Shown: piece after piece, positions 1 through 64,000 of the stretch
How the letters are laid out: the number at the start of each line of letters is the position of its first letter
How positions within the stretch are numbered: position 1 is the first letter of the stretch
DNA from: Escherichia coli
Lineage (GTDB): Bacteria > Pseudomonadota > Gammaproteobacteria > Enterobacterales > Enterobacteriaceae
Length of the DNA stretch: 64,000 nucleotides
Direction: 5' to 3' (one strand)
Assembly (NCBI RefSeq): GCF_044324875.1
Contig: NZ_CP172185.1
Notes under the pieces: model-generated
The model's input: the letters and a program-made list of their open reading frames with translations, nothing else
What the model was told of the DNA's origin: nothing
The model's database searches: none
Position numbers and translations under genes: made by a program

Positions 1-97
1 GGATCGCCTGCTGCTGAATAGGGGTGGGTTCACGGTAACCCTGCTCGGCAACGGCGCGCAGGATATCAGGGCTTAAACCCAAAGAATCGAAAGACAT
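1..97 (-). CDS. rhlE: ATP-dependent RNA helicase RhlE, N-terminal fragment (gene runs off window start)
   Basis: Minus-strand translation from ATG at 97 reads [32 protein letters not shown], the DEAD-box Q-motif N-terminus; divergent from cecR as in E. coli. Confidence 0.7.
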
Positions 98-325
98 AAC
101 TACTCCGAACCGCCCCGACCGTTACCGGTGTAGTTTTCAGGGAGATACTGAAAAGGAAAATGACAAAAACCACAATGTCATGAGGGAGCGGAGTGTAGCA
201 GTTTTTGTGACGCAGCGCATAAATTATCCCTGTGACTGGCGTTGCTAAAATTCTTAGCCATACTGGACAACTCTCATATGGAGTCATAATCTTAATCAAT
301 CATTTGATTAAGAATGGACTGTGCG

Positions 326-3716
<3,391 letters not shown>

Positions 3717-3724
<8 letters not shown>

Positions 3725-4850
3725 TCCGATCCTTTCCTGGCGTCGCGTGCGGGCGCTGTGCGTCAAAGAGACGCGGCAGATCGTTCGCGATCCGAGTAGC
3801 TGGCTGATTGCGGTGGTGATCCCGCTGCTACTGCTGTTTATTTTTGGTTACGGCATTAACCTCGACTCCAGCAAGCTGCGGGTCGGGATTTTACTGGAAC
3901 AGCGTAGCGAAGCGGCGCTGGATTTCACCCACACCATGACCGGTTCGCCCTACATCGACGCCACCATCAGCGATAACCGTCAGGAATTGATCGCCAAAAT
4001 GCAGGCGGGAAAAATTCGCGGTCTGGTGGTTATTCCCGTGGATTTCGCCGAACAGATGGAGCGCGCCAACGCCACCGCACCGATTCAGGTGATCACCGAC
4101 GGCAGTGAGCCGAATACCGCTAACTTTGTACAGGGGTATGTCGAAGGGATCTGGCAGATCTGGCAAATGCAGCGGGCGGAGGACAACGGGCAGACTTTTG
4201 AACCGCTTATTGATGTACAAACCCGCTACTGGTTTAACCCGGCGGCGATTAGCCAGCACTTTATTATCCCCGGTGCGGTGACCATTATCATGACGGTCAT
4301 CGGCGCGATTCTCACCTCGCTGGTGGTGGCGCGAGAATGGGAACGTGGCACCATGGAGGCTCTGCTCTCTACGGAGATTACCCGCACGGAACTGCTACTG
4401 TGTAAGCTGATCCCTTATTACTTTCTCGGGATGCTGGCGATGTTGCTGTGTATGCTGGTGTCAGTGTTTATTCTCGGCGTGCCGTATCGCGGGTCGCTGC
4501 TGATTCTGTTTTTTATCTCCAGCCTGTTTTTACTCAGTACCCTGGGGATGGGGCTGCTGATTTCCACGATTACCCGCAACCAGTTCAATGCCGCTCAGGT
4601 CGCCCTGAACGCCGCGTTCCTGCCGTCGATTATGCTTTCCGGCTTTATATTTCAGATAGACAGTATGCCCGCGGTGATCCGCGCGGTGACGTACATTATT
4701 CCCGCACGTTATTTCGTCAGCACCCTGCAAAGCCTGTTCCTCGCCGGGAATATTCCGGTGGTACTGGTGGTGAACGTGCTGTTTTTGATCGCTTCGGCGG
4801 TGATGTTTATCGGCCTGACGTGGCTGAAAACCAAACGTCGGCTGGATTAG
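3717..4850 (+). CDS. ybhS: ABC-2 family transporter permease YbhS
   Basis: Multi-TM ABC-2 permease; start at ATG 3717 (MSNPILSW...); overlaps ybhF stop. Confidence 0.9.
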
Positions 4851-4860
4851 GGAGAAGAGC

Positions 4861-5967
4861 ATGTTTCATCGCTTATGGACGTTAATCCGCAAAGAGTTGC
4901 AGTCGCTGCTGCGCGAACCGCAAACCCGCGCGATTCTTATTTTACCCGTGCTGATTCAGGTGATCCTGTTCCCGTTCGCCGCCACGCTGGAAGTGACTAA
5001 CGCCACCATCGCCATCTACGATGAAGATAACGGCGAGCATTCGGTGGAGCTGACCCAACGTTTTGCCCGCGCCAGCGCCTTTACTCATGTGCTGCTGCTG
5101 AAAAGCCCACAGGAGATCCGCCCAACCATCGACACACAAAAGGCGTTACTACTGGTGCGTTTCCCGGCTGACTTCTCGCGCAAACTGGATACCTTCCAGA
5201 CCGCGCCGTTGCAGTTGATCCTCGACGGGCGTAACTCCAACAGTGCGCAAATTGCCGCCAACTACCTGCAACAGATCGTCAAAAATTATCAGCAGGAGCT
5301 GCTGGAAGGAAAACCGAAACCTAACAACAGCGAGCTGGTGGTACGCAACTGGTATAACCCGAATCTCGACTACAAATGGTTTGTGGTGCCGTCGCTGATC
5401 GCCATGATCACCACTATCGGCGTAATGATCGTCACTTCACTTTCTGTTGCCCGCGAACGTGAACAAGGTACGCTCGATCAGTTACTGGTTTCGCCGCTCA
5501 CCACCTGGCAGATATTCATCGGCAAGGCCGTACCGGCATTAATTGTCGCCACCTTCCAGGCCACCATTGTGCTGGCGATTGGTATCTGGGCGTATCAAAT
5601 CCCCTTCGCCGGATCGCTGGCGCTGTTCTACTTTACGATGGTGATTTACGGTTTATCGCTGGTGGGATTCGGTCTGTTGATTTCATCACTCTGCTCGACA
5701 CAACAGCAGGCGTTTATCGGCGTGTTTGTTTTTATGATGCCCGCCATTCTCCTTTCCGGTTACGTTTCGCCGGTGGAAAACATGCCAGTATGGCTGCAAA
5801 ACCTGACGTGGATTAACCCTATTCGCCACTTTACGGACATTACCAAGCAGATTTATTTGAAGGATGCGAGTCTGGATATTGTGTGGAATAGTTTGTGGCC
5901 GCTACTGGTGATAACGGCCACGACAGGGTCAGCGGCGTACGCGATGTTTAGACGTAAGGTGATGTAA
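4861..5967 (+). CDS. ybhR: ABC-2 family transporter permease YbhR
   Basis: 368 aa multi-TM paralog of YbhS; last gene of operon. Confidence 0.9.
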
Positions 5968-6339
5968 CTTCTTATCTTTCGCCAGCAAAGACACTACCGC
6001 CGGGCCGGCAAGGATTGCCAGCCCTGCAATTGCCAGCAAAAAGTTGTTTTCCAGTACGCGGGACAACAGCCACAGCACAATCAGCGCTGCGCCAAAATAC
6101 CAGGTCGTGGTCAGCTCTTCCAGCACGTCTGCCACCTCACGCCAGCGTTGCTCGGGGTGGCGCTGAAACACCAGCATCATCACTACCGTGACACAATACA
6201 GTGCGCATAATCCCACGCCGACGTGAACCAGAGTCTTACTCATCCAGCCCACCACCAGCAGCGCCACTACCAGTAAATGCAACATAATCTGCCAGCAACT
6301 TAGACCCGTTGCGACACGAACACGTTGTTGCCACTTCAT
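5929..6339 (-). CDS. ybhQ: Inner membrane protein YbhQ
   Basis: 136 aa, four hydrophobic segments; conserved position between ybhR and ybhP. Confidence 0.8.
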
Positions 6340-6471
6340 GGCTTCTCTCCTGAAGAATTTATCTCTACTTACTCAGAGTACCGAACTTTACGGAAAATTC
6401 CGTAAGACCGCACCTTTTTGTGACGCCGACTACACTATTTCAATGAGATAAGAGGCAAAGACAGGAAAATT

Positions 6472-7233
6472 ATGCCCGATCAAACACAACAATTTTCGTT
6501 CAAGGTGCTCACCATCAATATTCACAAAGGCTTTACCGCGTTTAACCGACGCTTCATTTTGCCGGAACTTCGCGACGCCGTGCGTACCGTCAGCGCCGAT
6601 ATTGTTTGCCTGCAGGAAGTGATGGGCGCGCACGAAGTTCATCCGCTGCATGTGGAAAACTGGCCCGATACCTCGCACTACGAGTTTCTCGCCGACACCA
6701 TGTGGAGCGATTTCGCCTACGGTCGCAATGCCGTATACCCGGAAGGACATCACGGTAACGCCGTTCTTTCACGTTATCCCATTGAACATTATGAGAATCG
6801 TGATGTTTCGGTCGATGGTGCGGAAAAGCGCGGCGTGCTCTACTGCCGCATTGTGCCGCCGATGACCGGGAAAGCGATTCATGTGATGTGCGTACATCTG
6901 GGCCTGCGTGAGGCGCACCGTCAGGCGCAGCTTGCGATGCTCGCCGAATGGGTGAATGAGCTGCCGGACGGCGAACCGGTATTGGTGGCGGGTGATTTCA
7001 ACGACTGGCGGCAAAAAGCTAATCATCCGTTAAAAGTGCAGGCCGGGCTGGATGAGATATTTACCCGCGCCCACGGACGCCCGGCGCGCACGTTTCCGGT
7101 GCAATTTCCTCTACTACGACTGGACAGGATCTACGTCAAAAATGCCAGCGCCAGCGCGCCAACCGCGTTGCCGCTGCGGACATGGCGACACCTTTCTGAT
7201 CATGCCCCTTTAAGTGCGGAGATTCATTTATGA
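6472..7233 (+). CDS. ybhP: Endonuclease/exonuclease/phosphatase family protein YbhP
   Basis: 253 aa; EEP-fold signature residues; gene order. Confidence 0.85.
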
Positions 7234-8471
7234 AATGTAGCTGGCGCGAAGGCAATAAGATCCAGTTGCTGGAAAACGGCGAGCAATATTATCCCGCGGT
7301 GTTTAAGGCGATTGGCGAGGCGCAAGAACGTATCATTCTTGAAACGTTTATCTGGTTTGAGGATGACGTCGGCAAACAGCTGCATGCGGCGCTACTGGCA
7401 GCAGCACAACGCGGGGTTAAAGCGGAAGTCTTGCTGGATGGCTACGGTTCGCCGGATCTCAGCGATGAGTTTGTCAATGAACTGACGGCAGCTGGCGTGG
7501 TGTTCCGCTACTACGATCCCCGCCCTCGCCTTTTTGGTATGCGCACCAATGTGTTTCGCCGGATGCATCGCAAAATTGTGGTGATCGACGCGCGTATCGC
7601 CTTTATTGGCGGGCTGAATTACTCCGCCGAGCATATGTCCAGCTACGGTCCGGAGGCTAAACAGGATTACGCGGTACGCCTCGAAGGGCCGATTGTCGAA
7701 GATATTCTCCAGTTTGAGCTGGAAAACCTGCCAGGACAGAGCGCGGCACGACGCTGGTGGCGACGTCATCATAAAGCAGAAGAGAACCGCCAGCCGGGAG
7801 AAGCGCAGGTATTGCTGGTCTGGCGCGATAACGAAGAACATCGCGATGATATCGAACGCCACTATCTGAAAATGCTCACTCAGGCGCGGCGAGAAGTCAT
7901 TATCGCCAACGCCTACTTCTTCCCCGGCTATCGATTTTTACACGCCTTGCGTAAAGCGGCACGGCGCGGGGTGCGGATCAAACTGATCATTCAGGGCGAA
8001 CCGGATATGCCGATTGTCAGAGTCGGCGCGCGCTTGCTGTATAACTATCTGGTTAAAGGCGGCGTTCAGGTGTTTGAGTACCGCCGCCGTCCGCTCCACG
8101 GCAAAGTGGCATTGATGGACGATCACTGGGCGACGGTAGGGTCCAGTAATCTCGATCCGCTCAGTTTGTCACTGAATCTCGAAGCAAATGTCATCATCCA
8201 CGATCGTCATTTTAACCAGACGCTGCGTGATAATCTAAACGGCATTATCGCCGCAGATTGTCAGCAGGTCGATGAAACCATGCTGCCGAAACGCACCTGG
8301 TGGAACCTGACTAAAAGCGTGCTGGCCTTCCACTTTTTACGCCACTTCCCGGCTCTGGTGGGCTGGCTTCCGGCACACACACCACGTCTGGCGCAGGTTG
8401 ACCCGCCCGCCCAACCGACAATGGAAACGCAGGATCGGGTAGAAACTGAAAACACGGGGGTAAAACCCTGA
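7230..8471 (+). CDS. clsB: Cardiolipin synthase B (phospholipase D family)
   Basis: 413 aa with two HxK(x)4D motifs (HRKIVVID..., HGKVALMDD...); overlaps ybhP stop. Confidence 0.9.
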
Positions 8472-9427
8472 TGAGTAAATCACACCCGCGCTGGCGCTTA
8501 GCAAAGAAGATCCTCACCTGGCTGTTTTTTATCGCGGTGATTGTGTTGCTGGTGGTCTACGCCAAAAAGGTGGACTGGGAAGAGGTCTGGAAGGTCATCC
8601 GCGACTACAATCGCGTTGCGTTGCTCAGTGCGGTCGGGCTGGTGGTCGTCAGCTATCTGATTTACGGCTGCTATGACCTGCTCGCCCGCTTTTACTGCGG
8701 TCACAAACTGGCGAAGCGCCAGGTGATGCTGGTGTCGTTTATCTGCTACGCCTTCAACCTGACGCTCAGTACCTGGGTCGGCGGCATTGGTATGCGCTAT
8801 CGCTTGTACTCCCGGCTAGGGTTACCGGGCAGCACTATCACGCGGATTTTCTCGCTGAGTATTACCACCAACTGGCTGGGCTATATTTTACTGGCAGGGA
8901 TTATCTTTACCGCAGGCGTGGTGGAGTTGCCGGATCACTGGTATGTCGATCAAACTACACTGCGTATTCTCGGCATTGGCTTATTGATGATTATCGCGGT
9001 TTATTTGTGGTTTTGCGCTTTCGCGAAGCACCGCCATATGACCATCAAAGGGCAAAAACTGGTGCTGCCTTCATGGAAATTTGCCCTCGCCCAGATGCTG
9101 ATTTCCAGCGTTAACTGGATGGTAATGGGAGCAATTATCTGGCTGTTACTTGGTCAAAGCGTGAACTATTTCTTTGTACTGGGCGTGTTGCTGGTTAGTA
9201 GTATTGCCGGGGTGATTGTGCATATTCCGGCGGGGATTGGTGTGCTGGAAGCGGTATTTATCGCGCTACTGGCTGGGGAGCATACCTCCAAAGGCACAAT
9301 TATCGCCGCCCTGCTCGCTTACCGTGTGCTGTATTACTTTATCCCGCTGCTGCTGGCGCTGATCTGTTACCTGTTGCTGGAAAGCCAGGCGAAGAAGCTA
9401 CGAGCGAAAAATGAAGCGGCGATGTGA
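8471..9427 (+). CDS. ybhN: Inner membrane protein YbhN
   Basis: 318 aa polytopic membrane protein; start overlaps clsB stop. Confidence 0.85.
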   Translation: MSKSHPRWRLAKKILTWLFFIAVIVLLVVYAKKVDWEEVWKVIRDYNRVALLSAVGLVVVSYLIYGCYDLLARFYCGHKLAKRQVMLVSFICYAFNLTLSTWVGGIGMRYRLYSRLGLPGSTITRIFSLSITTNWLGYILLAGIIFTAGVVELPDHWYVDQTTLRILGIGLLMIIAVYLWFCAFAKHRHMTIKGQKLVLPSWKFALAQMLISSVNWMVMGAIIWLLLGQSVNYFFVLGVLLVSSIAGVIVHIPAGIGVLEAVFIALLAGEHTSKGTIIAALLAYRVLYYFIPLLLALICYLLLESQAKKLRAKNEAAM

Positions 9428-9462
9428 AGTTTAGTTAAGTTCTTTAGTATGTGCATTTACGA

Positions 9463-10176
9463 CTAATGAAAAAAACGCGTATGCCTTTGCCAGACAAGCG
9501 TTATCGCTATTGCTGCAAGAATCCCAAAGAAGCCGATAAAATAGTAATAGTGTGTTAATGCACCTGTAACAGCGCAACGAACCGGACTCCACAACTCTTC
9601 GCTATGGCATTTTCCTGCCAGTTCAAGGAGCTTATTTCGTCCATGCGAGATAATGCCTGACCATAAAACAATCATTAAGCAACTTATTACCCAAATGGGC
9701 CGTTCACTCATTAATGCGGCATTCACGATGATCACCAGGGCCAACCCTGTCAACGTCATCATAATGATAAAACGGTGAGAACCAGGATCAACATTAAATA
9801 ATAAACCGGCCAGCATACTGATTAAAAACATCGCGCCCGCAGTGCTGAACACAAGGATAATGGCAGATACAGGAACTAAACTTGCAACGACAATCGCCAC
9901 CAAAGAGAGTAAAAACAGATATATTACGCCTGCGATGGCGGCATTTATCTTGTTGATATCCTTACTTAAACCATACATAGAAAGTAATAATAATCCTATG
10001 GCGACATACATTTGCGGTGAATCATATTTTGTTGCCGTAATTTCGAGATGCTTAGCTCCCCAGGCCAGTCCTGCGGTTGCCACCAAACCTAAAGCGGTAA
10101 TAAGCCATACGCCGTTTAATATCCTGGCTTCGTGCTGAAAATCTAATTTATTGCTGTTTTGCGAGTATGATTCCAT
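9463..10176 (-). CDS. ybhM: Bax inhibitor-1/YccA-family membrane protein YbhM
   Basis: 237 aa, ~7 TM segments; gene order. Confidence 0.8.
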   Translation of the reverse strand: MESYSQNSNKLDFQHEARILNGVWLITALGLVATAGLAWGAKHLEITATKYDSPQMYVAIGLLLLSMYGLSKDINKINAAIAGVIYLFLLSLVAIVVASLVPVSAIILVFSTAGAMFLISMLAGLLFNVDPGSHRFIIMMTLTGLALVIIVNAALMSERPIWVISCLMIVLWSGIISHGRNKLLELAGKCHSEELWSPVRCAVTGALTHYYYFIGFFGILAAIAITLVWQRHTRFFH

Positions 10177-10333
10177 TCTTTAGTTATCCTTAGAAAAAAC
10201 ATTAATATTCACCATCAATAAATTTAAAACCACGCATACAAAATACTTTTGTATTTATGGATACGGAAAACACTTCCGCTCGGCCATAAGGCATATTTTA
10301 TACCTGATACTTGTTAAGTGTCGTTTTTAGTAA

Positions 10334-10362
10334 GAAAAAAAATCCCGACACATGGCCGGGAT
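10334..10362 (-). terminator. Rho-independent terminator downstream of ybhL
   Basis: Minus-strand hairpin atcccggccatgtgtcgggat followed by a T8 run. Confidence 0.5.
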
Positions 10363-10380
10363 ATTGATGGTGAAAAAGAA

Positions 10381-11085
10381 TTAACGGCGGTTGCCGAAGA
10401 TCCGCAACAACATCAGGAACAAGTTGATGAAGTCCAGATACAAGGTTAACGCGCCAAGAATGGAATATTTGCGCAGGTTCGACGTGTCGCGGGTATCAAT
10501 CTGCTCACCCATATTTTTCAATTTCTGAGTGTCATACGCCGTCAATCCGACAAAGACAATCACGCCGATGTAGGTAACTGCCCACATCAACGCTTCGCTT
10601 TTCAGCCAGAAGTTGACCAGCGATGCCAGCACAATGCCGATTAACGCCATAAACAGCATATTGCCAAAGCCGCTTAGATCGCGCTTCGTGGTGTAACCGT
10701 ACAGGCTCATTGCGCCGAACATCCCGGCAGTAACGACGAAAGTACTGGCGATAGAAGCAGCGGTATAGACAATGAAAATACTGGAAAGCGTAAGACCCGT
10801 CAGCGCCGAATAAAGCATAAAGAGCATCGTCGTTACACCTGCGCTCAGCTTTTGAATCATCGCTGATAACACAATAACCAATGCTAATTGCGCGATGATC
10901 AGACCGATTAAAAAGACACGGTTAGTGAACAACAGCTCCATCACGGCCGCGGAATTAGCCGCATACCAGGCAACAAATGCGGTCAGCAACAAGCCAACGG
11001 TCATCCAGCCATAGACTTGCGCCATATAAGTTTGCAAGCCAGCCCGGGGTTGTACAATTGAATCAGAACGTGGGAATCTGTCCAT
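10381..11085 (-). CDS. ybhL: Bax inhibitor-1 family inner membrane protein YbhL
   Basis: ORF 10381..11166; start taken at ATG 11085 (MDRFPRSDSIV...); 7-TM BI-1 family. Confidence 0.8.
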   Translation of the reverse strand: MDRFPRSDSIVQPRAGLQTYMAQVYGWMTVGLLLTAFVAWYAANSAAVMELLFTNRVFLIGLIIAQLALVIVLSAMIQKLSAGVTTMLFMLYSALTGLTLSSIFIVYTAASIASTFVVTAGMFGAMSLYGYTTKRDLSGFGNMLFMALIGIVLASLVNFWLKSEALMWAVTYIGVIVFVGLTAYDTQKLKNMGEQIDTRDTSNLRKYSILGALTLYLDFINLFLMLLRIFGNRR

Positions 11086-11221
11086 GACGATCTCCTGAAG
11101 ATATAAGGAATATCTTAAGGATACTGCAAAATGATGAGGCTGTGCATCGACGCAGCGTAAACGCATGTACTGAGCGGTGAAATTGCCGGACGCAGCGGTG
11201 CCTTATCCGGCTAACAAAAAA

Positions 11222-11674
11222 CTACCAGCGTTTTGCCGCCTGCTGATCGCTCTCCCGAGCTTCGACCCAGCGGTCGCCTTCCGGCGTGGCTTCGCGCTTC
11301 CAGAACGGTGCGCGGGTTTTGAGATAATCCATAATAAACTGCCCGGCTTCAAACGCACTGCTGCGATGCGCACTGGTGACACCGACAAAAACGATTTCAT
11401 CGCCCGGCCATAATTCCCCGATGCGGTGAATCACCGTGACGCGCCCCAGCAGCCAGCGGTTACGCGCTTCATCGACAATTTCTGCCAGTGCTTTTTCAGT
11501 CATCCCCGGATAGTGTTCGAGGGTTAATGCTTTGACGCTGTCGCCAAGGTTATGGTTGCGCACCTTACCGGTAAAGGTGACTACCGCACCGTCTTCATCA
11601 CGCTCCGCCAGCCACGGATACTCTTCTCCTACGCTGAATGGCTGCGGGCCGACAACAATTTTGGTTTCTGCCAT
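11222..11674 (-). CDS. moaE: Molybdopterin synthase catalytic subunit MoaE
   Basis: 150 aa; end of the moaABCDE operon. Confidence 0.9.
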   Translation of the reverse strand: MAETKIVVGPQPFSVGEEYPWLAERDEDGAVVTFTGKVRNHNLGDSVKALTLEHYPGMTEKALAEIVDEARNRWLLGRVTVIHRIGELWPGDEIVFVGVTSAHRSSAFEAGQFIMDYLKTRAPFWKREATPEGDRWVEARESDQQAAKRW

Positions 11675-11675
11675 C

Positions 11676-11921
11676 TTAACCTCCGGTTACCGGCGGGAAG
11701 AAAGCTACTTCGTCGCCGTCAGTCAGCGGATGGTCAAAACTCACCAGCGTCTGGTTGACGGCAGCCAGCAATTTGCCATCTTCCAGCGCCAGCGCCCAGC
11801 GATCGCTCTGCGCAGCCAGGTGCTGGCGTAACGCTTCAACGGTTGGGAAATCCGCAGCTACTTCGGTTGCATCTGTTCCCACCAACTCGCGCACCTGGGC
11901 GAAAAAAAGAACTTTAATCAT
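11676..11921 (-). CDS. moaD: Molybdopterin synthase sulfur-carrier subunit MoaD
   Basis: 81 aa from ATG 11921 (MIKVLFFAQ...), ending in the GG carrier motif (..PPVTGG). Confidence 0.9.
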
Positions 11922-12399
11922 CCGCTTCCACCTTAAAGTCACCCGACTTGCCGCCGCTCTTCGCCAGCAAACGTACCGGACCAATCACCATATCTTTTTG
12001 CACCGCTTTGCACATGTCATAAATGGTCAGCGCCGCCACGGAGGCCGCGGTTAATGCTTCCATTTCGACACCGGTTTTCCCGGTCAGGCGGCATAAGGTT
12101 TCTATACGTACCCGATTGTGCTCCGGCTCGGCCTGTAAATTGACTTCAACTTTGCTGAGCATCAGCGGGTGACAGAGCGGGATCAGATCCCAGGTGCGTT
12201 TTGCCGCCTGAATACCGGCAATACGCGCAGTGGCAAATACGTCGCCTTTGTGGTGGCGACCATCAATAATCATCGCCAGCGTCTCGCTGCGCATGGTGAC
12301 AAAGGCTTCGGCGCGCGCTTCACGCACGGTTTCCGCTTTGGCGGAGACATCCACCATGTGCGCTTCGCCAGCGGCGTTGATATGGGTCAGTTGCGACAT
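11914..12399 (-). CDS. moaC: Cyclic pyranopterin monophosphate synthase MoaC
   Basis: 161 aa; position in operon. Confidence 0.9.
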
Positions 12400-12401
12400 A
12401 C

Positions 12402-12914
12402 TTATTTCTTCAAATGTGGATGGAAATTACACGGACGCGTACGGGCATCCAGCTGCGGCGCGATGATATTTTCCCATGCGGTACGGCACGCTTTGGTCGA
12501 ACCCGGCATGGCGAAAATCAGCGTTTTGTTAGCGACGCCCGCTACCGCACGAGATTGCAACGTTGAGGTGCCAATCTCTTCGAACGACAACATCCGGAAC
12601 ACTTCACCAAAACCTTCAACCTCACGGTCGAACAACGGCAGCAGCGCTTCGGGAGCCTGATCACCTTCCGTCAGGCCAGTACCCCCCGTAATCAATACCA
12701 CTTGTACATCGTCGCTGGCGATCCACGCAGATACCTGAGCGCGAATAGCGTAGCGGTTTTCTTTCACAATGGCTTTATCGACAACGTGATGACCCGCTTC
12801 TTGCGCCGAATCGCGCAGATAGTGACCGGAGGTATCGTCTTCTTCACCGCGACGATTAGAAACCGTAAGAATAGCAATACGGGTCGGGATAAATTCAGTG
12901 CTTACCTGACTCAT
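12402..12914 (-). CDS. moaB: Molybdenum cofactor biosynthesis protein MoaB
   Basis: 170 aa MogA/MoaB-fold protein; position in operon. Confidence 0.9.
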
Positions 12915-12935
12915 CTGATCTCTCCTTTTGACGTT

Positions 12936-13925
12936 TTAGCCGCCAATGTACGATAAGTTTTGCGTAATACCGGTGTTATTTTGATGCAGGAAATGGGTCT
13001 GTTTCTTCTCCCGCAGCGCCGCTGAAATACGCGCTTCCAGCGCCTGTTGCTGGGTATCGTCTTCCAGCAGATCGCGCAGGTTAACGCCGCCCTCACCAAA
13101 CAGGCAGAGATGGAGTTTACCAATGGAGGAAACGCGCAGGCGGTTGCAAGTGGCGCAGAAGTCTTTTTCATACGGCATGATAAGGCCAATCTCTCCGGCA
13201 TAATCTGGATGGCAAAAGACTTGCGCGGGACCGTCGCTGCGTTGACGTAATTGGTGGATCCAGCCGCGACGCAGTAGCTCGTCACGCAGAACCTGACCAG
13301 AGATGTGATGCTTACGGAAGAGCTCGCTGCCCTCGCCCGTTTCCATCAGTTCGATGAAACGCAGCTGGATGGGACGATGCTGTATCCAGTTCAGAAAGGT
13401 GTCGAGCTGATGATGATTAACATCACGCATCAGCACGGTATTGACTTTGACCTTCTCAAAACCGGCCTCAAATGCAGCATCGATCCCTGCCATGACCTGG
13501 TTGAATTTATCCTGCCCGGTAATAGCGTGAAACTGGCGGGCGTCCAGACTATCAACGCTGACGTTGATGCCAGTAAGTCCAGCATCGCGCCAGTTCGCCA
13601 CATCGCGTTCCAGACGGTAACCATTGGTGGTGACCGCAATCTGGCGGATAGCGTCGTTTTCTCGCACAGCGGCGATGATATCGGTAAAGTCGCGGCGTAA
13701 AGACGGCTCACCACCTGTCAGACGGACTTTTTCGGTGCCCAGACTGGCGAAGGCGCGTGTAACCCGGCGAATTTCATCGACGGTAAGAAAGCCTTTATTG
13801 GTGACGCCGCTCGGTTTGTAGCCATCCGGCAGGCAGTAGGTGCAACGAAAGTTACACACATCGGTAATCGACAGGCGCAAGTAGTAAAACTTACGCGCAA
13901 ATGCATCAGTCAGTTGTGAAGCCAT
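12936..13925 (-). CDS. moaA: GTP 3',8-cyclase MoaA (radical SAM)
   Basis: Start ATG 13925 (MASQLTDAF...); CxxxCxxC radical-SAM motif (CNFRCTYC) and C-terminal second cluster. Confidence 0.9.
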
Positions 13926-13929
13926 GTAC

Positions 13930-14090
13930 ACCTTTCCAGATACGGGAGGCGAAGTCATTTCTTCCTTCGCCCTGGTGGCAATCTTTACGAGCATTGTCAC
14001 GGCCAAAGCACCGTATCAGTTGACCCAGGTGCAGAGGCTAGAGTGTTTAGTGGTTAAGCCGATACTAGCGCGTAAATGAGATTTTTACCA
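13930..14090 (-). ncRNA. Probable Moco riboswitch in the moaA 5' leader
   Basis: About 160 nt untranslated leader directly upstream of moaA; the E. coli moaA leader is known to carry the Moco RNA motif. Boundaries approximate; fold not verified here. Confidence 0.4.
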
Positions 14091-14261
14091 TCCACACTTT
14101 CGCTATGTAATCATGTATATAGCGTCATAATCGTGCTATTTCGCTACAGAATAAGGGAAAATGGCGGTTTTACTTTGATATACATCATCAGAGAGGCATA
14201 GCGTGCATCGTCCTTTAGAGGTAGAAGAAAATAGTTTGTATCCTCAATATTGGCAGGTTAA

Positions 14262-15230
<969 letters not shown>

Positions 15231-15376
15231 TGTGGCCGAGATTGCTGACCAGGCTTCTGGTGCAATGCGACCTGTTCCCCTCACCCTCTCCCCGGAGGGA
15301 CGAGGGGACCGTTCGAGCACTTTTTTGACTTGATCGTTAATCTGAACCGGAAGAACATTCCGGCTTTTTCATCTTG

Positions 15377-17398
15377 TCACGACGCGGCAATGAACAATTC
15401 ACGCAGCTGATGCAACTGGTCACGAATTTGCGCCGCTTCTTCGAACTCCAGATTCTGCGCGTGTTGCATCATCAACCCTTCCAGTTCATGGATCTTCTGC
15501 TGCAACGCTTTAGGCGACATATCCATCGGCACATTATCCGGCTCAACAATCGGTCGCGATTTTCCTCTGCCCTTCGCTTTGGTTTTAGCAATGTTCTGCC
15601 CCAGCGCCAGGATATCGACCACTTTCTTGTTCAAGCCCTGCGGCGTAATACCGTGTTCCTCGTTGTACTTCTGCTGTTTCTCGCGGCGACGTTCGGTTTC
15701 GCCAATCGCTTTCGCCATTGACGGGGTGATCTTATCGCCGTAGAGAATCGCTTTACCGTTAACGTTACGCGCCGCACGACCAATAGTCTGGATCAACGAA
15801 CGTTCAGAACGCAGGAAGCCTTCTTTGTCGGCGTCGAGGATCGCCACCAGCGACACTTCTGGCATATCCAGACCTTCGCGCAGTAAGTTGATCCCCACCA
15901 GCACGTCGAACTCGCCCAGACGCAAGTCGCGGATAATCTCCATACGCTCGACGGTGTCGATATCGGAGTGAAGATAACGCACGCGCTCGCCGTGTTCTTC
16001 GAGATATTCCGTGAGATCTTCCGCCATTCGCTTGGTCAGAGTTGTAACCAGTACGCGTTCGTTAATTGCCGCTCGCTGACGAATCTCCGATAGAAGATCA
16101 TCGACCTGTGTCGCCACCGGCCGCACTTCAATTATCGGGTCAAGCAATCCGGTTGGACGCACCACCTGATCCACCACATCGCCGCCGGATTTTTCCAGCT
16201 CGTAATTACCCGGCGTCGCCGAAACATAGATGGTTTGCGGCGCTAATGCTTCGAACTCTTCAAATTTCAGCGGACGGTTATCCAGCGCTGATGGCAGGCG
16301 GAAGCCGTACTCCACCAGCGTCTCTTTACGCGCCCGGTCACCGCGATACATGCCGCCAATTTGCGGAATGGTGACGTGTGATTCATCGACCACCAGCAGC
16401 CCATCGGCAGGCAGGTAATCAAACAGCGTCGGCGGTGGCTCACCCGGTCCACGACCGGAGAGGAAGCGCGAGTAGTTCTCAATCCCAGAACAGTAGCCCA
16501 GCTCGTTCATCATCTCCAGATCAAACTGGGTACGCTGGGTCAGCCGCTGCTCTTCAAGCAACTTGTTGTTCTCCAACAGCACTTTGCGTCTGGCGGCCAG
16601 TTCTTCTTTGATCTCTTCCATCGCCTGTACGATGCGCTCGCGCGGCGTGACGTAGTGCGTTTTCGGGTAGATGGTAAAACGTGGAATAGTGGAAACAATC
16701 TGCCCGGTGAGCGGGTCAAATAACGACAATCGTTCCACTTCCTCGTCAAACAGCTCCACGCGAAGTGCAATGTCATCCGATTCTGCTGGGAAGATATCAA
16801 TCACCTCACCACGAACGCGGAAAGTACCACGCTGGAATGCCTGATCATTACGAGCGTATTGCAGCTCCGCCAGTCGGCGCAGGATCGCGCGCTGATCGAT
16901 AATCATGCCGACCGTGAGATGGAGCATCATCTTGAGATATAAATCAGGATCGCCCAGACCATAAATCGCGGAAACAGACGCCACCACAACCACATCACGC
17001 CGCTCCAGCATCGCTTTGGTGGCGGACAAACGCATCTGTTCAATATGTTCGTTAACCGAGGCATCTTTCTCAATGAAGGTGTCGGAACTCGGTACATAGG
17101 CTTCCGGCTGATAGTAGTCGTAGTAGGAGACGAAATATTCCACCGCGTTTTCCGGGAAGAACTCTTTCATTTCGCCATACAACTGGGCCGCCAGCGTTTT
17201 GTTGGGCGCAAGTACCATGGTAGGGCGCTGAAGATCAGCAATGACATTGGCAATGGTGAAGGTTTTCCCGGAGCCAGTCACGCCAAGTAACGTCTGATGC
17301 GCCAGGCCATCTTCCAGCCCCTCTTCGAGACGTCGAATCGCCTCTGGCTGATCGCCAGAAGGTTTAAAAGCGGAATTCAGTTTGAACGGTTTACTCAT
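15377..17398 (-). CDS. uvrB: Excinuclease ABC subunit B
   Basis: 673 aa; Walker A (GVTGSGKT), helicase motifs, C-terminal UvrC-interaction coiled coil. Confidence 0.95.
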
Positions 17399-17471
17399 GA
17401 GTCGCTACCTGAAGGAGTTGGGCGGGCAGGTATGTAATTTTACTCGTCGTACTTAATTATGCCAACAAATT

Positions 17472-17491
17472 ATACTGGATAAAAAAACAGT
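17472..17491 (-). promoter_or_regulatory. LexA (SOS) box of the uvrB promoter
   Basis: Minus-strand aactgtttttttatccagta matches CTGT-N8-ACAG, ~75 bp upstream of uvrB start. Confidence 0.6.
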
Positions 17492-17794
17492 TCCTCACCA
17501 TAATATTTCTGTTACAGCGTAAACTCCGCTGTCAATCATGAGCAAAATTTACTCTGTGGCGAGATAAAACTCCGGCCTTACCGGGTTATCCCCAAAGCAA
17601 CGGCTTTTTTAACATTTGTCAAGATGAGTGATGACAGTTTTATGGCAAGAGATGCCTCTTCAGTGACTGCCATTGCAATTATCTAACCAGTTAAAAAATA
17701 AAAGATATTTCTTTAAGCCGTCTTTAACGCCAATTCGCGTGCAAGCCGCGTATTCTCTCGCTTGCCTCGTGTTTTCTAACTCTAATACACATGG

Positions 17795-17817
17795 TTATCC
17801 ACAGGAATAGTGGATAA
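17795..17817. promoter_or_regulatory. Inverted pair of DnaA-box-like 9-mers in uvrB upstream region
   Basis: ttatccaca ... tagtggataa (inverted TTATCCAC(A/T)); the uvrB distal promoter is known to be DnaA-regulated. Confidence 0.35.
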
Positions 17818-17976
17818 CTGTCTGCAGCCCCTATCCCCCGCCGCCTGGGCAATTCCCACATTCATCGCATGATGCGGAAGTAAAATTTTTTTCGTGATTA
17901 TTTTAGAATTTAATTGGTTAAATTGCAGTCAATCGAAGACGCGATCTCGCTCGCAATTTAACCAAATACAGGATGG

Positions 17977-18654
17977 CTACAACAAGGCAAGGTTTATGTA
18001 CTTTCCGGTTGCCGCATTTTCTGGATTTTCTGCAAGCCAGGGAATTTCGCCCACCAGCGGAGCGGGAATCATGCGGGTGAGCGTGGTCATATATTCAGCG
18101 TGACGTTTTCCAGGAGGCGTGACATCATTCGCCACCCAACCCGCCAGAGTCAGTCCGGCGTGTTGTATTGCCTGTGCCGTCAACATCGCGTGATTAATAC
18201 AGCCGAGTTTCACACCAACTACCAGTATCACCGGCAGTTGTTCCTGTGTTACCCAATCTGCAAAAGTGAAAGTGTCAGAAAGCGGCGTAAACCAGCCGCC
18301 AGCACCTTCCACTAACACCCAGTCAGCCTGTTGTTCAAGCGCGCGTAATCCGGCGCTCATTACCAATGATTCTATCGGCCTGCCCTCTTGTGCGCTGATG
18401 ATGTGCGGCGAAGTGGGTTCTGCGAAGGTGTAAGGATTTACCGTTGCGTAATCCAGCTGCAGGCTGCTGTTGCGCTGTAACGCCAGCGCGTCACTATTAC
18501 GTAAGCCTTCCGGGGTCTTTTCGCTGCCAGAGGCGACCGGTTTATAACCTGCCGTCCGATAACCTGCTGCCTTCGCGGCTTGTAAAAGTGCACAACTGGC
18601 GACAGTTTTCCCCACTTCGGTATCCGTTCCGGTGACAAAATAACGTTTACTCAC
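17977..18654 (-). CDS. bioD: Dethiobiotin synthetase BioD
   Basis: P-loop [12 protein letters not shown] extends to 18660, likely GTG start at 18654. Confidence 0.9.
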
Positions 18655-19402
18655 GAGCAATCACTCCCAAAAAAAGATGATACGTCAGAGGATATCGCCC
18701 CTGTTGTTGCGGCCATGCCAGTTGCAATCGCTGCAACTGCGAACGCGTTAATATTCGTGGGTAGCGCCCTTCATGAAGATGCGTGGCACCGATGCCTTTC
18801 AGCGAACGCATAGCACTGAGCGCATCATCAAACCACAGCGTGATGGGCTGAATATGATGTTGATAATGCACTCCGTTCAGCGACTGTTCGATTTCATCTG
18901 GCGGTAAAAAGCGATTAGCATGCGGGCGCTCGTCCACCGCCTGCCACGCCTGATGTAATTCAGGGAGCGATCCCTGCACCAGCGTGGTAAACGCGACCAC
19001 GCCTCCGGGGCGCACCACCCGATACAGCTCGCGAAGTGCCGTGGATAAATTACCGCACCACTGCACCGCGAGATTGCTCCATGCAAGATCGAACGTCGCA
19101 GTCGCTAACGGCAGGGATTCGATATCTCCCGCCAGATAATGGTCTGCGGCATCTTTATGGCGTGCCTGAACAAGCATTGGCGGCGAGAGATCTAACGCCG
19201 TCACCTGCGCGTGACGCTCTCTCCAATGGCGGCTCATCCAGCCAGGTCCACAACCCGCGTCCAGTACGTGGGTGTATTTACGCTGTGGGAGCGTTGCCAG
19301 TAAGACGTCAGCACTCTGGCGCTGTAACTCTGCGTGTTGCTCATAGTGCGCGGCTGCCCGACCAAATGCCGCTGCAATGGCTTGTTTATTAACCGTTGCC
19401 AT
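18647..19402 (-). CDS. bioC: Malonyl-ACP O-methyltransferase BioC
   Basis: Start ATG 19402 ([14 protein letters not shown]...); SAM-binding motif LDAGCGPG. Confidence 0.9.
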
Positions 19403-20543
19403 GCAGCACCTCCAGCAGACGGTCGATATCCTGCATTTCATGCGCGGCGGTTAGTGTTAAGCGCAGTCGCGCAGTACCAGCGGGTACGGTTGGCGGGCGA
19501 ATCGCCGTGACCCAGCAGCCTTGCTGGCGCAGTTTTTCTGCCAGTTGTAACGCACGGCTGTTATCACCAACAATCAATGGCTGGATGGCGCTGCATGAAT
19601 CAGCAAGCGTAAACGGCAAATCCTGTACTCCGGCACGAAAACGCGTAATGAGTGCCGCCAGTTTTTCGCGCCGTGCATCACCCTCATCACTGCGAATGAC
19701 CGCCAGCGATGCACGTAATGCCTGCGCCTGAGCGGGCGGCATACTGGTGCTGTAAATAAGATGGCGGGCAAATTGCACCAGATAATCCGCCACCGTACTG
19801 GAGCAAAGCACCGCTGCCCCGCTGACGCCAAATCCTTTGCCAAAAGTCACCACCAGCAATTCTGGTTTTACCTTTTGCAGCCAGCAGCTGCCGCGCCCCT
19901 GCTCCCCGATAACGCCCGTGCCGTGGGCATCATCAACCATCAACCAGCCATTGTGCTGTTGCGTTACTTGCTGGATTTCCGCCAGTGGCGCACTATCGCC
20001 GTCCATGCTGAACACGCCTTCTGTCACCACCAGTTGCTGCCCCGGACAGGGGGAAGCAAGCAGTCGCGCCAGATGAGCGACATCGTTATGGGTAAAACGT
20101 CGAAGCTGCGACGGGCTTAAACTGGCAGCCTCCAGCAATGAGGCATGGCTAAGCCGGTCGGCAACAATACGGTCCTCTTTCGCCATCATCGCGGCAATGA
20201 CCGCCTGATTAGCGGCAAAACCAGAGATAAACAGCAGTGCCCGCGAATAGCCCAGCCACTCGGCCAGTTCTTCTTCCAGCGCCTGATGCGCCACGCTATA
20301 ACCGCTGACGTGACCGGAACCGCCGCTACCGACGCCAAATTGCTCCGCTCCCTGCTTCCATGCACGAATGATGTCCGGATGATGGCTTAAGCCGAGGTAA
20401 TCATTGCAGGAAAAGTTCAGATACTGGCGATCATCCGCCACCAGCCAGCGTCCGGCCCCTTGCGCCACCGGATAACGGCGACGCAGGGCATCGGCAGCAC
20501 GCCGCGCATCGAGCGCCGCGTTGATTTTCTCCTGCCAGCTCAT
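19389..20543 (-). CDS. bioF: 8-amino-7-oxononanoate synthase BioF
   Basis: 384 aa PLP-dependent acyltransferase; position in bio operon. Confidence 0.9.
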
Positions 20544-21580
20544 AGTGCTGCCGCGTTGTAATATTCGTCAGTGTCCGGGGTCATCAGTGCCTGCTCCAGA
20601 CGCTGCTGTTGTTCGTTATCCCCTGCCAGCACGGCAGTTTGCTGCGGATTTAGCCCCAGTTTGCGGAACAGTTGCAGGTCTTTATCTTCTTCCGGATTCG
20701 GCGTGGTTAGCAGTTTGCAACCGTAGAAAATCGAGTTTGCCCCGGCCATAAAGCACATCGCCTGAGTCTGTTCATTCATCTGCTCGCGTCCGGCAGAAAG
20801 GCGCACGTATGAGGTCGGCATCATGATCCGCGCTACGGCAATGGTGCGAATAAAATCAAAGGCATCGACATCATCGTTATCCGCCAGCGGTGTGCCTTTC
20901 ACCTTCACCAGCATGTTGATTGGCACGCTTTCCGGCGGCGTCGGCAGGTTTGCCAGTTGCAGTAATAATCCGGCGCGATCTTTCACCGTTTCGCCTAAGC
21001 CCACAATGCCACCTGAGCAGACTTTGATCCCGGCATCGCGCACTTTTTCCAGCGTATCAAGGCGTTCCTGATAAGTGCGTGTAGTGATGATATTGCCGTA
21101 AAACTCCGGCGAGGTGTCGAGGTTGTGGTTGTAGTAATCCAGCCCGGCGTTCGCAAGGCGCTGCGCCTGAGATTCACTCAACGTACCCAGCGTCATACAC
21201 GCCTCCAGCCCCATCGCTTTTACTCCCTGCACCATTTGTTCCAGGTAGGGCATATCGCGTTCGTGGGGATTCTTCCACGCCGCGCCCATGCAGAAGCGCG
21301 TCGATCCTGCCGCTTTCGCTTTGCGCGCCGACTCCAGCACCTGTTCAACTTCCATCAACCGCTCGGCTTCCAGCCCGGTTTTGTAGCGCGAGCTTTGCGG
21401 GCAGTATTTGCAATCTTCCGGACAAGCTCCGGTCTTAATTGACAGCAAAGTGCTGACCTGCACCTGACGTGGATCGAAATGCTGACGATGCACCTGCTGC
21501 GCTTCAAACAGCAGATCCAGCAACGGTTTTTCAAATAATTCTGTGACTTGCGACAATGTCCAGCGTGGGCGGTGAGCCAT
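20540..21580 (-). CDS. bioB: Biotin synthase BioB (radical SAM)
   Basis: 346 aa; CPEDCKYC radical-SAM motif. Confidence 0.9.
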
Positions 21581-21617
21581 GGGGCTTCTCCAAAACGTGT
21601 TTTTTGTTGTTAATTCG

Positions 21618-21662
21618 GTGTAGACTCGTAAACCTAAATCTTTTCAATTTGGTTTACAAGTC
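21618..21662. promoter_or_regulatory. bio operator (BirA binding palindrome) in divergent bioA/bioBFCD promoter region
   Basis: Near-perfect palindrome cttgtaaaccaaattgaaaagatttaggtttacgag (read on minus strand) between bioB and bioA starts. Confidence 0.6.
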
Positions 21663-21666
21663 GATT

Positions 21667-22956
21667 ATGACAACGGACGATCTTGCCTTTGACCAACGCC
21701 ATATCTGGCACCCATACACATCCATGACCTCCCCGCTACCGGTTTATCCGGTGGCGAGCGCCGAAGGTTGCGAGCTAATTTTGTCTGACGGCAGACGCCT
21801 GGTTGACGGTATGTCGTCCTGGTGGGCGGCGATCCACGGCTACAATCACCCGCAGCTTAATGCGGCGATGAAGTCGCAAATTGATGCCATGTCGCATGTG
21901 ATGTTTGGTGGTATCACCCATGCGCCAGCCATTGAGCTGTGCCGCAAACTGGTGGCAATGACGCCGCAACCGCTGGAATGCGTTTTTCTCGCGGACTCCG
22001 GTTCCGTAGCGGTGGAAGTGGCGATGAAAATGGCGTTGCAGTACTGGCAAGCCAAAGGCGAAGCGCGCCAGCGTTTTCTGACCTTCCGCAATGGTTATCA
22101 TGGCGATACCTTTGGCGCGATGTCGGTGTGCGATCCGGACAACTCAATGCACAGCCTGTGGAAAGGCTATCTGCCAGAAAACTTGTTTGCTCCCGCCCCG
22201 CAAAGCCGCATGGATGGTGAATGGGATGAGCGCGATATGGTGGGCTTTGCCCGCCTGATGGCGGCGCATCGTCATGAAATCGCGGCGGTGATCATTGAAC
22301 CGATTGTCCAGGGCGCAGGCGGGATGCGCATCTACCATCCGGAATGGTTAAAACGAATCCGCAAAATGTGCGATCGCGAAGGTATCTTGCTGATTGCCGA
22401 CGAGATCGCCACCGGATTTGGTCGTACTGGCAAACTGTTTGCCTGTGAACATGCAGATATCGCGCCGGACATTTTGTGCCTCGGTAAAGCCTTAACCGGC
22501 GGTACAATGACCCTTTCCGCCACACTCACCACGCGCGAGGTTGCGGAAACCATCAGTAACGGCGAAGCCGGTTGCTTTATGCATGGGCCAACTTTTATGG
22601 GCAATCCGCTAGCCTGCGCGGCAGCAAACGCCAGCCTGGCGATTCTCGAATCTGGCGACTGGCAGCAGCAGGTGGTGGCTATTGAAGTACAACTGCGCGA
22701 GCAACTGGCACCAGCCCGTGATGCCGAAATGGTTGCCGATGTGCGCGTGCTAGGGGCCATTGGCGTGGTCGAAACCACTCGTCCGGTGAATATGGCGGCG
22801 CTGCAAAAATTCTTTGTCGAACAGGGGGTATGGATCCGGCCTTTTGGCAAACTGATTTACCTGATGCCGCCCTATATTATTCTCCCGCAACAGTTGCAGC
22901 GTCTGACCGCAGCGGTTAATCGTGCGGTGCAGGATGAAACATTTTTTTGCCAATAA
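21667..22956 (+). CDS. bioA: Adenosylmethionine-8-amino-7-oxononanoate aminotransferase BioA
   Basis: Start ATG 21667 ([19 protein letters not shown]...); class III aminotransferase. Confidence 0.9.
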
Positions 22957-23014
22957 CGGGAAGTCAGCGTGAGGGTTTCTGGCTACACTTTCTGCAAACA
23001 ATAAAGGAGGGTTC

Positions 23015-23491
23015 ATGAAACTCATCAGTAATGATCTGCGCGATGGCGATAAGTTGCCACATCGTCATGTCTTTAACGGCATGGGTTACGATGGCGATAA
23101 TATTTCACCGCATCTGGCGTGGGATGATGTTCCTGCGGGAACGAAAAGTTTTGTCGTCACCTGCTACGACCCGGATGCGCCAACCGGCTCCGGCTGGTGG
23201 CACTGGGTAGTTGTTAATTTACCCGCTGATACCCGCGTATTACCGCAAGGGTTTGGCTCTGGTCTGGTAGCAATGCCAGACGGCGTTTTGCAGACGCGTA
23301 CCGACTTTGGTAAAACCGGGTACGATGGCGCAGCGCCGCCGAAAGGCGAAACCCATCGCTACATCTTTACCGTTCACGCGCTGGATGTAGAACGTATTGA
23401 TGTCGATGAAGGAGCCAGCGGCGCGATGGTCGGTTTTAACGTCCATTTCCACTCTCTGGCAAGCGCCTCGATTACTGCGATGTTTAGTTAA
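23015..23491 (+). CDS. ybhB: PEBP/RKIP-family protein YbhB
   Basis: 158 aa phosphatidylethanolamine-binding protein family; the gene that flanks attB-lambda on the bio side. Confidence 0.85.
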   Translation: MKLISNDLRDGDKLPHRHVFNGMGYDGDNISPHLAWDDVPAGTKSFVVTCYDPDAPTGSGWWHWVVVNLPADTRVLPQGFGSGLVAMPDGVLQTRTDFGKTGYDGAAPPKGETHRYIFTVHALDVERIDVDEGASGAMVGFNVHFHSLASASITAMFS

Positions 23492-23581
23492 TCACTCTGC
23501 CAGATGGCGCAATGCCATCTGGTATCACTTAAAGGTATTAAAAACAACTTTTTGTCTTTTTACCTTCCCGTTTCGCTCAAG

Positions 23582-23596
23582 TTAGTATAAAAAAGC
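23582..23596. repeat. Prophage attachment core, bio-proximal junction (attR): ttagtataaaaaagc
   Basis: Exact 15-bp lambda common core; identical copy at 62969..62983; flanked on the phage side by Int arm-type sites (cagtcactat, gtgacctg). Confidence 0.9.
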
Positions 23597-23742
23597 TGAA
23601 CGCGAAACAGCAAAAGCCAATAATATCAATGTGTTAAAATACATTTAGTCTAAAAAATAGACTTCATGATACTACAAAACACAACATATCCAGTCACTAT
23701 GAATCAACTACTTAGGTGGTATTAGTGACCTGAGACAGAGCA

Positions 23743-23784
23743 TTAGCGCAAGGTGATTTTTTGTCCTCTTGCGCTAATTTTTTG
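23743..23784 (+). terminator. sib/tI-like hairpin terminator in the att P' arm
   Basis: 10-bp stem ttagcgcaag / cttgcgctaa followed by TTTTTTG; same strand as int; sits where lambda sib lies relative to the core. Confidence 0.5.
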
Positions 23785-23939
23785 TCATCAAACATATCGC
23801 ACTCCAGAGAAGCACAACACCTTGCAGTCCAGTGCAAAGCTTTGTGTACCAGAGTTTTCCTCATCAACTACCGCAAGTATCGATCGATTGAGACTTGGAT
23901 GATAGACTTCATACCTTTCAGAACTCATTGATTAAATAA

Positions 23940-24302
23940 ATGTTAAATATATTTGCAAGGTACACCTCGATTGGTGTGCTGAACACACTTATACACTGGG
24001 TGGTTTTTGGTGTATGTATCTATGCCGCGCATACCAATCAGGCTCTGGCAAACTTCGCAGGTTTCGTTGTGGCTGTGAGTTTTAGCTTCTTCGCGAATGC
24101 AAAATTCACATTCAAAGCATCAACTACAACGATGCGCTACATGTTATATGTCGGGTTCATGGGAACACTGAGTGCTACTGTTGGATGGGCTGCTGATAGA
24201 TGCGCACTTCCCCCGATGATAACTCTTGTCACCTTCTCCGCCATCAGCCTGGTGTGCGGTTTCGTCTATTCAAAGTTCATTGTCTTTAGGGATGCGAAAT
24301 GA
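23940..24302 (+). CDS. gtrA: Bactoprenol-linked glucose translocase (flippase) GtrA
   Basis: 120 aa, four hydrophobic segments; first gene of a three-gene gtr cassette. Confidence 0.8.
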
Positions 24303-25228
24303 AAATTTCTTTAGTCGTTCCGGTCTTTAACGAAGAGGCCACGATACCTATTTTTTATAAAACCGTGCGCGAATTTGAAGGGCTTCAGCAGCATGAAGTC
24401 GAGATAGTCTTCATAAACGATGGCAGCAAAGACGCTACAGAATCAATTATCAACGAGCTTGCTGTTGCCGACCCGCTTGTGGTTTCGCTGTCGTTCACAC
24501 GTAACTTCGGCAAAGAACCCGCCCTGTTCGCAGGTCTGGACCATGCTACCGGGGAGGCAATTATCCCGATTGACGTTGATCTGCAAGACCCTATCGAAGT
24601 TATTCCTCACTTGATAGAGAAATGGCAGGCCGGTGCAGATATGGTTCTGGCTAAACGCTCTGACCGCTCCACTGACAGCAGGCTGAAGCGTAAATCTGCT
24701 GAGTGGTTCTATAAACTTCATAACAAAATCAGCAACCCTCAGATAGAAGAGAATGTTGGCGACTTCCGGCTCATGTCTCGCGAAGTAGTAGAAAATATTA
24801 AGCTCATGCCAGAACGAAACCTGTTTATGAAGGGTGTGCTGAGCTGGGTTGGTGGTCGAACCGATGTCGTAGAATATGCGCGAGCAGAACGCGTTGCAGG
24901 AAGCACAAAGTTCAATGGATGGAAGCTATGGAACTTGGCGCTGGAAGGGATCACTAGCTTCTCAACATTCCCGCTTCGCATGTGGACCTATATTGGGTTA
25001 TTTATTGCATGTATATCATTTACATACGGTTCATGGATGATAATTGATAAATTAATTTTTGGTAATAATGTACCTGGATACCCTTCAATTCTTGTATCAA
25101 TATTGTTTCTTGGCGGCGTACAACTAATTGGTATTGGTGTACTTGGAGAGTACATAGGACGTATTTATATTGAAGTTAAGCAGCGCCCAAGATATGTTTT
25201 AAAGGATCAGAAAAATGATTGCAAATAA
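24299..25228 (+). CDS. gtrB: Bactoprenol glucosyltransferase GtrB (GT2 family)
   Basis: 309 aa; N-terminal GT2 domain with DxD-type motifs (NDGSKD, DVDLQD), C-terminal TM helices; 4-bp overlap with gtrA. Confidence 0.85.
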
Positions 25229-26702
25229 AAACAAAACACCTTTCCATTGGTTCTTGATATCTGTTTTTATATATTTCACCCCCATCATCATGGCAAATAT
25301 TCATTATGTAGATGATCAGGGAAGAGCTATATGGGGGTATACTGGATGGGCTAGGGATGGTAGACCTTTGGCTGAAATGTTGATGATTGCATTGAATTTC
25401 AACATGCACATAACGGACTTATTCCCATTTCCTGCAATATTATCAGTATTTTTGATATCTGTTTGCCTGTATTTTTTTAGCAGGATGTTTATATCGACAG
25501 ATAATAAATTTATTGGACTGTTGGTTCCTCTTGGTATTTTATCAAGCCCATTTTTAATTGAAAATGCAATGTATCGCTTTGATGTTTTACCGATGTTCAT
25601 AAGTATTGCATTGTCATTCTCAGTTGTAATATTTAATTTCAAAAAGACAATTTTAAATATTTCTTTTGCCGCCCTGTTAACATTATTTATATTGTCTATA
25701 TACCAAGCATCATTAAATTTCATGCTGGTTATTATTCTGTGTAAATATATTTACATGTACTTTAACTCAGATAGTAACAGACATCTATTAACTTACCTCA
25801 TAGAAAAGACGGTATCATTAGTTATAGGTGTTGCATTATATTTTTTGGTGGTTATTCCTTTATTTTTAACTGTTGTTGGGGACCCGGATCACCCATCAAT
25901 TAAAACTGAAGGCATTTTTTCAGTTATATATGAAAACTTAAAATTTTATCTTCATTCAATATCTAGTGGTATTTTTGGGGAATCAGGACGAGTTGCGTTT
26001 ATAGTAATATTTTTATTTTTCATTGCAATGACGACATTCATCGCGCTAAAGAAATCAATACCTAATAAAAGTATTACTGGTATTATTAATTTTTTAATTA
26101 CAATAACATCACCAGTAACAGCTTTGATATTGTCTTTTGCTACTCTATTACCACTTCAGCATCACATCGACGCCCCAAGAGTGATGATCGGTTTTTCTGC
26201 TACGATGTTGTTCTTATTCATGATTGTTTATCTTTTCTCGCGAGAAACAAAAAATTCAATAACATATATACTTGTAATTCCTCTGATTTATGTTTTTGGT
26301 TTTTTATGTTCATACACAAATGCAATGACAGAAGAAAAAAACATAACCACAGTTCTGTTTCATCAGATTAAAAATGATGCTTTCGAGTTAAGCGGAAAAA
26401 CAAATCAGATACTTATTTTTAATGGTAAAAAGAAAGACAATGATGTTTTTGTAAACGCACGAAATAATTACCCGTTAATATCTAGATTTTTCCCAGAGTA
26501 TTTCTATAATTGGGATTGGCCATTCCCTTATATGAATAGAGTTGGAGTTTACTTTAAACACCCTGGGAATACAAACATTGCAAGTGTGTTAAATGAAAAA
26601 ACCTTTTGCTCAACCGCAAAGATTAAAAGAGCATATGAATATAACTTATACTCATATGATGATATTATTGTAGTTGATTTTGACAAAAACATTTGTCAGT
26701 GA
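25215..26702 (+). CDS. Serotype-specific O-antigen glucosyltransferase (Gtr type-specific, polytopic)
   Basis: 495 aa, many TM segments, strongly AT-rich, third position of gtr cassette. Confidence 0.7.
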
Positions 26703-26882
26703 TTATTATGGCGCATCGATACTTTATATTGATGCGCCATAAATTAATCAAGTATTTGTTCCATCAGCTCGCTGCCATGATGAAGCTGTGCCGTTATACC
26801 ATATTGGAAGACCTAGCGTTGTATCGTAGTATTCAACTGGCACAATTGGAGAGACAGGCCTCTGCGCAGTTGTACCATATAA

Positions 26883-27032
26883 CAAAGATGTCAACGGAGA
26901 GGTGTAGGCCGCAAACTGACTGATGATGAAAAAAGGCGGCTGAATGCGGTACTCGACTACATCGACGCAGTGACAGCAGTTGATGCTGCCCCTGCGCCTG
27001 ATATCAACTGGCCCGCTCCCCCGGTTGCGTAG
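26883..27032 (+). pseudogene. Remnant of a tail-fiber-assembly (Tfa) C-terminus in inverted orientation
   Basis: Plus-strand frame encodes ...[38 protein letters not shown], homologous to the C-terminus of the adjacent minus-strand Tfa; no N-terminal part present. Confidence 0.45.
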
Positions 27033-27408
27033 GCCACTCTATTTCGGGTGCCGCTGAGGTATCAACACGGTTCAGCAGTACCCTGTATTTTTTCCACGCC
27101 AGCAGTAACGTCTGTTCATCGTCTGTCGCCATTTCCAAATCAACGGCATCCTGCAGCGGTGCTATTGCGTTATTTGCTACGGTCAGTAGTGCTGATTTCT
27201 GCAGCTCAGCCTCCGCAACTAACGCGTTGTGAGAGCGTTCTGGGGGAGGTGGCGCGGTAAATACTCCGTCTGAATATGACCAACCGATGCCAGCATCGCC
27301 GTTTAACGGAACTAAATTACCAGCCTCTGGTTTCCATTCAGAAATTCCGTCCCAGATAATGACATCAATAACAACGTTATTATCAACAACTGCATAAACA
27401 TCATTCAT
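27004..27408 (-). CDS. Tail fiber assembly protein (Tfa chaperone)
   Basis: 134 aa; N-terminal [11 protein letters not shown]... and C-terminal WPxxP motif; immediately downstream of the tail fiber gene. Confidence 0.75.
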
Positions 27409-28341
27409 TTACATGTACTCCCGAATTACCAGCACGCCATTAGCTCCGTGCCCGCCACGTCCTGACGTGTGTGAATAGCTATTATCGTATGCACCCCCGC
27501 CGCCGGAGCCAGAGCAAACTCCAGAATTACCGCTCAGTTGCCCAGCGCGGCCGCCGCCACCCCAATAGCTCGATGCCCCATTGCCTACTAATAGCGCCTG
27601 GCCCGCCTGTCCGTCTGAACCGTCTCCGCCTTGTTCAGTTTTATAACCGCCAGAGCCTGAACCACCGAGCCCGCCAGCGGTATTTGTAGCGCCGCCCCAT
27701 TGCCCACCCTGGCCGCCGAGCGCAGTTAATGTCATGAACGAACTATGACCGCCATTATTTCCAGACCCTGGCCCATTGGCACCACTACCACCGCTACCAA
27801 TTGTCACTGTATAGGTCCCTGGCCCGGCATCGTTGTCTGTCGCATAAATAGTGGCAAAAACAGTACCTCCGGCTCCTCCGCCAGCCCCTGAAAATGTCTG
27901 ATTTGCGTTCTCCGCGTTACATCCACCGCCACCGCCGCCCGCCGCAGTCAGAATAACGTCAATTCGTTTTACGTCAGCTGGCCACGTATATGAACCCGAC
28001 GATGAAAAAACGACAGTTTTGCTGTAACGCCCCGAGCCATCTCCCAAACCAAGGTTTTCGAGAGCCGTTTTCACCGTGCCATCCGATTTGATATCGCCAA
28101 ACGGATTCTTGCGGCTTAACAGCAGCTCACGAAGCGCTGTAAGCAACTGGTCATGCCGCCCCTTCTCCAGGCTGGCACCGGATGCCTCCACCACGCTGCA
28201 AAGCTCCTCCTGCAACATGTCAAAGTAGTCATCATCCAGATCGGTGGCAGGCGTGCCGGTCTGGGGGTTACCACGGGTAAAACCGTTCTTACCCGCGCCG
28301 AACTTATCCTTCTGCGCGGTTTTCGTGTCTATACGATGCAT
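27409..28341 (-). CDS. Tail fiber protein with glycine-rich repeat region
   Basis: 310 aa; long Gly-rich low-complexity stretch; between DUF2313 baseplate gene and tfa. Confidence 0.7.
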
Positions 28342-28344
28342 GAA

Positions 28345-28929
28345 TTACTCCGGATATTTAAAAATTACGTAGGTATGCGACGGGCAGAGTTTGTTAAGCA
28401 CGCACTCGACAACGGTGTCCCCCCAGATACGCAGTGCGGAATCACAGGGATCGCCACATGTCATCCAGGTGGTGTTGGTGGCAGCTGGCATATTGACCTG
28501 CCAGTAATACCGCCATTCCGGCGCATTCACCGCGTCAGTACAGGCCGATGAGCAGGTGAACGTGCTTTTGTCGTATCGCGTGATGGTGGCATCTGGTCTG
28601 CCCAGGGCAGCAAGCTGCGCAAGGTAAAAATCCTCATTGATGCCACCCGCCAGGTTAACCTTCGCATCCAGCCGTTGCTGACGCTGGCGAAGGGTCTGCG
28701 TCCCTGCCGGAATACATTCATCCGGCAGGCCGCACAGACGCTCCCAGCGGTTTATCAGTTCGGTGGTGGTGCGCGGATCCAGCTCCCGCATCAGGGCATC
28801 CGCACGCTGATGAGCACGGGTTAATGACTGTGCCGCACCGGCAATCGCCGGATCGCTGGCTGACCACGCCGGACCAGGGGGCAACAGTGCCGACAACAGA
28901 CGGATGTAATCATCGTTTGTCACGTCCAT
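28345..28929 (-). CDS. Phage tail protein, YmfQ/DUF2313-like
   Basis: 194 aa; position between baseplate J and tail fiber as in e14/Mu-like tails. Confidence 0.65.
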
Positions 28930-29978
28930 GAAATCGTCCCCAGAACCGCCAGTTCATTTTTTGCAATGGAGATATTGTCCGCCGGAGCAAGCAACTGATG
29001 GCTGTATTCCCCGTTCGCACCGGAAATCGCTTCACTGATACGCGATACCTTAAGCTCTCCCTGCGGATAACCATCACGCAGCAGGAATGAACGCAACTCC
29101 GCGGTGATGGCAGCCCGTATTTCCGGTGTGTCCGGCGTCACGCGGATATGAAAATCCACTTTGTGCGCCACCGGCCTGAATACATACAAATCAGAGCCTG
29201 CCACCGGGGCCAGTGGCTCGATATGTTGTCTTGCCGCCGTTTCCGTTGATTCTTCCGGAATGGGGTTAATCAGGTCACTGCTGGCAATCATCACACCGAC
29301 AGTCCCCGTTCCCATCCAGTGTCGGTATGTCCATGCGCGGGTAATGCCGGGCACTTCTTTAGCCCAGACGACATAGTCCCCGTCAGCCCCGCCCTGAGGC
29401 GTCCAGTAATACCGCTCAATGACGCGGGCGCGCCACGTTTCCAGCTCTTCAGTATCAAATCCACCTGTCAGGGTATCTGCCTCGCCGGAAGACGGCAGAC
29501 CATTAACCGGCGTGACCAGGATTAATGACGTACCGTCGTCAGCGTTACCGACCGCGCCTGCACTTGAGCAGGCGATCGGCACGCGCAGGACACCACCGGT
29601 GCTGGTTGCATCGGCAGTTGCCGTGTACTGAACCAGGTCATCGCGCTGAATAACACTTCCGGCGGTCACCTTCAGGCCATCGCTGACACCTTCCCAGCGC
29701 ATATACCCGCTGGCAGCCGTGGCCCCCTTGCGCGGACACCGTTTCATCGCAGCATGTCGCGCCAGCCAGGACTCATCGCACAGGTCAGGCAGCATGTTCA
29801 TTGCCAGATAATCGATGTACCCGTAAACCGTATGCAGCGCCGCCGCATACACCTTTGCCCGCACGTCTTCATCCATGCGCCGGAGCGTGTCGCTGACGTC
29901 CAGCCTGGCGAATAAATCGTTACGGAGCATACTGATATTTTCTGCCAGCGTCGGGCGCTGAAATTCACTGTCCGCCAT
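28920..29978 (-). CDS. Baseplate J-like protein (Mu gp47-like)
   Basis: 352 aa; position and size in Mu-type baseplate module. Confidence 0.75.
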
Positions 29979-30393
29979 GCGTTATCGCACTCCACAGATC
30001 ATCAAAAGAAATCATTACCGGTCCGTCACGACGCCAGAGAGTGATACTGTTACCCAGTTCATTAATCCCGGTGCGGCGGATATCCAGATCAATACGGGAC
30101 ACCACGCCGTCATCAATCATCCATTGCAGGCATTCGCGGATATACCCCCTTACCGTCTGCACCAGTTGATTGGTCAGTTTGCTGCGCTGAAGCAGCCACA
30201 GTCGGGAGCCGTAACGGTCATTCTGTACCTCAGGCCAGGTATCCCCCCACCATCCCATCGGGACGTCGGCATTGTCATCAGGCTCCGCCCGCCGCCAGGT
30301 AAACAGGGAAATCACCACGGCGCGGGTCAGCGGATCCAGCGGTGCGCTGGCGCAGGTGCGTTTACCGTTCACCGTCAGCCACAGTTCCATCAT
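29965..30393 (-). CDS. Baseplate protein, Mu gp46-like
   Basis: 142 aa; position in module. Confidence 0.65.
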   Translation of the reverse strand: MMELWLTVNGKRTCASAPLDPLTRAVVISLFTWRRAEPDDNADVPMGWWGDTWPEVQNDRYGSRLWLLQRSKLTNQLVQTVRGYIRECLQWMIDDGVVSRIDLDIRRTGINELGNSITLWRRDGPVMISFDDLWSAITHGGQ

Positions 30394-30938
30394 GCCTCCA
30401 TCGATTTATCAGGTTTGTCGGTGTTACTGCCCTGACCGTTCTCTCTGTGACGATGCCCGTTATAGGCAAGCCGCATCGCTGACATGGTGGTGCCGCCGGA
30501 GTCGCACAGGTCTTTCACCTGTCCTGTCACTTCCAGGTCCATTTCAAAACGTGCTTCAGGTGCATTGCGAAACGTGATCGTTTTACCTGCACCGTCCACC
30601 ACAATCCCCTCCCGGGTCAGCGTCACGGACTGCCCCTGATCGTCATAGACAGCCACCTCCCCCGTCTGCAGCCCTTTCAGGCGGTAGCGACGGTCCGACA
30701 CCGTAACAACCACCGCATGAGAACGGTCGCCATCCGGAAACAACACCACCGCTTCCGCACCACTGTTTGCCCTTGCAGTAAAACCGTAGGGTTCAAGATG
30801 TTCAACCCCGGCTTTGGGTTCACCGGCAATCAGGGACACATCCACGGTCTGACATTTCGTGGCGGCACTGATGCTTTTCACCACGGCCCGCCCAATCAGG
30901 CCGAGGAGTTGTCGCTGCATGGCTTCAATCGTCCTCAT
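30390..30938 (-). CDS. Baseplate assembly protein V-like (central spike)
   Basis: 182 aa; gpV/Mu gp45-like; position in module. Confidence 0.7.
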   Translation of the reverse strand: MRTIEAMQRQLLGLIGRAVVKSISAATKCQTVDVSLIAGEPKAGVEHLEPYGFTARANSGAEAVVLFPDGDRSHAVVVTVSDRRYRLKGLQTGEVAVYDDQGQSVTLTREGIVVDGAGKTITFRNAPEARFEMDLEVTGQVKDLCDSGGTTMSAMRLAYNGHRHRENGQGSNTDKPDKSMEA

Positions 30939-32017
30939 CAGAACGGGTCCTCCTGTACTCTGGCTTTTTTCTTTTTCCGCGCGCCGGGGGCTTCGGGTTC
31001 AGGCAGATAAGCATCTGGTGGGCCGACACGGATTTCCGTCAGGGTGCCGTTCTGGTCCTGAGTAAACGTGACTTCCGAAACAAGCAGTTCGGTGTTGTCG
31101 AAACCACAGACCGGATCAAAGACAATCACCCGCTGGTTGGGCTGCCACAGCGTACCGTTACCCTGTCGCCAGCCCTGCACCACATAGGTGGTTTCATCCG
31201 TCCGCGCCGCCCGTTGTCGGGCTTCAAAGTCCGCACGGGCAATACAGCCAGCCCCCGTAGCCTGTCCTGTCTGCCTGATATACATCGGACGGTAACGGGC
31301 AATAAATGCGTCCTCTGTGCGGGCCCGCAGCGCGGTGGTGGTGGCCTCACCGAAATCATCGTCGTTTCCGGCACGCTGCCCCGCCACCTGGTAAACAGAA
31401 AACCGCTCCCGGATACTCTTCTCCGTATCGCAGGAAAGGATGTTTTCCCCGAGTACCAGCGCGGTATGTGCCCGCGTTGAGCCAATACCACCAATCACCA
31501 GCCTGCCGTGCGGGTCGTCATAAGCCAGCGCCTGCTGCTGACCGAGTATTTTGTTGATTACCTCAATCACCGTTTCACCGTGATCAGGCTGAACATCAGG
31601 AATAACACCCGACGGCGCACCGCTGTTCACCACCTCAATGCCGAAAGGCGCAGCAAGCGCCTGCGCAATCTGCACCAGCGAGCGTCCGTTAAACTGTGTC
31701 GGTTCGGCTGCACAGTCAATCAGGTCAGCCGTCAGACTACGTCCGGCAATACCGGTGCTGACCGAACGGGCATCGTAACGAACGGGCGTCGCCTCCACCC
31801 AGCCGGTGATCACCAGCTCATCACCAATCAGCACCTCCACTTTTGAACCGTTTTTAATGCGCGGCTGAAGCGTGGTGATACCCTCATCACCCGGCCACTG
31901 GCGGGTGATCTCCACACTGAAATCCCGCGCCAGCCGTTCAATACCGGCACCGATGCGCACCGATGTCCAGCCATTCCACTCCCGGCCATTTATCCGTAGC
32001 GTGACATTGTCGTTCAT
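30938..32017 (-). CDS. Baseplate hub protein, Mu gpP/late-control-D-like
   Basis: 359 aa; follows DNA circularization gene as in Mu. Confidence 0.7.
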   Translation of the reverse strand: MNDNVTLRINGREWNGWTSVRIGAGIERLARDFSVEITRQWPGDEGITTLQPRIKNGSKVEVLIGDELVITGWVEATPVRYDARSVSTGIAGRSLTADLIDCAAEPTQFNGRSLVQIAQALAAPFGIEVVNSGAPSGVIPDVQPDHGETVIEVINKILGQQQALAYDDPHGRLVIGGIGSTRAHTALVLGENILSCDTEKSIRERFSVYQVAGQRAGNDDDFGEATTTALRARTEDAFIARYRPMYIRQTGQATGAGCIARADFEARQRAARTDETTYVVQGWRQGNGTLWQPNQRVIVFDPVCGFDNTELLVSEVTFTQDQNGTLTEIRVGPPDAYLPEPEAPGARKKKKARVQEDPF

Positions 32018-33390
32018 TGCACTGGCACCTTCAGAGGGATCACCGGCACAAAGCCGGGATGCGTAATGGCATTACGCCGGATAATGTCCGCGTCACGCGC
32101 CGCGTTATCAAACCAGGTCGCCGCCAGCACCAGCGCGGGTAAAACCTCATCCGGTGTGCGCTGAATGATCCGCGCAGACTGTTCAAGGCGCATGTTGATA
32201 TCCGCATTCAGATCTGCTTTCACCCGGCGCAGCGCCAGAAACAGCGCATCACTGGTTGTACGGGACAACTCCTTATCAATTGTCGTATTCAGTGTGTCGC
32301 GAATGTCAGTCAGTTCTTCCCACGTCGGCAGGTCAACCGTGCTTTTCACCGCCGGTGCATTGTTCAGTGCCGGATGCGTGACGGAAGGCCAGCCAGTGCT
32401 CTGCGCAGGTGTTGTTGCCTGCCCCATTGCGGCATTCTGCATCACCGCGGAAGTTGTTGGCGCAGGCAATCGTGTGACGGCATACGCCGCTTCGCTGATT
32501 GCGGTCGTACGAAGGGTGCTGGCAACCACGTTACGCTGCTGCGTCGCCGTAGCGGTAGTTTTACTGTCCGTTTTCCAGACGCCGCGCGGTTGCAGATCGC
32601 TGCCGAGGCTGACACCGGAAAGCGTTTTGATCATGGTGACCAGGTCGCTGGCGTTACCATAAAGGCGTTTCCCGGTACGCCACATTTTCTGCACCTGCTC
32701 AACGAAATTTTTGCCTGACGATGGCGGCGGCAGAAGTACCGAGATATCCCCCTGCAACAGCCTGGCGGCATCCGATACGGCAGAATCCACCACTTTCATC
32801 GCATCAGAAACATACCCAAGCATTGTGCTGGCATTACCGACGACGTCGTTCTGCACAAAATCTGCCACGCCATCGATACTGAAACCACTGAAACTGTCAC
32901 TGATGCAGTCATCCAGTGCAGAACAGGATGACATCAGCGTCTGCGCCGTCGCCGCACCTGATGTGGGGTAAGAGAGTTCTCCCGCTTCGACAAACTTCAG
33001 GTCAAAGCGGACAATACGCCCTTCACTCTTCGATGTGCTGACCCGAACCTCCCCGTCAACACAGACTTTCAGCTCACCGTATGTCGGATGGACAAGCGTG
33101 CCGGGACCGGGTTTATTCAGCGCGTCAATCAGGCGATCGCGCTGGTCAAAGCAGTCATCTCCCACCACATAAGCCGTGATGGACGGGCGAAAAGTGATTT
33201 TCCCCAGGTCTTCGGTATAGGGTTTGTCGCGGTTCGGGTATTCATGTGTTTCCACACGGCGACCGGTTCCCGCACTTTCTTCTTCAACCTTAAACGGCAC
33301 GCCGCGAAATGACGCGTCCTGAAGTCTGTCACGCCAGCCTGAAGACGACGAAAGTAATGAAGGTCGGGTGGGAAATGAGGATAAATCCAT
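32014..33390 (-). CDS. DNA circularization protein N-like (Mu gpN family)
   Basis: 458 aa; immediately downstream of tape measure. Confidence 0.65.
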   Translation of the reverse strand: MDLSSFPTRPSLLSSSSGWRDRLQDASFRGVPFKVEEESAGTGRRVETHEYPNRDKPYTEDLGKITFRPSITAYVVGDDCFDQRDRLIDALNKPGPGTLVHPTYGELKVCVDGEVRVSTSKSEGRIVRFDLKFVEAGELSYPTSGAATAQTLMSSCSALDDCISDSFSGFSIDGVADFVQNDVVGNASTMLGYVSDAMKVVDSAVSDAARLLQGDISVLLPPPSSGKNFVEQVQKMWRTGKRLYGNASDLVTMIKTLSGVSLGSDLQPRGVWKTDSKTTATATQQRNVVASTLRTTAISEAAYAVTRLPAPTTSAVMQNAAMGQATTPAQSTGWPSVTHPALNNAPAVKSTVDLPTWEELTDIRDTLNTTIDKELSRTTSDALFLALRRVKADLNADINMRLEQSARIIQRTPDEVLPALVLAATWFDNAARDADIIRRNAITHPGFVPVIPLKVPVQ

Positions 33391-33414
33391 AGACTGACCT
33401 CAAAAAGGACTGCA

Positions 33415-35322
33415 TTATCGTGGAAAACGAAAAGGGGAATACCCCACATCGTGCGTGATTTTCATCAGGGGATCGGCTTTGCCCGGTACATCAATTATCT
33501 TCATACCTGGCGGAGCATTCTCGAACGTGACTTTCAGTTCGCTGTGCTGTGTCATGGAAGAAGATGGATTCAACAGCGGAACATTGGGTTTGTACTGGCT
33601 CAGGCTGGCCTGATACTGCTCGTACTCTTTACGATCAAAAAAAGGCGTCCAGTCTGAAGCCAGAAACAGCCCTTTATTATCCAGCCAGTTAACCGTATCT
33701 TCAGGAACAACACTTTCCAGAGTATCTTTAACCGGCTCATACATCAGGGTTCCCAGAAAACCATATCCCCCGGCCTTCCCGATAAAGCCGCGGCCTTTCC
33801 CCATCAATCCCGTTTCTGCCGATACCTTCCCCAGCGTACGCATCTCTCTGGTCACTGCGGTAATGGATTTGGTAACGTCAGCAACCCATTTGGTTGCCAT
33901 AAACAGGGCAATCGCTTTCAGAACAGTTTCCCATCCCCCCATCGCCTGCGCCGTTTCATCCACCACGTGCCAGACTTTTTTTATGACAGGGCCTACGGTT
34001 TCCCAGTTATCAATAATGAGGTAAGCGCCACCAACCAGAAGAGCAATCAGCCCCTTAGCTGGCGTCATATTCATCACACCGCCGAGAACTTTCATAATTC
34101 TGGACAAAGAGCCTGCAGCGGCTCCCACCGTCAGTAAGGCCAGACCGATTTTAGCAATGGTCTTAACGAGCTCCGGGTTTTCACGGACAAACGTTCTCAC
34201 TTCCTCAAGGAGCGGTTTTACCGCTTCAAGACCATCATTAACCTCAGGAAGAAACGTTTCCCCCAGCGTGGAAGAAATGGCATCAAGTTGATTTTGCAGA
34301 AGTAAAAGCTGGTTTTCCGTCGTCGCTGCCCTCGAAGCATATTCCTTCTGCATCGAACTGCCATACTGCTGGGAATCCGCAACCCGCCTGAAGTTGGTAC
34401 GCAACAAATCAAGGTTAGTCAGCAGAGGTGCTATCGCGCCCAGAGACTCTTTCCCGAACAGGGCATTCAGCACAGCGGCCCGTTTTTCTTTAGGCACTTT
34501 AGCCATCGCATCCAGTACAGACAGCATGGTGCCCCGGGCATCTTTCTGCATATCAGCAGCTAATTTCTTCGGATTGATCCGCAGAAAACGCAATGCCTGT
34601 TTCTGCGATTTTGTCGCAGAATTTCCCGCGGTCAGGGAAAGCATGAAGTTCTTGATCCCTGTGGCGGCAATTTCTGACTCCACGCCCATCCCGGCAATGG
34701 TTGCCCCCATTGCCGCAATTTCGCCGGAAGCCACACCTGCAACACCACCTAAAGGACCAATACGCGTAACAATATCGGAGATTTTCTTCGCATTCGCCGG
34801 GCCGGTATTACCAAGGTAGTTGATTTTGTCAGCCAGCCCGGCCACTTCATCCTGCGTCATATTAAACGCAGTACGCCACTGGGCCATCATCTGCCCGGAC
34901 TCTTCAGCCGTTGTATCAAAGGCCACGCCCATCTTCACCGCATCAGTGGCAAACTGCATCAGTTCATCACGTGCAATCCCGGCCTGACCGCCAGCCGCCA
35001 CAATTTCCGCGATCCCGTCTGCAGACATGGGAAGCTCTGTAGACAAAGCGCGTACCTGCTCCGTCATGGCCTTAAATGCATCCGGCGTATCCAGACCGTC
35101 CACCACTTTGCGGACATCAGCCATCTTCGATTCAAGGGTGATGGCTGATTTTACAGGGAGTGCCAGTGCCCCCATTATTGCAGTACCCGCCCCGGCAGCA
35201 CCCAGAGCAAGGCTGGAGACTTCTTTCTGAAATCCCTTAAGCTGACGCTGCATACCTTTAAGCGGGCCGGATAGCCTGTCAACGGCGGTGATGATGGCTT
35301 TCAGCTGAAAATTATCAGCCAT
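33415..35322 (-). CDS. Tail tape measure protein
   Basis: 635 aa, Ala/Gly-rich helical protein between chaperone and baseplate genes. Confidence 0.8.
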   Translation of the reverse strand: MADNFQLKAIITAVDRLSGPLKGMQRQLKGFQKEVSSLALGAAGAGTAIMGALALPVKSAITLESKMADVRKVVDGLDTPDAFKAMTEQVRALSTELPMSADGIAEIVAAGGQAGIARDELMQFATDAVKMGVAFDTTAEESGQMMAQWRTAFNMTQDEVAGLADKINYLGNTGPANAKKISDIVTRIGPLGGVAGVASGEIAAMGATIAGMGVESEIAATGIKNFMLSLTAGNSATKSQKQALRFLRINPKKLAADMQKDARGTMLSVLDAMAKVPKEKRAAVLNALFGKESLGAIAPLLTNLDLLRTNFRRVADSQQYGSSMQKEYASRAATTENQLLLLQNQLDAISSTLGETFLPEVNDGLEAVKPLLEEVRTFVRENPELVKTIAKIGLALLTVGAAAGSLSRIMKVLGGVMNMTPAKGLIALLVGGAYLIIDNWETVGPVIKKVWHVVDETAQAMGGWETVLKAIALFMATKWVADVTKSITAVTREMRTLGKVSAETGLMGKGRGFIGKAGGYGFLGTLMYEPVKDTLESVVPEDTVNWLDNKGLFLASDWTPFFDRKEYEQYQASLSQYKPNVPLLNPSSSMTQHSELKVTFENAPPGMKIIDVPGKADPLMKITHDVGYSPFRFPR

Positions 35323-35406
35323 GCTTCATCTCCTCATTTATACGGACGGCCTCTGCCTCCAGATCAGCAAAGTGGGAAATAGCCGTCCGGCGAAGTTCAA
35401 GTGGGT

Positions 35407-35730
35407 TTAATTTCCAGAACCACGCGACATTGTAGAATCGCTTCCTGAGGTCTCTTCCGTCTCCAAGCCGGTAAAAAAACGCATTACAATCATGCCTGCC
35501 TTGAAAATATCCAGCTTCGTCATCTGCGCTGCAGACGAGCGCGGGATCCCGGCCAGAAGCGGGATATATTTCAGCGCCACCTGACTGTCCATTTTCATAC
35601 CACCATCAGGCGAAACAGAGAAAGGGAACCCCAGCGCCTCAATCTCGTCATACGTAGGCTCACGTATTTCCAACACATGCAGTGTTTCTTTGTGGGCGAT
35701 GATCGGTTTTTTAAGTACAAGCTCAATCAC
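35407..35730 (-). CDS. Tail assembly chaperone
   Basis: 107 aa between tail tube and tape measure. Confidence 0.55.
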   Translation of the reverse strand: MIELVLKKPIIAHKETLHVLEIREPTYDEIEALGFPFSVSPDGGMKMDSQVALKYIPLLAGIPRSSAAQMTKLDIFKAGMIVMRFFTGLETEETSGSDSTMSRGSGN

Positions 35731-36083
35731 TGGTAATCCCCTTCTTCACCGTGAAATTCAATATCGACCGTGCCTTCTTCGGCATTATGGTTCGCTTCGC
35801 CGTGCAGCCAGGCTGACGACAATACATAGACCTGACCGTTCGCCAGCTCGGCAGTGATGGTCATCTCATCAGACGAGGTGATTTTGCTCACCGGAAAATT
35901 CTTCGGTACCTTGAAGGTCCCTTTGACATAAGGTGCACGGTGAGTTTCCTTGCGGTCCACTGAACCGTCCAGACCGATGATGTCATCATTAACCGTTTTG
36001 TTCATGGGCACCTCAATGCCGCCGGTCAGCGATAGCTGCTGACCGTCAATCTTGAAATAACAGGTTCCCCCGATACGGGCCAT
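35727..36083 (-). CDS. Tail tube protein (contractile tail)
   Basis: 118 aa; directly downstream of sheath gene with 1-bp overlap. Confidence 0.75.
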   Translation of the reverse strand: MARIGGTCYFKIDGQQLSLTGGIEVPMNKTVNDDIIGLDGSVDRKETHRAPYVKGTFKVPKNFPVSKITSSDEMTITAELANGQVYVLSSAWLHGEANHNAEEGTVDIEFHGEEGDYQ

Positions 36084-37579
36084 TATGCGGACTCCTCTGA
36101 ATACTGAAGACGGAACTGGTTAACCACGGCAAAGACACGCAGCTGGTTAACATAGTCAGGCGGGAACAGCGTGTTCAGGCGATTTGGATCGCTGGCATCA
36201 CGCTCCACAACCAGGTACTGCTTAAACAGTTCGTAGTTTTCCACGATGCCCGCACGCTCGAGCTGACGGTAGGTTGCCAGCAGTTCCCCTTTGATCACCG
36301 CCGGGGTGACAATCGCCTGACCGGGACCAAAGCGGGTACCGTCGCTGGCAAGCTTGTGACGCCCGTACTTACTGGTAATGACGGATTTCAGTTTGCGCAG
36401 TACATACGCACTGGTATGCAGCGTCTCGCTGTCGAGGTAGCTGTTATCCGCAACCCCGTAAGCATTTTCCCTGTACGTGGTGACATCACGCTGAATGCGC
36501 AGCACCCCGCTTTCGACATACGCCGTTGCCACGCCATGAGACAGCAGGGTCTGTTGTTCTGTCATCGTGAACCGTTTCCCCTTCGGCGCAGGCAGCATAC
36601 CCACCAGCTCACCGGTCTGCGTGGGACGTGCCGGATCGTTGCGAATAAACACCGCTGCGCGGGCGGTACGGCTTGCCGCCAGCTCGTCGGCAGGCGTCTG
36701 GGTGTCTTTTTCGTATCCCGCCAGGGTAATGTGCTGCTGGTTAAACTGGTCACCTGCGGTCACCAGTTCTGACAGCGTGCCGATCTTTGCCGTATACACA
36801 TGACCATACAGCTGACGCGCATAGCTCCAGCGACCGCTGGTATCGTTCATCTCGGTCACCAGCGTGTTAACGGAGGCCGTGTCGTTGAACGGCAGGCCGA
36901 TATAATCAAACGGCTCATCCGCCATTGCAGCCACCGCGCCGGTGAGAACCGGAGCGCCCGTTCCGGCGGTACCCGTCGCCACAGCAATCTGTACACCCGC
37001 TGGCAGCACTTCGCCACCACCAAAGCCGTAGTAATTGAGGCTGACAGGAATTTCATTCCCGCAAAGCCCCTTATGACGCGCGGTCAGCGTGACCACGCCT
37101 GCCGAAGATGAGGCCGTAAACGGCAGGGTCGGAACGGCATTGATGGCATCCTGGATACTGCTGGCAATCGTCGTGACGTTATCGCCGTTGGTCACCGGTG
37201 CCTGCACGCGGGTACGTCCCACATAAACATTCACCGTGCCGCTTTCGGTTGCTGCTCCAGTCACCGTCAGCGTAACCGTTGCCGCCGCGCCCGTGGATTC
37301 AGGAACGGCAATCACATACAGCTCACCAAACGGGTCGGTCTGGCGATAAGCCTCGACCATACGCGCCAGCTGACTTCCCGCACCACAAATCTGGCATGCA
37401 TAGTCTGCCGACGGCATCAGCACCAGACTGTTGGCAACAATCTCTGCACCGTTATTGGCATGACCAATCAGCAGCGATGCTCCGCTGTCCTGTGCAGTAT
37501 TCGCAGCCTGGTTATCCATTTCCGCATAAAACAGCGGAACCAGCGTATTCGACGGAATGGTGTTAAAGCTTATCGTCAT
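36083..37579 (-). CDS. Tail sheath protein (contractile tail)
   Basis: 498 aa; size and position typical of myovirus sheath proteins. Confidence 0.85.
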   Translation of the reverse strand: MTISFNTIPSNTLVPLFYAEMDNQAANTAQDSGASLLIGHANNGAEIVANSLVLMPSADYACQICGAGSQLARMVEAYRQTDPFGELYVIAVPESTGAAATVTLTVTGAATESGTVNVYVGRTRVQAPVTNGDNVTTIASSIQDAINAVPTLPFTASSSAGVVTLTARHKGLCGNEIPVSLNYYGFGGGEVLPAGVQIAVATGTAGTGAPVLTGAVAAMADEPFDYIGLPFNDTASVNTLVTEMNDTSGRWSYARQLYGHVYTAKIGTLSELVTAGDQFNQQHITLAGYEKDTQTPADELAASRTARAAVFIRNDPARPTQTGELVGMLPAPKGKRFTMTEQQTLLSHGVATAYVESGVLRIQRDVTTYRENAYGVADNSYLDSETLHTSAYVLRKLKSVITSKYGRHKLASDGTRFGPGQAIVTPAVIKGELLATYRQLERAGIVENYELFKQYLVVERDASDPNRLNTLFPPDYVNQLRVFAVVNQFRLQYSEESA

Positions 37580-37741
37580 CGGTATTCACCTTTTTATTCA
37601 CGCGCCGGATATCACCCGCTGCTTCACGGCGCAGCCAGTAGTTGTTCTCGTCAACATTTCGCCCTTCGGCGGGCAAAAGGTCGCCGCGGGCAGGGTCAGG
37701 CACTGACCGCCCTTTAACAGGTTTCACAAACATGAGGATCC

Positions 37742-38302
37742 TCAGGAAGGAAGGGTTATTTCGGTGTGATGTTCGATATCGCCGTCAGGCCCGTTACCGG
37801 GATCGAGATAATCAACATCAATCGCCAGCGTTCGCAGTTCATCCAGACTGTTCAGGTCATCCTGCTGGCGGGTATCGTCTTCGGTCAGCTCGCTGATGAC
37901 CGAAAAATCGAACTGATAAATCAGCTCATGACGATTCAGATCCAGCAGCGTGCCGCCGTCATAGGTAATCGGGTTACCGCACGCTTCCGGGTTCCAGCCC
38001 AGCAGAGCCTTAAAGAGCATCTGCCGGACATCGTCCACCACATCATACGAGGCAAACTGACCGCGCTCATCACGCCCGTTACTCAGTATGACAACCACGG
38101 AGAAGCCCTCTTTCAGCTCCTGCCAGTAGTCGGTCTGGCTTTTGTTTTCTCCCGGAGAGTCATCACCCGGTACCACATACGCCGCCGGGAGTCTCAGCTT
38201 TCCGACCTCCGGCAGATTTTTGAACTGTGCCGCGCCTGCCACCCGGTTTTCAAAATACGGGCAGCGGGCACGCAGCGCAGCAATAACAGGCGTCAGTTTC
38301 AT
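37742..38302 (-). CDS. Virion morphogenesis/tail completion protein (DUF1834-like)
   Basis: 186 aa acidic protein between head-completion genes and sheath. Confidence 0.5.
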   Translation of the reverse strand: MKLTPVIAALRARCPYFENRVAGAAQFKNLPEVGKLRLPAAYVVPGDDSPGENKSQTDYWQELKEGFSVVVILSNGRDERGQFASYDVVDDVRQMLFKALLGWNPEACGNPITYDGGTLLDLNRHELIYQFDFSVISELTEDDTRQQDDLNSLDELRTLAIDVDYLDPGNGPDGDIEHHTEITLPS

Positions 38303-38805
38303 CTGTGTCGTCGCTCCGGCTTCAGTGATTTACGCAATTCCCGCGCCAGAAAATAGCGTGTCCAGCTGCGGTTCTTTTCAAGAGTTTCCACCATAAAGTT
38401 ATTACGTGGAGCCAGCCGCCAGCCGCTGCCACCGGATGCACCACGATGATGGCTACGACGACGTTTTGCTCCTCCCCGGACACCAAAAAACAGAAACGCC
38501 GGATAGAAGTCACCAGAGATCATCCGGTTCCCCTTCCCGTTGCGCTGGTTAGGGGCAATGCGTGTCATAAAACCGGCTCGCTTTTTACTGGCTCTCGGCA
38601 CCATGTAACCAATCGAACGAGCCAGACGTCCGGTCTGATAACCGGGATTTTCACCCGGTGCCGACCGCGCACGGCGCATCACCAGCCGACGGGCATTACG
38701 CATATGACGCTGCCCAATCGTGACAAACGCCCGCCGGACACGGGCGCGGTTAAAGCGCATCTCCGCGGGCTGCTGAACATCAACGTGAAAAAAGGGAGTC
38801 GCCAT
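38299..38805 (-). CDS. HK97 gp10-like head-tail joining protein
   Basis: 168 aa, basic; position. Confidence 0.5.
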   Translation of the reverse strand: MATPFFHVDVQQPAEMRFNRARVRRAFVTIGQRHMRNARRLVMRRARSAPGENPGYQTGRLARSIGYMVPRASKKRAGFMTRIAPNQRNGKGNRMISGDFYPAFLFFGVRGGAKRRRSHHRGASGGSGWRLAPRNNFMVETLEKNRSWTRYFLARELRKSLKPERRHR

Positions 38806-39190
38806 TGCTGCCTCCGTGACTCTGCGTAAATTCGCCCAGTTCCGTACACTCCAGCAGCAGAAAGCGCCGCGCCCCGTTCAGATCGCGCTGACGTTTCACC
38901 CGGTACACACTGTCACCGCAGACCACCTCATAATCAGCGGTGATCCCCCGGCGGTAGCGAATGGTGATGTAATGGGTGATGGCGTCTCCAGTCTGCGCGG
39001 TTTCCTGCCAGGTGGTGGCACTGGTCTGGATAACCTTCGCCCATGTCCGGAACGTAACCGGGTATTGATGCTCCACGCCAAAGTTATCCGCGGGCATATC
39101 CACCCGCTGGCGGATCAGGACGCGTTTATTCAGTTCACCGGGGTCCGGCAGAATGTAGGTTGCGCTGGTCTGCGCCTGACGAATTTTCAT
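38780..39190 (-). CDS. Head closure/head-tail adaptor protein
   Basis: 136 aa; position downstream of connector. Confidence 0.55.
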   Translation of the reverse strand: MKIRQAQTSATYILPDPGELNKRVLIRQRVDMPADNFGVEHQYPVTFRTWAKVIQTSATTWQETAQTGDAITHYITIRYRRGITADYEVVCGDSVYRVKRQRDLNGARRFLLLECTELGEFTQSHGGSNGDSLFSR

Positions 39191-39510
39191 TGCGGAAAGT
39201 ACCTGTACGGGCCGACAAGCCAGCCAAAACTCTGCGGCATGTCGAGTTTCTCCACTTCCGTAACCGACGAGTGGTTTTCGTAAAAATGGCTGATAAGCAT
39301 CAGCATCCCCAGACGAATATCATCCGGCAGGTGCAGCCCGTCCGGATCGCTGTCCGGAATGGTTTCATCCGGTGCATAGAGCTTCCGGTTCAGATACGTT
39401 TCCGTCCGCTTTTGCGCCGCACAGGCCAGCAGTTGCAGATGGCGGTCATCAGCATCGAAATCCTCATCCAGCCGGAGTTGGGCTTTAATCTCTTCCATTG
39501 TCAGAAGCAT
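39187..39510 (-). CDS. Head-tail connector protein (gp6-like)
   Basis: 107 aa; downstream of capsid gene. Confidence 0.6.
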   Translation of the reverse strand: MLLTMEEIKAQLRLDEDFDADDRHLQLLACAAQKRTETYLNRKLYAPDETIPDSDPDGLHLPDDIRLGMLMLISHFYENHSSVTEVEKLDMPQSFGWLVGPYRYFPQ

Positions 39511-39512
39511 AC

Positions 39513-39713
39513 TCAGCCCTCTTTACTGGTCGTGGCTTTTTTCTCTTTTGCCGCTTTACTGCTTTTTGTACTGATTCCGCGCTCTGCTAACCCAGCCTGA
39601 AGTGCAATCTCCTGCACCCGGGCAGGAAGCGCCCCGTCGTCATACTCACCGGCCCGAATGACCTCAACACGCATACCGTCCGGTGACCATTTCAGATCTT
39701 GTTTCAGGATCAT
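39513..39713 (-). CDS. Small hypothetical head-module protein
   Basis: 66 aa ORF packed between capsid and connector genes, C-terminal Lys-rich tail. Confidence 0.4.
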   Translation of the reverse strand: MILKQDLKWSPDGMRVEVIRAGEYDDGALPARVQEIALQAGLAERGISTKSSKAAKEKKATTSKEG

Positions 39714-39761
39714 GATTCTTCACCCGTCAGAACAGGGGCGCGGTTCCGCGCCCCTGAGTGA

Positions 39762-40967
39762 TTACGCCGCTGCAATCTTCAGCAGTTTGATGGCCTGCGA
39801 ATCGACCAGCATCCCGCCGGTGCGCTTGGTGGTATAAAAACCGACAAACGGTTTATTGGTGTACGGGTCACGCAGAATGCGGGTGCCGATACGGTCAACG
39901 ATGGTGTAACCCCGTTTGAAGTTACCAAATGCAATGGCTTTCGCATCAGCGGCGATATCCGGCATCTGTTCGTTTTCAGCGATACCGTAACCCGCCAGAG
40001 AGGACGGCTGCCCCAGTTCCAGCCCCGGACGCCACAGATAGTTACCCTCGGTGTCTTTCAGCAGACGGATGGCAAACAGGCTGTTGTTGTTCATCATGAA
40101 CTTCGCGCCAGTGCGGTGTGCCTTACGCAGCGTGTAAATCAGTTTGATAATGGCGTCTGCGGTCACCGCCGTCGCTTCGCCGGATACAATATGCTGAAGT
40201 TTGCCGAACGCCCGGACCTTATCGGTTTCATCAGTGGATTCATACGCCAGGAACCCTTTCGGCTTCTTGGTACCATCGCCGGTGGTAAAGGCAATTTCTT
40301 CCTGTTCGGCAAATTCGGTTGCCAGCTCGCTGTTGATCCATGCTTCCACGTTGAAAAAGGCATCATCCAGCATTTTCTGGGTAGCCTGCGGGTTACCGTA
40401 GATTTCCCCCATGAAAGGTTCAATCAGTCCCAGTTTTGAGGTGGCAGTCTGGGAGCGCGCGTCAGTCTCGCCAACCCATCCGGAAGCCGTGCCGCCCAGA
40501 TTCACCAGTTTTTTGTAGTCGGAACCGCCAACGGTGATCACCGTGGCTTCCTGGCGCATCACCACTTCATCTTTCAGCAGGGTAAGAATGTTGCGATCCA
40601 GTGCTTCCGGCACGGCATAGCCGCCGTCTTCATCGGTGCCCACCTGTAATGCCTTGCGCTCCAGATCGCGCAGACCATCTTCACGGCCTTTACGCAGGAA
40701 GCCCACAAACGCTTCTTTATGCTCGGTGGCCAGTTTATTTTGCGCACCACCTGCCGGACGTTTCAGCTCAAGAAGCTCTTTTTCAAGATCGCTTTTGAGG
40801 TTTTCCAGCTCGCTGAGTTTCCCGTTCAGGGTTTCCACCTGCCCGGCAAGTTTGCCTTTTTCCTGCTCAATCGCATCCACGCGCTTGTCGTTCTTTGCTT
40901 TGAAGTCGTCAAACTTCTGCTGCAGCTCCTGCGCGACCTGTTCGACATCTTTAATATCAACCGCCAT
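39762..40967 (-). CDS. Major capsid protein (HK97 fold) with N-terminal coiled-coil delta domain
   Basis: 401 aa; N-terminal ~100 aa heptad-rich scaffolding-like domain; follows prohead protease. Confidence 0.85.
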   Translation of the reverse strand: MAVDIKDVEQVAQELQQKFDDFKAKNDKRVDAIEQEKGKLAGQVETLNGKLSELENLKSDLEKELLELKRPAGGAQNKLATEHKEAFVGFLRKGREDGLRDLERKALQVGTDEDGGYAVPEALDRNILTLLKDEVVMRQEATVITVGGSDYKKLVNLGGTASGWVGETDARSQTATSKLGLIEPFMGEIYGNPQATQKMLDDAFFNVEAWINSELATEFAEQEEIAFTTGDGTKKPKGFLAYESTDETDKVRAFGKLQHIVSGEATAVTADAIIKLIYTLRKAHRTGAKFMMNNNSLFAIRLLKDTEGNYLWRPGLELGQPSSLAGYGIAENEQMPDIAADAKAIAFGNFKRGYTIVDRIGTRILRDPYTNKPFVGFYTTKRTGGMLVDSQAIKLLKIAAA

Positions 40968-40981
40968 CGTATTTCTCCTGA

Positions 40982-41668
40982 TTAGAAGTTCAGATTTTTC
41001 AGTGCATTCAGTGCAGAGCCCACATCCTCAGCGTCGCGCAGGGACAGTGCGCCATAGCCCCCGGCCATGAATGCTTTGGCCTGGGTACGGGAGAGTCCGA
41101 CATCACGCAGGACTCTTTCGATTTTTTTCTGTTCGGGGATTTCCCCGCGGGCCAGTGCGTTCTTGACGTCGCTGATCCGCGCCTCGTCGTTAGACGGGAA
41201 CGTCACCAGGCTGACTTCCCAGAGGTCGATTTCTTTCAGCAGAAAGGCTTCTTTGCTCCGGTCGTATTCCCAGTCTTTCAGGACATACCCAATAGAAAGG
41301 CCGGTTAACGAACCGGCCTTCATGTGTGCATGTGCGCGTTTTGCGAGGGGATCATCATCAATAAGCAACCGTCCCCTGACGTAAAGCCCGACATCGTCTT
41401 CCTTCATTTCGGTGTAAACACCGATGGGTTCATCCATGCGGTGCTGCCAGAGCAGCGCAGGTAACGCTTTTCTGTCACTCCACGCCCGCAGGGAAGCAGC
41501 AAATGCCCCGGACATCACCACATCATCGTGGCTGTCCTTTACACCAAAGACGGAGCCATACCCTTCAAACTCACCGGAGTCACTGACAGATTTCAGACTC
41601 AGCGGTACATCAAGACGTTGTTTCGTCTGCATTGGCGTTATCCTTCTGCTTACCGGCTTTACTGCCAT
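40982..41668 (-). CDS. Prohead maturation protease (HK97 family)
   Basis: 228 aa between portal and capsid. Confidence 0.8.
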   Translation of the reverse strand: MAVKPVSRRITPMQTKQRLDVPLSLKSVSDSGEFEGYGSVFGVKDSHDDVVMSGAFAASLRAWSDRKALPALLWQHRMDEPIGVYTEMKEDDVGLYVRGRLLIDDDPLAKRAHAHMKAGSLTGLSIGYVLKDWEYDRSKEAFLLKEIDLWEVSLVTFPSNDEARISDVKNALARGEIPEQKKIERVLRDVGLSRTQAKAFMAGGYGALSLRDAEDVGSALNALKNLNF

Positions 41669-42851
41669 CGGAGGGTTTCGTGGTCATGTTCATCGGTGTG
41701 AGATAGACATCCCCACCGGGACGCGGATTCATATCTTCCAGGTCGCGGCAGTCATTGGGAGAGTAAATTCCCCAGTTGATCCCGGTGGCGTAGGCTTCAA
41801 AACGGGACTTCATATCCCCGCGCAGTAACGCCCCGGCGTTAAATTTGGCGTAATAAACGCCCTGCTTACTTTTTCGTACCAGTCCGGTGTTGATCCGCTG
41901 TTCGATGCGGGTCAGATACGGCACCAGTGAATAGTTGATAAATCCCAGCCCCAGCTCTTCGATATTGTTGAAGGTGGCGCGATCGGTGTTCTGCACCATG
42001 TGCAACGGCACCCGGAACAGACGACAGATTTCTTCAAGCTGAAACTTGCGGGTTTCCAGGAACTGGCTGTCCTCGGCGTTCAGCGCCATCGACTTCCAGT
42101 CCAGCCCCATCTCAAGGATCATCGGGCGGTGAGCATTGCCAAGCCCGGTGTGACGCTCCTCAAAATCTTTCTTCAGGCGCTCATAAGCCTGATCTGACAG
42201 CGTCTGCTCTGTACGCAACACCCCCGACGTCACCGCGCCATTGCTGAACAGTCTGGCCCCGTGCTCTTCGGTCGCTGCCGCCAGCGATATTGCCTCGCGG
42301 GCATAGGCGACGGGATTCAGCCCCACCAGTCCGTCCAGCGTCAGCGTGCGCACATGCCAGATATCCTCCTGGCTCAGTACATCCGTGGAGCCATCCGGGA
42401 ATGTGACCTGATAGACCGGCTCCCAGCTACTGTTAAGCTTCGGTACCACACAACCGGGATCGACGGGCAGCAGTTCAGCCACTTCGCCAAATGCTTTCAC
42501 TTTGTAGGCGTAAAAATTTCCCCTCAGACACAGACAGGTGACCACCAGCTCCCAGAACTCCTGCGGCGTCATATAGCTATTGGGATGCGTGGAGATCAGT
42601 TTATGCAGACGTTCGCCGGTGGCTCTCTGCTTCAGGCTGCCGTTCAGGTGATACAGATTGCAGGGCAACATCCCGACCGACTCTGCCAGCACTCTGACGC
42701 AGGAAAAAACCGCCGTCAGTCGCATGGCTCGCTGACTGCTGATCTGCTTTCCGGTATAGGTGTCGTAGGACAACCCGATGGCATCCGCCAGCTCTGCTGG
42801 CGTGGTCACCGGTGCGTCACTTTTTCGTTGAAATAATCCCGAAAAGAACAC
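41610..42851 (-). CDS. Portal protein (HK97 family)
   Basis: 413 aa downstream of large terminase. Confidence 0.85.
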   Translation of the reverse strand: MFFSGLFQRKSDAPVTTPAELADAIGLSYDTYTGKQISSQRAMRLTAVFSCVRVLAESVGMLPCNLYHLNGSLKQRATGERLHKLISTHPNSYMTPQEFWELVVTCLCLRGNFYAYKVKAFGEVAELLPVDPGCVVPKLNSSWEPVYQVTFPDGSTDVLSQEDIWHVRTLTLDGLVGLNPVAYAREAISLAAATEEHGARLFSNGAVTSGVLRTEQTLSDQAYERLKKDFEERHTGLGNAHRPMILEMGLDWKSMALNAEDSQFLETRKFQLEEICRLFRVPLHMVQNTDRATFNNIEELGLGFINYSLVPYLTRIEQRINTGLVRKSKQGVYYAKFNAGALLRGDMKSRFEAYATGINWGIYSPNDCRDLEDMNPRPGGDVYLTPMNMTTKPSDGSKAGKQKDNANADETTS

Positions 42852-43033
42852 TATTTACCTCCACCAACAGACAGCTGTGTACGGTCGAGATATCGCGCCA
42901 CCAGCCACGACCAGAACAGGCACAACGCCCCGGCAACAACAAACCCCGCCGGGGGATAAATCAGCCAGGCACCATACGCCAGCAAAAGCGCCCCCAGCAC
43001 GCCCACCAGAGGCGCGAGAATCAGCATGATCAT
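42851..43033 (-). CDS. Small membrane protein between terminase and portal
   Basis: 60 aa, two hydrophobic segments; stop overlaps portal start codon. Confidence 0.45.
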
Positions 43034-43044
43034 AATTACCTCAG

Positions 43045-44778
43045 TTAAAGCGAGCGGATCCCATAGGACTCAATGTGGTCAGACAGCGTGTCTTCTTTCT
43101 CGTACAGCATGGCTCTGCCAACCGCCATAATCAGCGCAACTGCACCATCGATTTTGTTTTCCGCCTGCTCTTTGACGGGCTTCACCACATCATCGTTACC
43201 CGGAATGGTTTTGCCGACCACGTTGCCGATACACCAGGTCATGATGGGATTGCCATCATGATGAAAGCGCCCCGATTCAATTGCCGCTTCCAGCTCTTTC
43301 ATCGGGTCGGACATGTTGGTGTAGTTCTGAATGATAGTGATGGGGTTCAGGTCTTCATCAGCAAGGTCATGTGAGAGCCCGGTCGCCCCGAAGGGGTCGA
43401 TGGGTGACTCGCTGACCGGGCTGATTTTGTTCGCCGCTTTGGCCTCTTCGAGGATGTAGCGATAATCCACCTCCGCACCATCGGTAACGGTCAGAACGCC
43501 CATTTCCACCCATTTCTGAAAGCGTTCGGCTGTCCGGCGATCTTCATTTTTCTCGACGCTGTACACCGTGTCATACGGTACCCAGAAACGCGGGGCTACA
43601 CTGTAGTAATGCGTTTTACCGTCAATCTCGCGGGTATAAAGTCGCGCCATGCTGTTCATATCCAGTTTACGCGCCAGGTCAAAGGCCAGAATGCACGGCT
43701 GCCCCTCGAACTGCTCAAGGGACAGTGATTTATCCTCGCAGCTCTGCCAGCTCACCAGGTTGAAATACGCCGAACGCGCCGACACCCAGATATTGAGGTG
43801 TTTTGTTTTAAAGACGTTTGCCAGACGGGCGTTATTTTTCGCACGCTGCTGCTGACTTAACAAAAATTCGCGATAAACCGACACGCCAATATTTGGATTG
43901 GCTTTTTCCAGCACCTGCGGGTCGGTCCAGTCGTCACCTTCATCAACGGTATAGATGATCCCGAACAGTTCATCGTTAGGCACCGAGCCGTTGAGCATCT
44001 CGATGACTTCCCGCCGTTTGTCGTAGCACGGCCCCTCAATGTTGTACCCGGCGGCAGTGATAGCCCACATCAGTGGCTGACGTCGCGCCCCCATCCCGGT
44101 AAGCATCGTGGTGTAAAGCGCATCTGTGGCGTGCTCGTGATATTCATCCACCACCGCACAGTGGGGTGATGAACCATCACCGGGGTTACCGATCAGCGGT
44201 TCAAAACGCGCACCATCCTCCGGACGGTTCATGTTTGAGGCGTTAACCTCAATCCCGAACGCTTCCGTCAGCATGGGTGTGCGTTTACACATCAGTCTTG
44301 CCGGGCGAAAGACTTCCCATGCCTGTTTCTCTGTCGTGGCACCGGAATACACTTCCGCGCCGAACTCGTTATCACAGGCAAAACAATACAGGGCGACACC
44401 GGCAGAGATTGCCGATTTGCCGTTCTTACGGGGGATTTCGGTATACACCTCACGGAAGCGGCGCAGCCGGGAGCCTTTATTGACCCAGCCAAACGCGCAG
44501 CAGATCACAAAGAGCTGCCACGGCTCCAGCGTGATGGGCATCCTCTTAAATGCCCACTCACCCTTGGTGTGCGGCAACAGCTGAATAAATTTGGCGGCCC
44601 GTTCAGCCAGGTCCTTGTCGAAGCGGTAACGAAACGACTTACTTTTTTCCGCCATCAGGTCATCAAGATGGCGCTGGCAGGCCTGAATCACAAACTGGCA
44701 GGCCACAATCTTTCCGCGCACGACATCACGGGCATACTGATTGGCAGCATTTACGTTGGGGTAAGATTTCCGGCTCAT
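43045..44778 (-). CDS. Terminase large subunit
   Basis: 577 aa; N-terminal ATPase region and C-terminal nuclease region. Confidence 0.9.
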
Positions 44779-45278
44779 GATTCGATGATTTTCAGAAACG
44801 GGTTAGTGGTTTTCTTCTGCCCCGCCAGGCCAATCAGACGCTGACGGCTGCTGGGGTCGAGTCCGAGCATTGCCCCCGTGCTGCTCATCTCGGACTCCTG
44901 TTCTTTTTTGGCGGTCAGCTCCGGATTTTTGACCATGCCGCCCATTGCACCGGTGATGGTGTTGCCCTGTCTGGCAATATTTTTCACGGCACGTCGCCAG
45001 AACTCGTAGGCCACGCACCACCGCTCAAGCACCGCGAGGTCAGTCACGCACAGCAGGCCCTGACCGCAGAGTTCTTTAGTTGTCAGTTGCCACATGATCG
45101 TAGCGAGAGGGAGATCTTCTTCAGCGAACCACTCCGGTGGCTCAACACCTTTGATGGGCGTAAAAACAGGTTCATCTTTATTCAGGGCTCGCTTGCCGGG
45201 GTTTCCGGCCAGCGCCTTGCGCGCCGTTGGCTTGGGGCGACGCCCGGAACGCCCCGCCGTTCCAGCCATATGCGGCAC
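44775..45278 (-). CDS. Terminase small subunit
   Basis: 167 aa; overlaps terL start; basic N-terminus. Confidence 0.75.
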
Positions 45279-45319
45279 TCCTGGTTAAATTTCATTTTTC
45301 GCGGGTATAAAAAAACGAT

Positions 45320-45372
45320 GGGGCGGGCAGTCCGGAAGACGTCAGGTCACAGAGATTTGACCCGCCCCTCCC
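45320..45372. other. Candidate cos site region upstream of terminase small subunit gene
   Basis: G/C-rich inverted repeat ggggcggg ... cccgcccc with ~33 bp between, located between the HNH and terS genes. Confidence 0.3.
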
Positions 45373-45394
45373 CTCAGACAGTTGAGAGTTATTA

Positions 45395-45745
45395 TCACTT
45401 AAGCCGTTCACGGGCCGTCTTCGCCTTATGGCACGGCCAGCACAGACTCTGCATATTACTGTCGGCATCAGTGCCACCATGTGCTTTAGGGATGATGTGG
45501 TCAACGGTTTTCGCTTCACGCGCCACACCAGCACGCAGACATAACTGACACAGGCCTTTGTCACGTTGCAGCACACGCACACGGATAACATCCCACTTAG
45601 AACCATAACCGCGCTGATGACGGGATTGTCCAGGTTTGTATTGCTTCCAGCCTTCGCTTTTGTGGCTTTCGCAGTAGCCTGAAGGGTCCGTGGTTGTAGA
45701 GCGGCAGCCGCGAACACGGCAGGCTTTTGGGGTTCGTGGGGGCAT
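45395..45745 (-). CDS. HNH endonuclease (terminase-associated)
   Basis: 116 aa; Cys pairs plus HxxxxxH-type motif (DHIIPKAHGG...CWPCH); immediately upstream of terS. Confidence 0.85.
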   Translation of the reverse strand: MPPRTPKACRVRGCRSTTTDPSGYCESHKSEGWKQYKPGQSRHQRGYGSKWDVIRVRVLQRDKGLCQLCLRAGVAREAKTVDHIIPKAHGGTDADSNMQSLCWPCHKAKTARERLK

Positions 45746-45876
45746 CCAATCACCTCTTAAATTATTACTATAGTTCTATCTATAACTTCGCAAATAAAAA
45801 TACCGGAGAACTAATCATCAAAAAAGATAATTAGTTCAACCAGCATTAATAATATGGAATATCCAGACAATCTATT

Positions 45877-46332
45877 TCATTTTAAATCTATATATAACAT
45901 TTTCCCTGCAAGCAAGGCCAATTCTGATTTAAAACCCTTTCCGGCCAAGAAAGCCATTTGAAGTTCTCGTAAATTATCCATGGTTTTAGAAATATCATCA
46001 TTTGAGTTAGATGATAGATAAATATTGCACCTAGATTGCAATTCATTAAAGGCTCTGATAATCAACTTTCTATTAACATAACCTTCATCATTTTCTAAAT
46101 TCTTTGGCATAGAAATCAAAGTATTATTATACTCAATGATAGCATCCATCAATTTCAATTTTTTGTCTTCATTATACTGTTTTTTCCATTGCCCTAATGC
46201 GAGAAAACCCACAATCCCTGCGAACAAAGTAACTCCAATACTCGCCAGACTCACAAGAGCAGAAAATTTAGCCCAAAATGCAGCATCTCTGTTAGCTACA
46301 AGAGTTTCATAAGCAATATAAGTAGCGTCCAT
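45877..46332 (-). CDS. Hypothetical membrane-anchored protein (cargo gene A1)
   Basis: 151 aa; single N-terminal TM helix; strong SD (gaggtg) 4-5 nt upstream of ATG; AT-rich; no recognisable family. Confidence 0.55.
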   Translation of the reverse strand: MDATYIAYETLVANRDAAFWAKFSALVSLASIGVTLFAGIVGFLALGQWKKQYNEDKKLKLMDAIIEYNNTLISMPKNLENDEGYVNRKLIIRAFNELQSRCNIYLSSNSNDDISKTMDNLRELQMAFLAGKGFKSELALLAGKMLYIDLK

Positions 46333-46451
46333 TTACACCTCACTTTATTTTAGAGGTGATTATAGCAAATTACATTCAATCAGGGCTGTACAGTTTTTTA
46401 TCAATTATACTTCGCCATCTCGCTATTATATAACAATATCTTTACATATTG

Positions 46452-47078
46452 ATGGCGTGCCAGCACAATACTGTCACGTACAACCATTCGGATTACTCAG
46501 AGAAAAGTATGATTCAGGATTTACTGATCGAAGCAATTAGTCACGATAGGATGCATAAAAAGTTAAATGAACTGAATTGCTACTTCTACAATCGCAAACA
46601 TGAAACACAAATACGTGATGAGTTAGTTGTTATAATCAATCAAATCAGCACACTAACTGCTTTAAGTGAGCATCCAAAACTCGGTATCGGCGCTGTTGAC
46701 ATATCACTTTATAACCAGTCGATATTGACGCCTGAACATAATGGCAATGTTGCAACCATCGAGATAAAACATCATTACCCAAAAGATTTGCTTTATCGGC
46801 AGGTTCAAGAAGATATCACTTCCGATATTTCAAGAGTAATAGTTTCACCAACTACACACTTTATCCATATAATCCAGCAAAGAACCAGAATTAAAACTCC
46901 TTCTTTTGGTCAAGTGAAATTCCTTGAACGTGATGCAAGTGATATCAGCACTTATGTGCAATATCTTGAGGAGCTAAGTTCATTTCCCAGTAATTTTCAT
47001 AAAAAAAGTGTATGTATTGAGGTAATTGGTGAAATTATGTCGACATATACCTTTAACGTATATTCATTTGACAACTGA
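46452..47078 (+). CDS. Hypothetical protein (cargo gene A2), divergent from A1
   Basis: About 190-209 aa; ORF begins TTG 46449 / ATG 46452, alternative start ATG 46509 (MIQDLLIEAI...); AT-rich; no recognisable family. Confidence 0.5.
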   Translation: MACQHNTVTYNHSDYSEKSMIQDLLIEAISHDRMHKKLNELNCYFYNRKHETQIRDELVVIINQISTLTALSEHPKLGIGAVDISLYNQSILTPEHNGNVATIEIKHHYPKDLLYRQVQEDITSDISRVIVSPTTHFIHIIQQRTRIKTPSFGQVKFLERDASDISTYVQYLEELSSFPSNFHKKSVCIEVIGEIMSTYTFNVYSFDN

Positions 47079-47099
47079 TTAAACTGTCAATTTTATTGC

Positions 47100-47357
47100 T
47101 TAATGGTTAGTTCTCTCTGAATCTATTTTACGAATGTCAGCTTTATCTCGATTGCAGTTAGCCAGCGCAGACAACAGACTCACATTCAACTCCAGACTAG
47201 CACCATACGTCAGCGGATTAGGTATAAACGGTACAGGAGTATCAGAAGTCAGGCTGGCTGGCAGTGGTGCCACCGGAGCGCTCACGTAAACCGTCCGCGA
47301 ATTTCCGCAACCGGTCAGCAGCGGCAGCAGGCACATGACGTGAAGCACAATCATCAT
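47100..47357 (-). CDS. Rz1-like outer-membrane spanin (lipoprotein), overlapping Rz in another frame
   Basis: Internal Met of ORF 47100..47585 followed by lipobox LLTGC and Pro-rich mature part. Confidence 0.6.
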   Translation of the reverse strand: MMIVLHVMCLLPLLTGCGNSRTVYVSAPVAPLPASLTSDTPVPFIPNPLTYGASLELNVSLLSALANCNRDKADIRKIDSERTNH

Positions 47358-47634
47358 CCGTAACAGCCACTTTGATATCTTCCTGGGTTCTCTGTGACTC
47401 CAGTGCGATCTGCTGTTTTGCATGCTGGTTAGCCTCCAGAACTGTATTGACGATTTGTAGTGATTGCAGGACGTTATTGGTAATGGCAGTTGCTGATTCA
47501 GCATTTCGTACAGCCTCATCAGCACGTTTCTTTTCGTACTGATATTTGCTGTAGTAGTGGTTGGCTGACCAGATGAAAGAACCAATGACAGTAACGAAGA
47601 AAGCAGCGATAACCAGCTTATAGCTCAACTTCAT
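47242..47634 (-). CDS. Rz-like inner-membrane spanin
   Basis: 130 aa; N-terminal TM helix then coiled coil; downstream of endolysin. Confidence 0.75.
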   Translation of the reverse strand: MKLSYKLVIAAFFVTVIGSFIWSANHYYSKYQYEKKRADEAVRNAESATAITNNVLQSLQIVNTVLEANQHAKQQIALESQRTQEDIKVAVTDDDCASRHVPAAAADRLRKFADGLRERSGGTTASQPDF

Positions 47635-48094
47635 TTACCACCCCACCAGCCTCTTTAAACCGGGCAATCAGGTCACCGATTTTATGTTCATACTGACCGT
47701 AACCAGCACCCGGCAGTGAAGCCCAGATATTGCTGCAACGGTCGATTGCCTGACGGATATCACCGCGATCAATCATCGGTAAAGCGCCACGCTCTTTAAT
47801 CTGCTGCAGAGCTACAGCGTCCTGGCTTTCTGGAGAAAAATCTTTCAGGCCAAGCTGTTTACGGTAAGCATCCCACCAGCGTGAAAGAAGCTGGTAACGT
47901 CCGGCGGCTGTTGATTTGAGTTTGGGGTTTAGCGTGACAAGTTTGCGAGGGTGATCGGAGTAATCAGTGAACAGTTCACCACCAACAATAACATCATAAC
48001 CGTGGTTACGTGTCGGTTGTCGCCCGTTATCCGTTCCTTCTGACCATGCCACCATATCGAGGAAAGCTTTACGCTGGGAATTTAGTACCTGCAT
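47618..48094 (-). CDS. Endolysin, lambda R-type lytic transglycosylase
   Basis: 158 aa; near-identical blocks to lambda R (QRKAFLDM.AWSEGTDNGRQ.TRNHGYDVIVGGELFTDYSDHPRKLVTLNPKLKST). Confidence 0.9.
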   Translation of the reverse strand: MQVLNSQRKAFLDMVAWSEGTDNGRQPTRNHGYDVIVGGELFTDYSDHPRKLVTLNPKLKSTAAGRYQLLSRWWDAYRKQLGLKDFSPESQDAVALQQIKERGALPMIDRGDIRQAIDRCSNIWASLPGAGYGQYEHKIGDLIARFKEAGGVVNEVEL

Positions 48095-48097
48095 AAA

Positions 48098-48424
48098 TTA
48101 CTCCTTAGAGCCACCAAACTTATTACCGATTACTCTCATTGCAGCCCCACGAATAGCATCGACACCGATCAGCCCCACCCCACCACCAATGGCAACAGAA
48201 AGCGATTTAGGCCATCCGACATACTCAAGAGCGGATGCAAAAGTCAGCGTCAGAGCGCCACAGAGTAGAATTTCGAGTGTTTTTCGCTTCCAGCCACCAC
48301 CACCGCCAAAATAGGCAATGCGCAAGCCAGCCATAACGATCGACATAATCACTGCGCCCAGTGGTGTGTCTCCACGCCACCAGCTCTGGACCAACTCCAG
48401 CCAGGTATTTGGGTTATGAGGCAT
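48098..48424 (-). CDS. Holin
   Basis: 108 aa with hydrophobic segments and charged C-terminus; immediately upstream of endolysin. Confidence 0.7.
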   Translation of the reverse strand: MPHNPNTWLELVQSWWRGDTPLGAVIMSIVMAGLRIAYFGGGGGWKRKTLEILLCGALTLTFASALEYVGWPKSLSVAIGGGVGLIGVDAIRGAAMRVIGNKFGGSKE

Positions 48425-48567
48425 TTGTAGTTATCTCTCACCTCGCCGATACAGGAGGTGCAAATTGAGGGAGTACCACGAACCGCAAACCAGAAGCGGA
48501 AACGTAAAAGAAGCCGAGCCAATGGATAAGTACTAGATAGACCAAGCCCAACGAATACCAAGGCCCA

Positions 48568-48598
48568 GAAATGACAAAACCCGCTCGACGGCGGGTTT
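48568..48598 (-). terminator. tR'-like rho-independent terminator upstream of holin
   Basis: Minus-strand hairpin aacccgc-cgtcga-gcgggtt followed by TTTTGT; located between the expected late promoter region and the holin start. Confidence 0.5.
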
Positions 48599-48755
48599 AA
48601 GCTGTGTGGCAAAGTAACCACTCTTAACACGATATAATACTTTTTGCGTACGCGTTAACTTTTTCTGTAGTATTTAGTGTAAGATTCTTCACAAGATAGA
48701 TACTTTGGAGTACATGATGTAAAGTGCTGTATGCATAAACAGTACAAAGGATATC

Positions 48756-57934: not shown

Positions 57935-57986
57935 GTTGTTGGGGATAACCAGATTAACCGAATCCTTGTTGTTGGGGAATAACCAG
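57935..57986. repeat. Direct repeat pair gttgttgggg(a)ataaccag upstream of the 144-aa gene
   Basis: 18/19-nt copies at 57935..57952 and 57968..57986, just upstream of the 57919 start codon. Confidence 0.4.
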
Positions 57987-58206
57987 GTCCACCTCGCCTG
58001 ATGTGGCTAAAAGCAGGCACATAACAGCTAAGTATTTTCAACCAGAGAGAATCCTTAGCGTTGTGGTGAATGCGGCTCAGCGCACGCGGGTTAAGGTTGA
58101 GGCTGACAGTCGACCTTCTGTGGATACCCACCCGCCTGGTGTGCAACCTTCGCCAGGCACCGGGAGGCACCCGGCACCACAACTTTATGCTGCGTGTAGT
58201 CTTGGC

Positions 58207-58250
58207 GGTACCAGCTTTTACCCTTGCTTCCGGCTGGTACCGTCCTTTTT
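58207..58250 (+). terminator. Rho-independent terminator/attenuator in leader upstream of yfdP-like gene
   Basis: 9-bp stem ggtaccagc / gctggtacc with 17-nt loop followed by gtccTTTTT; GC-rich region with overlapping non-coding-looking ORFs. Confidence 0.5.
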
Positions 58251-58387
58251 ACAAAACAGAGAAGAGCATTACCGGACGACGGGCTCATAACTCAATCCAT
58301 CCGGGCGGCTGCCACCGCAGGTGTTCTTCTCTGTTTTGTGGAGAAACTAATCGGCTTTGCAGGGTCGATATGATGAGGAGCAGCAAA

Positions 58388-58750
58388 ATGGCTAGCGAAC
58401 GCAGTACTGATGTGCAAGCATTTATCGGGGAGCTGGACGGCGGCGTATTTGAAACCAAAATCGGCGCAGTTCTCAGTGAAGTCGCTTCCGGTGTGATGAA
58501 CACGAAAACCAAAGGTAAGGTCTCACTCAACCTGGAAATCGAACCATTTGATGAAAACCGTGTGAAAATCAAACACAAACTCTCATATGTTCGCCCGACT
58601 AACCGCGGGAAAATTTCCGAAGAAGACACCACCGAAACGCCGATGTATGTCAATCGCGGTGGTCGCCTGACTATTCTGCAGGAAGACCAGGGACAATTAC
58701 TGACTCTTGCCGGTGAACCTGACGGAAAACTCCGCGCAGCAGGTCATTAA
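58388..58750 (+). CDS. YfdP-like early protein (CPS-53 family)
   Basis: 120 aa from ATG 58388 (MASERSTDVQAFIGELDGG...). Confidence 0.65.
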   Translation: MASERSTDVQAFIGELDGGVFETKIGAVLSEVASGVMNTKTKGKVSLNLEIEPFDENRVKIKHKLSYVRPTNRGKISEEDTTETPMYVNRGGRLTILQEDQGQLLTLAGEPDGKLRAAGH

Positions 58751-58815
58751 TATCGTTCTTAATTAACCGATTATTTATCTCATCACTGAATATCTTAATA
58801 TAGTGAGGACTTATT

Positions 58816-59640
58816 ATGTCTCAAAACTTAGACGCAACCGCATTTAATCAAATCCATGCCCTTATTTCTGCTCAGGGTGTTAATGAAATTATCAGTAAGA
58901 TTGGTGCCGATGCTGTGGCATTGCCTGAGAATTTCCGCATTCATGATCTGGAAAAATTTAATTTAAATCGCTTCCGTTTCCGTGGTGCGCTTTCCACTGC
59001 CAGCATCGATGACTTTACCCGTTATTCTAAAGATCTTGCAGATGAAGGCACCCGCTGCTTTATCGATGCTGATAATATGCGTGCCGTCAGTGTGCTTAAC
59101 CTGGGTACTATTGATGAACCAGGTCACGCAGATAACACCGCCACTCTCAAACTGAAAAAGACAGCACCGTTCTCTGCTCTGTTGTCTGTTAATGGCGAGC
59201 GTAACTCCCAGAAATCACTGGCAGAATGGATTGAAAACTGGGCCGACTACCTTGTGGGCTTTGATGCTAATGGTGACGCCATTCAGGCAACCAAAGCGGC
59301 GGCGGCTATCCGTAAAATCACAATTGAAGCGAACCAGACCGCTGATTTTGAAGATAATGACTTCAGCGGCAAACGCTCCCTGATGGAGTCTGTCGAAGCG
59401 AAGACCAAAGACATTATGCCAGTGGCATTTGAATTTAAATGCGTTCCGTTTGAAGGCCTGAAAGAACGTCCATTTAAATTACGCCTCAGCATTATCACTG
59501 GCGATCGTCCTGTACTGGTTCTGCGCATTATTCAGCTGGAAGCGGTGCAGGAAGAAATGGCTAACGAATTTCGTGATCTGCTTGTTGAGAAATTCAAAGA
59601 CAGCAAAGTAGAAACCTTTATTGGTACTTTCACCGCCTGA
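58816..59640 (+). CDS. YfdQ-like protein (DUF2303)
   Basis: 274 aa; size and context match the yfdQ family of CPS-53-type prophages. Confidence 0.7.
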
Positions 59641-59767
59641 TTTCATTACTGCAAATGCCCCTGCGGGGGAATTTATGGAAACGTAATTAACTCAATAATC
59701 GCCGGATGGTGAGGACTTCCTTTTACCAGAATTCAGCGCGGTGCAGCGCATATACGTGGAGAACAAA

Positions 59768-60304
59768 ATGTCATTTATTAAAACTTTTTCCGGGAAGCAT
59801 TTTTATTATGACAAGATAAATCAAGACGACATCGTTATTAACGATATCGCGGTTTCCCTTTCAAATATCTGTCGCTTTGCAGGACATCTTTCACATTTCT
59901 ACAGCGTCGCCCAACATGCGGTGCTTTGCAGCCAACTGGTGCCGCAGGAATTTGCTTTTGAAGCGTTAATGCATGATGCAACAGAAGCGTATTGCCAGGA
60001 CATCCCGGCGCCACTGAAACGCCTTCTTCCTGACTATAAACGGATGGAAGAAAAAATAGACGCCGTAATCCGTGAGAAATACGGGTTACCCCCAGTTATG
60101 AGTACACCCGTGAAATATGCCGATCTCATCATGCTGGCAACTGAACGCCGCGATCTCGGGCTTGATGATGGCTCTTTCTGGCCAGTACTGGAAGGTATCC
60201 CGGCAACAGAGATGTTCAAAGTTATTCCACTGGCACCGGGCCATGCCTACGGGATGTTTATGGAACGCTTCAACGAGTTATCGGAATTACGCAAATGTGC
60301 ATAA
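59768..60304 (+). CDS. HD-domain 5'-deoxynucleotidase, YfdR-like
   Basis: Start ATG 59768 (MSFIKTFSGKHFYY...) with SD ggag; HD motif (LMHDATEAY). Confidence 0.7.
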   Translation: MSFIKTFSGKHFYYDKINQDDIVINDIAVSLSNICRFAGHLSHFYSVAQHAVLCSQLVPQEFAFEALMHDATEAYCQDIPAPLKRLLPDYKRMEEKIDAVIREKYGLPPVMSTPVKYADLIMLATERRDLGLDDGSFWPVLEGIPATEMFKVIPLAPGHAYGMFMERFNELSELRKCA

Positions 60305-61173
60305 CTCATGTAGTTAGTTTTTCTGGCGGGAGAACATCCGCATATCTTGTTCACCTGATGGAAGAACAAAGAAAGGCTGGCAATAACGTCTGCTACATCT
60401 TTATGGATACCGGTTGCGAACATCCGCTGACATACCGCTTTATCCGGGAGGTTGTGAAGTTCTGGGACATACCACTAACTGTGTTACAGGTCGATATAAA
60501 TCCTGAGCTTGGGCAGCCAAATGGTTATACAGAATGGGAGCCAACGGATATTCAGACACGAATGCCGGTGCTTAAACCGTTTATGGACATGGTTAAAAAG
60601 TACGGCACGCCATACATCGGCGGCGCGTTCTGTACTGACAGGCTAAAACTCATCCCTTTCACGAAATACTGCGATAACCATTTCGGGCGAGGTAATTACA
60701 TCACATGGCTGGGTATTCGTGCAGACGAACCCCGTAGGCTGAAACCGAAATCGGGCGTCCGGTATCTTGCCGAGCTGTCAGATTTTGATAAGTCGGATGT
60801 TATCCGGTGGTGGCGAAAACAACCTTTTGATTTGCAAATCCCGGAGCATCTCGGGAACTGTGTTTTCTGCATCAAAAAGTCAACGCAAAAGCTGGGGCTT
60901 GCATGTAAAGACGAACCAGGTCTGATGCGAGTTTTTAATGAGCTGGTTACAGGCAAACACGTCAGGGATGGTCATCGCAGAACAGGTAAAGACATTATGT
61001 ACCGTGGTCACCTGACGCTTGACGGAATTGCCAGAATGTCTGCCAACAGCGACTACAGAAATTTGTATCAGGCGATGGTACAGGCCAGGCGATTCGATAC
61101 CGGCTCGTGTTCAGAGTCATGTGAAATCTGGGGTGATCAATTGGAATTGGAATTCGAAGAGGTAGGGGTATGA
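60295..61173 (+). CDS. PAPS reductase-like PP-loop ATP pyrophosphatase family protein
   Basis: 292 aa; N-terminal PP-loop SFSGGRTS (SGGxDS-type); C-terminal Cys cluster. Confidence 0.7.
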   Translation: MCITHVVSFSGGRTSAYLVHLMEEQRKAGNNVCYIFMDTGCEHPLTYRFIREVVKFWDIPLTVLQVDINPELGQPNGYTEWEPTDIQTRMPVLKPFMDMVKKYGTPYIGGAFCTDRLKLIPFTKYCDNHFGRGNYITWLGIRADEPRRLKPKSGVRYLAELSDFDKSDVIRWWRKQPFDLQIPEHLGNCVFCIKKSTQKLGLACKDEPGLMRVFNELVTGKHVRDGHRRTGKDIMYRGHLTLDGIARMSANSDYRNLYQAMVQARRFDTGSCSESCEIWGDQLELEFEEVGV

Positions 61174-61514
61174 CAACCGAAATTAACTACCATGCACTGC
61201 TTGAGCGCGCACGGAATAAAGTGCAGAGCATTGAGTTCGCCTTAACACAGAGTGCATTCGCTGAGATTCGCGCTGAGCTTGAAAATGATTTAGAACTGGC
61301 ACGGATTGCACTGGCATCTCTGGAAGTTGAGCCAGATGAACGCGCAGCCTATGAATTATTTATGGAAAAGCGTTTCGGTAAAACAGTCGATCGTCGGAGA
61401 GCAAAAAACGGCGATAACGAATACATGGCATGGGATATGACTCTCGGTTGGATCATCTGGCAGCAACGAGCTGGTATCCATTTTTCAACAATGTCACAAC
61501 AAGAGGTGAAATAA
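61170..61514 (+). CDS. Hypothetical early protein
   Basis: 114 aa; start overlaps stop of upstream gene. Confidence 0.45.
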   Translation: MTTEINYHALLERARNKVQSIEFALTQSAFAEIRAELENDLELARIALASLEVEPDERAAYELFMEKRFGKTVDRRRAKNGDNEYMAWDMTLGWIIWQQRAGIHFSTMSQQEVK

Positions 61515-61628
61515 TAGAGCCATACAGCCTCACACTCGATGAGGCCTGTTCATTGCTCAATGATATCCAGACCTACCATCGCCGCATCAATGCGGCTTTT
61601 TCTTGCGTGTAATTGCGGAGACTTTGCG

Positions 61629-61847
61629 ATGTACTTGACACTTCAGGAGTGGAACGCTCGCCAGCGACGCCCAAGAAGCCTTGAAACAGTTCGTCGATGG
61701 GTGCGCGAATGCAGGATATTCCCTCCTCCGGTTAAGGATGGAAGAGAGTATCTGTTCCACGAATCAGCGGTAAAGGTTGACTTAAATCGACCAGTAACAG
61801 GTAGCCTTTTGAAGAGGATCAGAAATGGGAAGAAGGCGAAGTCATGA
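61629..61847 (+). CDS. xis: Excisionase Xis (lambda type)
   Basis: 72 aa from ATG 61629 (MYLTLQEWNARQRRPRSLETVRRWVRECRIFPPPVKDGREYLFHESAVKVDLNRPVTGSLLKRIRNGKKAKS), matching lambda Xis; overlaps int start. Confidence 0.9.
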   Translation: MYLTLQEWNARQRRPRSLETVRRWVRECRIFPPPVKDGREYLFHESAVKVDLNRPVTGSLLKRIRNGKKAKS

Positions 61848-62895
61848 GCGCCGGGATTTACCCCCTAACCTTTATATAAGAAACAATGGATATTACTGCT
61901 ACAGGGACCCAAGGACGGGTAAAGAGTTCGGATTAGGCAGAGACAGGAGGATAGCAATTACTGAAGCAATACAGGCAAACATTGAGTTATTTTCAGGACA
62001 CAAACACAAGCCTCTGACAGCGAGAATCAACAGTGATAATTCTGTTACGTTACATTCATGGCTTGATCGCTACGAAAAAATCCTCGCCAGCAGAGGAATC
62101 AAGCAGAAGACACTTATAAATTACATGAGCAAAATTAAAGCAATAAGGAGGGGGCTACCTGATGTTCCACTTGAAGACATCACCACAAAAGAAATTGCAG
62201 CAATGCTCAATGGATACATAGACGAGGGCAAGGCGGCGTCAGCCAAGTTAATCAGATCAACACTGAGCGATGCATTCCGAGAGGCAATAGCTGAAGGCCA
62301 TATAACAACAAACCCGGTCGCTGCCACTCGCGCAGCAAAATCAGAGGTAAGGAGATCAAGACTTACGGCTGACGAATACCTGAAAATTTATCAAGCAGCA
62401 GAATCATCACCATGTTGGCTTAGACTTGCAATGGAACTGGCTGTTGTTACCGGGCAGCGAGTTGGTGATTTATGCGAAATGAAGTGGTCTGATATCGTAG
62501 ATGGATATCTTTATGTCGAGCAAAGCAAAACAGGCGTAAAAATTGCCATCCCAACAGCATTGCATGTTGATGCTCTCGGAATATCAATGAAGGAAACACT
62601 TGATAAATGCAAAGAGATTCTTGGCGGAGAAACCATAATTGCATCTACTCGTCGCGAACCGCTTTCATCCGGCACAGTATCAAGGTATTTTATGCGCGCA
62701 CGAAAAGCATCAGGTCTTTCCTTCGAAGGGGATCCGCCTACCTTTCACGAGTTGCGCAGTTTGTCTGCAAGACTCTATGAGAAGCAGATAAGCGATAAGT
62801 TTGCTCAACATCTTCTCGGGCATAAGTCGGACACCATGGCATCACAGTATCGTGATGACAGAGGCAGGGAGTGGGACAAAATTGAAATCAAATAA
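61825..62895 (+). CDS. int: Integrase Int (lambda-type tyrosine recombinase)
   Basis: 356 aa, essentially lambda Int (MGRRRSHERRDLPPNLYIRNNGYYCYRDPRTGKEF... with R-H-R-Y catalytic residues); adjacent to the gal-proximal att core. Confidence 0.95.
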   Translation: MGRRRSHERRDLPPNLYIRNNGYYCYRDPRTGKEFGLGRDRRIAITEAIQANIELFSGHKHKPLTARINSDNSVTLHSWLDRYEKILASRGIKQKTLINYMSKIKAIRRGLPDVPLEDITTKEIAAMLNGYIDEGKAASAKLIRSTLSDAFREAIAEGHITTNPVAATRAAKSEVRRSRLTADEYLKIYQAAESSPCWLRLAMELAVVTGQRVGDLCEMKWSDIVDGYLYVEQSKTGVKIAIPTALHVDALGISMKETLDKCKEILGGETIIASTRREPLSSGTVSRYFMRARKASGLSFEGDPPTFHELRSLSARLYEKQISDKFAQHLLGHKSDTMASQYRDDRGREWDKIEIK

Positions 62896-62968
62896 TGATT
62901 TTATTTTGACTGATAGTGACCTGTTCGTTGCAACAAATTGATAAGCAATGCTTTTTTATAATGCCAAC

Positions 62969-62983
62969 TTAGTATAAAAAAGC
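62969..62983. repeat. Prophage attachment core, int-proximal junction (attL): ttagtataaaaaagc
   Basis: Identical to the 23582..23596 copy; phage-side arm carries lambda P-arm-like sequence (gactgatagtgacctgttcgttgcaacaaattgataagcaatgc). Confidence 0.9.
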
Positions 62984-63029
62984 AGGCTTCAACGGATTCA
63001 TTTTTCTATTTCATAGCCCGGAGCAACCT

Positions 63030-64000
63030 GTGAACACATTTTCAGTTTCCCGTCTGGCGCTGGCATTGGCTTTTGGCGTGACGCTGACCGCCTGTAGCTC
63101 AACACCACCCGATCAACGTCCTTCTGATCAAACCGCGCCTGGTACCTCTTCTCGCCCGATTCTGTCGGCAAAAGAAGCGCAGAATTTCGATGCTCAACAC
63201 TATTTTGCGTCCCTGACGCCAGGTGCTGCAGCGTGGAATCCTTCCCCGATTTCCCTGCCTGCGCAACCTGACTTTGTTGTCGGCCCGGCAGGTACTCAAG
63301 GTGTAACGCATACCACGATTCAGGCGGCGGTAGATGCGGCAATTATCAAGCGTACCAACAAGCGCCAGTATATTGCCGTGATGCCTGGTGAGTATCAGGG
63401 AACGGTGTATGTCCCTGCTGCTCCGGGTGGAATTACTCTGTACGGTACAGGTGAAAAACCGATTGATGTGAAGATTGGGCTTTCCCTTGATGGGGGCATG
63501 AGCCCTGCCGACTGGCGTCACGACGTCAACCCGCGCGGCAAATATATGCCAGGTAAACCAGCGTGGTATATGTACGATAGCTGCCAGAGCAAACGCAGCG
63601 ACAGTATCGGTGTTCTCTGCTCTGCGGTCTTCTGGTCACAAAACAATGGCCTGCAACTGCAAAATCTGACCATCGAAAACACGCTGGGCGATAGCGTAGA
63701 TGCGGGTAACCATCCGGCGGTGGCACTGCGTACTGATGGTGACAAAGTGCAGATCAATAACGTCAACATTCTCGGTCGTCAGAATACCTTCTTTGTCACC
63801 AACAGTGGTGTGCAAAACCGTCTGGAAACCAACCGTCAGCCGCGTACTCTGGTGACCAACAGTTACATTGAAGGGGATGTGGATATCGTTTCTGGTCGCG
63901 GCGCAGTGGTGTTCGATAATACCGAATTCCGCGTGGTGAACTCTCGTACTCAGCAAGAAGCTTATGTGTTTGCACCGGCAACACTGTCTAACATCTATTA
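63030..64000 (+). CDS. ybhC: Pectinesterase-like outer-membrane lipoprotein YbhC, 5' part (runs off window end)
   Basis: GTG start at 63030 (VNTFSVSRLALALAFGVTLTACSSTPPDQ...), lipoprotein signal with lipobox LTAC; open to window end; the gene flanking attB-lambda on the gal side. Confidence 0.8.
   Translation, partial: MNTFSVSRLALALAFGVTLTACSSTPPDQRPSDQTAPGTSSRPILSAKEAQNFDAQHYFASLTPGAAAWNPSPISLPAQPDFVVGPAGTQGVTHTTIQAAVDAAIIKRTNKRQYIAVMPGEYQGTVYVPAAPGGITLYGTGEKPIDVKIGLSLDGGMSPADWRHDVNPRGKYMPGKPAWYMYDSCQSKRSDSIGVLCSAVFWSQNNGLQLQNLTIENTLGDSVDAGNHPAVALRTDGDKVQINNVNILGRQNTFFVTNSGVQNRLETNRQPRTLVTNSYIEGDVDIVSGRGAVVFDNTEFRVVNSRTQQEAYVFAPATLSNIY

Follow-up and report, generated by a model that had tools for sequence, protein, structure and literature searches.

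A probably functional SfV-like lambdoid myovirus prophage with a lambda/HK97-type integration cassette at the lambda attachment site of Escherichia coli

Results and Discussion

Boundaries and insertion site of the prophage

The window analyzed here, a 64,000-nucleotide stretch of Escherichia coli contig NZ_CP172185.1, contained a single prophage of 39.4 kb that spanned positions 23582-62983 from core to core. Two minus-strand copies of the 15-bp sequence GCTTTTTTATACTAA were found, at 23582-23596 and 62969-62983, and the window contained no others, even when one mismatch was allowed (chance expectation 0 in 100 shuffles). The left flank comprised ybhB, bioA and bioB, with ybhB directly adjoining the left core, and the right flank began with ybhC; the insertion site is the classical lambda attB of E. 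coli, between ybhB and ybhC. The first-pass annotation of this DNA had described one complete-looking prophage, and its limits proved to be exactly the two cores.

Integration cassette

The attachment and recombination functions lay at the two ends of the element:

23582..23596, minus strand: left att core (bio-side junction, B'-O-P), an exact match to the 15-bp lambda core
23597..23851, plus strand: lambda-type P arm with P2, P1, X2, X1, an IHF H2-like site and the sib/tI hairpin (alignment to lambda and HK97; fold)
61629-61847, plus strand: xis, lambda/HK97 type
61825-62895, plus strand: int, lambda/HK97 type
62896..62983, minus strand: P' arm (three arm-type sites and the H' site) and right att core (62969-62983), with ybhC next (lambda alignment)

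The cassette was ordered xis, int, P' arm, 15-bp core, P arm and sib/tI, and the reconstructed circular form read xis, int, attP, gtrA, gtrB, gtrC. Int aligned with its lambda counterpart over 356/356 amino acids at 99.2% identity and Xis over 72/72 at 98.6%, while the DNA of xis-int-attP-sib was 98-99% identical to that of HK97, 434 and lambda. Over 61527-62983, identity was 99.2% to HK97 and 97.9% to lambda, in line with the lambda-like int-xis segment of the earlier annotation. The att core agreed with lambda at 15/15 positions, and the aligned portion of the P' arm, with its three arm-type sites, was the same as in lambda. Arm-type site P1 agreed at 18/20 positions and P2 at 19/20; the Xis site X2 was identical, whereas X1 differed at 3/13 positions, two of these changes being present in HK97 as well. 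An IHF-consensus H2-like site was kept in the P arm, and the sib/tI hairpin with its U-run was present at about 23731-23790 (fold -49 kcal/mol, z = -3.8). The integration module had been described as essentially that of lambda, and this held for Int, Xis, the core, the P' arm and sib. The xis side, however, was nearer to HK97 and 434, since a four-way alignment showed the sequence upstream of xis to follow these two phages and not lambda, and the P arm was only 87% identical to lambda (27470-27742) and 91% identical to HK97 up to 23792.

A CII-box sequence, TTGCGTGTAATTGC, was present at 61603-61616 (pI), upstream of xis, but no homologs of lambda CII, CIII or N were found in the element (tblastn, E < 1e-3). 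In lambda, the regulatory role of sib depends on both activation of pI by CII and N-dependent read-through. A non-homologous activator may take the place of CII at pI, and as lambda control elements the pI CII box and sib may be vestigial in this prophage. With the modules of lambda, HK97 and 434, the element thus shared Int and Xis, the core, the P' arm, P1 and P2, X2, sib/tI, the pI CII box and attB, and it differed from them in carrying the cassette within a myovirus gene set that lacks lambda CII, CIII and N. Protein queries against the element returned no second integrase, no Int of SfV, e14 or CPS-53 type, and no invertase.

Head, packaging, tail and lysis genes

The late genes were arranged as follows:

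26907..27032, plus strand: fragment of a second tail-fiber assembly gene, convergent with tfa (PGAP annotation of sibling GN25)
27004-27408, minus strand: Tfa (PHROG tail-fiber families)
27409-28341, minus strand: tail fiber with a StfP-like N-terminus and a Gly-rich C-terminus (PHROG tail-fiber families)
28345..38302, minus strand: contractile-tail module with YmfQ/gp48, J/gp47, gp46, V/gp45, P-like hub, N-like DNA-circulation protein, tape measure, assembly protein, tube, sheath, DUF2635 and tail terminator (PHROGs; Mu homologs; SfIV DNA)
38299..45278, minus strand: head and packaging genes with neck proteins, HK97-family capsid (39762-40967), protease, portal, YmfR, large terminase (43045-44778) and P27-family small terminase (NCBIfam)
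45320..45329, minus strand: cos, the 10-nt cohesive-end sequence TGCCCGCCCC (single occurrence)
45395..45745, minus strand: HNH endonuclease adjoining cos and the terminase genes (HNH family matches; 97% identity to SfV orf53)
47100..48424, minus strand: lysis cassette with Rz/Rz1, endolysin (47618-48094) and holin (48098-48424) (91% identity to SfIV/SfV; PGAP names from siblings)

The NCBIfam matches of the head and packaging genes (TIGR01554, TIGR01543, TIGR01537 and TIGR01558) all exceeded the cut-off and, together with the HNH family matches, confirmed the HK97-type head with an HNH-terminase pair that had been proposed. The proposed myovirus tail set of sheath, tube, tape measure, Mu N- and P-like proteins, baseplate, fiber and Tfa was likewise recovered by PHROGs and by homology to Mu. 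The cohesive-end sequence was identical to the experimentally mapped cos of SfI (PMC3636060), and the genome ends of SfIV mapped to 45336/45337. The fiber tip differed from those of SfIV and SfV and was 99.2% identical to that of the prophage 042p1. The second fiber-assembly fragment is probably a relic of an invertible fiber segment; no invertase for such a segment was found in the element.

Early region and regulation

The early genes lay on either side of the repressor gene:

50189..56307, minus strand: rightward early operon with Q, DUF968, KilA-N, RusA, LexA-like protein, dam pseudogene (53077-53762), YfdN/PerC, O-like replication protein, YmfM-like protein, YmfL and Cro-like protein (56107-56307) (87-98% identity to SfIV/SfV)
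56398..57072, plus strand: cI repressor, LexA/S24 type (100% amino acid identity to e14 YmfK, 99.6% to SfV cI)
57292..61514, plus strand: leftward early operon with a small ORF, yfdP-like gene, yfdQ, yfdR, NinC-like PAPS reductase (60295-61173) and an orf (61170-61514) (CPS-53, SfIV and SfV identity)
57485-57919, minus strand: ECs1072-family gene, within the leftward early operon region

Throughout the early region, DNA identity to SfIV and SfV was 87-98%. The segment 54928-57221 was 98.9% identical to e14, and the leftward early operon was 97% identical to CPS-53, SfIV and SfV up to 60302. The yfdP/yfdQ/yfdR-like genes, recognized in the first-pass annotation, were substantiated by 96.9% DNA identity to CPS-53. 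The NinC-like PAPS reductase shared 79% amino acid identity with lambda NinC. The only broken gene was dam, frameshifted by a 1-nt deletion within its NPPY motif. From cI/cro through replication, Q, lysis, cos, head and tail, the gene order was lambdoid, combined with a contractile-tail set.

Cargo genes

Three sets of cargo genes, absent from the earlier description, were recognized:

23940-24302, plus strand: gtrA (PGAP name of a 99.8%-identical sibling)
24299-25228, plus strand: gtrB (PGAP name of a 99.8%-identical sibling)
25215-26702, plus strand: gtrC, type-specific (PGAP name of the same sibling; phrog_4829 at 1e-73)
45877-46332, minus strand: 151-aa membrane-type protein (cargo)
46509-47078, plus strand: 189-aa PD-(D/E)XK-fold protein (orphan, restriction-endonuclease fold)
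48756-49277, plus strand: KwaA (PADLOC 1.9e-83, full length)
49283-50167, plus strand: KwaB, DUF4868 (PADLOC 2.3e-150, full length)

The gtrABC operon (23940..26702), which adjoins att, was low in GC and is predicted to glucosylate the O-antigen through a GtrA flippase, a GtrB bactoprenol glucosyltransferase and GtrC. Its gtrA and gtrB were 80% identical to those of SfIV and SfV and 98.6% identical to those of 042p1, and this gtrC occurred in 34 of 5,426 complete genomes. The arrangement gtr-attP-int-xis is the rule among glucosylating serotype-converting phages (PMC3636060).

Between Q and the holin gene, kwaA, encoding a membrane protein, and kwaB were co-oriented and 5 bp apart, with a GC content of about 0.39 and an orientation opposite to that of the late operon. 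Close homologs of KwaB are labelled Kiwa KwaB-like by PGAP, and the pair is a predicted Kiwa defense system. The 189-aa nuclease-fold protein was encoded between the lysis cassette and the cos/terminase region.

Relationship to the SfV group, e14, CPS-53 and Mu

The 17.3 kb from 28040 to 45336 was 96.9% identical to SfIV at the DNA level, which identifies the backbone as that of the known "lambdoid myoviruses" SfV, SfIV, SfII and SfI. Lambdoid gene order with a contractile-tail set defines the SfV-like group (PMC3603311), and with these four phages the element shared gene order, cos, the HNH-terminase pair, the HK97-type head, the Mu-like tail, the immunity region, and gtr beside attP. It differed from them in gtrC, the fiber tip, Kiwa, the nuclease-fold cargo, the NinC-like reductase and the integrase. 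The Shigella Sf phages have a thrW-specific Int with Xis and a 46-bp tRNA core (PMC3636060), and the thrW-specific Int of SfV gave no tblastn match in the element. That Int does not define the wider SfV-like group, however, because the group uses several sites: in E. coli, five integration sites have been reported for SfV-like prophages (PMC3603311). The SfV-like phage vB_EcoM-689R6 has an e14-type int.

Among the cryptic prophages of K-12, four segments of e14 were shared at 89-99% identity, along with an identical cI protein, and CPS-53 (KpLE1) shared yfdM-N-O and yfdP-Q-R at about 97% and gtrA/gtrB (yfdG/yfdH) at 81%. Both differed from the present element in being heavily deleted and in having their own integrases at icd and argW; on this comparison, e14 and CPS-53 are decayed relatives or remnants of the SfV-like group and not module donors. 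Homologs of the Mu tail proteins gp38, L, N, P and gp45-48, the sheath included, followed in the same order at 29-43% amino acid identity. No nucleotide similarity to Mu was found, and the element contained no matches to MuA, MuB, C, Gin or Mom and no detectable homologs of the Mu head, portal and terminase proteins (T, gp28, gp29). The element differs from Mu in its replication and integration strategy, and a Mu-like transposable phage was rejected, as there were no transposition genes and no Mu-type head, and the tail proteins alone were distantly homologous.

The first-pass annotation had read the element as a lambda cassette grafted onto a CPS-53-like early region and a Mu/e14-type tail. 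A module exchange did take place, but its recipient backbone was SfV-like and not a combination of CPS-53, e14 and Mu pieces; assembly from such parts was rejected given 87-98% identity with SfIV and SfV across most of the genome. The mosaic is genuine but ordinary: the SfV-like group had already been described, and here it carries a lambda/HK97-type integration cassette.

Intactness and proposed life cycle

The interval very probably represents a single temperate phage genome of 39,387 bp, likely still functional, a member of the SfV-like lambdoid myovirus group residing at the lambda attachment site. An unlikely alternative is that the prophage is cryptic and defective, having lost, like e14 and CPS-53, the ability to excise or to form particles; the frameshifted dam, the missing CII, N and CIII partners of the lambda-type control sites, and the lack of a replicate of the exact mosaic among 5,426 complete genomes lend it some weight. 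The exact right half was present in none of these genomes, the best match covering 76%, and therefore no independent replicate points to its viability. However, dam is altogether missing from the viable phage SfIV, and every structural, lysis, replication and regulatory ORF that was compared had the length of its SfIV or SfV counterpart, at 87-98% identity. The cos site, both att arms, Int and Xis were intact, and neither IS elements nor deletions of the e14 or CPS-53 kind were found. The impression that the element is complete was thus upheld, with dam as its sole lesion.

As a functional temperate phage, it would integrate by recombination of attP with attB by Int and host IHF. SOS-induced cleavage of the LexA-type cI repressor would allow Int and Xis (and Fis) to excise the prophage, after which the HNH-assisted terminase would cut the DNA at the SfV-type cos, and the DNA would be packed into an HK97-fold head before a Mu-like contractile tail is fitted. 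A lysogen would express gtrABC, leading to O-antigen glucosylation and thereby to serotype conversion and a block of O-antigen-dependent phages; it would also express Kiwa from the Q-holin slot and the orphan nuclease-fold protein from the slot that separates cos from the lysis genes. A further, doubtful proposal has two parts. In the first, the lambda cassette would work although CII, CIII and N are missing, and the pI CII box and sib would either be vestigial or respond to SfV-type regulators of another kind, for example YmfL. In the second, the 189-aa orphan, located in a conserved moron slot, would be a single-gene nuclease, not described before, that acts against phages or in exclusion. 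If the cassette does work in this way, it would constitute a natural experiment on the portability of the lambda integration-control circuit.

Origin of the cassette and its distribution

Breakpoint mapping by alignment, suggested earlier as a check, placed the switches in similarity at two short segments:

23820..23851, unstranded: left module junction, a near-palindromic patch common to lambda (about 27470-27510) and the region upstream of SfIV gtrA (overlapping lambda-like and SfIV-like alignments)
61527..61549, unstranded: right module junction, the 23 bp GCCTCACACTCGATGAGGCCTGT, the same in SfV, HK97 and this prophage (four-way alignment)

The cassette was shown by these alignments to stand in place of the thrW-, icd- or argW-specific integrases of SfV/SfIV, e14 and CPS-53, and both of its edges to be short patches common to the two parental phage types, 23 bp on the xis side and a near-palindrome of roughly 30-40 bp on the gtr side. 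GCCTCACACTCGATGAGGCCTGT is the beginning of the SfV-type xis; the match to the SfV Xis N-terminus ended at 61558, and of the SfV Xis ORF no more than the N-terminal 46 aa was left. HK97 and 434 already have this 23-bp relic upstream of their own xis. The cassette was probably swapped by homologous recombination at these linker patches.

The exchange between a lambda Int and a contractile-tailed phage, as first proposed, was real but not a new combination. In enteroaggregative E. coli 042, prophage 042p1 (ROD15, 877116-917926) had been reported to have a 15-bp repeat, a structural half of SfV-like genes and gtrAB cargo at its end (Chaudhuri et al. 2010, PMC2808357). The two elements shared the insertion site and 15-bp repeat, int-xis (98.1% identity), ybhB-att-gtrAB (98.6%), fiber and baseplate (99.2%) and the other structural genes (97.6%), with 97.6-99.2% identity over 26798-33330 and 35702-45745. 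They differed in the early half, which is lambda/P22-like in 042p1 (N, CII, RecT, DnaB-type helicase, nin genes) and SfIV/e14/CPS-53-like here, as well as in gtrC, the tape-measure segment (between 33330 and 35702) and the cargo that occupies the slots of the lysis region. For O44 strains, a gtr prophage lying between ybhB and ybhC was reported in 2007, as cited in PMC10304059. The combination of the lambda att site, SfV-type structural genes and gtr is not new.

Among 5,426 complete E. coli genomes, the ybhB-att-gtrA junction occurred in 89 and the yfdR-reductase-xis junction in 71, or about 1.3-1.6%, in diverse hosts and countries, and at least 80% of the left half was present in 28. Recurrence of this pair of junctions in dozens of genomes suggests an old swap that has since spread. 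The abrupt switches in similarity at both junctions could also be expected from two neighboring elements, a lambda-like remnant (int-xis-att) and an independent SfV-like prophage. This is very improbable: just two att cores bracket the whole element, there is no second integrase and no thrW, icd or argW att fragment, and the two junctions were seen again in 042p1 and across 71-89 genomes. Moreover, a lambda-type P arm adjoins the SfV-type gtr region 39 kb from int, the product expected when a single circular genome integrates. A recent, strain-specific and novel graft, as the first-pass annotation implied, is equally improbable, for although none of 50,697 deposited phage genomes joins an int of this type to SfV-type structural genes, it is contradicted by the recurrence of the junctions and by 042p1, and also opposed by the O44 prophage cited in PMC10304059 and the xis relic in HK97 and 434. 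When xis-int-att was used as the query, 57 deposited phage records matched, 42 of them at 95% or more, and all 57 were lambda-, HK97-, 434- or HK022-like, Stx1a-converting, or named as podoviruses.

Integration site and cassette

Two exact copies of the 15-bp lambda core GCTTTTTTATACTAA, and no others, were present in the 64-kb window, on the minus strand at 23582-23596 and 62969-62983; chance would predict none. These copies coincided precisely with the limits of 23582-62983 that the first-pass annotation had given for the prophage. The left flank held bioB, bioA and ybhB, and the right flank held ybhC, followed in related genomes by ybhJ through gal; the core copies and these flanking genes therefore identified the insertion site as the classical lambda attB. 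The element measured 39,387 bp without one core copy and had a GC content of 49.9%. No tRNA gene was found in the window, and Rfam searches returned no RNA family inside the prophage. A Moco riboswitch (13913-14057, minus strand; 103 bits, E = 1e-24) lay in flanking chromosomal DNA, beyond the prophage.

The expectation of a lambda-type integration cassette with Int, Xis, att and sib was borne out. Lambda Int aligned end to end with the prophage Int at 99.2% amino acid identity, and Xis was 98.6% identical. When attP was rebuilt from both prophage ends and aligned to lambda, the core matched that of lambda and the P' arm, with its three arm-type sites, was identical over the aligned part, while P1 and P2 agreed at 18 and 19 of 20 positions, respectively. 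The Xis site X2 was that of lambda, X1 carried three differences (two of them common to HK97), and an IHF-consensus sequence was still present at H2. The sib/tI hairpin and its U-run were conserved, with a predicted fold of -49 kcal/mol (z = -3.8). Both sib and the P arm were located at the far (bio) end of the prophage, 39 kb from int, which is the outcome expected from integration of a single circular genome. The description of this module as "essentially lambda" held for int-xis, which shared 97.9% DNA identity with lambda over 61581-62983, but HK97 was nearer, at 99.2% over 61527-62983. Phages 434, HK629, HK106 and others matched the cassette at 97-98%.

An SfV-like backbone and its relatives

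The remainder of the genome belonged with the SfV-like phages, which are defined as lambdoid Myoviridae and for which five integration sites have been reported in E. coli (PMC3603311). SfIV aligned with 28040-45336 as a single 17.3-kb stretch at 96.9% identity, with similar results for SfV, SfII and SfI, and the early region (50271-60302) was 87-98% identical to SfIV and SfV. Family searches confirmed the predicted HK97-type head (capsid, protease and portal), together with a P27-type small terminase and an HNH gene, as well as tube, tape measure, hub and baseplate wedge proteins, fibre and Tfa. The 10-nt sequence TGCCCGCCCC, mapped experimentally as cos in SfI (PMC3636060), had a single copy at 45320-45329, flanked by the HNH and small terminase genes, and the SfIV genome ends mapped to 45336/45337 of the window. 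The following parts of the prophage differed from SfIV and SfV:

25215-26702, plus strand: gtrC
27004-28040: fibre tip and Tfa
60295-61173, plus strand: NinC-like PAPS reductase, 79% amino acid identity to lambda NinC
Two cargo slots, one between Q and the holin gene and one between the lysis genes and cos, with contents that differ from those of SfIV and SfV

The NinC-like reductase gene stood between yfdR and xis within the leftward early operon, outside any nin region, and its product gave weak PADLOC matches to SspD/DndC-type proteins. A gene of the ECs1072 family (57485-57919, minus strand), just beyond cI, opposed the leftward early operon in a position and orientation analogous to those of lambda sieB; it had no defence-family match.

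The first-pass annotation had proposed a Mu/e14-type contractile tail and a CPS-53-like early region. The tail proteins were homologous to Mu gp38, L, N, P and gp45-48, but this likeness was confined to the protein level, at 29-43% amino acid identity. No nucleotide similarity to Mu was detected in the prophage, which also had no counterpart of the Mu transposase, Gin, C, Mom or head proteins. The e14 and CPS-53 labels had a real basis. Four segments were shared with e14 at 89-99% identity, one of them the entire immunity region, and CPS-53 shared yfdM-N-O and yfdP-Q-R at about 97% and gtrA/gtrB at 81%. Both, however, are deleted remnants of the same phage group, and are relatives of this prophage rather than donors of its modules. 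The cI repressor (56398-57072, plus strand) was 99.6% identical in amino acid sequence to SfV cI and 100% identical to e14 YmfK; K-12 strains carrying e14 are therefore probably immune to the phage and would probably make poor indicator hosts.

Breakpoints of the module exchange

The module exchange itself proved real, and alignment placed its breakpoints on short linker patches shared by the parental types. On the xis side, the sequence was SfV-like up to the 23-bp string GCCTCACACTCGATGAGGCCTGT (61527-61549) and HK97/434-like onward. This string was identical across SfV, HK97 and the window and opened the SfV-type xis reading frame, which persists for 46 codons; similarity to lambda itself began only at 61581. 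On the gtr side, lambda-like sequence extended to 23851 and SfIV-like sequence began at 23820. The overlap (23820-23851) was a near-palindromic patch, found in lambda just past sib (about 27470-27510) and in SfIV upstream of gtrA. Each end of the cassette thus lay on a short sequence that the two parental types share, and homologous recombination at these linkers would be the probable route of exchange. Precise placing of the junctions on short shared patches may be useful.

Prior description and prevalence

A close relative has already been described. The 042p1 prophage of E. coli 042 was reported in 2010 with a 15-bp direct repeat, gtrAB cargo and structural genes "highly related to" those of SfV (PMC2808357). 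It occupied the same site and shared the att-gtrAB stretch (98.6%), int-xis (98.1%), the region from fibre to DNA-circulation gene (26798-33330; 99.2%) and the remaining tail, head and packaging genes (35702-45745; 97.6%), while its tape-measure segment differed and its early region was lambda/P22-type. PMC10304059 cites a 2007 report (Wang et al.) of an O44 prophage between ybhB and ybhC with a gtr operon by attL. The SfI genome also mixes SfV/e14 and lambda parts, its early genes being those of lambda at 98% identity (PMC3636060). The SfV-like lambdoid myoviruses swap integration, immunity and cargo modules freely, and the present mosaic is genuine and fits existing knowledge. Two further candidates were rejected: vB_EcoM-689R6, considered as a lambda-att phage, is an intact relative of e14 type that sits at icd and encodes an e14-type integrase, and prophage H of O104:H4 at ybhC, considered as the same type, carries lom and is lambda-like.

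Among 5,426 complete E. coli genomes, the ybhB-att-gtrA junction was present in 89 and the yfdR-reductase-xis junction in 71. The left half (22500-47000) was present to 80% or more in 28 genomes, the best being that of GN25, a sibling strain (95% of the query covered at 99.8% identity). For the right half, none of the 5,426 reached 80% at a single location, the best match covering 76%, and the exact mosaic is therefore a new combination.

No record among 50,697 deposited phage genomes joined the int of this prophage to SfV-type structural genes, and no deposited phage covered a circular-form query running from yfdR through int, core and P arm to gtrAB. As prophage-derived records would split at att, matches to xis-int-att were checked for SfV-like myoviruses instead. 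None was present among the 57 matching records, 42 of which matched at 95% or more and 15 at only about 77%; they were lambda-, HK97-, 434- or HK022-like phages, Stx1a-converting phages, or records named as podoviruses. A P22-like phage has also been reported to integrate upstream of ybhC (bioRxiv 10.64898/2026.05.19.726188). With carriers of siphovirus, podovirus and myovirus type, the cassette serves all three tail types, and lambda attB is used alike by their prophages. Both the phage group and the site had been described before, and the element adds one more member, of modest interest for its linker junctions, its cargo hot spots (Kiwa and an orphan nuclease-fold gene) and a regulatory mismatch.

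Cargo genes

Judged from its sequence, the prophage bears three predicted lysogenic-conversion or defence cargoes. The genes concerned were as follows:

23940-26702: gtrA-gtrB-gtrC, directly adjoining att
48756-49277, plus strand: KwaA, full-length PADLOC match (1.9e-83)
49283-50167, plus strand: KwaB, full-length PADLOC match (2.3e-150)
46509-47078, plus strand: 189-aa orphan protein with a PD-(D/E)XK nuclease fold, between the lysis cassette and HNH/cos, from a small family restricted to Enterobacterales
Between the lysis cassette and HNH/cos: 151-aa membrane-type protein without family assignment

None of these cargo genes had figured in the first-pass annotation. According to PMC3636060, all glucosylating serotype-converting phages have the gtr operon in this position beside att. 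The type-specific gtrC (25215-26702, plus strand) was found in 34 of the 5,426 complete genomes, including that of a strain named O17_K12a; E. coli 042 (O44) carried another gtrC at the same locus. In three genomes the neighbour of gtrC was annotated as a phage tailspike; a different prophage type therefore carries this gtrC as well.

The kwaA and kwaB genes formed a complete Kiwa system of low GC content, between Q and the holin gene and opposed to the late operon. Kiwa is a membrane-associated complex that senses phage-caused membrane changes (PMC11785009). Sibling prophages at the same att held other genes in this slot, annotated in one genome by PGAP as "nucleoid-associated anti-phage protein" and "anti-phage protein". 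With different defence genes across siblings, the Q-holin and lysis-cos slots behave as cargo hot spots. Neither the 151-aa nor the 189-aa protein had a Pfam match. In the 189-aa protein, a D64...E85-x-K87 motif was invariant within the family and the structural model was confident (pLDDT 84); unrelated Enterobacter prophages carried homologues in the same lysis-terminase slot, encoded on the opposite strand. This candidate may plausibly act in nuclease-based exclusion. PADLOC gave no convincing defence match for ten further early-region proteins, and promoter and terminator counts in the cargo region were no higher than in shuffled sequence.

Regulation and intactness

The lambda pI CII-binding sequence TTGCGTGTAATTGC was retained at 61603-61616, as was sib/tI at 23731-23790. 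Homologues of CII, CIII and N were not detectable in the prophage, and the small ORF at the N position was not arginine-rich; the regulatory partners of the CII box and sib therefore appear to be missing. These elements may be relics, or may respond to unrelated regulators.

The first-pass view that the element appears complete was largely sustained, as the structural, lysis, replication and regulatory ORFs compared matched those of SfIV or SfV in length, but dam (N6-adenine methyltransferase; 53077-53762, minus strand) was frameshifted. A 1-nt deletion inside its NPPY catalytic motif, the only lesion found in the prophage, split it into two ORFs; dam could truly be a pseudogene, or the sequencing could have erred at a homopolymer. 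SfIV has no dam, and the gene is therefore dispensable. A frameshift in the tail fibre, considered because of its split PGAP annotation in sibling genomes, was rejected because the ORF in the window was continuous (310 codons) and the sibling was collinear without gaps. Part of another tail-fibre assembly gene, tfa (26907-27032, plus strand), was convergent with the functional tfa, and no invertase gene was found in the prophage. This arrangement suggests a frozen invertible fibre segment, and the fragment resembles what remains of an invertible segment of the Mu G or e14 P type.

Follow-up and report, generated by a model that had tools for sequence, protein, structure and literature searches.

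A prophage gtrABC cassette at the lambda attachment site of Escherichia coli carries a candidate glucosyltransferase allele for serogroup O17

The Escherichia coli serogroups O17, O44, O73, O77, and O106 have gene clusters that are >99% identical and share one Man-Man-Man-GlcNAc backbone (PMC7685785; PMC10304059). The O77 antigen is unbranched, O17 and O44 have a single Glc branch whose position differs between them, and two such branches are found in O73 and O106 (PMC7685785; PMC10304059). The Glc branches are attributed to prophage gtr genes, an attribution that is worded as "proposed" and has been confirmed only for O44, through the prophage between ybhB and ybhC of strain 042 (Wang et al., 2007, as cited in PMC7685785; PMC10304059). 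This raises the question which gene makes the O17 branch, and whether it is the type-specific gene of the gtr cassette in the 64,000-nucleotide stretch of E. coli DNA analyzed here (contig NZ_CP172185.1; called the window). The gtrABC cassette is a well-known kind of system and is already annotated generically in RefSeq; its gtrC is a new, unnamed member, and public sources give no specific name for the protein. We consider it likely that the cassette is a functional serotype-conversion operon of a prophage and that its type-specific gene represents the O17-determining allele.

The cassette lies at one end of a prophage with lambda-type attachment sites. The lambda 15-bp att core GCTTTTTTATACTAA is found exactly twice in the window, where no copy is expected by chance, and window positions 61581-62983 are 97.9% identical to the xis-int-P'-core region of lambda. 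The features of the prophage ends are as follows:

23582-23596, minus strand: attR core, an exact match to GCTTTTTTATACTAA, on the bio/ybhB side of the prophage
23597-23851, plus strand: lambda-type attP P arm; 23578-23851 is 87% identical to lambda 27742-27470
61825-62895, plus strand: lambda-type integrase, 99.2% identical to lambda Int over 356 aa, with a PHROG integrase match
62969-62983, minus strand: attL core, an exact match to GCTTTTTTATACTAA, on the gal/ybhC side, contiguous with lambda P' arm and int homology

The genes ybhB (23015-23491), bioA, and bioB are located just outside the first core, and host sequence resumes outside the second. Because two exact cores coincide with homology to the lambda P and P' arms and with host genes outside, the 39.4-kb element is, as read from the DNA, a prophage at attB-lambda whose gtr end is attR (P-O-B', bio side). 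The initial annotation had called this end attR, which agrees with the P-arm match here and the int-P'-core at the other end, and had placed the cassette immediately inside the bio-proximal att site, where gtrA indeed starts 344 bp inside the core. The lambda integration module is complete, with a core at both junctions, P and P' arms, lambda Int, and insertion between ybhB and ybhC. The rest of the prophage looks complete as well, comprising a CI-like repressor, CII, an O-like replication protein, terminase, portal, capsid, sheath, Mu-like baseplate, and tail fibre.

The cassette itself consists of three co-oriented ORFs that overlap by 4 and 14 nt:

23940-24302, plus strand: gtrA, encoding a 120-aa small membrane protein, the proposed Und-P-glucose flippase (phrog_2224, E 2.7e-69)
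24299-25228, plus strand: gtrB, encoding a 309-aa GT2 bactoprenol (Und-P) glucosyltransferase with two C-terminal membrane helices (phrog_34335, E 4.9e-178)
25215-26702, plus strand: the type-specific gtrC, encoding a 495-aa polytopic GT-C-fold glucosyltransferase (GC 0.308), the candidate O17-specific allele

A three-gene gtr operon had been placed at 23940-26702, and the ORFs occupy exactly these coordinates and match GtrA, GtrB, and GtrC-like families in PHROGs; all three functions that had been assigned to them (flippase, bactoprenol glucosyltransferase, and type-specific transferase) are upheld by homology, while no NCBIfam model matched GtrA or GtrC. In pairwise comparisons, GtrA is 96.7% identical to YfdG of K-12 and 77-95% identical to phage GtrAs, and GtrB is 85-90% identical to the GtrBs of SfI, SfII, SfIV, SfV, P22, and K-12. 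A sequence search of the PDB matched GtrB to the solved Synechocystis GtrB structure 5EKP (E 1e-89). The third gene had been described as AT-rich, and its GC content is well below the 0.455 of gtrA, the 0.439 of gtrB, and the ~0.5-0.6 of the flanks. By gene order, by its GtrA and GtrB, by the divergent third gene, and by its location at a prophage end, the cassette belongs to the prophage gtrABC O-antigen glucosylation kind.

The type-specific protein matches phrog_4829 (GtrC-like) over its full length (E 1e-73), and its residues 26-333 match the Pfam family PF14264, Glucos_trans_II (i-Evalue 4e-27, model positions 5-317 of 317). The closest characterized relative is GtrC of P22, with 25.7% identity over 443 aa (E 1e-31). 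Pairwise comparison with GtrI, GtrII, GtrIV, GtrV, and YfdI gave nothing better than E 0.4, and a tblastn search of 50,697 phage records found no phage GtrC more than about 27% identical to the window protein. The comparison with characterized Gtr transferases that the initial annotation had recommended thus yields one distant relative, the others being undetectable pairwise, and the third gene, rather than disrupted or unrelated to these transferases, is full length and distantly akin to P22 GtrC. An exhaustive HMMER search recovered 1218 representative clusters of homologues at E <= 0.001, the nearest 40% identical, which are nearly all 470-530 aa long and align end to end with the 495-aa window protein; the large size of the family is evident from this search, a word-indexed protein search having given seven homologues. 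Identity within a Salmonella GtrC family is generally >96% (PMC3688519), so the 25.7% identity to P22 GtrC separates the window protein from Salmonella GtrC family I. These comparisons identify the third gene as an intact one for a GtrC-type GT-C transferase, which constitutes a separate GtrC family.

A sequence search of the PDB with GtrC gave no match. In the AlphaFold model, about 11 long helices precede a C-terminal alpha/beta domain, and the fold as modelled is the GT-C membrane fold. The helices of the model and multiple hydrophobic peaks accord with the polytopic nature that had been ascribed to the third protein. Two acidic residues, D33 and D34, which directly follow the first helix (10-27), are invariant in 54 diverse GtrC homologues, and the lysine-rich N-terminus suggests that the loop in which they lie is periplasmic. 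The specificity of GtrC, in acceptor residue and linkage, cannot be read from the sequence. The closest characterized relative shares no more than 26% identity with it, and one and the same sugar can be modified by Salmonella GtrC families that are <18% identical (PMC3688519). This unreadable specificity would also accommodate a third gene that transfers a group other than glucose or uses an acceptor other than the O antigen, as one Salmonella GtrC family is an acetyltransferase and a "gtrC" gene with a non-glucosyl role is on record (PMC4413052). Such a role is nevertheless very improbable here, because the fold is GT-C, the family is the glucosyltransferase family PF14264 and not an acyltransferase family, translation of gtrC is coupled to that of gtrB, whose product shares 85-90% identity with proven synthases of Und-P-glucose, and the O77-group serogroups differ by glucose (PMC7685785).

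The signals around the operon bear on whether it would be expressed from the prophage:

23819-23840, plus strand: hairpin in the P arm, from the terminator scan
23852-23939, plus strand: putative gtr promoter and leader, with -35 TCGATC at 23880-23885 and -10 TAGACT at 23903-23908, assigned by homology
26706-26742, plus strand: post-gtrC hairpin, a candidate terminator with a perfect 16-bp stem and 5-nt loop, 4 nt after the gtrC stop

The hairpin in the P arm corresponds in position to the lambda sib/tI int retroregulator, and because of this positional correspondence the gtr promoter must sit downstream of it. Upstream alignment revealed an element of ~40 bp before gtrA that is conserved in K12a, 042, K-12 CPS-53, SfV, and P22, and the 129 bp upstream of gtrA are common to K12a, 042, K-12 CPS-53, and SfV. 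A generic promoter and terminator scan called no gtr promoter, no canonical sigma-70 promoter upstream, and no post-gtrC hairpin. The RNA fold of 26695-26830, which includes the latter hairpin, has -40.5 kcal/mol (z -3.4), and the hairpin is without a classical U-tract.

In Salmonella, a four-GATC array defines the phase variation by Dam and OxyR, and GATC-4 is placed in the -35 of the gtr promoter (PMC3688519). The upstream alignment puts the GATC sites of P22 at -135, -122, -71, and -58. In the window, the single GATC upstream of gtrA is located at -58 within the putative -35 and is equivalent to GATC-4 of P22; the segment with GATC-1 and GATC-2 (-135 and -122) is absent, and the position equivalent to GATC-3 (-71) is not GATC. 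We therefore reject Dam/OxyR phase variation for the window copy, which has no upstream GATC/OxyR array, and since this array is absent the operon would probably be expressed constitutively.

Relatives of the cassette are found in several phages. SfV, SfI, SfII, and SfIV of Shigella flexneri have the same layout, consisting of int, attP, gtrA-gtrB-gtr(type), a hairpin, a convergent tail-fibre-assembly gene, and Mu-like baseplate genes, and their GtrA and GtrB are 86-87% and 86-88% identical to those of the window. The biology is also the same, as one backbone O antigen is diversified by alternative type-specific alleles. However, these phages carry a P22-type int at thrW, whereas the window prophage has lambda Int and att, and the window GtrC has no pairwise kinship to their GtrI, GtrII, GtrIV, and GtrV. 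The predicted acceptor of the window enzyme is the mannan-type O77 backbone, while the flexneri backbone is rhamnose-rich (PMC7685785). The gtrABC of P22 (GtrC family I, O:1 factor) shares the Pfam family of its GtrC with the window, has a GtrB that is 87.5% identical, and, like the cassettes of the window and of the Shigella phages, is placed next to attP and int; in contrast to the window copy, it has a segment of ~87 bp with the upstream GATC and OxyR sites that make gtr phase-variable, and it belongs to a podovirus whereas the window prophage is a myovirus. In K-12, the yfdG-yfdH-yfdI operon of CPS-53 at argW has a GtrA that is 96.7% and a GtrB that is 85% identical to those of the window and the same upstream -35/-10 region. 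Its YfdI, however, is GtrIV-like (40% identical to GtrIV) and has no similarity to the window GtrC, and CPS-53 is a cryptic remnant while the window prophage looks complete.

The closest comparison is the 042 prophage of serogroup O44, which has the same backbone, lambda att site, and host O-antigen gene cluster and an identical GtrA (WP_000931964.1). At the DNA level, the two prophages share ~98% identity over gtrAB and the tail-module flanks (23003-25218 and 26761-29000), and the 1542 bp between these stretches, holding gtrC and its hairpin, are unrelated. The features of this slot in the window are:

25219-26760, plus strand: exchangeable module of gtrC and hairpin, swapped as one unit among sister prophages
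26907-27032, plus strand: tail-fibre-assembly gene remnant in the conserved right flank of the module; the functional tfa (27004-27408) lies on the other, minus strand

The remnant is taken from the PGAP pseudogene annotation in CFSAN061770, 042, K12a, and CE0007a, and its window coordinates were derived by alignment with 042. In 042 the slot encodes a 491-aa GtrC that is distantly related to GtrI and has no detectable similarity to the window GtrC (best E = 1). Both alleles have a GC content of ~0.31. A third allele, WP_049143954.1 (485 aa), shares 31% identity with the 042 allele. It takes this position in CE0007a and 13 other genomes, of which at least 9 belong to the O77 group; alignment of CE0007a with the window puts the breakpoints at 25235 and 26750. 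Each of the three alleles has its own, different hairpin after the stop codon. Among 5426 complete E. coli genomes, the window, O44 (042), and third alleles are found in 34, 12, and 14 genomes, respectively, and never co-occur, so that the window and 042 alleles occupy disjoint sets of genomes.

The cassette is not confined to one phage. In K12a and CE0007a it is carried with the same tail module by a prophage at argW with IntS, the site and integrase of K-12 CPS-53, and homology to the window begins only at 23811. In one Salmonella enterica assembly, a P22-like podovirus prophage encodes a GtrC that is 99.4% and a GtrB that is 98.7% identical to those of the window, and this Salmonella copy of the same gtrBC carries the GATC array upstream. 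The same cassette thus moves among three phage chassis and two integration sites, and the locus illustrates cleanly how, in nature, a specificity gene is exchanged as a block between conserved flanks.

Which O antigen the window allele would modify is indicated by the strains that carry it. With a threshold of at least 99.5% nucleotide identity to the window gtrC, the 34 carriers span K12a, ST69, ST130-type, ST925, and phylogroup G "O77g" strains. The set of 5426 genomes leaves out UMN026 (NC_011751.1), an O17:K52:H18 strain, which makes the absence of this strain from the carriers uninformative. The wzy and wzx of the O77 group are present in 93 of the 5426 genomes and in 30 or more of the 34 carrier records, against an expectation of 0.6 (hypergeometric P 3e-51, a value inflated by clonality and duplicate records). 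The O-antigen cluster of K12a contains no more than two glycosyltransferases, together with manC, manB, and wzy and wzx of the O17/O44/O73/O77/O106 family. K12a, isolated in 1940, is the O17:H18 reference strain (PMC13248637), and its GtrC is exactly WP_000561375.1, from which the window protein differs by I179V. It is the one carrier that is O17 by definition, the other "O17" and "O77g" labels having been assigned in silico and being blind among the five serogroups; the "O17:H18" label of MS14387 was likewise assigned in silico and is not counted as independent support.

The association with the O77 group also weighs on the possibility that the cassette is intact yet silent or irrelevant, either not expressed from the prophage or without a suitable acceptor, so that the lysogen would not be seroconverted. 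Certain gtr operons of Salmonella leave the LPS without a detectable change even under over-expression (PMC3688519), the generic scan yielded no canonical sigma-70 promoter ahead of the window copy, and the O-antigen cluster of its host falls outside the 64-kb window. We nevertheless judge a silent cassette decidedly unlikely, given three intact ORFs, a gtrC conserved at 99.5% nucleotide identity or more over 34 genomes of several lineages (ST69, ST130, ST925, and phylogroup G), a tight link to one O-antigen cluster, and a -35/-10 region conserved with the functional operons of SfV, P22, and K-12. The initial annotation had held the lysogen to be likely seroconverted, and this expectation is strengthened by carriers that are almost all of the O77 group and have the O17 type strain among them. 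The lysogen may also exclude other O-antigen-dependent phages, the block to superinfection that the initial annotation had proposed.

The assignment to O17 in particular derives from K12a, in which the window gtrC is the only gtr allele found; its genome has a single gtrAB locus as counted by megablast, a count that would miss a gtr locus of divergent sequence or a glucosyltransferase of another kind elsewhere in the genome. One gtrAB locus is present in 33 of the 34 window-allele carrier records and in each O44-allele carrier, which matches the single Glc branch of O17 and O44 (PMC10304059), and half of the third-allele carriers have two. The window cassette therefore probably converts the O77 backbone into serogroup O17. 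The gene may instead glucosylate the O77-group backbone at a branch that is not O17-specific, for example a branch shared between serogroups or one from the pair that O73 or O106 carries. The two Glc branches of O73 and O106 (PMC10304059), the two gtrAB loci of carrier 2018-05-2CC, and the single serologically defined carrier would all agree with this. We think it unlikely, as every other carrier record, including that of the O17 type strain, has a single gtrAB locus, and as the window allele never occurs together with the other two. Preferring the O17-specific branch, we also favor, with slightly less assurance, the broader view that WP_000561375.1 and its I179V variant are the long-proposed O17 determinant and form, with the 042 allele (O44) and WP_049143954.1, a swap-in series, in one slot of a single phage family, that generates O17, O44, O73, O77, and O106 from one backbone, as in Shigella flexneri. 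The literature searched contains no O17 gtrC assignment, and Wang et al. (2007), which was outside that search, may already name one.

Under this O17 reading, the operon would be read from its own promoter just inside attR and thus be expressed in the lysogen. At the cytoplasmic face, GtrB would move glucose from UDP-Glc onto undecaprenyl phosphate, and the resulting Und-P-Glc would be carried to the periplasmic leaflet by GtrA. There, the GT-C-fold GtrC, with the acidic D33 and D34 in its first periplasmic loop, would glucosylate one residue of the Man-Man-Man-GlcNAc repeat. The predicted outcome is the single Glc side branch that sets O17 apart from O77 and O44.

Genome-based serotyping lumps O17, O44, O73, O77, and O106 as "O77g", also in reports on the 2025 French HUS outbreak lineage (PMC13188871; PMC13248637). 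Assigning gtrC alleles to serogroups would restore the resolution among these five from sequence alone, and if the O17 reading is true, "O77g" strains could be sub-typed in silico, including those of the outbreak-related ST69, a major uropathogenic and poultry-associated lineage. It would also mean that the same gtrBC stands on a phase-variable promoter in Salmonella and on a non-phase-variable one in E. coli. The allele assignment would also give genetic access to an antigenic difference with consequences for O-antigen vaccines, susceptibility to phages, and grazing by protozoa (PMC10304059).

The exchangeable block that holds gtrC, the type-specific third gene of the gtrABC O-antigen glucosylation cassette, is occupied in some strains of the O77 group (serogroups O17/O44/O73/O77/O106) by an allele distinct from those of the window and of the O44 strain 042:

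6277-7734 of L013, a locus from E. coli CE0007a: third gtrC allele, WP_049143954.1, 485 aa

Besides CE0007a, 13 other genomes carry this third allele in the slot. Because a second gtrAB locus is present in half of these carriers (7/14), the allele is suggested to be tied to the serogroups with two glucose branches, O73 or O106. All three alleles are missing from at least 33 of the 93 genomes that have the O77-group wzy/wzx, among them M7424, M00057, M11957 and about 30 others, including Australian stx2d HUS strains. These genomes are predicted either to be true O77, with an unbranched O antigen, or to bear further, unseen alleles.

The window-type gtrB and gtrC are also found outside E. coli:

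4726-7488 of L015, a locus from Salmonella enterica assembly GCA_010629045.1: gtr cassette with window-type gtrB and gtrC

The Salmonella proteins are 98.7% (GtrB) and 99.4% (GtrC) identical to those of the window, and their genes are housed in a P22-like podovirus prophage, where they are partnered by a P22-type gtrA (77.5%) and accompanied by a full GATC phase-variation array. The O77 backbone is reportedly also found in a Salmonella O antigen, going by the title of a 2007 paper by Wang and colleagues.

Conserved sequences flank the cassette on both sides in the window:

23811-23851: element of about 40 bp between attP and gtrA, with a hairpin at 23819-23840
26907-27032, + strand: inverted fragment of a tail-fibre-assembly gene
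27004-27408, - strand: functional tfa

The hairpin element, which is common to lambda (about 27470-27510), the O17 reference strain K12a, 042, K-12 CPS-53, SfV and P22, forms the left edge of the module shared by the att-lambda and argW phage versions; from its position, we take the hairpin to be the counterpart of the lambda sib/tI int retroregulator. The inverted fragment and the functional tfa overlap at the latter's end. This fragment, which may be the leftover of an invertible tail-fibre segment, makes up the conserved flank on the right side of the exchanged gtrC block.

Further genes of interest lie elsewhere in the prophage:

60295-61173, + strand: PAPS-reductase-like gene (PHROG 424, E 9.5e-91)
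48756-49277, + strand: KwaA (PADLOC, E 1.9e-83)
49283-50167, + strand: KwaB (PADLOC, E 2.3e-150; DUF4868)

The PAPS-reductase-like gene, sited in the early region close to int, has a weak PADLOC match to SspD (E 1.2e-14). KwaA and KwaB constitute a Kiwa anti-phage defence pair (48756-50167) and, since the neighbouring lysis and late genes are on the other strand, this pair looks, from gene arrangement, like a second set of defence cargo (a moron) carried by the prophage in addition to gtrABC.

Follow-up and report, generated by a model that had tools for sequence, protein, structure and literature searches.

A truncated, inverted tail-fiber assembly gene beside an O-antigen glucosylation cassette in an Escherichia coli prophage: probable remnant of a Pin/Gin-type invertible segment

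We analyzed a 64-kb stretch of Escherichia coli DNA (64,000 nucleotides, hereafter the window) that contains a prophage of 39.4 kb bounded on each side by an exact copy of the lambda att core (GCTTTTTTATACTAA; two exact matches against 0 expected). The genes bioA and ybhB lie to the left of the prophage, and a lambda-type integrase with an arm-binding domain is encoded together with Xis at its right end (61539..62895). Starting at the bio side, gtrA, gtrB, and gtrC come first, on the plus strand, and are followed on the minus strand by a tail-fiber assembly gene (tfa), a tail-fiber gene, and Mu-like baseplate genes whose products resemble Mu gp48, gp47, gp46, gp45, and gp44. The baseplate genes and the region encoding the fiber N-terminus are 96% identical in DNA sequence to those of phages SfV, SfI, SfII, and SfIV. 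The three gtr genes are consecutive open reading frames that encode, in order, a flippase-like GtrA, a family-2 glycosyltransferase GtrB, and a serotype-specific GtrC, the composition of an O-antigen glucosylation cassette. The features discussed below are collected in Table 1.

Table 1. Features of the tail-fiber locus and ends of the prophage, with positions in the window
Feature	Position	Strand	Remarks
Lambda att core, bio-side end	23582..23596	-	Exact match to GCTTTTTTATACTAA
gtrA	23940..24302	+	Pfam GtrA_DPMS_TM (PF04138)
gtrB	24299..25228	+	Pfam Glycos_transf_2 (PF00535)
gtrC	25215..26702	+	Pfam Glucos_trans_II (PF14264)
Hairpin, 16-bp stems	26706..26742	.	In the spacer separating the stop codons of gtrC and the tailspike stub; 94% complementary
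3' stub of a P22-type tailspike gene	26748..~26906	-	Product ends YGTTAQRPVSPIVPVEYYDTTLGLPIWYNGTASSWQRADGTNT-stop; abuts the tfa' stub
First 8 codons of the 49-codon frame	26883..26906	+	Chance-open; antisense to the tailspike stub
tfa' stub	26907..27032	+	Last 41 codons and stop of a TfaE-like tail-fiber assembly gene; pseudogene
Resident tail-fiber assembly gene, tfa	27004..27408	-	Intact, 134 aa; Caudo_TAP E=1.1e-32
Tail-fiber gene	27409..28341	-	310 aa; StfP-like constant part and glycine-rich variable tip, fused in frame
Orphan Pin/Gin-type crossover site, proximal	28040..28063	.	Inside the fiber gene, at the constant/variable boundary
Second lambda att core	62969..62983		Exact match

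On the gtr side of the resident tfa, a plus-strand frame of 49 open codons (26883..27032) runs to a TAG at 27030-27032. As the initial annotation had described, this frame converges on the intact minus-strand tfa and overlaps it, the two genes sharing 29 bp at their 3' ends (27004..27032). The same annotation took the entire frame of about 49 codons for a Tfa C-terminus, and this holds for 41 of the 49 codons: only 26907..27032 (126 bp, beginning GRKLT...) is Tfa derived. The stub matches the Pfam Caudo_TAP model (PF02413) at profile positions 95-130 of 131 with E=4.7e-10 and a score of 40.2 bits, which exceeds the gathering cutoff of 22.1 bits for this model. In a tblastn search, residues 160-200 of TfaE from the e14 prophage match 26907..27029 with 68% identity (E=2e-12), and the corresponding identity to K-12 TfaS is 64%. 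The DNA alignment to e14 continues across the convergent junction and breaks at 26906/26907, the position at which homology to both e14 tfaE and K-12 tfaS ends. That the frame is open by chance and has no homology would account for the missing start codon and the fortuitous first 8 codons, but we give this reading practically no credence: the Caudo_TAP and TfaE matches refute it, thereby also disposing of the one objection that the initial annotation had raised against itself, and the conserved geometry of the overlap and the pseudogene call made by RefSeq/PGAP likewise argue against it.

RefSeq/PGAP annotates the identical sequence as a pseudogene from 26907 onward ("tail fiber assembly protein, incomplete, missing N-terminus"). 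Our analysis agrees with this call. An ORF listing with a minimum of 30 aa contained no ATG, GTG, or TTG start that yields at least 30 aa in the stub frame, and, relative to a complete tfa, the stub has kept the last 36-41 residues and has lost the start codon together with two thirds of the domain at the N-terminal end. Given that both the N-terminal part and the start codon are missing, the stub is a pseudogene, a non-coding relic in which only the last 29 nt are visibly constrained; on the opposite strand the same 29 nt specify the C-terminus of the resident Tfa with its stop codon, which explains their persistence. A present-day function for the stub region, as a small protein, a 3' UTR, or an antisense element for the tail operon, is very unlikely. 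The same stretch has been deposited elsewhere as a 38-aa "hypothetical protein" on 673 contigs, and it is 92-100% conserved among relatives, both of which might be taken to favor a function; however, this conservation does not rise above that of the flanking DNA (97-99%), there is no canonical start codon, the overlap is the only part under evident constraint, and neither an Rfam family nor a terminator was called on the stub.

The convergent and overlapping position of the stub, together with the C-terminal Tfa motif that it has in common with its neighbor, might suggest that part of the resident tfa, its 3' end, was recently duplicated in inverted orientation. We regard such an origin as highly improbable, given that the stub is only 43% identical to the C-terminus of the resident Tfa (BLASTP, E=1e-6), as opposed to 68% to e14 TfaE and 64% to K-12 TfaS, and that a repeat search revealed no inverted DNA repeat linking 26907..27032 to the body of tfa. 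The low identity to the resident protein instead shows that the stub is an allele of its own, and no copy of the neighboring gene. A full-length copy of this allele was not present among 50,697 phage records searched by tblastn, in which the best matches were 73-77% identical, and a search of 5.8 billion proteins returned only fragments of 24-72 aa. The best full-length relatives of the allele are 68-77% identical. Since no genome was found to carry the exact full-length allele, the parental state described below is reconstructed from homologues rather than observed.

The resident Tfa is 95% identical in amino acid sequence to the Tfa encoded inside the intact invertible segment of L031, a P2-like prophage. 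The only Rfam match, to IS009 (RF02111; 27053..27241, minus strand; 48.8 bits, E=3e-9), lies within the resident gene and not in the stub; it is below the gathering score of 117 for this family and is most probably due to homology among tfa sequences, not to an RNA gene. The adjoining fiber gene is a chimera: amino acids 1-128 are 80% identical to e14 StfP, amino acids 114-307 match the Gly_rich_2 domain (E=8.5e-18), and residues 94-310 are 94% identical to the L031 cassette that adjoins pin. RefSeq/PGAP splits this 310-aa open reading frame (6707..7639 of the corresponding record, L001) into an "stfP pseudogene, missing C-terminus" and a "glycine-rich domain-containing protein"; the split looks like an artifact of a chimeric fiber joined at a crossover site. 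A scan with the crossover pattern TCTCNNAAACCNNGGTTTNNGAGA gave a single perfect match in the 64 kb, TCTCCCAAACCAAGGTTTTCGAGA at 28040..28063, where 0.02 would be expected by chance. On the coding strand the site reads CTCTCGAAAACCTTGGTTTGGGAGATGG, one base off the e14 site in stfP. The fiber gene loses its homology to e14 StfP, SfV, and ~1,800 E. coli genomes at 28032-28040, and its homology to the L031 cassette at 28061. Given that the site is in frame and lies where the homology of the relatives stops, we conclude that it marks the boundary between the constant and variable parts of the fiber.

The search for residual crossover sites suggested in the initial annotation therefore recovered one perfect site; no second site was found anywhere in the window with up to three mismatches allowed. 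The absence of an invertase was also borne out, in that a tblastn search of the window for a PinE homologue yielded nothing better than E=2.7, and the gtr cassette (23940..26702) does occupy the side on which an invertase would be looked for. Of the parts of a Din-family segment, the locus thus has the in-frame site within the fiber gene and lacks the adjacent serine invertase and the pair of inverted sites. In place of two convergent tip-plus-chaperone cassettes, there is one complete cassette (27004..28040) and 126 bp of a second tfa, with no second tip. Given a single site and no invertase in cis, no inversion is expected at this locus.

The G segment of Mu and the C segment of P1, which are served by Gin and Cin, consist of a constant fiber part, a site within the fiber gene, and two convergent tip-plus-chaperone cassettes. 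The window resembles these well-established systems in design; unlike the window, which holds a locked remnant, both are functional and have an adjacent invertase and two sites. With the P segment of e14 (stfP-tfaP / tfaE-stfE / pinE), the window has in common a YmfQ-like baseplate gene followed by a StfP-like fiber N-terminus, a crossover site that differs by one base at the constant/variable boundary, and convergent tfa genes that overlap by 29 bp (in e14, L002, tfaP at 5133..5546 and tfaE at 5518..6120). The pseudogene tfaS of the K-12 prophage CPS-53 overlaps yfdK by the same 29 bp, and on both comparisons the arrangement is of the Gin/Pin type, as first proposed; the alignment to the e14 region that was called for at the outset likewise agrees, at the protein level and at the DNA level through the convergent junction. 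The inverted repeats of e14 have been shown experimentally to be TTGGTTTGGGAGAAGG, with 1,797 bp between them (PMC12529663), and our own repeat search of e14 also places 1,797 nt between the inverted repeats. Unlike e14, the window lacks pinE, the distal site, and the second fiber tip, its second tfa is reduced to 41 codons, its gtrABC genes occupy the position that pin and mcrA have in e14, and its glycine-rich tip is unrelated to the tips of StfP and StfE.

Related prophages in which the invertase is intact, as had been anticipated, comprise e14, phage vB_EcoM-689R6, and L031. The first two share the YmfQ-like baseplate gene and the fiber N-terminus with the window, and both have pin. L031 matches the window over 27016..28061, that is, the fiber tip and tfa, at 96.9% nucleotide identity. 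In L031 the tip begins at a crossover site, and the gene immediately next to this site encodes a Pin-like invertase of the resolvase family that is 84% identical to PinE. A second crossover site of L031 lies in a convergent gene encoding a 504-aa fiber, so that e14 and L031 each have two sites. The invertible segment of L031 (5346..7243) carries the glycine-rich tip and tfa of the window on one side; the other side carries a different glycine-rich tip without a recognizable chaperone gene and is separated from tfa by a 160-bp spacer.

On its left, the tfa' stub meets a second gene fragment. The minus-strand open reading frame 26748..26894 has 48 codons, and its frame runs on without a start codon to ~26906. 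It is a C-terminal fragment of a P22-type tailspike and not a gene: the last ~52 codons (~150 nt) remain, whereas the head-binding domain and the beta-helix body are absent. Over 26703..26825, the window shows 100% identity to the 3' end of a complete tailspike gene in a P22-like prophage (L004) of E. coli PSS-11, which encodes 588 aa with head-binding and beta-helix domains. The C-terminal motif of the tailspike, GTTAQRP...YYDTTLGLPIW, recurs in many phage tail-fiber and tailspike proteins. The hairpin between gtrC and the tailspike stub is conserved with the P22-like prophage and may be a bidirectional terminator; it has no T-run, and a terminator scan made no call on it.

The identity to the PSS-11 prophage extends across the gtr genes. 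Over 23785..26831, the window is 98.9% identical to this prophage. The block takes in all three gtr genes, the spacer with the hairpin, and ~80 nt from the end of the tailspike gene, so that the gtrC allele and the end of the stub are common to the two. In PSS-11 the same gtrA-gtrB-gtrC genes converge on the complete tailspike gene; the gtr module therefore brings part of a tailspike gene along. In our comparison of E. coli and IMG/VR loci, prophages that are otherwise 97-99% identical carry four unrelated alleles of gtrC. Homology on the left breaks off at 25218-25238, within the 3' end of gtrB, and resumes on the right at 26750, 26761, or 26799, within the tailspike stub. Judging from these breakpoints, gtrC behaves as a swappable cassette, and the tailspike stub looks like a homology arm for its exchange.

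The tfa' and tailspike stubs meet at about 26895-26906. A pattern scan found no match to the crossover site at this joint, which argues that it was made by illegitimate rather than invertase-mediated recombination. Of 5,426 complete E. coli genomes, 68 carry the joint, in every case intact, and it also occurs in ~25 IMG/VR prophage contigs. A distant blastn search across the joint recovered only the 68 whole-joint genomes and no unjoined parent among the 5,426.

We propose, with a probability of roughly 0.85, that the stub is the 3' end of a second, inverted tfa from a Pin/Gin-type (Din family) segment, which was cut and joined to the tailspike fragment and gtrCBA. What we observe directly are the homologies, the geometry of the convergent genes, a lone crossover site, and the lack of an invertase; the recombination event and the order in which it unfolded are what we infer from them. 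The original segment would have consisted of a constant fiber part, a crossover site, tip A and tfa A converging on tfa B and tip B, a second crossover site, and an invertase. Illegitimate recombination would then have cut tfa B ~41 codons before its stop and fused the cut end with ~150 nt from the 3' terminus of a P22-type tailspike gene, which travels with gtrCBA. Nothing remains of the 5' three quarters of tfa B, of fiber tip B, of the distal site, or of the invertase, and the fiber would thus be locked on its glycine-rich tip and the chaperone cognate to it.

The K-12 cryptic prophage CPS-53 (yfdG-yfdH-yfdI / yodE / tfaS' / yfdK / yfdL; L088, 6498..7106) has an identical layout, in which gtrABC is followed by a brief spacer, an inverted and truncated tfa in plus-strand orientation, the resident tfa, and the fiber gene. 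Unlike the stub in the window, that of CPS-53 keeps 100 codons and is 94% identical to TfaE, the spacer holds yodE rather than a tailspike stub, and the prophage is integrated at argW and not at the lambda att site. Given the different breakpoints, the two truncations are probably separate events, and such tfa truncations appear, from the comparison of these sequences, to have happened more than once. The gene yodE (annotated "toxic protein") is a small minus-strand gene that sits between gtrABC and tfaS in CPS-53. We considered YodE as a homologue of the tailspike stub in view of its equal size and position, and rejected it because the sequences are unrelated. YodE resembles a repetitive beta-strand fragment and may itself be the relic of another gene.

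The serotype-converting phages SfV, SfI, SfII, and SfIV have in common with the window the Mu-like baseplate genes, the fiber N-terminus, an orphan site, the placement of gtr between the fiber genes and attP, and the lack of an invertase. The inverted tfa stub and the tailspike stub are both absent from SfV, and its fiber tip, tfa, and gtrC differ from those of the window, as do its integrase and att site (thrW; PMC3636060). In the SfV fiber gene orf21 (L006), a perfect Pin/Gin-type site is located at 2950..2973, without an invertase or second cassette, and orphan crossover sites may be common in the SfV-like phage family.

Given that SfV has an orphan site and gtr but no stub, a gtr-bearing, invertase-free backbone could have been the recipient of the fiber cassette. 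This leads to an alternative account, which we consider possible if somewhat doubtful, in which an SfV-like backbone of this kind gained its tip and tfa from the invertible segment of a donor phage. The left crossover would then have taken place in the fiber N-terminus or the site itself and the right one, illegitimate, 126 bp into the inverted tfa of the donor, and the switch would have belonged to the donor and not to the lineage of the prophage. SfV itself provides such a backbone, with the constant part, orphan site, tip, tfa, and gtr in place and neither invertase nor stub; the tip and tfa act as a mobile cassette, as is apparent from the 96.9% nucleotide identity shared with the P2-like phage; and it is precisely at the crossover site that homology to every relative is lost. 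However, CPS-53 has the same layout with another breakpoint (100 codons) and e14-type alleles, which repeated truncation of a resident segment fits equally well, and between import and loss in place the data favor neither order of events. No SfV-like prophage with the same tip, tfa, and an invertase was found at the lambda att site. The initial annotation had suggested that an ancestor possessed a fiber-switching system that was lost or replaced. A remnant of a fiber switch is indeed present; its attribution to an ancestor of this prophage is one of two alternatives, the switch having been either that of the backbone or that of a donor phage.

The orphan site lies in an expressed fiber gene, and we offer as a speculative and rather unlikely extension of the reading as a cut and joined tfa that Pin-family invertases of other prophages could use it, with the stubs serving as standing homology arms. 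In the case of the e14 P segment, PinQ, PinR, and PinE are each active in trans (PMC12529663). If the extension were true, new tips could now and then be captured, or prophages could undergo inversions with one another, through invertases acting in trans, and the tfa and tailspike stubs could let fiber and gtrC cassettes swap with P2-like and P22-like phages. The four gtrC alleles between fixed arms provide a hint of a homology-arm role in the case of gtrC.

Much of what we describe has precedent. The stub is already known as a RefSeq pseudogene, and the same layout is known in K-12 as tfaS; reading such a locus as a decayed Pin/Gin-type switch is a textbook step that would follow by analogy from e14, Mu, and P1. 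A literature search found no paper on this particular stub or lineage. The locus is a case of real but ordinary prophage mosaicism and reveals no new mechanism. Its history nonetheless explains several oddities of the RefSeq annotation, namely the tfa pseudogene, the small minus-strand open reading frame beside gtrC, and the artificial split of the fiber gene. What the locus offers is a clean, datable scar of module trade among temperate phages, in which a host-range switch was given up or never inherited and a locked fiber now adjoins an O-antigen-modifying cassette that came from, or is common to, a short-tailed P22-like phage.

Follow-up and report, generated by a model that had tools for sequence, protein, structure and literature searches.

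A very probable SfI-type cohesive-end site in an SfV/SfI-like prophage of Escherichia coli, with a conserved box at fixed spacing upstream

Among the closest described systems is the Shigella phage SfI, for which direct run-off sequencing of the ends of virion DNA revealed a 10-nt gap relative to the prophage, 5′-TGCCCGCCCC-3′ (Sun et al. 2013, PMC3636060). The SfI authors concluded that the phage uses a cos packaging mechanism and termed the cos of SfV "postulated" (PMC3636060); the cos of the SfV-type relatives is also treated by Jakhetia et al. 2013 (PMC3851460). In the papers on SfI and SfIV, the two are classed as lambdoid phages that package their DNA in a lambda-like way (PMC3636060, PMC3851460). 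Two further relatives carry information on their ends: the record of the Stx2e phage phiP27 (AJ298298) contains a misc_feature "cos-site", and the genome of Edwardsiella phage EPP-1 was corrected with PhageTerm (PMC11043334). The ends of HK97 are 10-nt 3′ overhangs, and cleavage of its cos is stimulated by gp74 (PMC11331095, PMC9410871). HK97 TerS binds from +15 to +29 relative to the cut, at a C:G pair at position 21 and an A-tract (PMC11331095). When the ends of the HK97 record are joined, the sequence reads ...GGGCAGGGGGGGGGATCAAATCTTCAAAACCTTTGCCCCAAATGAC CGCCGCCAAA up to the junction and GTTTGAATTTAACGCTAACCCGATTTTTTTAG after it; the records of the HK97 group end either after CGCCGCCAAA or 10 nt before it.

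The prophage in the 64-kb window (the whole stretch of DNA analyzed) is an SfV/SfI-like serotype-converting prophage, the packaging module of which is 97–99% identical to those of the Shigella phages SfV, SfII, SfIV, and SfI. Glucosyltransferase genes at one end and an integrase gene at the other place the prophage at roughly 24–63 kb of the window (Table 1). It looks complete, with intact open reading frames for HNH, TerS, TerL, portal, capsid, and sheath, and with an integrase. Unlike SfI, SfV, SfII, and SfIV, the window holds an E. coli-type prophage whose additional cargo comprises a Kiwa system as well as 1.5 kb of low-GC DNA inserted between Rz and the HNH gene. The Kiwa anti-phage defense system (window 48756–50167, plus strand) lies inside the prophage on an island with a GC content of 0.34 that is flanked by a DUF968 gene and a holin. 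The second low-GC island (GC about 0.35) occupies window 45750–47240, between Rz (47242–47634) and the HNH gene; its open reading frames of 151 and 209 amino acids gave no Pfam or PADLOC match. Because the HNH gene of SfV starts only 27 nt after Rz1, this island represents extra cargo ∼400 nt upstream of cos. Of 5426 complete E. coli genomes, 1119 contain the 181-nt cos region (45240–45420), in at most 4 copies per genome, and 13 of its places are on plasmids.

Open reading frames and Pfam matches put the site immediately upstream of terS-terL-portal and downstream of the packaging HNH gene, all on the minus strand. TerL aligns with HK97 gp2 at 25% identity over 522 positions (E 5e-29), and the HNH protein is 40% identical to HK97 gp74 over 65 amino acids (E 6e-11) and also matches PDB entry 5h0m, "HNH endonuclease" (E 1.3e-11). 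The initial annotation, made from the letters of the window, had assigned this module to the HK97 type, which these homologies and the TerL domains bear out. It had also set the left limit of the intergenic region at 45279. That limit agrees with a GTG start in the list of open reading frames; the likelier start of terS is the ATG at 45269, which stands behind an AGGAG and agrees with the annotation of SfV and SfI.

Table 1. Features of the packaging region and the prophage. Positions relative to the cut are counted on the minus strand, the cohesive-end 10-mer being −10 to −1.
Feature	Window position	Relative to cut	Strand	Remarks
glucosyltransferases, gtr-type (GT2 GtrB-like enzyme and GtrII-type)	24299-26702		+	low-GC stretch; serotype-conversion cargo
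portal gene, HK97 family	41610-42851		-	PF04860, E 4e-108
TerL gene, HK97 type	43045-44778		-	PF03354 and PF20441
TerS gene, P27 family	44775-45269		-	PF05119 Terminase_4, E 2.2e-21
terS ribosome-binding site AGGAG	45282-45278		-	
downstream block	45285-45319	+1 to +35	-	cosB-like; predicted TerS binding region
(G/A)TC		+1 to +3		mostly conserved
ATCG, T7 tract, ATA	T7 45315-45309		-	within downstream block
ACCCGCG	45306-45300		-	within downstream block
A5	45299-45295		-	within downstream block
TGAAATTTAA	45294-45285		-	within downstream block
cohesive-end 10-mer TGCCCGCCCC	45320-45329	-10 to -1	- (45329-45320)	cosN equivalent; identical to SfI mapped end; C-rich, YGCC(C/G)GCC.., conserved
terS-side dyad arm GGGGCGGG	45320-45327		+	within 45320-45329; cohesive end minus 2 nt
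left flank of cut TTCCGGAC	45330-45337		-	GAC at 45332-45330
GAC	45332-45330	-13 to -11	-	C at -11 in 13/13; A at -12 in 12/13
spacer	45338-45350	about -31 to -19	-	sequence variable, length constant (close variants and representatives)
upstream box	45351-45373	-54 to -32	-	columns nearly invariant in 13 representatives including HK97
TCAAATCTCT	45360-45351	-41 to -32	-	TCAAATC element
G-run GGGGAGGGGCGGG	45373-45361	-54 to -42	-	nearly invariant; holds HNH-side arm
HNH-side dyad arm CCCGCCCC	45361-45368			last 8 nt of G-run, upstream box
HNH endonuclease gene	45395-45745		-	gp74-like packaging accessory nuclease; PF01844, E 1.6e-15
island ORF, 151 aa	45877-46332		-	
island ORF, 209 aa	46449-47078		+	
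KwaA	48756-49277		+	PADLOC E 1.9e-83
KwaB	49283-50167		+	PADLOC E 2.3e-150; Pfam PF16162
lambda-type integrase	61825-62895		+	

Read on the minus strand, the region is ...GAGGGGAGGGGCGGGTCAAATCTCTGTGACCTGACGTCTTCCGGAC TGCCCGCCCC ATCGTTTTTTTATACCCGCGAAAAATGAAATTTAACCAGGAGTGCCGCATATG, and its agreement with SfI is nearly complete. From −54 to −1 and from +2 to +45 the two sequences are identical, the sole difference being +1 (A here, G in SfI), and the likeness thus extends over gene order, the 10-mer, the upstream box with its spacer, and the downstream block except for +1. The SfI record has TGCCCGCCCC as its last 10 nt and starts with the base directly after the 10-mer. The phiP27 record has a homologous 10-mer, CGCCCGCCCC, at the homologous position, and in the EPP-1 record, TGCCCGCCTC forms the last 10 nt and the first base corresponds to +1; TerL of EPP-1 is 91% identical to TerL of the window. 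SfI, phiP27, and EPP-1 are three independent lines that point to one cohesive-end position. We conclude that the region is very probably the cos site of an SfV/SfI/P27-like prophage whose DNA would be packaged in the HK97 manner, with its ends and its activity transferred from these relatives. A cos site between the HNH gene and terS was what the initial annotation had suggested, and the mapped SfI end together with the homologous phiP27 and EPP-1 ends upholds it. Since the cut sequence is identical to the one mapped in SfI, this cos site is already known, namely the published SfI/SfV/P27 cos, and is real but ordinary.

The gap, as opposed to an overlap, in both run-off reads of SfI suggests recessed 5′ ends and hence 3′ overhangs, and taken together with HK97 it makes 3′ polarity of the 10-nt ends probable. 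After induction, the terminase (TerS and TerL) with the HNH nuclease would cut concatemeric DNA by staggered nicks, predicted between 45320 and 45319 on the minus strand and between 45329 and 45330 on the plus strand. The products would be 10-nt 3′ cohesive ends, TGCCCGCCCC and its complement GGGGCGGGCA. The proposed site has three parts: the cut with its twofold-symmetric flanks GAC-N10-(G/A)TC, the downstream block for TerS, and the upstream G-run/TCAAATC box. The records of SfV (U82619), SfIV (KC814930), and VIT_AJPSC (OR799564) are linearized 7 bp upstream of this position, between window 45337 and 45336, where GACGTCT is parted from TCCGGAC. As this point is 7 bp off the cohesive end mapped in SfI, the first and last bases of these three records are probably not physical ends.

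The possibility that the site is a relic, carried by a prophage that is defective or packages by the headful mechanism so that the sequence is no longer a cos, is unlikely. Prophages of this kind are very common, as the 1119 genomes with the cos region illustrate, and many such prophages are defective. Nevertheless, the cos elements match those of the plaque-forming SfI in both stretches of identity given above, the open reading frames from HNH through TerS, TerL, portal, and capsid to sheath are intact next to an integrase, and the type of TerL as well as the defined ends of the relatives argue against headful packaging.

For a wider comparison, an ungapped alignment anchored at the cut, as mapped or annotated, was made of 13 representatives: the window, SfI, 118970_sal3, F1055, P27, EPP-1, Klebsiella ST101-KPC2phi6.3, phi467, Burkholderia vB_E174, Pseudomonas PARCL1pr, HK97, and two IMG/VR variants, a set that is phylogenetically non-independent. 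Complementarity of the flanks GAC-N10-GTC peaks exactly where the stagger was mapped (10 nt), at 24 of 39 cells; other offsets reach 1–13 of 39. GAC before and GTC after the 10-mer are reverse complements of each other, so that each strand would be nicked just 5′ of GTC.

Variation at close range was drawn from a TerS query of IMG/VR, which returned relatives at 99–100% identity only and informs on micro-variation, not on deep conservation. Across the 49 distinct variants with 99–100% identical TerS, hardly any variation is seen from TTCCGGAC rightwards. On the left side of TTCCGGAC, the spacer, the G-run, and the 3′ end of the HNH gene occur in three or more alleles, for example GGGGGAGG-TCAAATCTCTGCGACCGCGCGCC. 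A recombination mosaic boundary thus lies at cos (window 45330–45400; loci L011–L090).

The feature that had originally drawn attention to this region was a G/C-rich dyad between the HNH gene and terS with ∼33 bp between its arms. The observation itself is accurate. On the plus strand, GGGGCGGG pairs 8/8 with CCCGCCCC at a distance of 33 nt, as found by repeat search, and the pattern GGGGCGGG-N20-50-CCCGCCCC occurs once in the 64-kb window and in 0 of 100 dinucleotide-preserving shuffles. The octamer by itself is unremarkable, with 4 copies versus 2.1 expected. The dyad is perfect in 41 of the 49 distinct close variants and reduced to 6/8 in the allele group with the G-run GGGGGAGG. In EPP-1, Klebsiella ST101, phi467, Burkholderia, PARCL1pr, and HK97, the arms pair at 3–5 of 8 positions, and in 26 divergent sites with the same layout they pair at 0–6 of 8 (median 2, among the matches listed). 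Many of the 10-mers at divergent sites are G-rich on the strand of the box, for instance CGGCGCGGGG, and those phages consequently have no dyad at all. Over the 13 representatives, arm pairing reaches 78.8% of cells; shuffling gives 78.5%, with 263 of 500 shuffles pairing at least as well, and there is no excess of covariation.

The dyad is therefore incidental: in this lineage, a G-rich box and a C-rich cohesive end happen to be complementary. Its arms belong to different elements, do not covary, and lose their pairing in distant relatives. As a recognition unit the dyad does not hold up, given that these relatives keep the layout with non-complementary arms, and the cut lies at the terS-proximal arm and not between the arms; in both points the initial annotation is to be corrected.

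The loss of the dyad in relatives also weakens a second explanation, according to which the inverted repeat would serve as a terminator of the lysis-HNH transcript or form some other RNA hairpin at its end. The transcribed minus strand does read GGGGCGGG...CCCGCCCC followed 4 nt later by the T7 run, and an RNA fold pairs the arms with a minimum free energy of −31.6 kcal/mol (z −1.93; 7 of 200 shuffles fold as well). Moreover, both arm substitutions of EPP-1 would retain G-U pairs. However, the loop measures 33 nt, a terminator scan called no site in 44500–46500, the arms show no covariation beyond shuffled alignments, and the T-run is retained in Klebsiella and PARCL1pr, where the arms are unpaired. 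No Rfam family or tRNA lies at the site: the Rfam covariance models gave a single chance-level match outside the element (E 7.4), ARAGORN found no tRNA at the site, and a promoter scan of the region returned nothing. With fold z-scores of −1.9 (RNA) and −1.1 (DNA), a hairpin or terminator was rejected as the main function, and we consider this explanation very unlikely.

Taking the region as a cos site of the HK97 manner, the downstream block would be its TerS-binding part. Every relative with a TerS of at least 43% identity retains the block (P27, PARCL1pr, Burkholderia vB_E174, EPP-1, and Klebsiella), and another sequence replaces it where TerS differs, that is, in phi467 (24%) and in F1055 and HK97 (no TerS match). 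These last three phages keep the upstream box, and their HNH proteins are related to that of the window (72–94% identity; 40% for HK97). The HK97 counterpart of the block occupies +19 to +31 and combines CCCG with a subsequent A/T tract. Because the block co-varies with the type of TerS and resembles the TerS site of HK97, we predict with moderate confidence that TerS binds ACCCGCG and the A/T tracts from +14 to +35 in an HK97-like fashion.

The predicted model of the window TerS has HK97 TerS bound to DNA as its best structural match. The basic N-terminal arm is disordered in this model; its counterpart in HK97 TerS reaches into contact with the minor groove of the DNA. In EPP-1 TerS (L091 48-653), this basic arm is tandemly duplicated, with ELAGNPGKR(A/T)LNK...PPEWF occurring twice, and the protein has 201 amino acids as compared with 164 in the window TerS.

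PhiP27, whose TerS and HNH are 49% and 78% identical to those of the window, has the G-run/TCAAATC box 41 nt upstream, a perfect 8-bp dyad, and the ACCCGCG and A/T block, but differs in the first base of the 10-mer (C; T in the window), the sequence of the spacer, and an A3T5 in place of T7. HK97 shares the order HNH-cos-terS-terL-portal, the homologous TerL and HNH, the G-run and TCAAATC at exactly −41, GAC before and GT after a C-rich 10-mer, and a C/G step followed by an A/T tract downstream. It differs in that it has no dyad (3/8 pair), has CGCCGCCAAA as its 10-mer, and possesses a TerS without detectable sequence relation. In addition, its CCCG/A-tract motif is located 4 bp further from the cut, and the gap between HNH and the cut is 320 nt versus 75 nt here.

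Lambda cohesive ends are 12-nt 5′ overhangs. Lambda resembles the site in its tripartite organization, in that its G/C-rich core is nicked in a staggered way between a TerS site on the side that is packaged and an upstream element on the last-packaged side, and in its G-rich left end, whereas it differs in having another TerL family, no HNH partner, and IHF sites. The likeness of the G-rich start to the lambda end, which the initial annotation had pointed out, holds for base composition and fails for the ends themselves, with 10-nt, probably 3′, against 12-nt 5′ extensions and a TerL that is not of the gpA type. That the site is a lambda-type cosQ-cosN-cosB with a 12-nt 5′ overhang and IHF-assisted TerS binding is extremely unlikely, since against the resemblance of GGGGCGGGCA to the lambda start GGGCGGCGACCT and the lambda-like packaging ascribed to SfI and SfIV stand a TerL of the HK97 type (PF03354/PF20441, homologous to gp2), the adjoining HNH nuclease gene, a TerS of the P27 family, and the 10-nt gap of the relatives, which implies 3′ overhangs. 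The IHF consensus had no match within 1 mismatch in 45279–45394, and an IHF site in the TCAAATC box was likewise rejected at this threshold.

Within the HK97-type arrangement, the upstream box is strongly conserved. In all 13 representatives, including SfI, P27, and HK97, the distance from the start of its TCAAATC element to the end of the 10-mer is exactly 41 nt. The consensus from −41 to −32 is (T/G)(C/T/A)AAATC(T/C)CT, with A at −39 to −37 in 13/13; Burkholderia vB_E174 has a weak variant, GAAAAAGTCT, at the same spacing. The HK97-like phages in the phage collection are too alike to inform on the box. A scan of IMG/VR for GGGGNGGGTCAAATC, a set of sites chosen by the box motif itself, yielded at least 122 occurrences, and for 94 of the 122 matches listed, the same strand carries an HNH gene directly before the box, a TerL gene of the HK97 type directly after it, or both. 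At 26 distinct sites among the matches listed (HNH less than 60% identical to the queries), which lie on otherwise unrelated environmental phage contigs, GC is 0.73–1.00 at box positions 32–41, the predicted cohesive end, drops to 0.31 at box position 42, the predicted +1, and is followed by A/T-rich blocks. Box sites without a detectable HNH show a flat GC profile among the matches listed. The layout is common, not universal: in Vibrio phage pVa-2 (TerL 67.5% identical), only 6 nt separate HNH and terS, so its cos must lie elsewhere.

The box is almost unchanged across phages whose HNH proteins are only 27–53% identical and whose TerS are unrelated. It appears to travel with the HNH/TerL module, an association that could be partly simple physical linkage. 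The fixed spacing of 41 nt suggests a ruler-like or cosQ-like role, and we infer from sequence that the box is a cosQ-like or nuclease-positioning subsite that may position or trigger the nuclease. The protein that reads such a box would be TerL, the HNH nuclease, or the portal protein; in lambda, portal mutations are reported to suppress cosQ mutations. During termination, one may speculate, the box would enter the motor ∼31–41 bp ahead of the nick sites. No account of the box turned up in the literature on HK97 cos that was covered, a scope that leaves aside the original HK97, SfV, P27, and Kala et al. papers. Tentatively, then, the box may be an undescribed, widely conserved cos subsite of HNH-assisted HK97-type packaging that fixes the nick positions in a ruler- or cosQ-like manner; a conserved upstream box at fixed spacing is the sole point of this analysis that is possibly new.

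The packaging signal of this prophage thus appears intact and is of a standard kind, within a family that is very common. With the predicted ends, the termini of this prophage and of its relatives can be annotated to the exact base, also in the SfV-type records that are 7 bp off, and the site identifies a sequence that satellites or plasmids could borrow for packaging. If the upstream box is functional, it would be a missing element for the model of HK97 packaging, which now explains the choice of the cut by the downstream TerS site only.

What the first reader, a model, noticed from the sequence alone, without database searches (positions are those of the whole stretch)
45746..47099. Divergent AT-rich gene pair between the HNH/terminase module and Rz1
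A1 (45877..46332, minus; single N-terminal TM anchor) and A2 (46452..47078, plus) are divergently transcribed from a 116-bp AT-rich intergenic region containing an inverted repeat (cacctc...gaggtg). They lie where lambda carries bor, another moron hotspot. Neither protein resembles a structural or lysis protein, and the composition is clearly foreign to the flanking genes.
Basis: partly seen in the sequence, partly recalled or inferred. Interest (0 to 1): 0.65.

Follow-up and report, generated by a model that had tools for sequence, protein, structure and literature searches.

The report
Two independent prophage cargo genes
The AT-rich stretch between the lysis and DNA-packaging genes of this E. 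coli prophage is a swap-in cargo slot holding two unrelated, separately mobile genes, an uncharacterised restriction-enzyme-like nuclease and a small membrane protein, which are probably candidate anti-phage genes rather than a two-gene system.

Summary
The ORFs, the GC drop (about 0.30-0.38 against 0.52-0.59) and the inverted repeat are real, and the interval 45746-47099 is exactly the part that differs between SfV-like prophages. The "divergent pair" reading does not hold. A1 and A2 travel separately: of 77 viral contigs with an A1 relative only 2 carry A2, and both are the window's own arrangement. A2 otherwise occurs alone or with unrelated small ORFs. A2 most likely starts at 46509 (189 aa). 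It founds a rare family with no Pfam, PADLOC or NCBIfam match. Its confident model resembles EcoRV/SwaI-type restriction endonucleases, and K30, E32, D64, E85 and K87 are invariant. It has no linked methyltransferase and lies antisense to the late operon. Distant relatives sit in defence-island-like neighbourhoods. A1 is a membrane-anchored helical bundle. This layout recalls IS10 fold-back inhibition, which would allow translation from A1's own transcript but not from late read-through RNA. Both genes are under purifying selection (dN/dS 0.10-0.17). Anti-phage roles are inferred, not shown.

The parts
45746..47099 (.). Variable cargo interval of an SfV-like prophage, between the HNH start codon and the Rz1 stop codon
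   Evidence: Homology to SfV, SfIV, vB_EcoM-689R6 and strain 300033 ends at 45745 and resumes at 47092-47143. The interval is empty or holds other cargo in relatives. GC is 0.30-0.38.
45877..46332 (-). A1: 151-aa membrane-anchored helical protein (transmembrane segment about residues 24-46, then a helical bundle), in the same orientation as the late operon
   Evidence: ORF. Hydropathy. Model pLDDT 85.9 with helices 3-74, 86-108, 112-129 and 135-147. The family is restricted to Enterobacterales and has no known function. dN/dS is 0.10-0.15.
46336..46341 (-). A1 Shine-Dalgarno sequence (GAGGUG in the mRNA), which forms the 3' arm of the leader hairpin
   Evidence: Read from the sequence. The pairing is conserved across 29 family loci.
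46353..46358 (-). Anti-SD 5' arm of the leader hairpin (CACCUC in the mRNA)
   Evidence: 86% of cells are paired against about 50% in slid controls. There are 13 double-sided changes (0 of 500 shuffles reach this).
46359..46367 (-). -10-like hexamer TATAAT (46364-46359) with an upstream TG (46367-46366), directly abutting the hairpin's 5' arm. Putative promoter of A1.
   Evidence: TAnAAT is nearly invariant across 29 family loci and sits 30-33 nt before the AUG. Promoter activity was not tested.
45790..45847 (-). Terminator-like long hairpin plus U-tract just after the A1 stop codon
   Evidence: The fold of 45775-45880(-) gives -33 kcal/mol, z = -6.09. Only 7 of 29 family loci have a comparable element.
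46383..46408 (+). Remnant of the 3' end of a displaced 111-aa cargo gene (PHROG 14397), marking the junction between the A1 and A2 cassettes
   Evidence: The alignment with UPEC_U013 becomes homologous from about 46383, inside the end of WP_001089763.1.
46441..46469 (+). Promoter-like site TTTACA-17-CACAAT upstream of A2
   Evidence: Consensus scan (not enriched over shuffles). It is conserved with the E. coli 111-aa+A2 version. More distant A2 loci carry a TATAAT about 40 nt upstream instead.
46509..47078 (+). A2: 189-aa stand-alone PD-(D/E)xK (restriction-endonuclease-like) protein, antisense to the late operon

Best explanation
The interval is a cargo slot at the lysis/packaging junction of an SfV-like E. 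coli prophage. It holds two unrelated single-gene cassettes that arrived separately, not a two-gene system.

A2 (46509-47078, + strand) is a free-standing PD-(D/E)xK endonuclease of an uncharacterised, rare family. It is transcribed against the late operon. I infer that it is made in the lysogen, is silenced by converging late transcription during lytic growth, and acts as a methyltransferase-independent, restriction-like nuclease on incoming foreign DNA. How it would tell self from non-self is unknown. Modified DNA or an infection-specific DNA structure are the obvious candidates.

A1 (45877-46332, - strand) is a membrane-anchored helical-bundle protein lying in the late-operon direction. It carries its own -10-like box, which directly abuts a conserved hairpin that buries its Shine-Dalgarno sequence, and a strong terminator-like hairpin follows the gene. 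I infer a fold-back-inhibition logic like that of IS10. Transcripts starting at A1's own promoter would begin after the 5' arm and be translatable. Late read-through transcripts would contain both arms and be translationally silent. A1 would then be a lysogeny-only membrane protein, most plausibly for superinfection exclusion or abortive infection.

Shown: gene structure, independent mobility, slot variability, the nuclease fold and motif, the conserved hairpin, and purifying selection. Inferred: promoter use, expression state, nuclease activity, and the anti-phage role.
For: Slot variability and exact boundaries.

Independence of A1 and A2:
- A2 homologues in Enterobacter prophages lie next to a 72-75-aa ORF with no A1.
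- A1 homologues occur alone between the spanin and TerS genes in Enterobacter, Citrobacter, Serratia and Salmonella phages with different packaging modules.
- Only 2 of 77 A1 loci have A2.
- Of 55 A2 loci, about 30 have the 111-aa ORF, 2 have A1, and several are solo.
- A remnant of the 111-aa gene lies between the two.

A2 as a nuclease:
- The model has pLDDT 93.6.
- Distant AFDB matches are annotated as restriction endonuclease, PD-(D/E)XK or Mrr.
- The only invariant residues in 41 diverse members are K30, E32, D64, E85 and K87, an E...D...ExK pattern.

No methyltransferase linkage: the SfV-type methyltransferase is present in only about 8 of 21 A2 prophages and is absent from the window.

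Defence-like company:
- Kiwa occupies the neighbouring slot in this same prophage.
- Remote A2 relatives sit next to DUF2779/Cas4-like nucleases, WYL regulators, IetA-like ATPases, DarT-NADAR and Hydrolase-TM proteins.

A1 leader:
- The TAnAAT box is conserved 30-33 nt before the AUG.
- RNAalifold independently predicts the CCUC/GAGG core.
- The 8-bp helix is 86% paired against 43-53% in slid controls. Its covariation score is 0.352 against 0.285 (1 of 500 shuffles reach it). It has 13 double-change cells (0 of 500).
- Predicted SD accessibility is 0.04 in read-through RNA against 0.35 from the predicted own start site, higher in 24 of 26 loci (p = 2e-6).
- The terminator-like hairpin has z = -6.1.

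Both genes are under purifying selection, dN/dS 0.10-0.17.
Against: - There is no experimental or annotation evidence for any function. Neither protein hits PADLOC, Pfam or NCBIfam.
- The catalytic geometry was not inspected in 3D.
- Promoter calls are consensus-level only, and the region's promoter-like count is not above shuffles.
- The -35 element of A1's putative promoter is weak, and no transcription start site is mapped, so the fold-back logic depends on an assumed start about 7 nt after the -10.
- One A2 relative (L021) lies in the same direction as the terminase gene.
- A1 relatives are positionally very conserved after the spanin genes, in late-gene orientation, which would also fit a late or lysis accessory role.
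- The terminator after A1 is not general in the family.
Confidence: 0.55

Rival explanations
1. A1 and A2 form one divergently transcribed two-gene system. One example would be a membrane sensor or anchor plus a nuclease effector, sharing the intergenic control region. That would be a split version of a membrane-bound nuclease such as SNIPE.
For: They are adjacent and divergent in the window and in at least six other assemblies with the same arrangement (L014-L017; L039/L040). A membrane protein plus a nuclease is a plausible division of labour, and SNIPE shows that membrane localisation can give self/non-self discrimination (PMC13190303).
Against: Co-occurrence is limited to one nearly identical (99-100%) arrangement. 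Of 77 A1 loci, 75 lack A2. About 50 of 55 A2 loci lack A1. No complete E. coli genome among 5426 has A1 next to A2. The junction carries a remnant of a displaced gene. The inverted repeat is part of A1's own conserved leader and is found in loci without A2.
Confidence: 0.06
2. A2 is the toxin or effector of a toxin-antitoxin or abortive-infection module. The small upstream ORF (111 aa in E. coli, 72-75 aa in Enterobacter) would be its antitoxin or immunity protein.
For: A small ORF on the same strand lies directly upstream of A2 in most loci. The 111-aa protein is acidic (sequence), which would suit a nuclease inhibitor.
Against: The upstream ORFs are unrelated to each other. The 111-aa ORF also occurs next to A1 without A2. 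A2 is intact and under purifying selection in the window, where the 111-aa gene is deleted. A2 is solo in other prophages. There are no PADLOC or TA-family hits.
Confidence: 0.1
3. The genes serve the phage's own lytic cycle rather than the host's defence. A2 would be a selfish free-standing homing-type endonuclease or a recombination or host-DNA nuclease. A1 would be a late, lysis-associated or membrane accessory protein.
For: A1 relatives always follow the spanin genes in late-gene orientation, in many lambdoid phages. A2 relatives always sit at the lysis/terminase junction, once co-oriented with the terminase gene. PD-(D/E)xK homing endonucleases and resolvases exist (own knowledge).
Against: Both genes are absent from close relatives that are viable phages (SfV, SfIV). 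A2 is antisense to the late operon in nearly all loci. The flanking genes differ between contexts (P27-type TerS plus HNH, Terminase_2, Sf6-type), so there is no common homing target. A1's SD is buried precisely in the read-through (late) RNA, the opposite of what a late protein needs.
Confidence: 0.2
4. A2 is the endonuclease of a classical type II restriction-modification system. Its methyltransferase would lie elsewhere in the prophage or host, for example the SfV orf48-type methyltransferase next to the holin gene, or the phage N6-adenine methyltransferase.
For: The best structural matches are type II enzymes. Many SfV-like prophages carry a methyltransferase beside the holin gene.
Against: That methyltransferase is present in only about 8 of 21 A2-bearing prophages. 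In the window, Kiwa replaces it. The window's N6-adenine methyltransferase reads as frameshifted. No methyltransferase lies within 5 kb in the Enterobacter contexts.
Confidence: 0.05

Closest known systems
EcoRV/SwaI-type PD-(D/E)xK type II restriction endonucleases
   Same: A2's predicted fold matches best R.SwaI, BglI, EcoRV, BamHI, HincII and SfiI. The family's only invariant residues form an E...D...ExK pattern, with spacing like EcoRV's E45/D74/D90-x-K92 (the EcoRV numbering is from my own knowledge). Its size (189 aa) is within the range of small type II enzymes.
   Different: There is no detectable sequence similarity to any solved structure. There is no cognate methyltransferase. It sits in a prophage moron slot, and no recognition specificity is known.
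Solitary (type IV-like or other methyltransferase-independent) defence nucleases carried by prophages and satellites
   Same: It is a single nuclease gene without a methyltransferase, sits in a variable prophage hotspot, is AT-rich and is oriented against phage late transcription. Distant AFDB matches include Mrr-type annotations.
   Different: No modified-base reader domain was detected, it matches no PADLOC model, and activity and targets are untested.
Lambda bor and classical morons of lambdoid phages (HK97/HK022 definition)
   Same: The map position is the same, after Rz/Rz1 and before the packaging genes. The genes are present in some relatives and absent in others, have a deviant base composition, and carry promoter-like and terminator-like elements around single ORFs.
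   Different: There is no similarity to Bor: no Pfam or PHROG hit to it and no lipobox. Two cassettes are stacked in one slot.
IS10/IS50 fold-back inhibition of transposase translation in read-through transcripts
   Same: An inverted repeat pairs the ribosome-binding site with an upstream segment. The element's own -10 overlaps the 5' arm, so only externally initiated transcripts can form the hairpin (the IS10 mechanism is from my own knowledge).
   Different: Here it sits in front of a phage cargo gene embedded in the late operon, not a transposase. The transcription start is predicted, not mapped.
Prophage defence genes placed just upstream of the packaging module (Tai; TerI in Listeria) and SNIPE
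   Same: The genomic niche is the same. [quoted passage not shown] SNIPE shows that a nuclease can defend without a methyltransferase (PMC13190303).
   Different: There is no sequence relationship. tblastn of A1 and A2 against 50,697 phage records finds only one Salmonella phage relative of A1 and nothing for A2. The mechanisms of those systems (tail assembly, terminase, injection-coupled cleavage) are not indicated here.

Membership tests
PD-(D/E)xK nuclease superfamily (A2) | Restriction-endonuclease-like alpha/beta core fold | tested here: met
PD-(D/E)xK nuclease superfamily (A2) | Conserved acidic/lysine catalytic motif (E)...D...(D/E)xK | tested here: met
   K30, E32, D64, E85 and K87 are the only invariant columns in 41 sequences down to about 20% identity. 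Their 3D arrangement was not inspected.
PD-(D/E)xK nuclease superfamily (A2) | Metal-dependent nuclease activity | not testable with these tools
   Needs a biochemical assay.
Type II restriction-modification system | Cognate methyltransferase genetically linked to the endonuclease | tested here: not met
   No methyltransferase lies beside A2 in any context. The SfV-type methyltransferase is present in only about 8 of 21 A2 prophages and absent from the window.
Type IV (modification-dependent) restriction enzyme | Solitary nuclease plus a domain that reads modified bases | tested here: inconclusive
   The solitary condition is met. No reader domain is recognisable (no Pfam hit). The N-terminal helices 2-25 are of unknown role.
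Known anti-phage defence systems (PADLOC-DB v2) | Profile match of A1 or A2 to a catalogued defence protein | tested here: not met
   Both proteins match 0 families at E <= 1, while the neighbouring KwaA/KwaB score 1.9e-83 and 2.3e-150 in the same call.
Moron (independently acquired prophage cargo unit) | Present in some members of a phage group and absent at the same site in close relatives | tested here: met
   The site is empty in SfV, has no gene in SfIV, and holds other cargo in other E. coli prophages. The boundaries are exact.
Moron (independently acquired prophage cargo unit) | Own promoter and terminator, with expression from the repressed prophage | tested here: inconclusive
   A1 has a conserved -10-like box and a strong terminator-like hairpin. 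A2 has consensus-level promoter-like sites. No expression data are available.
Two-gene divergent operon or system (A1+A2) | Conserved co-occurrence of the two genes across diverged loci | tested here: not met
   Only 2 of 77 A1 loci and 2 of 55 A2 loci carry both, and all are 99-100% identical to the window. None of 5426 complete E. coli genomes does.
Toxin-antitoxin pair (A2 plus upstream small ORF) | A conserved cognate partner that is always retained with the toxin | tested here: not met
   The partners are unrelated (111 aa versus 75 aa). The partner is deleted in the window and absent in solo loci.
Fold-back inhibition (IS10-type insulation from read-through) | Hairpin that sequesters the ribosome-binding site, supported by covariation | tested here: met
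   RNAalifold predicts the core. 86% of cells are paired against about 50% in slid controls. Covariation is reached by 1 of 500 shuffles and the double-change count by 0 of 500.
Fold-back inhibition (IS10-type insulation from read-through) | Own transcription start lies inside or after the 5' arm, so only read-through RNA folds back | tested here: inconclusive
   The conserved TAnAAT abuts the 5' arm in 26 of 29 loci, and predicted SD accessibility is 0.35 against 0.04. The start site itself is unmapped.
Lambda Bor lipoprotein family | Sequence similarity to Bor and a lipoprotein signal peptide | tested here: not met
   Neither protein has a Pfam or PHROG match to Bor. The A1 N-terminus has no lipobox (sequence).

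The most novel reading that the evidence does not exclude
A2 founds a previously undescribed family of single-gene, methyltransferase-independent PD-(D/E)xK anti-phage nucleases. Its non-enterobacterial relatives would work with DUF2779/Cas4-like nucleases under WYL control. A1-type cassettes would be a widespread class of lysogeny-only membrane exclusion proteins that use an IS10-like fold-back hairpin to stay silent in phage late transcripts. That would be a general way for morons embedded in the late operon to avoid harming their own phage.
Probability: 0.3. Interest if true: 0.65.

Novelty: new member of a known kind. Interest (0 to 1): 0.45.

Why it matters
Prophage hotspots are a productive place to find new bacterial immune genes. 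This slot sits next to a Kiwa-carrying slot in the same prophage and delivers two compact, testable candidates with no match in current defence catalogues. A2 would add a very small (189 aa) stand-alone restriction-like nuclease whose self/non-self rule is unknown. The A1 leader suggests a simple, general mechanism by which cargo genes inside a phage late operon can be expressed in the lysogen yet kept off during the phage's own lytic growth. Both ideas can be tested with a few plasmids, a phage panel and 5'-end mapping. If neither gene shows a phenotype, the finding remains an ordinary example of mosaic prophage cargo.

Tried and rejected
- Pfam, NCBIfam and PADLOC scans of A1 and A2 gave nothing. 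PHROGs gave only 'unknown function' families.
- Sequence searches of solved structures with A2 profiles gave nothing meaningful.
- tblastn of A2 against 50,697 phage records found no match.
- Folding the window's inverted repeat alone was not significant (z = -1.06). It became informative only with homologues.
- The sigma-70 and terminator consensus scan of the interval was not enriched over shuffles and missed both the A1 -10 box and the long hairpin.
- The fold search for A1 gave only uncharacterised relatives. DUF4760 and chemoreceptor four-helix-bundle matches had E of about 0.3 and were discarded.
- The unrelated 168-aa ORF at the same slot in vB_EcoM-689R6 is not an A1 relative. The ORF upstream of a remote A2 relative (L022) is not a paralogue.
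- Rfam gave no credible hit.
- Literature and supplement searches for the protein accessions found nothing. The DUF2779 literature does not link it to defence.
- A terminator after A1 is not a family-wide feature, so I do not claim it as part of the cassette's definition.
- The idea that the SfV-type methyltransferase protects against A2 was rejected on distribution.
Full report
**1. What is there**

The window carries an SfV-like, HK97-type prophage of E. coli. It is integrated next to ybhC.

On the minus strand the late operon runs in this order: Q-like antiterminator (50189-50551), holin (48098-48424), endolysin, Rz/Rz1 (to 47100), HNH endonuclease (45395-45745), P27-type small terminase, large terminase, portal (annotation of relatives).

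Between the Rz1 stop codon and the HNH start codon lie 1354 bp with GC 0.30-0.38, against 0.52-0.59 in the flanks. Two ORFs are present as described: A1 at 45877-46332 (-), 151 aa, and an ORF on the + strand ending at 47078.

Homology to SfV, SfIV, vB_EcoM-689R6 and E. coli strain 300033 ends exactly at the HNH ATG (45745) and resumes at 47092-47143.

**2. The slot is variable**

- In SfV the Rz1-HNH gap is 26 bp. In SfIV it is about 290 bp with no gene.
- vB_EcoM-689R6 has an unrelated 168-aa ORF there. Strain 300033 has a 93-aa ORF.
- I queried 5426 complete E. coli genomes with the two flanks joined, and 709 genomes matched at least 80% of the query. In a sample of these, the interval is empty (about 40-50 bp) or holds a 111-aa ORF plus A2 (1177 bp), a KilA-N protein, a DUF6979 protein or other hypothetical proteins.
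- In 79 genomes only the A2 half of the window's insert is matched (about 94% identity), and in the two loci inspected A2 follows the 111-aa ORF (WP_001089763.1). None carries A1.

The position corresponds to bor in lambda (own knowledge of the lambda map).

**3. A1 and A2 are not a pair**

- A2 homologues (59-73% identity) in Enterobacter, Citrobacter, Klebsiella, Yersinia and Pectobacterium sit between the lysis genes and the small terminase of other lambdoid prophage types. They lie on the strand opposite to the late genes. They are preceded by an unrelated 72-75-aa ORF or by nothing, and have no A1.
- A1 homologues (64-72% identity, and a 160-185-aa branch at 25-40%) sit alone after the spanin genes and before TerS, in late-gene orientation. 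They occur in Enterobacter, Citrobacter, Serratia and Salmonella phages with lambda-like, P22-like and other packaging modules.
- Of 77 IMG/VR loci with an A1 relative, only two carry A2, and both are 99-100% identical to the window. One carries a homologue of the 111-aa ORF.
- Of 55 IMG/VR loci with an A2 relative, about 30 have the 111-aa ORF plus A2, 2 have A1 plus A2, one has the 75-aa ORF, and several are solo.
- Homology between the window and the E. coli "111-aa + A2" version begins at about 46383, inside the last ~25 bp of the 111-aa gene. The A1 cassette therefore replaced most of that gene.
- The window's arrangement recurs in a few metagenome or SRA assemblies (L014-L017).

Three cargo genes (A1, the 111-aa ORF and A2) thus shuffle in pairs at this junction.

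**4. A2**

All full-length homologues start at the methionine encoded at 46509. PGAP annotates 189 aa, and PHROG 12494 matches residues 20-208 of the longer reading. I therefore place the start at 46509.

The family is rare. A profile search found 42 representatives among 1.84 billion clusters. It has no Pfam, NCBIfam or PADLOC match.

In an alignment of 41 members down to about 20% identity, the only invariant residues are K30, E32, D64, E85 and K87, in the contexts N-x-K-x-E, (A)VD(L)S and IE(L)K.

I conclude that A2 is a PD-(D/E)xK, restriction-endonuclease-like protein with an intact catalytic signature. The activity itself is inferred.

dN/dS against homologues is 0.10-0.17.

No methyltransferase is linked. 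The SfV-type methyltransferase beside the holin gene occurs in only about 8 of about 21 A2-bearing E. coli prophages, and in the window Kiwa replaces it. The window's phage N6-adenine methyltransferase reads as frameshifted.

The upstream small ORFs are unrelated to each other and dispensable, since the partner is deleted here and absent in solo loci. A toxin-antitoxin reading is therefore weak.

Three remote relatives with enough flanking DNA all lie next to a DUF2779 protein with a Cas4-like N-terminus. WYL regulators, IetA-like AAA ATPases, a DarT-NADAR gene and a PADLOC "Hydrolase-TM" protein are nearby. This is a defence-island-like neighbourhood.

Promoter-like elements precede A2: TTTACA-17-CACAAT at 46441-46469, conserved with the E. 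coli version. More distant loci carry a TATAAT about 40 nt upstream instead. These are consensus matches only.

**5. A1 and the inverted repeat**

A1 has one hydrophobic segment, about residues 24-46. Five lysines follow it in the next 20 residues, against two basic residues before it. By the positive-inside rule this suggests a cytoplasmic C-terminal domain (inference).

The model (pLDDT 85.9) shows a long helix at 3-74 followed by three helices, that is, a membrane-anchored helical bundle. Fold search finds only uncharacterised Enterobacterales proteins.

On the minus strand it reads TATAAT-CACCUC-(11 nt)-GAGGUG-UAA-AUG. The 3' arm is A1's Shine-Dalgarno sequence. The 5' arm starts immediately after a perfect -10 hexamer that is preceded by TG.

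Across the 42 distinct upstream regions of A1-family genes, the same layout recurs in most. In 26 of the 29 I aligned, a nearly invariant TAnAAT box lies 30-33 nt before the AUG. It is followed at once by a segment complementary to the SD region, with arm sequences that change together:

- CACCUC / GAGGUG
- UAACUUCAC / GUGAGGUUA
- UAUCUCAU / AUGAGGUG
- AUUCCCUU / AAGGGAAU
- UUAGCCC / GGGGCUAA

On a plain MAFFT alignment of 29 sequences, RNAalifold predicts the core helix. An 8-bp helix is paired in 86% of cells against 43-53% when the partner is slid by 1-3 columns. Its covariation score is 0.352, against 0.285 in shuffles (1 of 500 reach it) and about 0.08-0.15 in slid controls. It has 13 cells with changes on both sides (0 of 500).

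A sigma-70 start site normally lies about 7 nt after the -10 (established knowledge). A transcript from this box would therefore begin after the 5' arm. Partition-function folding predicts the SD to be 4% unpaired in read-through RNA and 35% unpaired in RNA from the predicted own start. It is higher in 24 of 26 loci (Wilcoxon p = 2e-6).

This is the geometry of IS10 fold-back inhibition (own knowledge). It would make A1 translatable from its own promoter but silent in the Q-antiterminated late transcript, which must cross A1 to reach the HNH and terminase genes.

A very stable hairpin with a U-tract follows the A1 stop codon (45847-45799, -33 kcal/mol, z = -6.1). It looks like a terminator that would protect the packaging genes from A1 transcription in the lysogen. 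Comparable elements occur in only 7 of 29 family loci.

A1 is under purifying selection, dN/dS 0.10-0.15.

**6. Interpretation**

Both cassettes look built for "on in the lysogen, off in the lytic cycle". A2 would achieve this by antisense placement against strong late transcription, and A1 by SD sequestration in read-through RNA. Several further points fit the same reading:

- the foreign composition
- the swap-in/swap-out distribution
- the Kiwa system in the adjacent Q-holin slot
- the defence-like neighbourhoods of remote A2 relatives
- the published placement of other prophage defence genes just upstream of the packaging module (PMC11364771; see also TerI)

The best-supported reading is therefore two independent lysogen-benefit or anti-phage morons. 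A2 would be a methyltransferase-independent restriction-like nuclease. A1 would be a membrane exclusion or abortive-infection protein.

None of this is shown experimentally. The rivals are weighed in the report sections: a true two-gene system, a toxin-antitoxin module, a lytic-cycle function, and a type II system with a distant methyltransferase.

**7. Novelty and score**

The kind of thing, cargo genes in a prophage hotspot, is well known. The two protein families are uncharacterised and absent from defence catalogues. The conserved -10/anti-SD/SD leader of A1-type cassettes seems not to have been described, although my literature search was limited.

I rate it a new member of a known kind, with interest 0.45.

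Noticed in passing
window 48756-50167 (+ strand; ORFs 48756-49277 and 49283-50167): A second AT-rich island between the Q-like antiterminator and the holin gene encodes a complete Kiwa defence system (KwaA 1.9e-83, KwaB 2.3e-150 in PADLOC). In related prophages the same slot holds a DNA methyltransferase, an NYN-domain protein or other cargo.
   Followed up: partly
window about 53080-53729 (- strand): The phage N6-adenine methyltransferase matches its E. coli homologue in two pieces that meet at 53469 in different reading frames. This indicates an apparent frameshift, either a pseudogene or a sequencing error.
   Followed up: no
L033 4613-6555; L035 3962-6621; L037 262-4419: Remote A2-family members in non-enterobacterial metagenome contigs lie beside DUF2779 proteins with a Cas4-like N-terminus, twice directly downstream on the same strand. 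WYL regulators and IetA-like AAA ATPases are nearby. This may be an undescribed multi-gene nuclease system.
   Followed up: partly
A1-family loci, about 40-75 nt upstream of the start codon (e.g. L099, L101, L102, L112 at 2925-2960): Many A1-type cassettes share a conserved block GCAGGCATTCACTGAGTGCCTGTGATAATGC, containing an imperfect palindrome (GGCAyTCA...TGAGTGCC), upstream of the -10 box. The window's copy is truncated inside it at the junction with the 111-aa gene remnant. It might be an operator or the end of a terminator.
   Followed up: no
L001 5691-6026; L009 5569-5901: The acidic 111-aa protein (PHROG 14397) is a third independent cargo gene of the same slot. It pairs with A2 in E. 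coli and with A1 in Enterobacter. Its function is unknown, and an anti-restriction or DNA-mimic role is conceivable.
   Followed up: partly
L168-L170 (IMG/VR contigs), around 3501-3614 in L168: In three viral contigs A2 is cut after codon 38 and followed by a second copy of the HNH and small-terminase genes. This suggests recombination between two related prophages at this junction.
   Followed up: no
window 47068-47099 (+ strand): A short inverted repeat, ttgaca (47068-47073) / tgtcaa (47085-47090), spans the A2 stop codon and is followed by ttttatt. It may be a weak intrinsic terminator for A2, facing the end of Rz1.
   Followed up: no

Follow-up and report, generated by a model that had tools for sequence, protein, structure and literature searches.

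A probable late-gene control cassette of an Escherichia coli lambdoid prophage, set apart from its antiterminator gene by a Kiwa defence operon

The minus-strand segment 48669-48567 of a 64,000-nucleotide stretch of Escherichia coli DNA (contig NZ_CP172185.1 of assembly GCF_044324875.1; the whole stretch is called the window below, and positions refer to it) is very probably the late-gene control cassette of a lambdoid prophage. It would consist of the late promoter pR', a Q-binding element, a -10-like pause sequence and an intrinsic terminator. This reading is based on homology, the pattern of conservation, covariation with the antiterminator Q and the layout of the genes, and it is from these that we infer promoter activity, pausing, Q binding, termination and read-through in the window prophage. 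The layout, with an opposite-strand insertion between Q and its promoter, is already known from DLP12, 434 and PA-2.

The prophage region that we tested is 100% identical to E. coli strain H1827/12, and its late genes are on the minus strand. Along the direction of late transcription, a DUF968/HNH gene is followed by Q, kwaB, kwaA, a non-coding stretch of 331 bp, and then the holin, endolysin and spanin genes. The features of the locus are the following:

50189-50551, minus strand: gene for the Q antiterminator, PF06530 (Q21/Q933 type; Pfam 154 bits vs a cut-off of 26)
49283-50167, plus strand: kwaB of the Kiwa defence system, DUF4868 (PADLOC KwaB E = 2e-150, full length; Pfam KwaB)
48756-49277, plus strand: kwaA, the Kiwa membrane component (PADLOC KwaA E = 2e-83, full length)
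48670-48755, plus strand: cargo-specific leader upstream of kwaA (delimited by the end of homology to other phages)
48653-48658, minus strand: candidate pR' -35 hexamer TTAACG, with an 18-nt spacer (aligns with the annotated 933W -35, TTTACG; 4/6 consensus positions)
48642-48656, minus strand: candidate Q-binding element AACGCGTACGCAAAA (invariant in all 23 loci of the window's Q clade)
48633-48638, plus strand: perfect TATAAT, candidate divergent -10 towards kwaA (start at ~48645, 111-nt leader; no convincing -35)
48629-48634, minus strand: pR' -10 hexamer TATCGT (footprint in 63 variants; aligns with the 933W -10, TATCAT)
48622, minus strand: putative late transcription start, +1 A, accurate to ~3 nt (homologous to the capital A in gataagAgtgg of Sakai Sp5)
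48606-48621, minus strand: conserved initial transcribed segment, +2 to +17 (nearly invariant in a BLAST-derived alignment of eight loci)
48598-48567, minus strand: intrinsic-terminator-like hairpin and T-tract, candidate tR', +25 to +46 (scan, fold and conservation)
48425-48566, minus strand: holin leader, 142 nt (leader and holin are also found in SfII and SfIV)
48098-48424, minus strand: lambda-family holin, the first late gene downstream of the element (Pfam Phage_holin_3_1)

The two plus-strand genes, called B1-B2 in the preliminary description, are on sequence grounds the Kiwa operon (KwaA and KwaB), as a kwaA membrane-protein gene and a kwaB gene of the DUF4868 type are adjacent. The kwaB gene converges on Q. 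The two stop codons are only 21 nt apart, so that there is no room for a promoter between them. On the other side of the operon, homology to other phages stops at 48657-48677, and 48670-48755 therefore belongs to the Kiwa cassette, while the rest is phage backbone. This leader is AT-rich, as is the cassette itself; the GC content drops to ~35% from ~48600 and remains low across the Kiwa genes. The promoter and 5' UTR of kwaA may be contained in 48670-48755. Of 5426 complete E. coli genomes, 32 have the Kiwa cassette, and in each of them it occupies the slot between Q and pR'. To define the cassette's own promoter, we searched the 5426 genomes for the same cassette in another context, and there was none.

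The window Q scores above the gathering threshold of PF06530, the family in which the Q of 933W reaches 171 bits and a Q21 fragment 82 bits. It is 44–87% identical to the Q proteins of 933W, Sp5, cdtI, Stx2_14040, mEp460 and SfII, with 933W and Sp5 at the lower end (44–45%). The match to the Q21 structures 6P18 and 6JNX is distant, with an E-value of 6e-4 that denotes marginal similarity. A Q of the phage 82 type was ruled out: the phage 82 protein matches PF06323 at 317 bits, and the window Q has no match to that family. The detailed literature on pausing in phage 82 is thus relevant by analogy only. The mechanically called open reading frame of Q starts with TTG at 50551. All Q homologues begin with MRD(I/M), so the true start is likely to be the ATG at 50536 (MRDMYEV..., 115 aa). 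The last 6–10 residues of Q vary among phages with different cargo, and the cassette junction may accordingly be located within the 3' end of the gene. We also noted that the mEp460 record labels the DUF968/HNH gene upstream of Q (L001 5408-6397) as "Phage antitermination protein Q", where other records call it YdfU; the window counterpart is at 50554-51549. The Q label on this gene looks like an annotation error.

About 100 bp of the window, 48669-48569, are common to 362 phage records in a BLAST search, among them SfII, SfIV, mEp460, cdtI, 434, PA-2 and many Stx1 and Stx2 phages. Within the 64-kb window this element is present as a single copy. In 933W, the counterpart of 48635-48576 (83% in the alignment) is annotated as pR' (TTTACG-16-TATCAT), qut and first terminator. 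A literature search with the conserved sequence string gave unrelated matches only.

We gathered 120 further loci from IMG/VR with the transcribed core as search pattern and worked with a set of 130 loci. The positions of the -10 hexamer lay outside the pattern used for collection. Among 63 unique variants, A-11 and T-7 are found in 63/63 and T-12 in 58/63, and positions -10 to -8 vary almost freely (0.3–0.5 bits). As far as sequence can tell, this is the footprint expected of a working -10 element. Footprint and homology together point to a sigma-70 promoter, the consensus match of which is weak (4 + 4 of 12 positions). Simple promoter scans of 48600-48755 reported neither pR' nor a promoter for kwaA, and their match counts were not above those in shuffled sequence. 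The preliminary description had assigned the late promoter to 48600-48755. Its location upstream of the hairpin can be kept, but the span as a whole cannot: the promoter would occupy ~48668-48622, and 48670-48755 travels with the Kiwa cassette.

The putative start at 48622 is 7 nt past the -10 hexamer and was derived from Sakai Sp5, where the pR' start and the tR' 3' end have been mapped 258 nt apart by dRNA-seq and Term-seq (PMC7547250). The coordinates in that study refer to an older genome version; in the current sequence, we started at the second terminator's T-tract and went back by 258 nt. The start obtained in this way is the A of gataagAgtgg, 7 nt after TATCAT. Immediately downstream, 933W annotates qut at ACATTGCC, which is homologous to the +2 to +17 segment of the window. 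Within this segment, the hexamer TACTTT at 48616-48611 (+7 to +12) is a candidate sigma-dependent pause element that matches TATAAT at 3/6 positions, A2 and T6 among them. That it does not vary in the 130-locus set carries no information, as the search pattern had fixed the segment. As a separate observation, the first 17 transcribed bases can fold into a GUGGU/GCCAC hairpin whose loop is the -10-like sequence, and a C-to-T variant at +14 that occurs in some phages would preserve a G-U pair in this hairpin.

The candidate Q-binding element is composed of the palindrome GCGTACGC (48653-48646, -31 to -24) followed by an A-tract, and it occurs once in the window. Other Q clades have different symmetric sequences at the same position, and these are constant within each clade. 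The Q clade and the site at -31 to -24 covary across 99 loci, both where Q is 21 nt away and where it is 3.8 kb away. The 48 loci of the 933W/434 clade carry TTTACG(A/T)(T/A)CGTAAA, the 23 loci of the window clade carry AACGCGTACGCAAAA with GCGTACGC inside it, and the 20 loci of the cdtI and Stx2_14040 clades carry GCGGTCCGC; single clades of 5, 1 and 1 loci have TGTTATAACA, TTCGTTACGAA and GGAATTCC, respectively. By this covariation, the window promoter appears to contain a site specific for its cognate Q. Of all the evidence, it speaks most strongly for the element as the target of the upstream Q, and we hence regard the symmetric sequence as the best candidate for Q binding.

How Q would be placed on this site is uncertain. 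Q21, from the same protein family PF06530, has its binding site between the -35 and -10 hexamers and acts on polymerase that has paused at a -10-like sequence (PMC6606751). Phage 21 has a Q site between the promoter hexamers and an early transcribed -10-like pause element, as we propose for the window. However, the Q21 site is made of two direct TGAGCA repeats centred near -21 and -13 (PMC6606751), whereas the window candidate looks symmetric and is located at -31 to -24.

Downstream of the start, the stem-loop AAACCCGC-CGTCGA-GCGGGTTT at 48598-48577 on the minus strand is followed by TGTCATTTCT to ~48567. The preliminary description had named a minus-strand hairpin at 48568-48598 as the only convincing terminator upstream of the holin, and our scan bears this out. 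From Q to the holin start codon, 48598-48577 is the only terminator-like site on the minus strand except for one at 49969-49950, antisense inside kwaB, and a second terminator between the hairpin and the holin was not found in the window. There is thus one predicted intrinsic terminator between the promoter and the late genes. A single match to the simple terminator pattern is not above chance, as a 6-kb scan gave 6 sites vs 4.6 ± 2.5 in shuffled sequences; the fold predicted for the 60-nt leader has -19.6 kcal/mol (z = -2.1). The hairpin is more than a chance match because it is conserved in hundreds of phages. In diverged relatives, a hairpin of other sequence is found at the same place (ACCCGT..ACGGGT in locus L074, GCTCAAACC..GGTTTGAGC in locus L011). 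Essentially all variants have hairpin and T-run at exactly this position, including SfII and SfIV, in which, like in the window, the holin follows the hairpin without a second terminator. The 933W record annotates the homologue as "possible rho-independent terminator". An Rfam search gave sub-threshold matches only (P9, 18 bits; isrK, 12 bits); these are driven by the terminator, so that no known RNA family applies.

The other minus-strand site, TTGGGGTGTTAGCATCCCAG followed by TCTGATTTAT at 49950-49969, is ~220 nt past the Q stop codon. Early-operon transcripts that continue beyond the end of Q might be halted there, or the site may be due to chance, as 1.4 such matches are expected in the region.

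A Q gene of the PF06530 family was found upstream in 105 of the 130 loci, and most of the others are too short to tell. In all 105 loci with a detectable Q, the element lies downstream of Q and is co-oriented with it, as is the case in the window. The distance between the two varies widely. The stop codon of Q is 12–52 nt from the +1 position in 23 loci and 170 nt from it in one, and in these 24 loci (12–170 nt) the element abuts Q. In the other 81 it is 0.6–3.8 kb away, mostly with opposite-strand cargo in between: 18 loci have a distance of 0.6–0.9 kb, 56 of 1.1–1.7 kb and 7 of 2.2–3.8 kb. With 1566 nt from the Q stop codon to the putative late start, the window is in the 1.1–1.7 kb group, in agreement with the displacement of ~1.5 kb that had been proposed at the outset. 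Empty sites are found in Stx2_14040 and 933W, where the element directly abuts the Q stop codon. Together with homology, footprint and Q covariation, they support the earlier proposal that the B1-B2 operon, in the opposite orientation, lies between Q and the late promoter.

Between Q and pR', at least 22 gene arrangements occur, nearly all of them on the opposite strand. In 26 loci the gap contains the NmpC/Lc porin, which is the classic DLP12/434/PA-2 arrangement. The cargo also includes Kiwa, two PDC-M53 variants, a PDC-M68-like HNH protein, a HEC-04-like ATPase, a PDC-S20 KAP NTPase and an NsnA/PD-T4-2-like protein with a Dcm methylase. For most cargo classes, the 3' end of the cargo is 2–50 nt from the Q stop codon. 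Several further gap cassettes are uncharacterised pairs of a small multi-pass membrane protein and a partner of ~270–310 aa, a layout like that of Kiwa and PDC-M53. They are located at L005 3580-4968 (cdtI orf53/54), at L001 3575-4501 with a neighbouring unannotated ORF (mEp460) and in the gap ORFs of L025. A PADLOC search with the pairs from cdtI, mEp460 and L025 gave no matches, and one partner matches DUF6731. We consider these pairs candidates for new defence systems.

Among the closest described counterparts of the window element, phage 933W and the near-identical Sakai Sp5 prophage have a Q of the same PF06530 family. They share with the window, by homology (83% over 60 nt) and in the same order, the -10, the start region, the -10-like segment and the first hairpin. 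However, the end of Q and the promoter overlap in 933W, where +1 is 21 nt from the stop codon instead of 1566 nt, and 933W has a different symmetric site, TTTACGATCGTAAA, and a spacer of 16 nt instead of 18 nt. 933W also has a second terminator at +258 and the segment for the small RNA StxS, both of which are absent from the window. StxS is the processed 3' part of the 258-nt pR' transcript and corresponds to +49 to +258; the homology between 933W and the window stops at the first hairpin.

DLP12 (qsr'), 434 and PA-2 resemble the window in having a PF06530-type Q, opposite-strand cargo, the conserved element and a holin. Their cargo is the porin gene nmpC/lc, which has a long upstream region of its own and is 342–404 nt from the pR' +1, whereas the defence operon of the window comes within 133 nt. 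Their Q clade and symmetric site also differ from those of the window. Control of the DLP12 lysis operon by Q, across nmpC, is reported in literature cited in PMC7918800. With that control already published, a displaced late promoter is a correct and known layout.

The tai gene of phi80 offers a different comparison. Like Kiwa in the window, it is a defence gene of a lambdoid prophage that opposes phage transcription (PMC11364771). However, tai is inside the Q-controlled operon and is crossed antisense by late transcripts, whereas the window Kiwa operon is upstream of pR' and outside the late operon. The window has a second AT-rich island (45750-47100, GC 25–40%) between the spanin genes and the HNH/terminase genes, a position upstream of the packaging module that is also that of the phi80 tai hotspot (PMC11364771). 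It contains an ORF at 45877-46332 on the minus strand (151 aa, a predicted membrane protein) and one at 46449-47078 on the plus strand (209 aa). Neither has a match in Pfam or PADLOC.

By analogy with the Q family, late transcription in the window prophage would most likely proceed as follows. Without Q, polymerase would start at 48622, make an RNA of ~50 nt and stop at the hairpin. Q, produced from the gene 1.5 kb upstream, would bind at 48656-48642 and modify polymerase that is paused at TACTTT (+7 to +12). The modified polymerase would pass the hairpin and go on to transcribe the holin, endolysin, spanin and virion genes. Kiwa is located in a slot for cassettes that extends from the Q stop codon to pR', and its direction is away from pR', towards Q.

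The late promoter could instead lie directly past Q, or late transcription could come from read-through of the early operon; kwaB and kwaA would in that case be crossed antisense by late transcripts, and the conserved element would be a mere terminator. Such antisense transcription has a precedent in phi80, where tai interrupts a Q-controlled operon in opposite orientation (PMC11364771), and without a terminator in the 21 nt between the stop codons of Q and kwaB, transcripts that cross Q will enter the Kiwa genes antisense. However, there is neither a copy of the conserved element nor a clade-specific site near Q, and the minus strand from 50189 to 49758 is without a promoter-like site. The -10 footprint and the covariation with Q are both located at 48658-48629, and antisense transcripts would meet the terminator-like hairpin at 49969-49950. 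We give this explanation hardly any credence. Only slightly better, and still very improbable, is the idea that the AT-rich stretch 48600-48755 is essentially the promoter and leader of the Kiwa operon and that its likeness to a late promoter is incidental. It would account for the GC content of ~35% that begins at ~48600 and extends across the cassette, and for the perfect TATAAT at 48633-48638 that faces kwaA. Yet 48569-48669 is also present in phages that have entirely different cargo or none, which marks it as phage DNA and not as part of the cassette. Moreover, the two readings are compatible, as a kwaA promoter can overlap pR'.

A more serious question is how well the hairpin works. The promoter may be correctly placed and the hairpin at 48598-48577 be leaky or associated with pausing, an inefficient terminator that leaves the late genes poorly insulated or under some other control. 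The hairpin's homologue in Sp5 and 933W (+26 to +48, with seven T's; L009 965-990 in Sakai Sp5 and L008 2227-2249 in 933W) is inside the 258-nt StxS RNA, which ends at a second hairpin. In Sakai Sp5, the 3' end published for tR' is 258 nt downstream of the start, past the first hairpin (PMC7547250), so that the first hairpin may terminate only partly. In the window, the T-tract is interrupted (TTTTGTCATTTCT) and the GC core of the stem has only 5 bp. On the other hand, the text of PMC7547250 does not mention the first hairpin or a product of ~48 nt, and the Sp5 study did not seek such a product. The hairpin and its T-run have also been kept in place in essentially all variants, SfII and SfIV with their lack of a second terminator included. 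Judging from its sequence, the window hairpin may be the whole tR' or a leaky one; we consider the inefficient hairpin a possibility with a modest chance of being right, and retain the complete cassette, with pR', Q-binding element, pause sequence and terminator, as our reading of 48669-48567.

The region was also expected to hold a divergent promoter for B1-B2, which is plausible. We could not find a convincing sigma-70 promoter for kwaA, and a relaxed scan gave weak candidates only. The opposite-strand TATAAT shares its TA with the -12/-11 positions of pR' and sits at pR' -16 to -11. TACAAT, TATAAT or a similar hexamer is present there in 23 of 43 cargo-bearing variants vs 0 of 11 Q-abutting ones, a difference confounded by shared ancestry. 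Most of the window clade has TACAAT at this position, and the window itself has TATAAT. In most defence-type cargo classes, the first start codon is 55–148 nt from the pR' +1 (133 nt in the window). With such tight packing, the promoter of the cargo must overlap or abut pR'. We can extend this to a speculative model, according to which the gap between Q and pR' is a dedicated slot whose cargo is driven by a resident divergent TAnAAT promoter in the pR' element that starts within the Q-binding site. Late in lytic growth, the defence genes would then be shut off by RNA polymerase at pR' and by bound Q, and transcription of the cargo into the 3' end of Q would dampen Q in lysogeny. As a whole, we consider this model rather unlikely.

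For this prophage family, the analysis locates the late promoter, the candidate Q-binding site and the terminator to the base. The distance from Q to pR' is 0.6–3.8 kb in about three quarters of the related loci that we sampled, and "promoter next to Q" is therefore an unsafe rule. Opposite-strand cargo recurs in the gap between Q and pR', which makes this gap a practical place to seek new defence genes. The match between Q clades and symmetric sites amounts to a natural specificity map for the PF06530 antiterminators. This map is relevant to the expression of Shiga toxin, which is controlled by the same PF06530 family.

Follow-up and report, generated by a model that had tools for sequence, protein, structure and literature searches.

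Positions 57990-58387 of the window (the whole 64,000-nucleotide stretch of Escherichia coli DNA that was analyzed) are a non-coding, highly folded RNA leader of the prophage early-left operon yfdP-yfdQ-yfdR...xis-int, and the center of this leader is a divergent, database-missed member of the STnc100/EcOnc27/PasD family. The stretch is placed between a cI-like gene and yfdP, and its assignment to the leftward early operon, from the immunity region to yfdP, in the initial annotation was borne out. The yfdP-like gene belongs to phrog_204, and YfdP is annotated at the same place in relatives; none of the RefSeq genomes examined carries an ncRNA annotation at the stretch. The description of the stretch as GC-rich holds in relation to the flanking kilobases (54.0% compared to 40.4% upstream and 46.4% downstream) but not in relation to the whole window, whose average is 51.1%, so that the enrichment is local only. 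The leader is composed of the following modules:

57989..58018, + strand: 5′ block CCACCUCGCCUGAUGUGGCUAAAAGCAGGC, the leading module, whose conservation extends to SfV and the divergent L056
58027..58059, + strand: hairpin GCUAAG...CUUAGC, directly 5′ of the core (MFE fold)
58060..58183, + strand: STnc100-family core, 124 nt, five helices and a pseudoknot (Rfam STnc100, model R1, MFE)
58184..58203, + strand: single-stranded, A/U-containing linker between core and terminator, unpaired in the MFE fold
58204..58250, + strand: intrinsic terminator T1, stem 58204-58215 with 58233-58244
58248..58342, + strand: domain 2, a three-way junction (RNAalifold, 14 variants)
58375..58390, + strand: yfdP Shine-Dalgarno sequence GAGGAG (58375-80) and start codon ATG (58388-90), read from the sequence

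The structure of the stretch is real, strand-specific and far beyond chance. The plus strand of 58056-58258 folds with -84.8 kcal/mol (z = -2.9; 1 of 200 shuffles was as good), compared to a z of -1.55 for the minus strand. The further stable hairpins proposed previously thus passed a fold and covariance check, their helices covarying in relatives. The 5′ block contains the overlapping small helices CCAC/GUGG and GCCUG/CAGGC, which show no covariation and which, as modeled, could form an H-type pseudoknot. ST64B has a palindromic counterpart (UAAGAG...CUCUUA) of the hairpin at 58027..58059. Overlapping ORFs in several frames were found as described before (41-226 aa), and translation of one of them, for example 58003-58290 (95 aa) or a 5′ extension of yfdP from 58070, would explain the stretch as protein coding. 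Open frames of 49-226 aa and the "hypothetical protein" placed here by some public annotations speak for this explanation, to which we nevertheless give virtually no likelihood: a Pfam and PHROGs search of the ORFs gave zero matches, their frames and lengths are not conserved in SfV, ST64B, sal3 and L056, and RefSeq PGAP treats one of them as a frameshifted pseudogene in a 98.7%-identical genome. By eye, the ORF starts lack a Shine-Dalgarno sequence, in line with the earlier statement that convincing ribosome-binding sites are missing, and substitutions among relatives track RNA pairing rather than codons. The non-coding assignment of the initial annotation is therefore retained.

An Rfam search, which had been named as a check, identified STnc100 (RF02076) at 58042-58253 with 42.8 bits, spanning model positions 1-206 of 206 (E-value of 4.8e-7 in a 5-kb search and 6.2e-6 in the 64 kb), and returned no Rfam family for domain 2. 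The window copy stays below the STnc100 gathering cutoff of 47 bits, and Rfam-based pipelines are therefore not expected to report it; close relatives are sub-cutoff as well (sal3, 37.5 bits; L056, 34.7 bits; first core of L010, 38.5 bits). A covariance model (R1) was trained on 20 late-operon relatives; neither the window copy nor its close kin contributed to it. MAFFT misaligned P4 in full-length cores, and the variable middle was therefore collapsed for this model. R1 finds 58062-58181 with 44.2 bits (E-value of 1.7e-8) as the sole match in the window with an E-value below 1, and it also matches SfV, ST64B, sal3, L056, L021 and the late region of HK639, which carries a true STnc100. Neither R1 nor 22-mer searches revealed a second core copy in the window, including the region after pR. 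The STnc100 architecture is complete at 58060-58183, from the UGGUG/CACCA closing helix through AAU, P2, P4 and P5 to the family-invariant 22-mer:

58060-68 with 58175-83, + strand: closing helix P1 (MFE, family model)
58072-87, + strand: P2, 5 bp with a bulged A and the loop UCAGC (MFE, family model)
58093-98 with 58145-50, + strand: pseudoknot AAGGUU/AACCUU, second strand in the P4 loop (pseudoknot test)
58134-41 with 58151-58, + strand: P4 (MFE, family model)
58160-74, + strand: P5, CCGGG-AGGCA-CCCGG (MFE, family model)
58158..58179, + strand: 22-mer CACCGGGAGGCACCCGGCACCA, comprising the P4 end, P5 and the start of the P1 3′ strand; one copy

The unconstrained MFE fold of 58060-58183 reproduces the family helices. 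In the family alignment, 86.8% of the cells are paired, compared to 40-50% when the partners were slid, and double changes occur at 19 pairs; the observed values were reached by none of 500 shuffles. Of 28 representatives, 21 individually support the pseudoknot (p < 0.05 each), using no fewer than 10 distinct duplex sequences, and P2 and the pseudoknot show compensatory differences between subtypes. Among the diverged cores, pseudoknot complementarity was found for L131 (p = 0.0015), while the value for LLS was not significant (p = 0.25); P5 of both displays compensatory stem changes with the loop kept. The chance expectation of the 22-mer in the window is 0, even allowing 3 mismatches, and at least 120 IMG/VR contigs, whose flanks differ widely, contain an exact match to it. 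A full-text literature search for the 22-mer returned no mention, and the pseudoknot and tRNA-like layout were not found described in the STnc100-family papers examined. Unusually for base-pairing sRNAs, conservation in the family is highest in a folded body rather than in a single-stranded seed.

The window copy shares with STnc100 the closing helix UGGUG/CACCA, the AAU junction, the P2 hairpin and CACCGGGAGGCACCCGGCACCA, as well as the linker and intrinsic terminator after the core, the location in a lambdoid prophage and the orientation of the operon. It differs in the letters of P2 and the pseudoknot (subtype with GCGGCUCAGCGCACGC) and in its setting: STnc100 copies usually occupy the late operon, where Q, pR′ or stx lies on one side and the lysis genes on the other, whereas this copy is located in the early-left operon, with the repressor upstream and yfdP downstream. 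It also lacks an abutting pR′-like promoter and has domain 2, likewise conserved, behind it. Few enterobacterial sRNAs are annotated as often as those of the STnc100 type, whose fixed lambdoid position has been called unexplained (PMC9029176). EDL933 has 11 transcribed STnc100 copies, one of which was verified by Northern blotting (PMC5331693), and EcOnc27/sRNA103 is an Hfq-bound sRNA after stx2B (PMC12711010, PMC7873438). RIL-seq targets exist for PasD (PasD1/PasD2) of EPEC (preprint 10.64898/2026.05.13.724894). Expression and Hfq association are known from STnc100 relatives only (PMC5331693, PMC7873438, PMC4104026).

T1 starts 21 nt after P1, in keeping with the family arrangement, in which a terminator close behind the core delimits a discrete RNA of about 150-210 nt. 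Its 12-bp stem and 17-nt loop (-22.4 kcal/mol) lead into CC and U5 (58246-58250). The terminator previously placed at 58207..58250 was essentially right. A consensus scanner missed T1 because its loop limit is 8 nt. The linker occupies the position of the variable "seed" of relatives, and its sequence differs between family types. Of 94 distinct relatives, 76 have a terminator that starts no more than 80 nt past the core (median, +29); SfV and others have one at the same place, and ST64B has a different terminator instead. T1 is long-looped and has only five U residues, so that its efficiency as a stop may be limited.

We consider it somewhat better than an even chance that the leader yields a terminated small RNA and at the same time acts as an attenuator, with most transcripts stopping at T1 and yfdP...xis-int thereby being throttled. 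Most transcripts would end at T1 and release a stable RNA, whose length of roughly 125-260 nt would be set by the position of its 5′ end. This RNA would consist of a structured 5′ body, a single-stranded linker and a terminator 3′ end of the Hfq-binding type, and it may act in trans like the late-operon relatives. Only the read-through fraction would carry domain 2 and express yfdP...xis-int, so that the leader would both make a small RNA and throttle the operon. As no conserved promoter lies directly upstream, the amount and timing of the window RNA are inferred. Several cores are not followed by a terminator before the next gene (L056, L021, L010, L028, L032 and L044), and the core therefore has a role independent of its release as a small RNA.

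Alternatively, a small molecule or a phage or host protein might bind to the core or to domain 2 and thereby set yfdP translation or Rho access, in the manner of a riboswitch or protein operator. Such a sensor would fit the complex pseudoknotted folds with invariant junction nucleotides, the position of domain 2, which is always 40-60 nt before the yfdP-like start, and the L056 core, which is joined directly to yfdP. It is nevertheless very unlikely, as no alternative pairing between the core and T1 exists and terminators differ freely among relatives. A riboswitch-type pairing of core and terminator was rejected as a general rule, GGAGGGG being common to P2 and the terminator only in Stx-type copies. 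Moreover, the distance from the core to the next gene ranges from 60 to more than 350 nt, the genes downstream are unrelated (a holin gene, an esterase gene after stx, which we take to be nanS-p, and yfdP), and no Rfam riboswitch was matched.

With regard to the transcription that would feed the leader, two elements were located upstream of the stretch:

57112..57139, + strand: pL, TTGACA-16-CATAAT, overlapped by the operator ATGTACCTTTGGGATACATA (promoter scan, 11 of 12)
57250..57261, + strand: rrn/nut-type boxA GCTCTTTAACAA in the pL leader, the sole exact match in 64 kb

Two further copies of the pL operator repeat (56313-32 and 56364-80) lie in the gap that separates the cro-like gene from the cI-like gene, and by our own arithmetic about 0.008 boxA matches are expected by chance in the window. 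The stretch itself had been described as lying where pL and nutL are found; this needs correction, as both pL and boxA are about 0.75-0.9 kb upstream of it, an ORF and an opposite-strand gene intervene, and the nutL-like position proper is 57250..57261. Among repressor-controlled promoters, pL is the nearest one upstream that could supply the leader. A promoter scan gave no private sigma-70 promoter before the core, and no conserved one is present directly upstream; the box GAGAAT at 58047-52 was rejected as a core promoter, as it lacks a -35 element and is not conserved in ST64B. RNA polymerase coming from upstream would transcribe the core, and we infer pL as its source upon induction because no conserved private promoter was found. 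The claim of a pL-leader position does not hold in the window, where the core is 920 nt from pL, but it does hold in phage LLS. There, only about 15 nt and no ORF separate the pL start from the 5′ block that opens the leader, and the module is therefore ancestrally a pL leader. The LLS core lies about 190 nt downstream of pL, and two intrinsic terminators, one of them upstream of the core, precede the first gene.

These positions bear on the possibility that the core is a cis-acting processive antiterminator, put-like in function only, which binds polymerase or recruits a host factor in a phage without N and lets its own polymerase pass T1 and later terminators up to xis-int. No N-like gene is present in the window, as stated before: the sole ORF in the position of N (57307-57510) is phrog_1744 and has no arginine-rich motif by eye. 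The authors of the LLS study likewise found no N and guessed a put-like RNA (PMC12315714). A further terminator-like site (61581-96) precedes xis, and the LLS leader shows pL proximity and two terminators. Across the family, members are found at the heads of long operons in the orientation of the operon. They often start at the +1 of a pR′-like promoter, and the terminators that follow them are unrelated in sequence. Some copies lack a terminator altogether, and the invariant 22-mer suggests an invariant host partner. Despite these points, we regard antitermination as possible rather than expected. Late-operon copies occur alongside various Q types that already perform this job, and short terminated STnc100 RNAs accumulate in lysogens, which argues that the adjacent terminator is not efficiently overridden. 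pR is not followed by another copy, one LLS terminator is upstream of the core, and neither sequence nor fold resembles putL/putR of HK022 or putL of HK639. In the window, Q (PF06530) is located at 50192-50551 on the opposite strand, and no core copy follows it.

The suggestion of an HK022-type put RNA was not upheld. The put RNA is about 70 nt long with two stem-loops meeting at a bifurcation in the cryo-EM structure (PMC9378689), whereas the window core has 124 nt, five helices and a pseudoknot. putL and putR of HK022 were located by position, and blastn-short of the stretch against HK022 gave chance words only; R1 has no match in HK022, and the annotated putL of HK639 (34187-34312, 126 nt) is unrelated by eye. 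Rfam at the gathering cutoff found no put family in HK022 or HK639. What the two have in common is a structured early-left leader RNA upstream of terminators in a lambdoid phage without N, and the LLS leader follows pL immediately, as putL does. However, put occurs in one copy each after pL and pR, while the window has no pR copy and a core distant from pL. The put RNAs promote factor-independent read-through of the terminators behind them, an activity that rpoC zinc-binding-domain mutations block. P5 is superficially similar to boxB of lambda nut (5-bp G+C stem, 5-nt purine-rich loop). The window phage has an exact boxA, but this lies 0.8 kb upstream and does not adjoin P5; P5 belongs to a larger fold, and an N-like protein is missing. 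A bolder proposal, which we hold to be unlikely, is that the core represents a second, structurally unrelated RNA class that acts on polymerase or a conserved host factor and carries the pL transcripts of N-less phages such as SfV, ST64B, LLS and the window prophage past the leader terminators to xis-int.

The proposed terminated, attenuating leader has parallels among short leader transcripts. Like StxS and lambda 6S RNA, it would be a leader transcript that is ended at the first terminator of its operon and gates that operon. StxS, reportedly 74 nt long, is the short pR′-tR′ transcript of Stx phages and doubles as an Hfq-dependent sRNA. StxS and 6S RNA belong to the late operon, in contrast to the early-left leader of the window. 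The look-alike GUUGUGGUAGUGA led to lambda 6S RNA being considered as a distant homologue; it was dismissed, R1 having no match in the lambda pR′-tR′ region. DicF (RF00039) is also a small RNA from an early-left-like operon of a defective lambdoid prophage, and by eye 17 of about 20 letters around UUGGCGGUA(C/U)CAG are common to both; in the window, however, these letters form a different hairpin (the T1 stem). The DicF match at 58191-58245 was rejected, with 23 bits against a cutoff of 48 (E-value of 0.099 in 5 kb) and no recovery in the whole-window search.

Domain 2 comprises 35 pairs in the RNAalifold consensus of 14 variants, 6 of which show compensatory changes. Its parts are:

58248-70 with 58320-42, + strand: outer stem
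58272-76 with 58300-04, + strand: S1
58281-93, + strand: hairpin GGGCUCAUAACUC, resembling the anticodon arm of initiator tRNA
58305-18, + strand: S2, a variable hairpin

The long hairpin 58251-58339 was rejected as a second terminator, as its U-run is paired inside the outer stem. The motif GACGGGCTCATWAYCCAATCC of domain 2 was found in at least 120 IMG/VR contigs (69 local types), and in Klebsiella phage Chronis it follows tRNA-Asn. The domain 2 loop CUCAUAA on GGG/CCC is identical to the anticodon arm of the initiator tRNA, tRNA-fMet. The core and domain 2 may descend from a phage tRNA array, with an acceptor-like P1 stacked on a T-arm-like P5, a D-arm-like P2 and the initiator-like anticodon hairpin of domain 2, and they would either signal processing (by RNase P or 3′ trimming) or act as decoys for enzymes that target tRNAs. 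Judging from the sequence, P1 and P5 share their strand topology with acceptor and T arms. The L010 array combines two strong cores, a weak third match, a pseudo-tRNA (24.8 bits with Rfam tRNA) whose acceptor and T-stem letters equal P1/P5 of the early-left type, and a true tRNA. In addition, a same-strand tRNA precedes 21 of 135 cores at a distance of 20-100 nt, and one core is followed by a tRNA 12 nt later. Nevertheless, a tRNA-derived module of this kind seems quite unlikely. Neither the core nor domain 2 is matched by the Rfam tRNA model (E ≤ 1) or by ARAGORN, the P5 loop has 5 nt instead of 7, and P1 has 9 bp with its CCA inside the helix. The link depends on one pseudo-tRNA, which could be a recombinant, and ancestry would not fix the present function.

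The element directly precedes yfdP-like genes in the same orientation in the window, SfV, ST64B, L056, L131 and LLS. Of 5,426 complete E. coli genomes, 2,858 match at least part of a 551-bp query (57900-58450, including the yfdP start), 1,284 of them across 80% or more of its length. This distribution, together with retention at the same place with compensatory changes in Escherichia, Salmonella and Klebsiella phages, makes it highly improbable that the leader is a decaying remnant, that is, a late-operon leader cassette that recombined into the early-left operon and is now functionless. Decay would account for a module order that resembles late leaders, for the mEp460-type phages, whose variant lacks the 22-mer, and for the loss of the whole leader from K-12 CPS-53, which for this reason was discarded as a model for the leader.

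These results extend the STnc100 family, below the database cutoff, to a large group of lambdoid phages without N, which carry it in the early-left operon, and at least part of 57900-58450, including the yfdP start, matches in about half of the complete E. coli genomes. What the family conserves is not a seed but a pseudoknotted folded body that contains an invariant 22-mer, and the core travels with a second, undescribed RNA domain bearing an initiator-tRNA-like hairpin. In EHEC strain EDL933, one of the eleven STnc100 copies adjoins the Shiga toxin genes. If the core acted on polymerase, the "small RNAs" of lysogens would be terminated by-products, and lambdoid phages would place a polymerase-acting core, possibly derived from tRNA, at the heads of long operons. 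The leader bears on how N-less lambdoid phages pass their leftward terminators, and it provides a structural handle on the partner of the family.

The 398-base stretch at 57990-58387 has a G+C content of 54.0% (neighbouring kilobases, 40.4% and 46.4%). Its overlapping ORFs matched no protein family and were not conserved among relatives, and its plus strand folded more stably than shuffled sequences (z -2.9; the minus strand was weaker, z -1.55), in agreement with the initial annotation, which had described a structured noncoding stretch carrying a terminator. This terminator (T1) is real: on the plus strand, a 12-bp stem (58204-15 with 58233-44; 17-nt loop; -22.4 kcal/mol) is followed by CC and U5. 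In an Rfam search, as proposed in the same annotation, the STnc100 model aligned over its full length with 58042-58253; the score (42.8 bits, E 4.8e-7) lies slightly below the family cutoff of 47 bits. The 22-mer CACCGGGAGGCACCCGGCACCA (58158-79) occurs once in the window and is found exactly in at least 120 viral contigs, with flanks that are otherwise very different. The plan of the core RNA (58060-58183, plus strand) is as follows:

P1, closing helix UGGUG/CACCA with variable extensions, common to all copies of the 22-mer
AAU, junction between P1 and P2, common to all copies of the 22-mer
P2, hairpin of 5 bp with a bulged A, then a variable middle section, in all copies of the 22-mer
P4, hairpin, 24-26 nt in most copies
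P5, CCGGG-AGGCA-CCCGG, 1-2 bases after P4 and leading directly into the P1 3' strand

Nearly all types can pair the segment directly 3' of P2 with the P4 loop; at least 10 different duplex sequences are used, including AAGGUU/AACCUU (window), AUCAGC/GCUGAU, CCAGUC/GACUGG, CUGGUG/CACCGG, UGCGGC/GCCGCA, GGCAAA/UUUGCC and UAACCC/GGGUUA. In a loop-shuffling test, this pseudoknot reached p<0.05 in 21 of 28 representatives (combined p = 3e-19, from sequences that are not independent). The suggested fold and covariance analysis revealed conserved helices with double changes: across 20 aligned late-operon members, 86.8% of cells were paired versus 40-50% for slid partners, both-sided changes occurred at 19 pairs, and none of 500 shuffles matched the observed values. 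A covariance model (R1) was built from these 20 sequences, with the window and its kin left out. It found 58062-58181 (44.2 bits, E 1.7e-8) as the sole window match with an E value below 1, as well as copies in phages SfV, ST64B, sal3 and HK639 and in the loci L056, L021 and L010; lambda and HK022 gave no match. The unconstrained minimum-energy fold of 58060-58183 consisted of exactly P1, P2, P4 and P5 plus two local hairpins. In Salmonella ST64B, the letters of the pseudoknot are retained, but the competing local hairpin has become weaker. Because of the Rfam alignment, the 22-mer, the shared plan, the covariation, the independent model and the fold, we filed the element as a divergent STnc100 family member, which it very probably is, missing only the curated score and the usual location. 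Elsewhere in the window, we observed a strong molybdenum-cofactor riboswitch match at 13913-14057 (minus strand, 103 bits) and an IS009-like RNA match below threshold at 27053-27241 (minus strand, 48.8 bits versus a cutoff of 117).

Most of 27 representative copies were located in one of two places, and all were oriented like the downstream genes. The first place is between a Q gene (several families) and the holin gene, directly after a pR'-like promoter (TTGAC-17/18-TAAATT) with its start at P1. The second is about 100 nt 3' of a cargo gene, stxB or another; a large ORF, which we take to be the nanS-p esterase gene, follows about 280 nt further on. The window's copy belongs to a distinct early-left subtype with P2 = GCGGCUCAGCGCACGC, positioned after the repressor gene and before yfdP-like genes and shared with SfV, ST64B, sal3 and L056. 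The subtype is more diverged in Klebsiella phage Kp4866-6 and coliphage LLS, where P5 reads GGUGG-AGGCA-CCACC; its loop is retained, but the stem differs on both strands. An intrinsic terminator begins at most 80 nt after the core in 76 of 94 distinct types; six types have none within 260 nt, among them L056, whose core runs directly into the yfdP-like gene. Several viral contigs (L004, L005, L017, L049, L054 and L107) carry two to three cores on one strand, 220-2700 nt apart, each with its own terminator. A divergent variant in phage mEp460 (L128 2856-2990; also in cdtI, 2H10, Ayreon and Stx2c phages) keeps P1, AAU and the P2 hairpin, with CCGG-AGAUCAGCA-CCGG replacing the invariant P5; the two minus-strand "hypothetical proteins" annotated over it may be spurious. 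At least part of 57900-58450, which includes the yfdP start, was matched in 2858 of 5426 complete E. coli genomes. The E. coli K-12 prophage CPS-53 (yfdO-yfdP spacer, L125 9248-9604) has lost pL, core, T1 and the second RNA domain; it holds repeats of GACGGGTCAGATTTTGA-like units instead, and becomes homologous to the window again only from the yfdP ribosome-binding site onwards.

A derivation of the core from tRNA, with handling by tRNA enzymes, would account for a one-strand array of cores and tRNA-like units in L010 (4133-3215, minus strand), ordered as early-type core, pseudo-tRNA, late-type core and a true tRNA(CAU), the last two 12 nt apart. The pseudo-tRNA (24.8 bits with the tRNA model) has an insertion of roughly 75 nt, and in its acceptor and T stems it has the same letters as P1 and P5 of the early-type core. 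The array suggests that the core family descends from, or recombines with, phage tRNA genes, and a same-strand tRNA immediately precedes 21 of 135 cores. However, tRNA models do not recognise the core, and we regard this origin as improbable. A weak third core-like match was seen at L010 4346-4471.

STnc100 was first found in Salmonella; its Rfam entry describes a gammaproteobacterial sRNA without an assigned function. In EDL933, eleven copies are transcribed, one confirmed by Northern blot, and relatives accumulate in lysogens as discrete RNAs of 160-210 nt (PMC5331693). About 75-100 nt 3' of stx2B, one copy overlaps EcOnc27/sRNA103, an Hfq-bound sRNA that makes up a "dyad" together with AsxR, an antisense sponge. 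At least 8 Sakai prophages have such dyads between the late promoter and the lysis genes; it has been remarked that "why this arrangement occurs is unclear" (PMC12711010, PMC7873438). A 2026 preprint relates STnc100 to PasD (10.64898/2026.05.13.724894). In the STnc100/PasD literature examined, we found no mention of the pseudoknot, the tRNA-like layout or the early-operon subtype.

The window contains a lambdoid prophage with its right early operon on the minus strand and its left early operon on the plus strand:

near 56107-56310, minus strand, cro-like gene, right early operon
minus strand, cII-like gene and O-like gene, right early operon
56398-57072, plus strand, LexA-family, cI-like repressor gene, left early operon
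57084-57103, plus strand, terminator, left early operon
57112-57139, plus strand, pL promoter TTGACA-16-CATAAT, overlapped by ATGTACCTTTGGGATACATA
57307-57510, plus strand, 68-aa ORF, left early operon
57485-57919, minus strand, ECs1072-family gene, opposite strand within the left early region
57989-58018, plus strand, 5' block of 30 nt, conserved in SfV, L056 and LLS (L132 about 1140-1175)
58248-58342, plus strand, domain 2, three-way junction with long outer stem, helix S1, inner hairpin GGGCUCAUAACUC and variable hairpin S2
58388, plus strand, ATG of yfdP, followed by yfdQ and yfdR, directly after the noncoding stretch
61825-62895, plus strand, xis and int, distal end of the left early operon

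We assigned the promoter as repressor-controlled pL because the region between the cro-like and cI-like genes has further copies of the overlapping ATGTACCTTTGGGATACATA (56313-32 and 56364-80). The sole exact rrn/nut-type boxA of the 64 kb, GCTCTTTAACAA (57250-57261, plus strand), lies about 105 nt past the pL start and directly follows a hairpin (57229-57248) that is a minus-strand terminator. We found neither an N-like protein nor a clear boxB with it, so Nus factors may protect the pL transcript against Rho, as in rrn operons. In LLS, no ORF separates repressor and yfdP, and the 540-nt leader is ordered as pL, 5' block, terminator, hairpin, core, linker, terminator, domain 2 and ribosome-binding site. 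Its 5' block stands where HK022 has putL, about 15 nt downstream of the start of pL transcription; two small overlapping helices in this block could form an H-type pseudoknot. The window's leader is the LLS module with about 850 nt of inserted sequence between it and pL; the insertion carries the boxA, the small ORF and the opposite-strand gene. The initial annotation's observation stood and its interpretation held in part, whereas the position of pL/nutL and the identity as put or nut did not: pL lies upstream of the insertion and boxA within it, and the element, which has no likeness to HK022-type put, is distinct from both. Direct repeats, two to three in number and each about 34 nt long, lie in the 5' untranslated region of the ECs1072 gene (57930-57995; GCGTTGTTGGGGATAACCAG... 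and GTTGTTGGGGAATAACCAGG...); the last of them resembles the core start (TTAGCGTTGTGGTGAAT). A 29% identical gene (E 4e-16) occurs in L028 (2896-3342, minus strand). Both are divergent and 140-160 nt upstream of a core in unrelated settings (after cI in the window, between Q and the pR'-like promoter in L028), which points to a recurring neighbourhood of gene and RNA.

Domain 2, whose outer stem takes in the U-tail of T1, showed compensatory changes at 6 of 35 predicted pairs (RNAalifold, 14 variants). S1 changes across Escherichia, Salmonella, Klebsiella and Pantoea phages from CCGGA/UCCGG to CCGGG/CCCGG, CCUGAU/AUCAGG and ACGGAU/AUCCGU. Its 21-nt centre is present in at least 120 viral contigs (69 local types; loci include L130 1503-1570, L133 1215-1275 and L134-L250), and the domain had no match in Rfam. 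The inner hairpin (GGGCUCAUAAYCC) presents a 7-nt loop, CUCAUAA, on G-C pairs, as does the anticodon arm of initiator tRNA. Domain 2 is mostly found 40-60 nt 5' of yfdP-like genes; Klebsiella and Pantoea phages have it in the late region, after a tRNA or terminator (a true tRNA-Asn in Klebsiella phage Chronis). We rejected it as a second terminator because its U-run is paired.

In the leader, a conserved and strand-specific folded RNA core is followed by a terminator, domain 2 and the start of yfdP. We regard as most likely, at about even odds, a mechanism in which polymerase from pL, or from an unmapped local start, would mostly stop at T1. The product would be a stable RNA that resembles the Hfq-bound relatives in its single-stranded linker and its 3' end formed by the terminator, and yfdP through xis-int would be expressed from read-through transcripts only. 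The discrete RNAs of relatives in lysogens fit with such termination. Transcription from pL to xis-int would meet another obstacle at 61581-61596 (plus strand), where a hairpin, GCCGCATCAATGCGGC, and the TTTTT after it resemble a terminator, immediately 5' of the likely xis start. The main rival, which recasts the idea of the initial annotation, is that the core renders polymerase terminator resistant; the lack of N in the prophage, the two leader terminators of LLS, the site before xis, the location of the family at operon heads and the invariant 22-mer speak for it. However, one LLS terminator is upstream of the core, Q is present at late copies, no copy follows pR, the core does not resemble put and terminated family RNAs accumulate, and we consider terminator resistance unlikely. 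With the pseudoknot, the early-operon setting in N-less phages and the companion domain, the function of the family becomes approachable by simple read-through assays.
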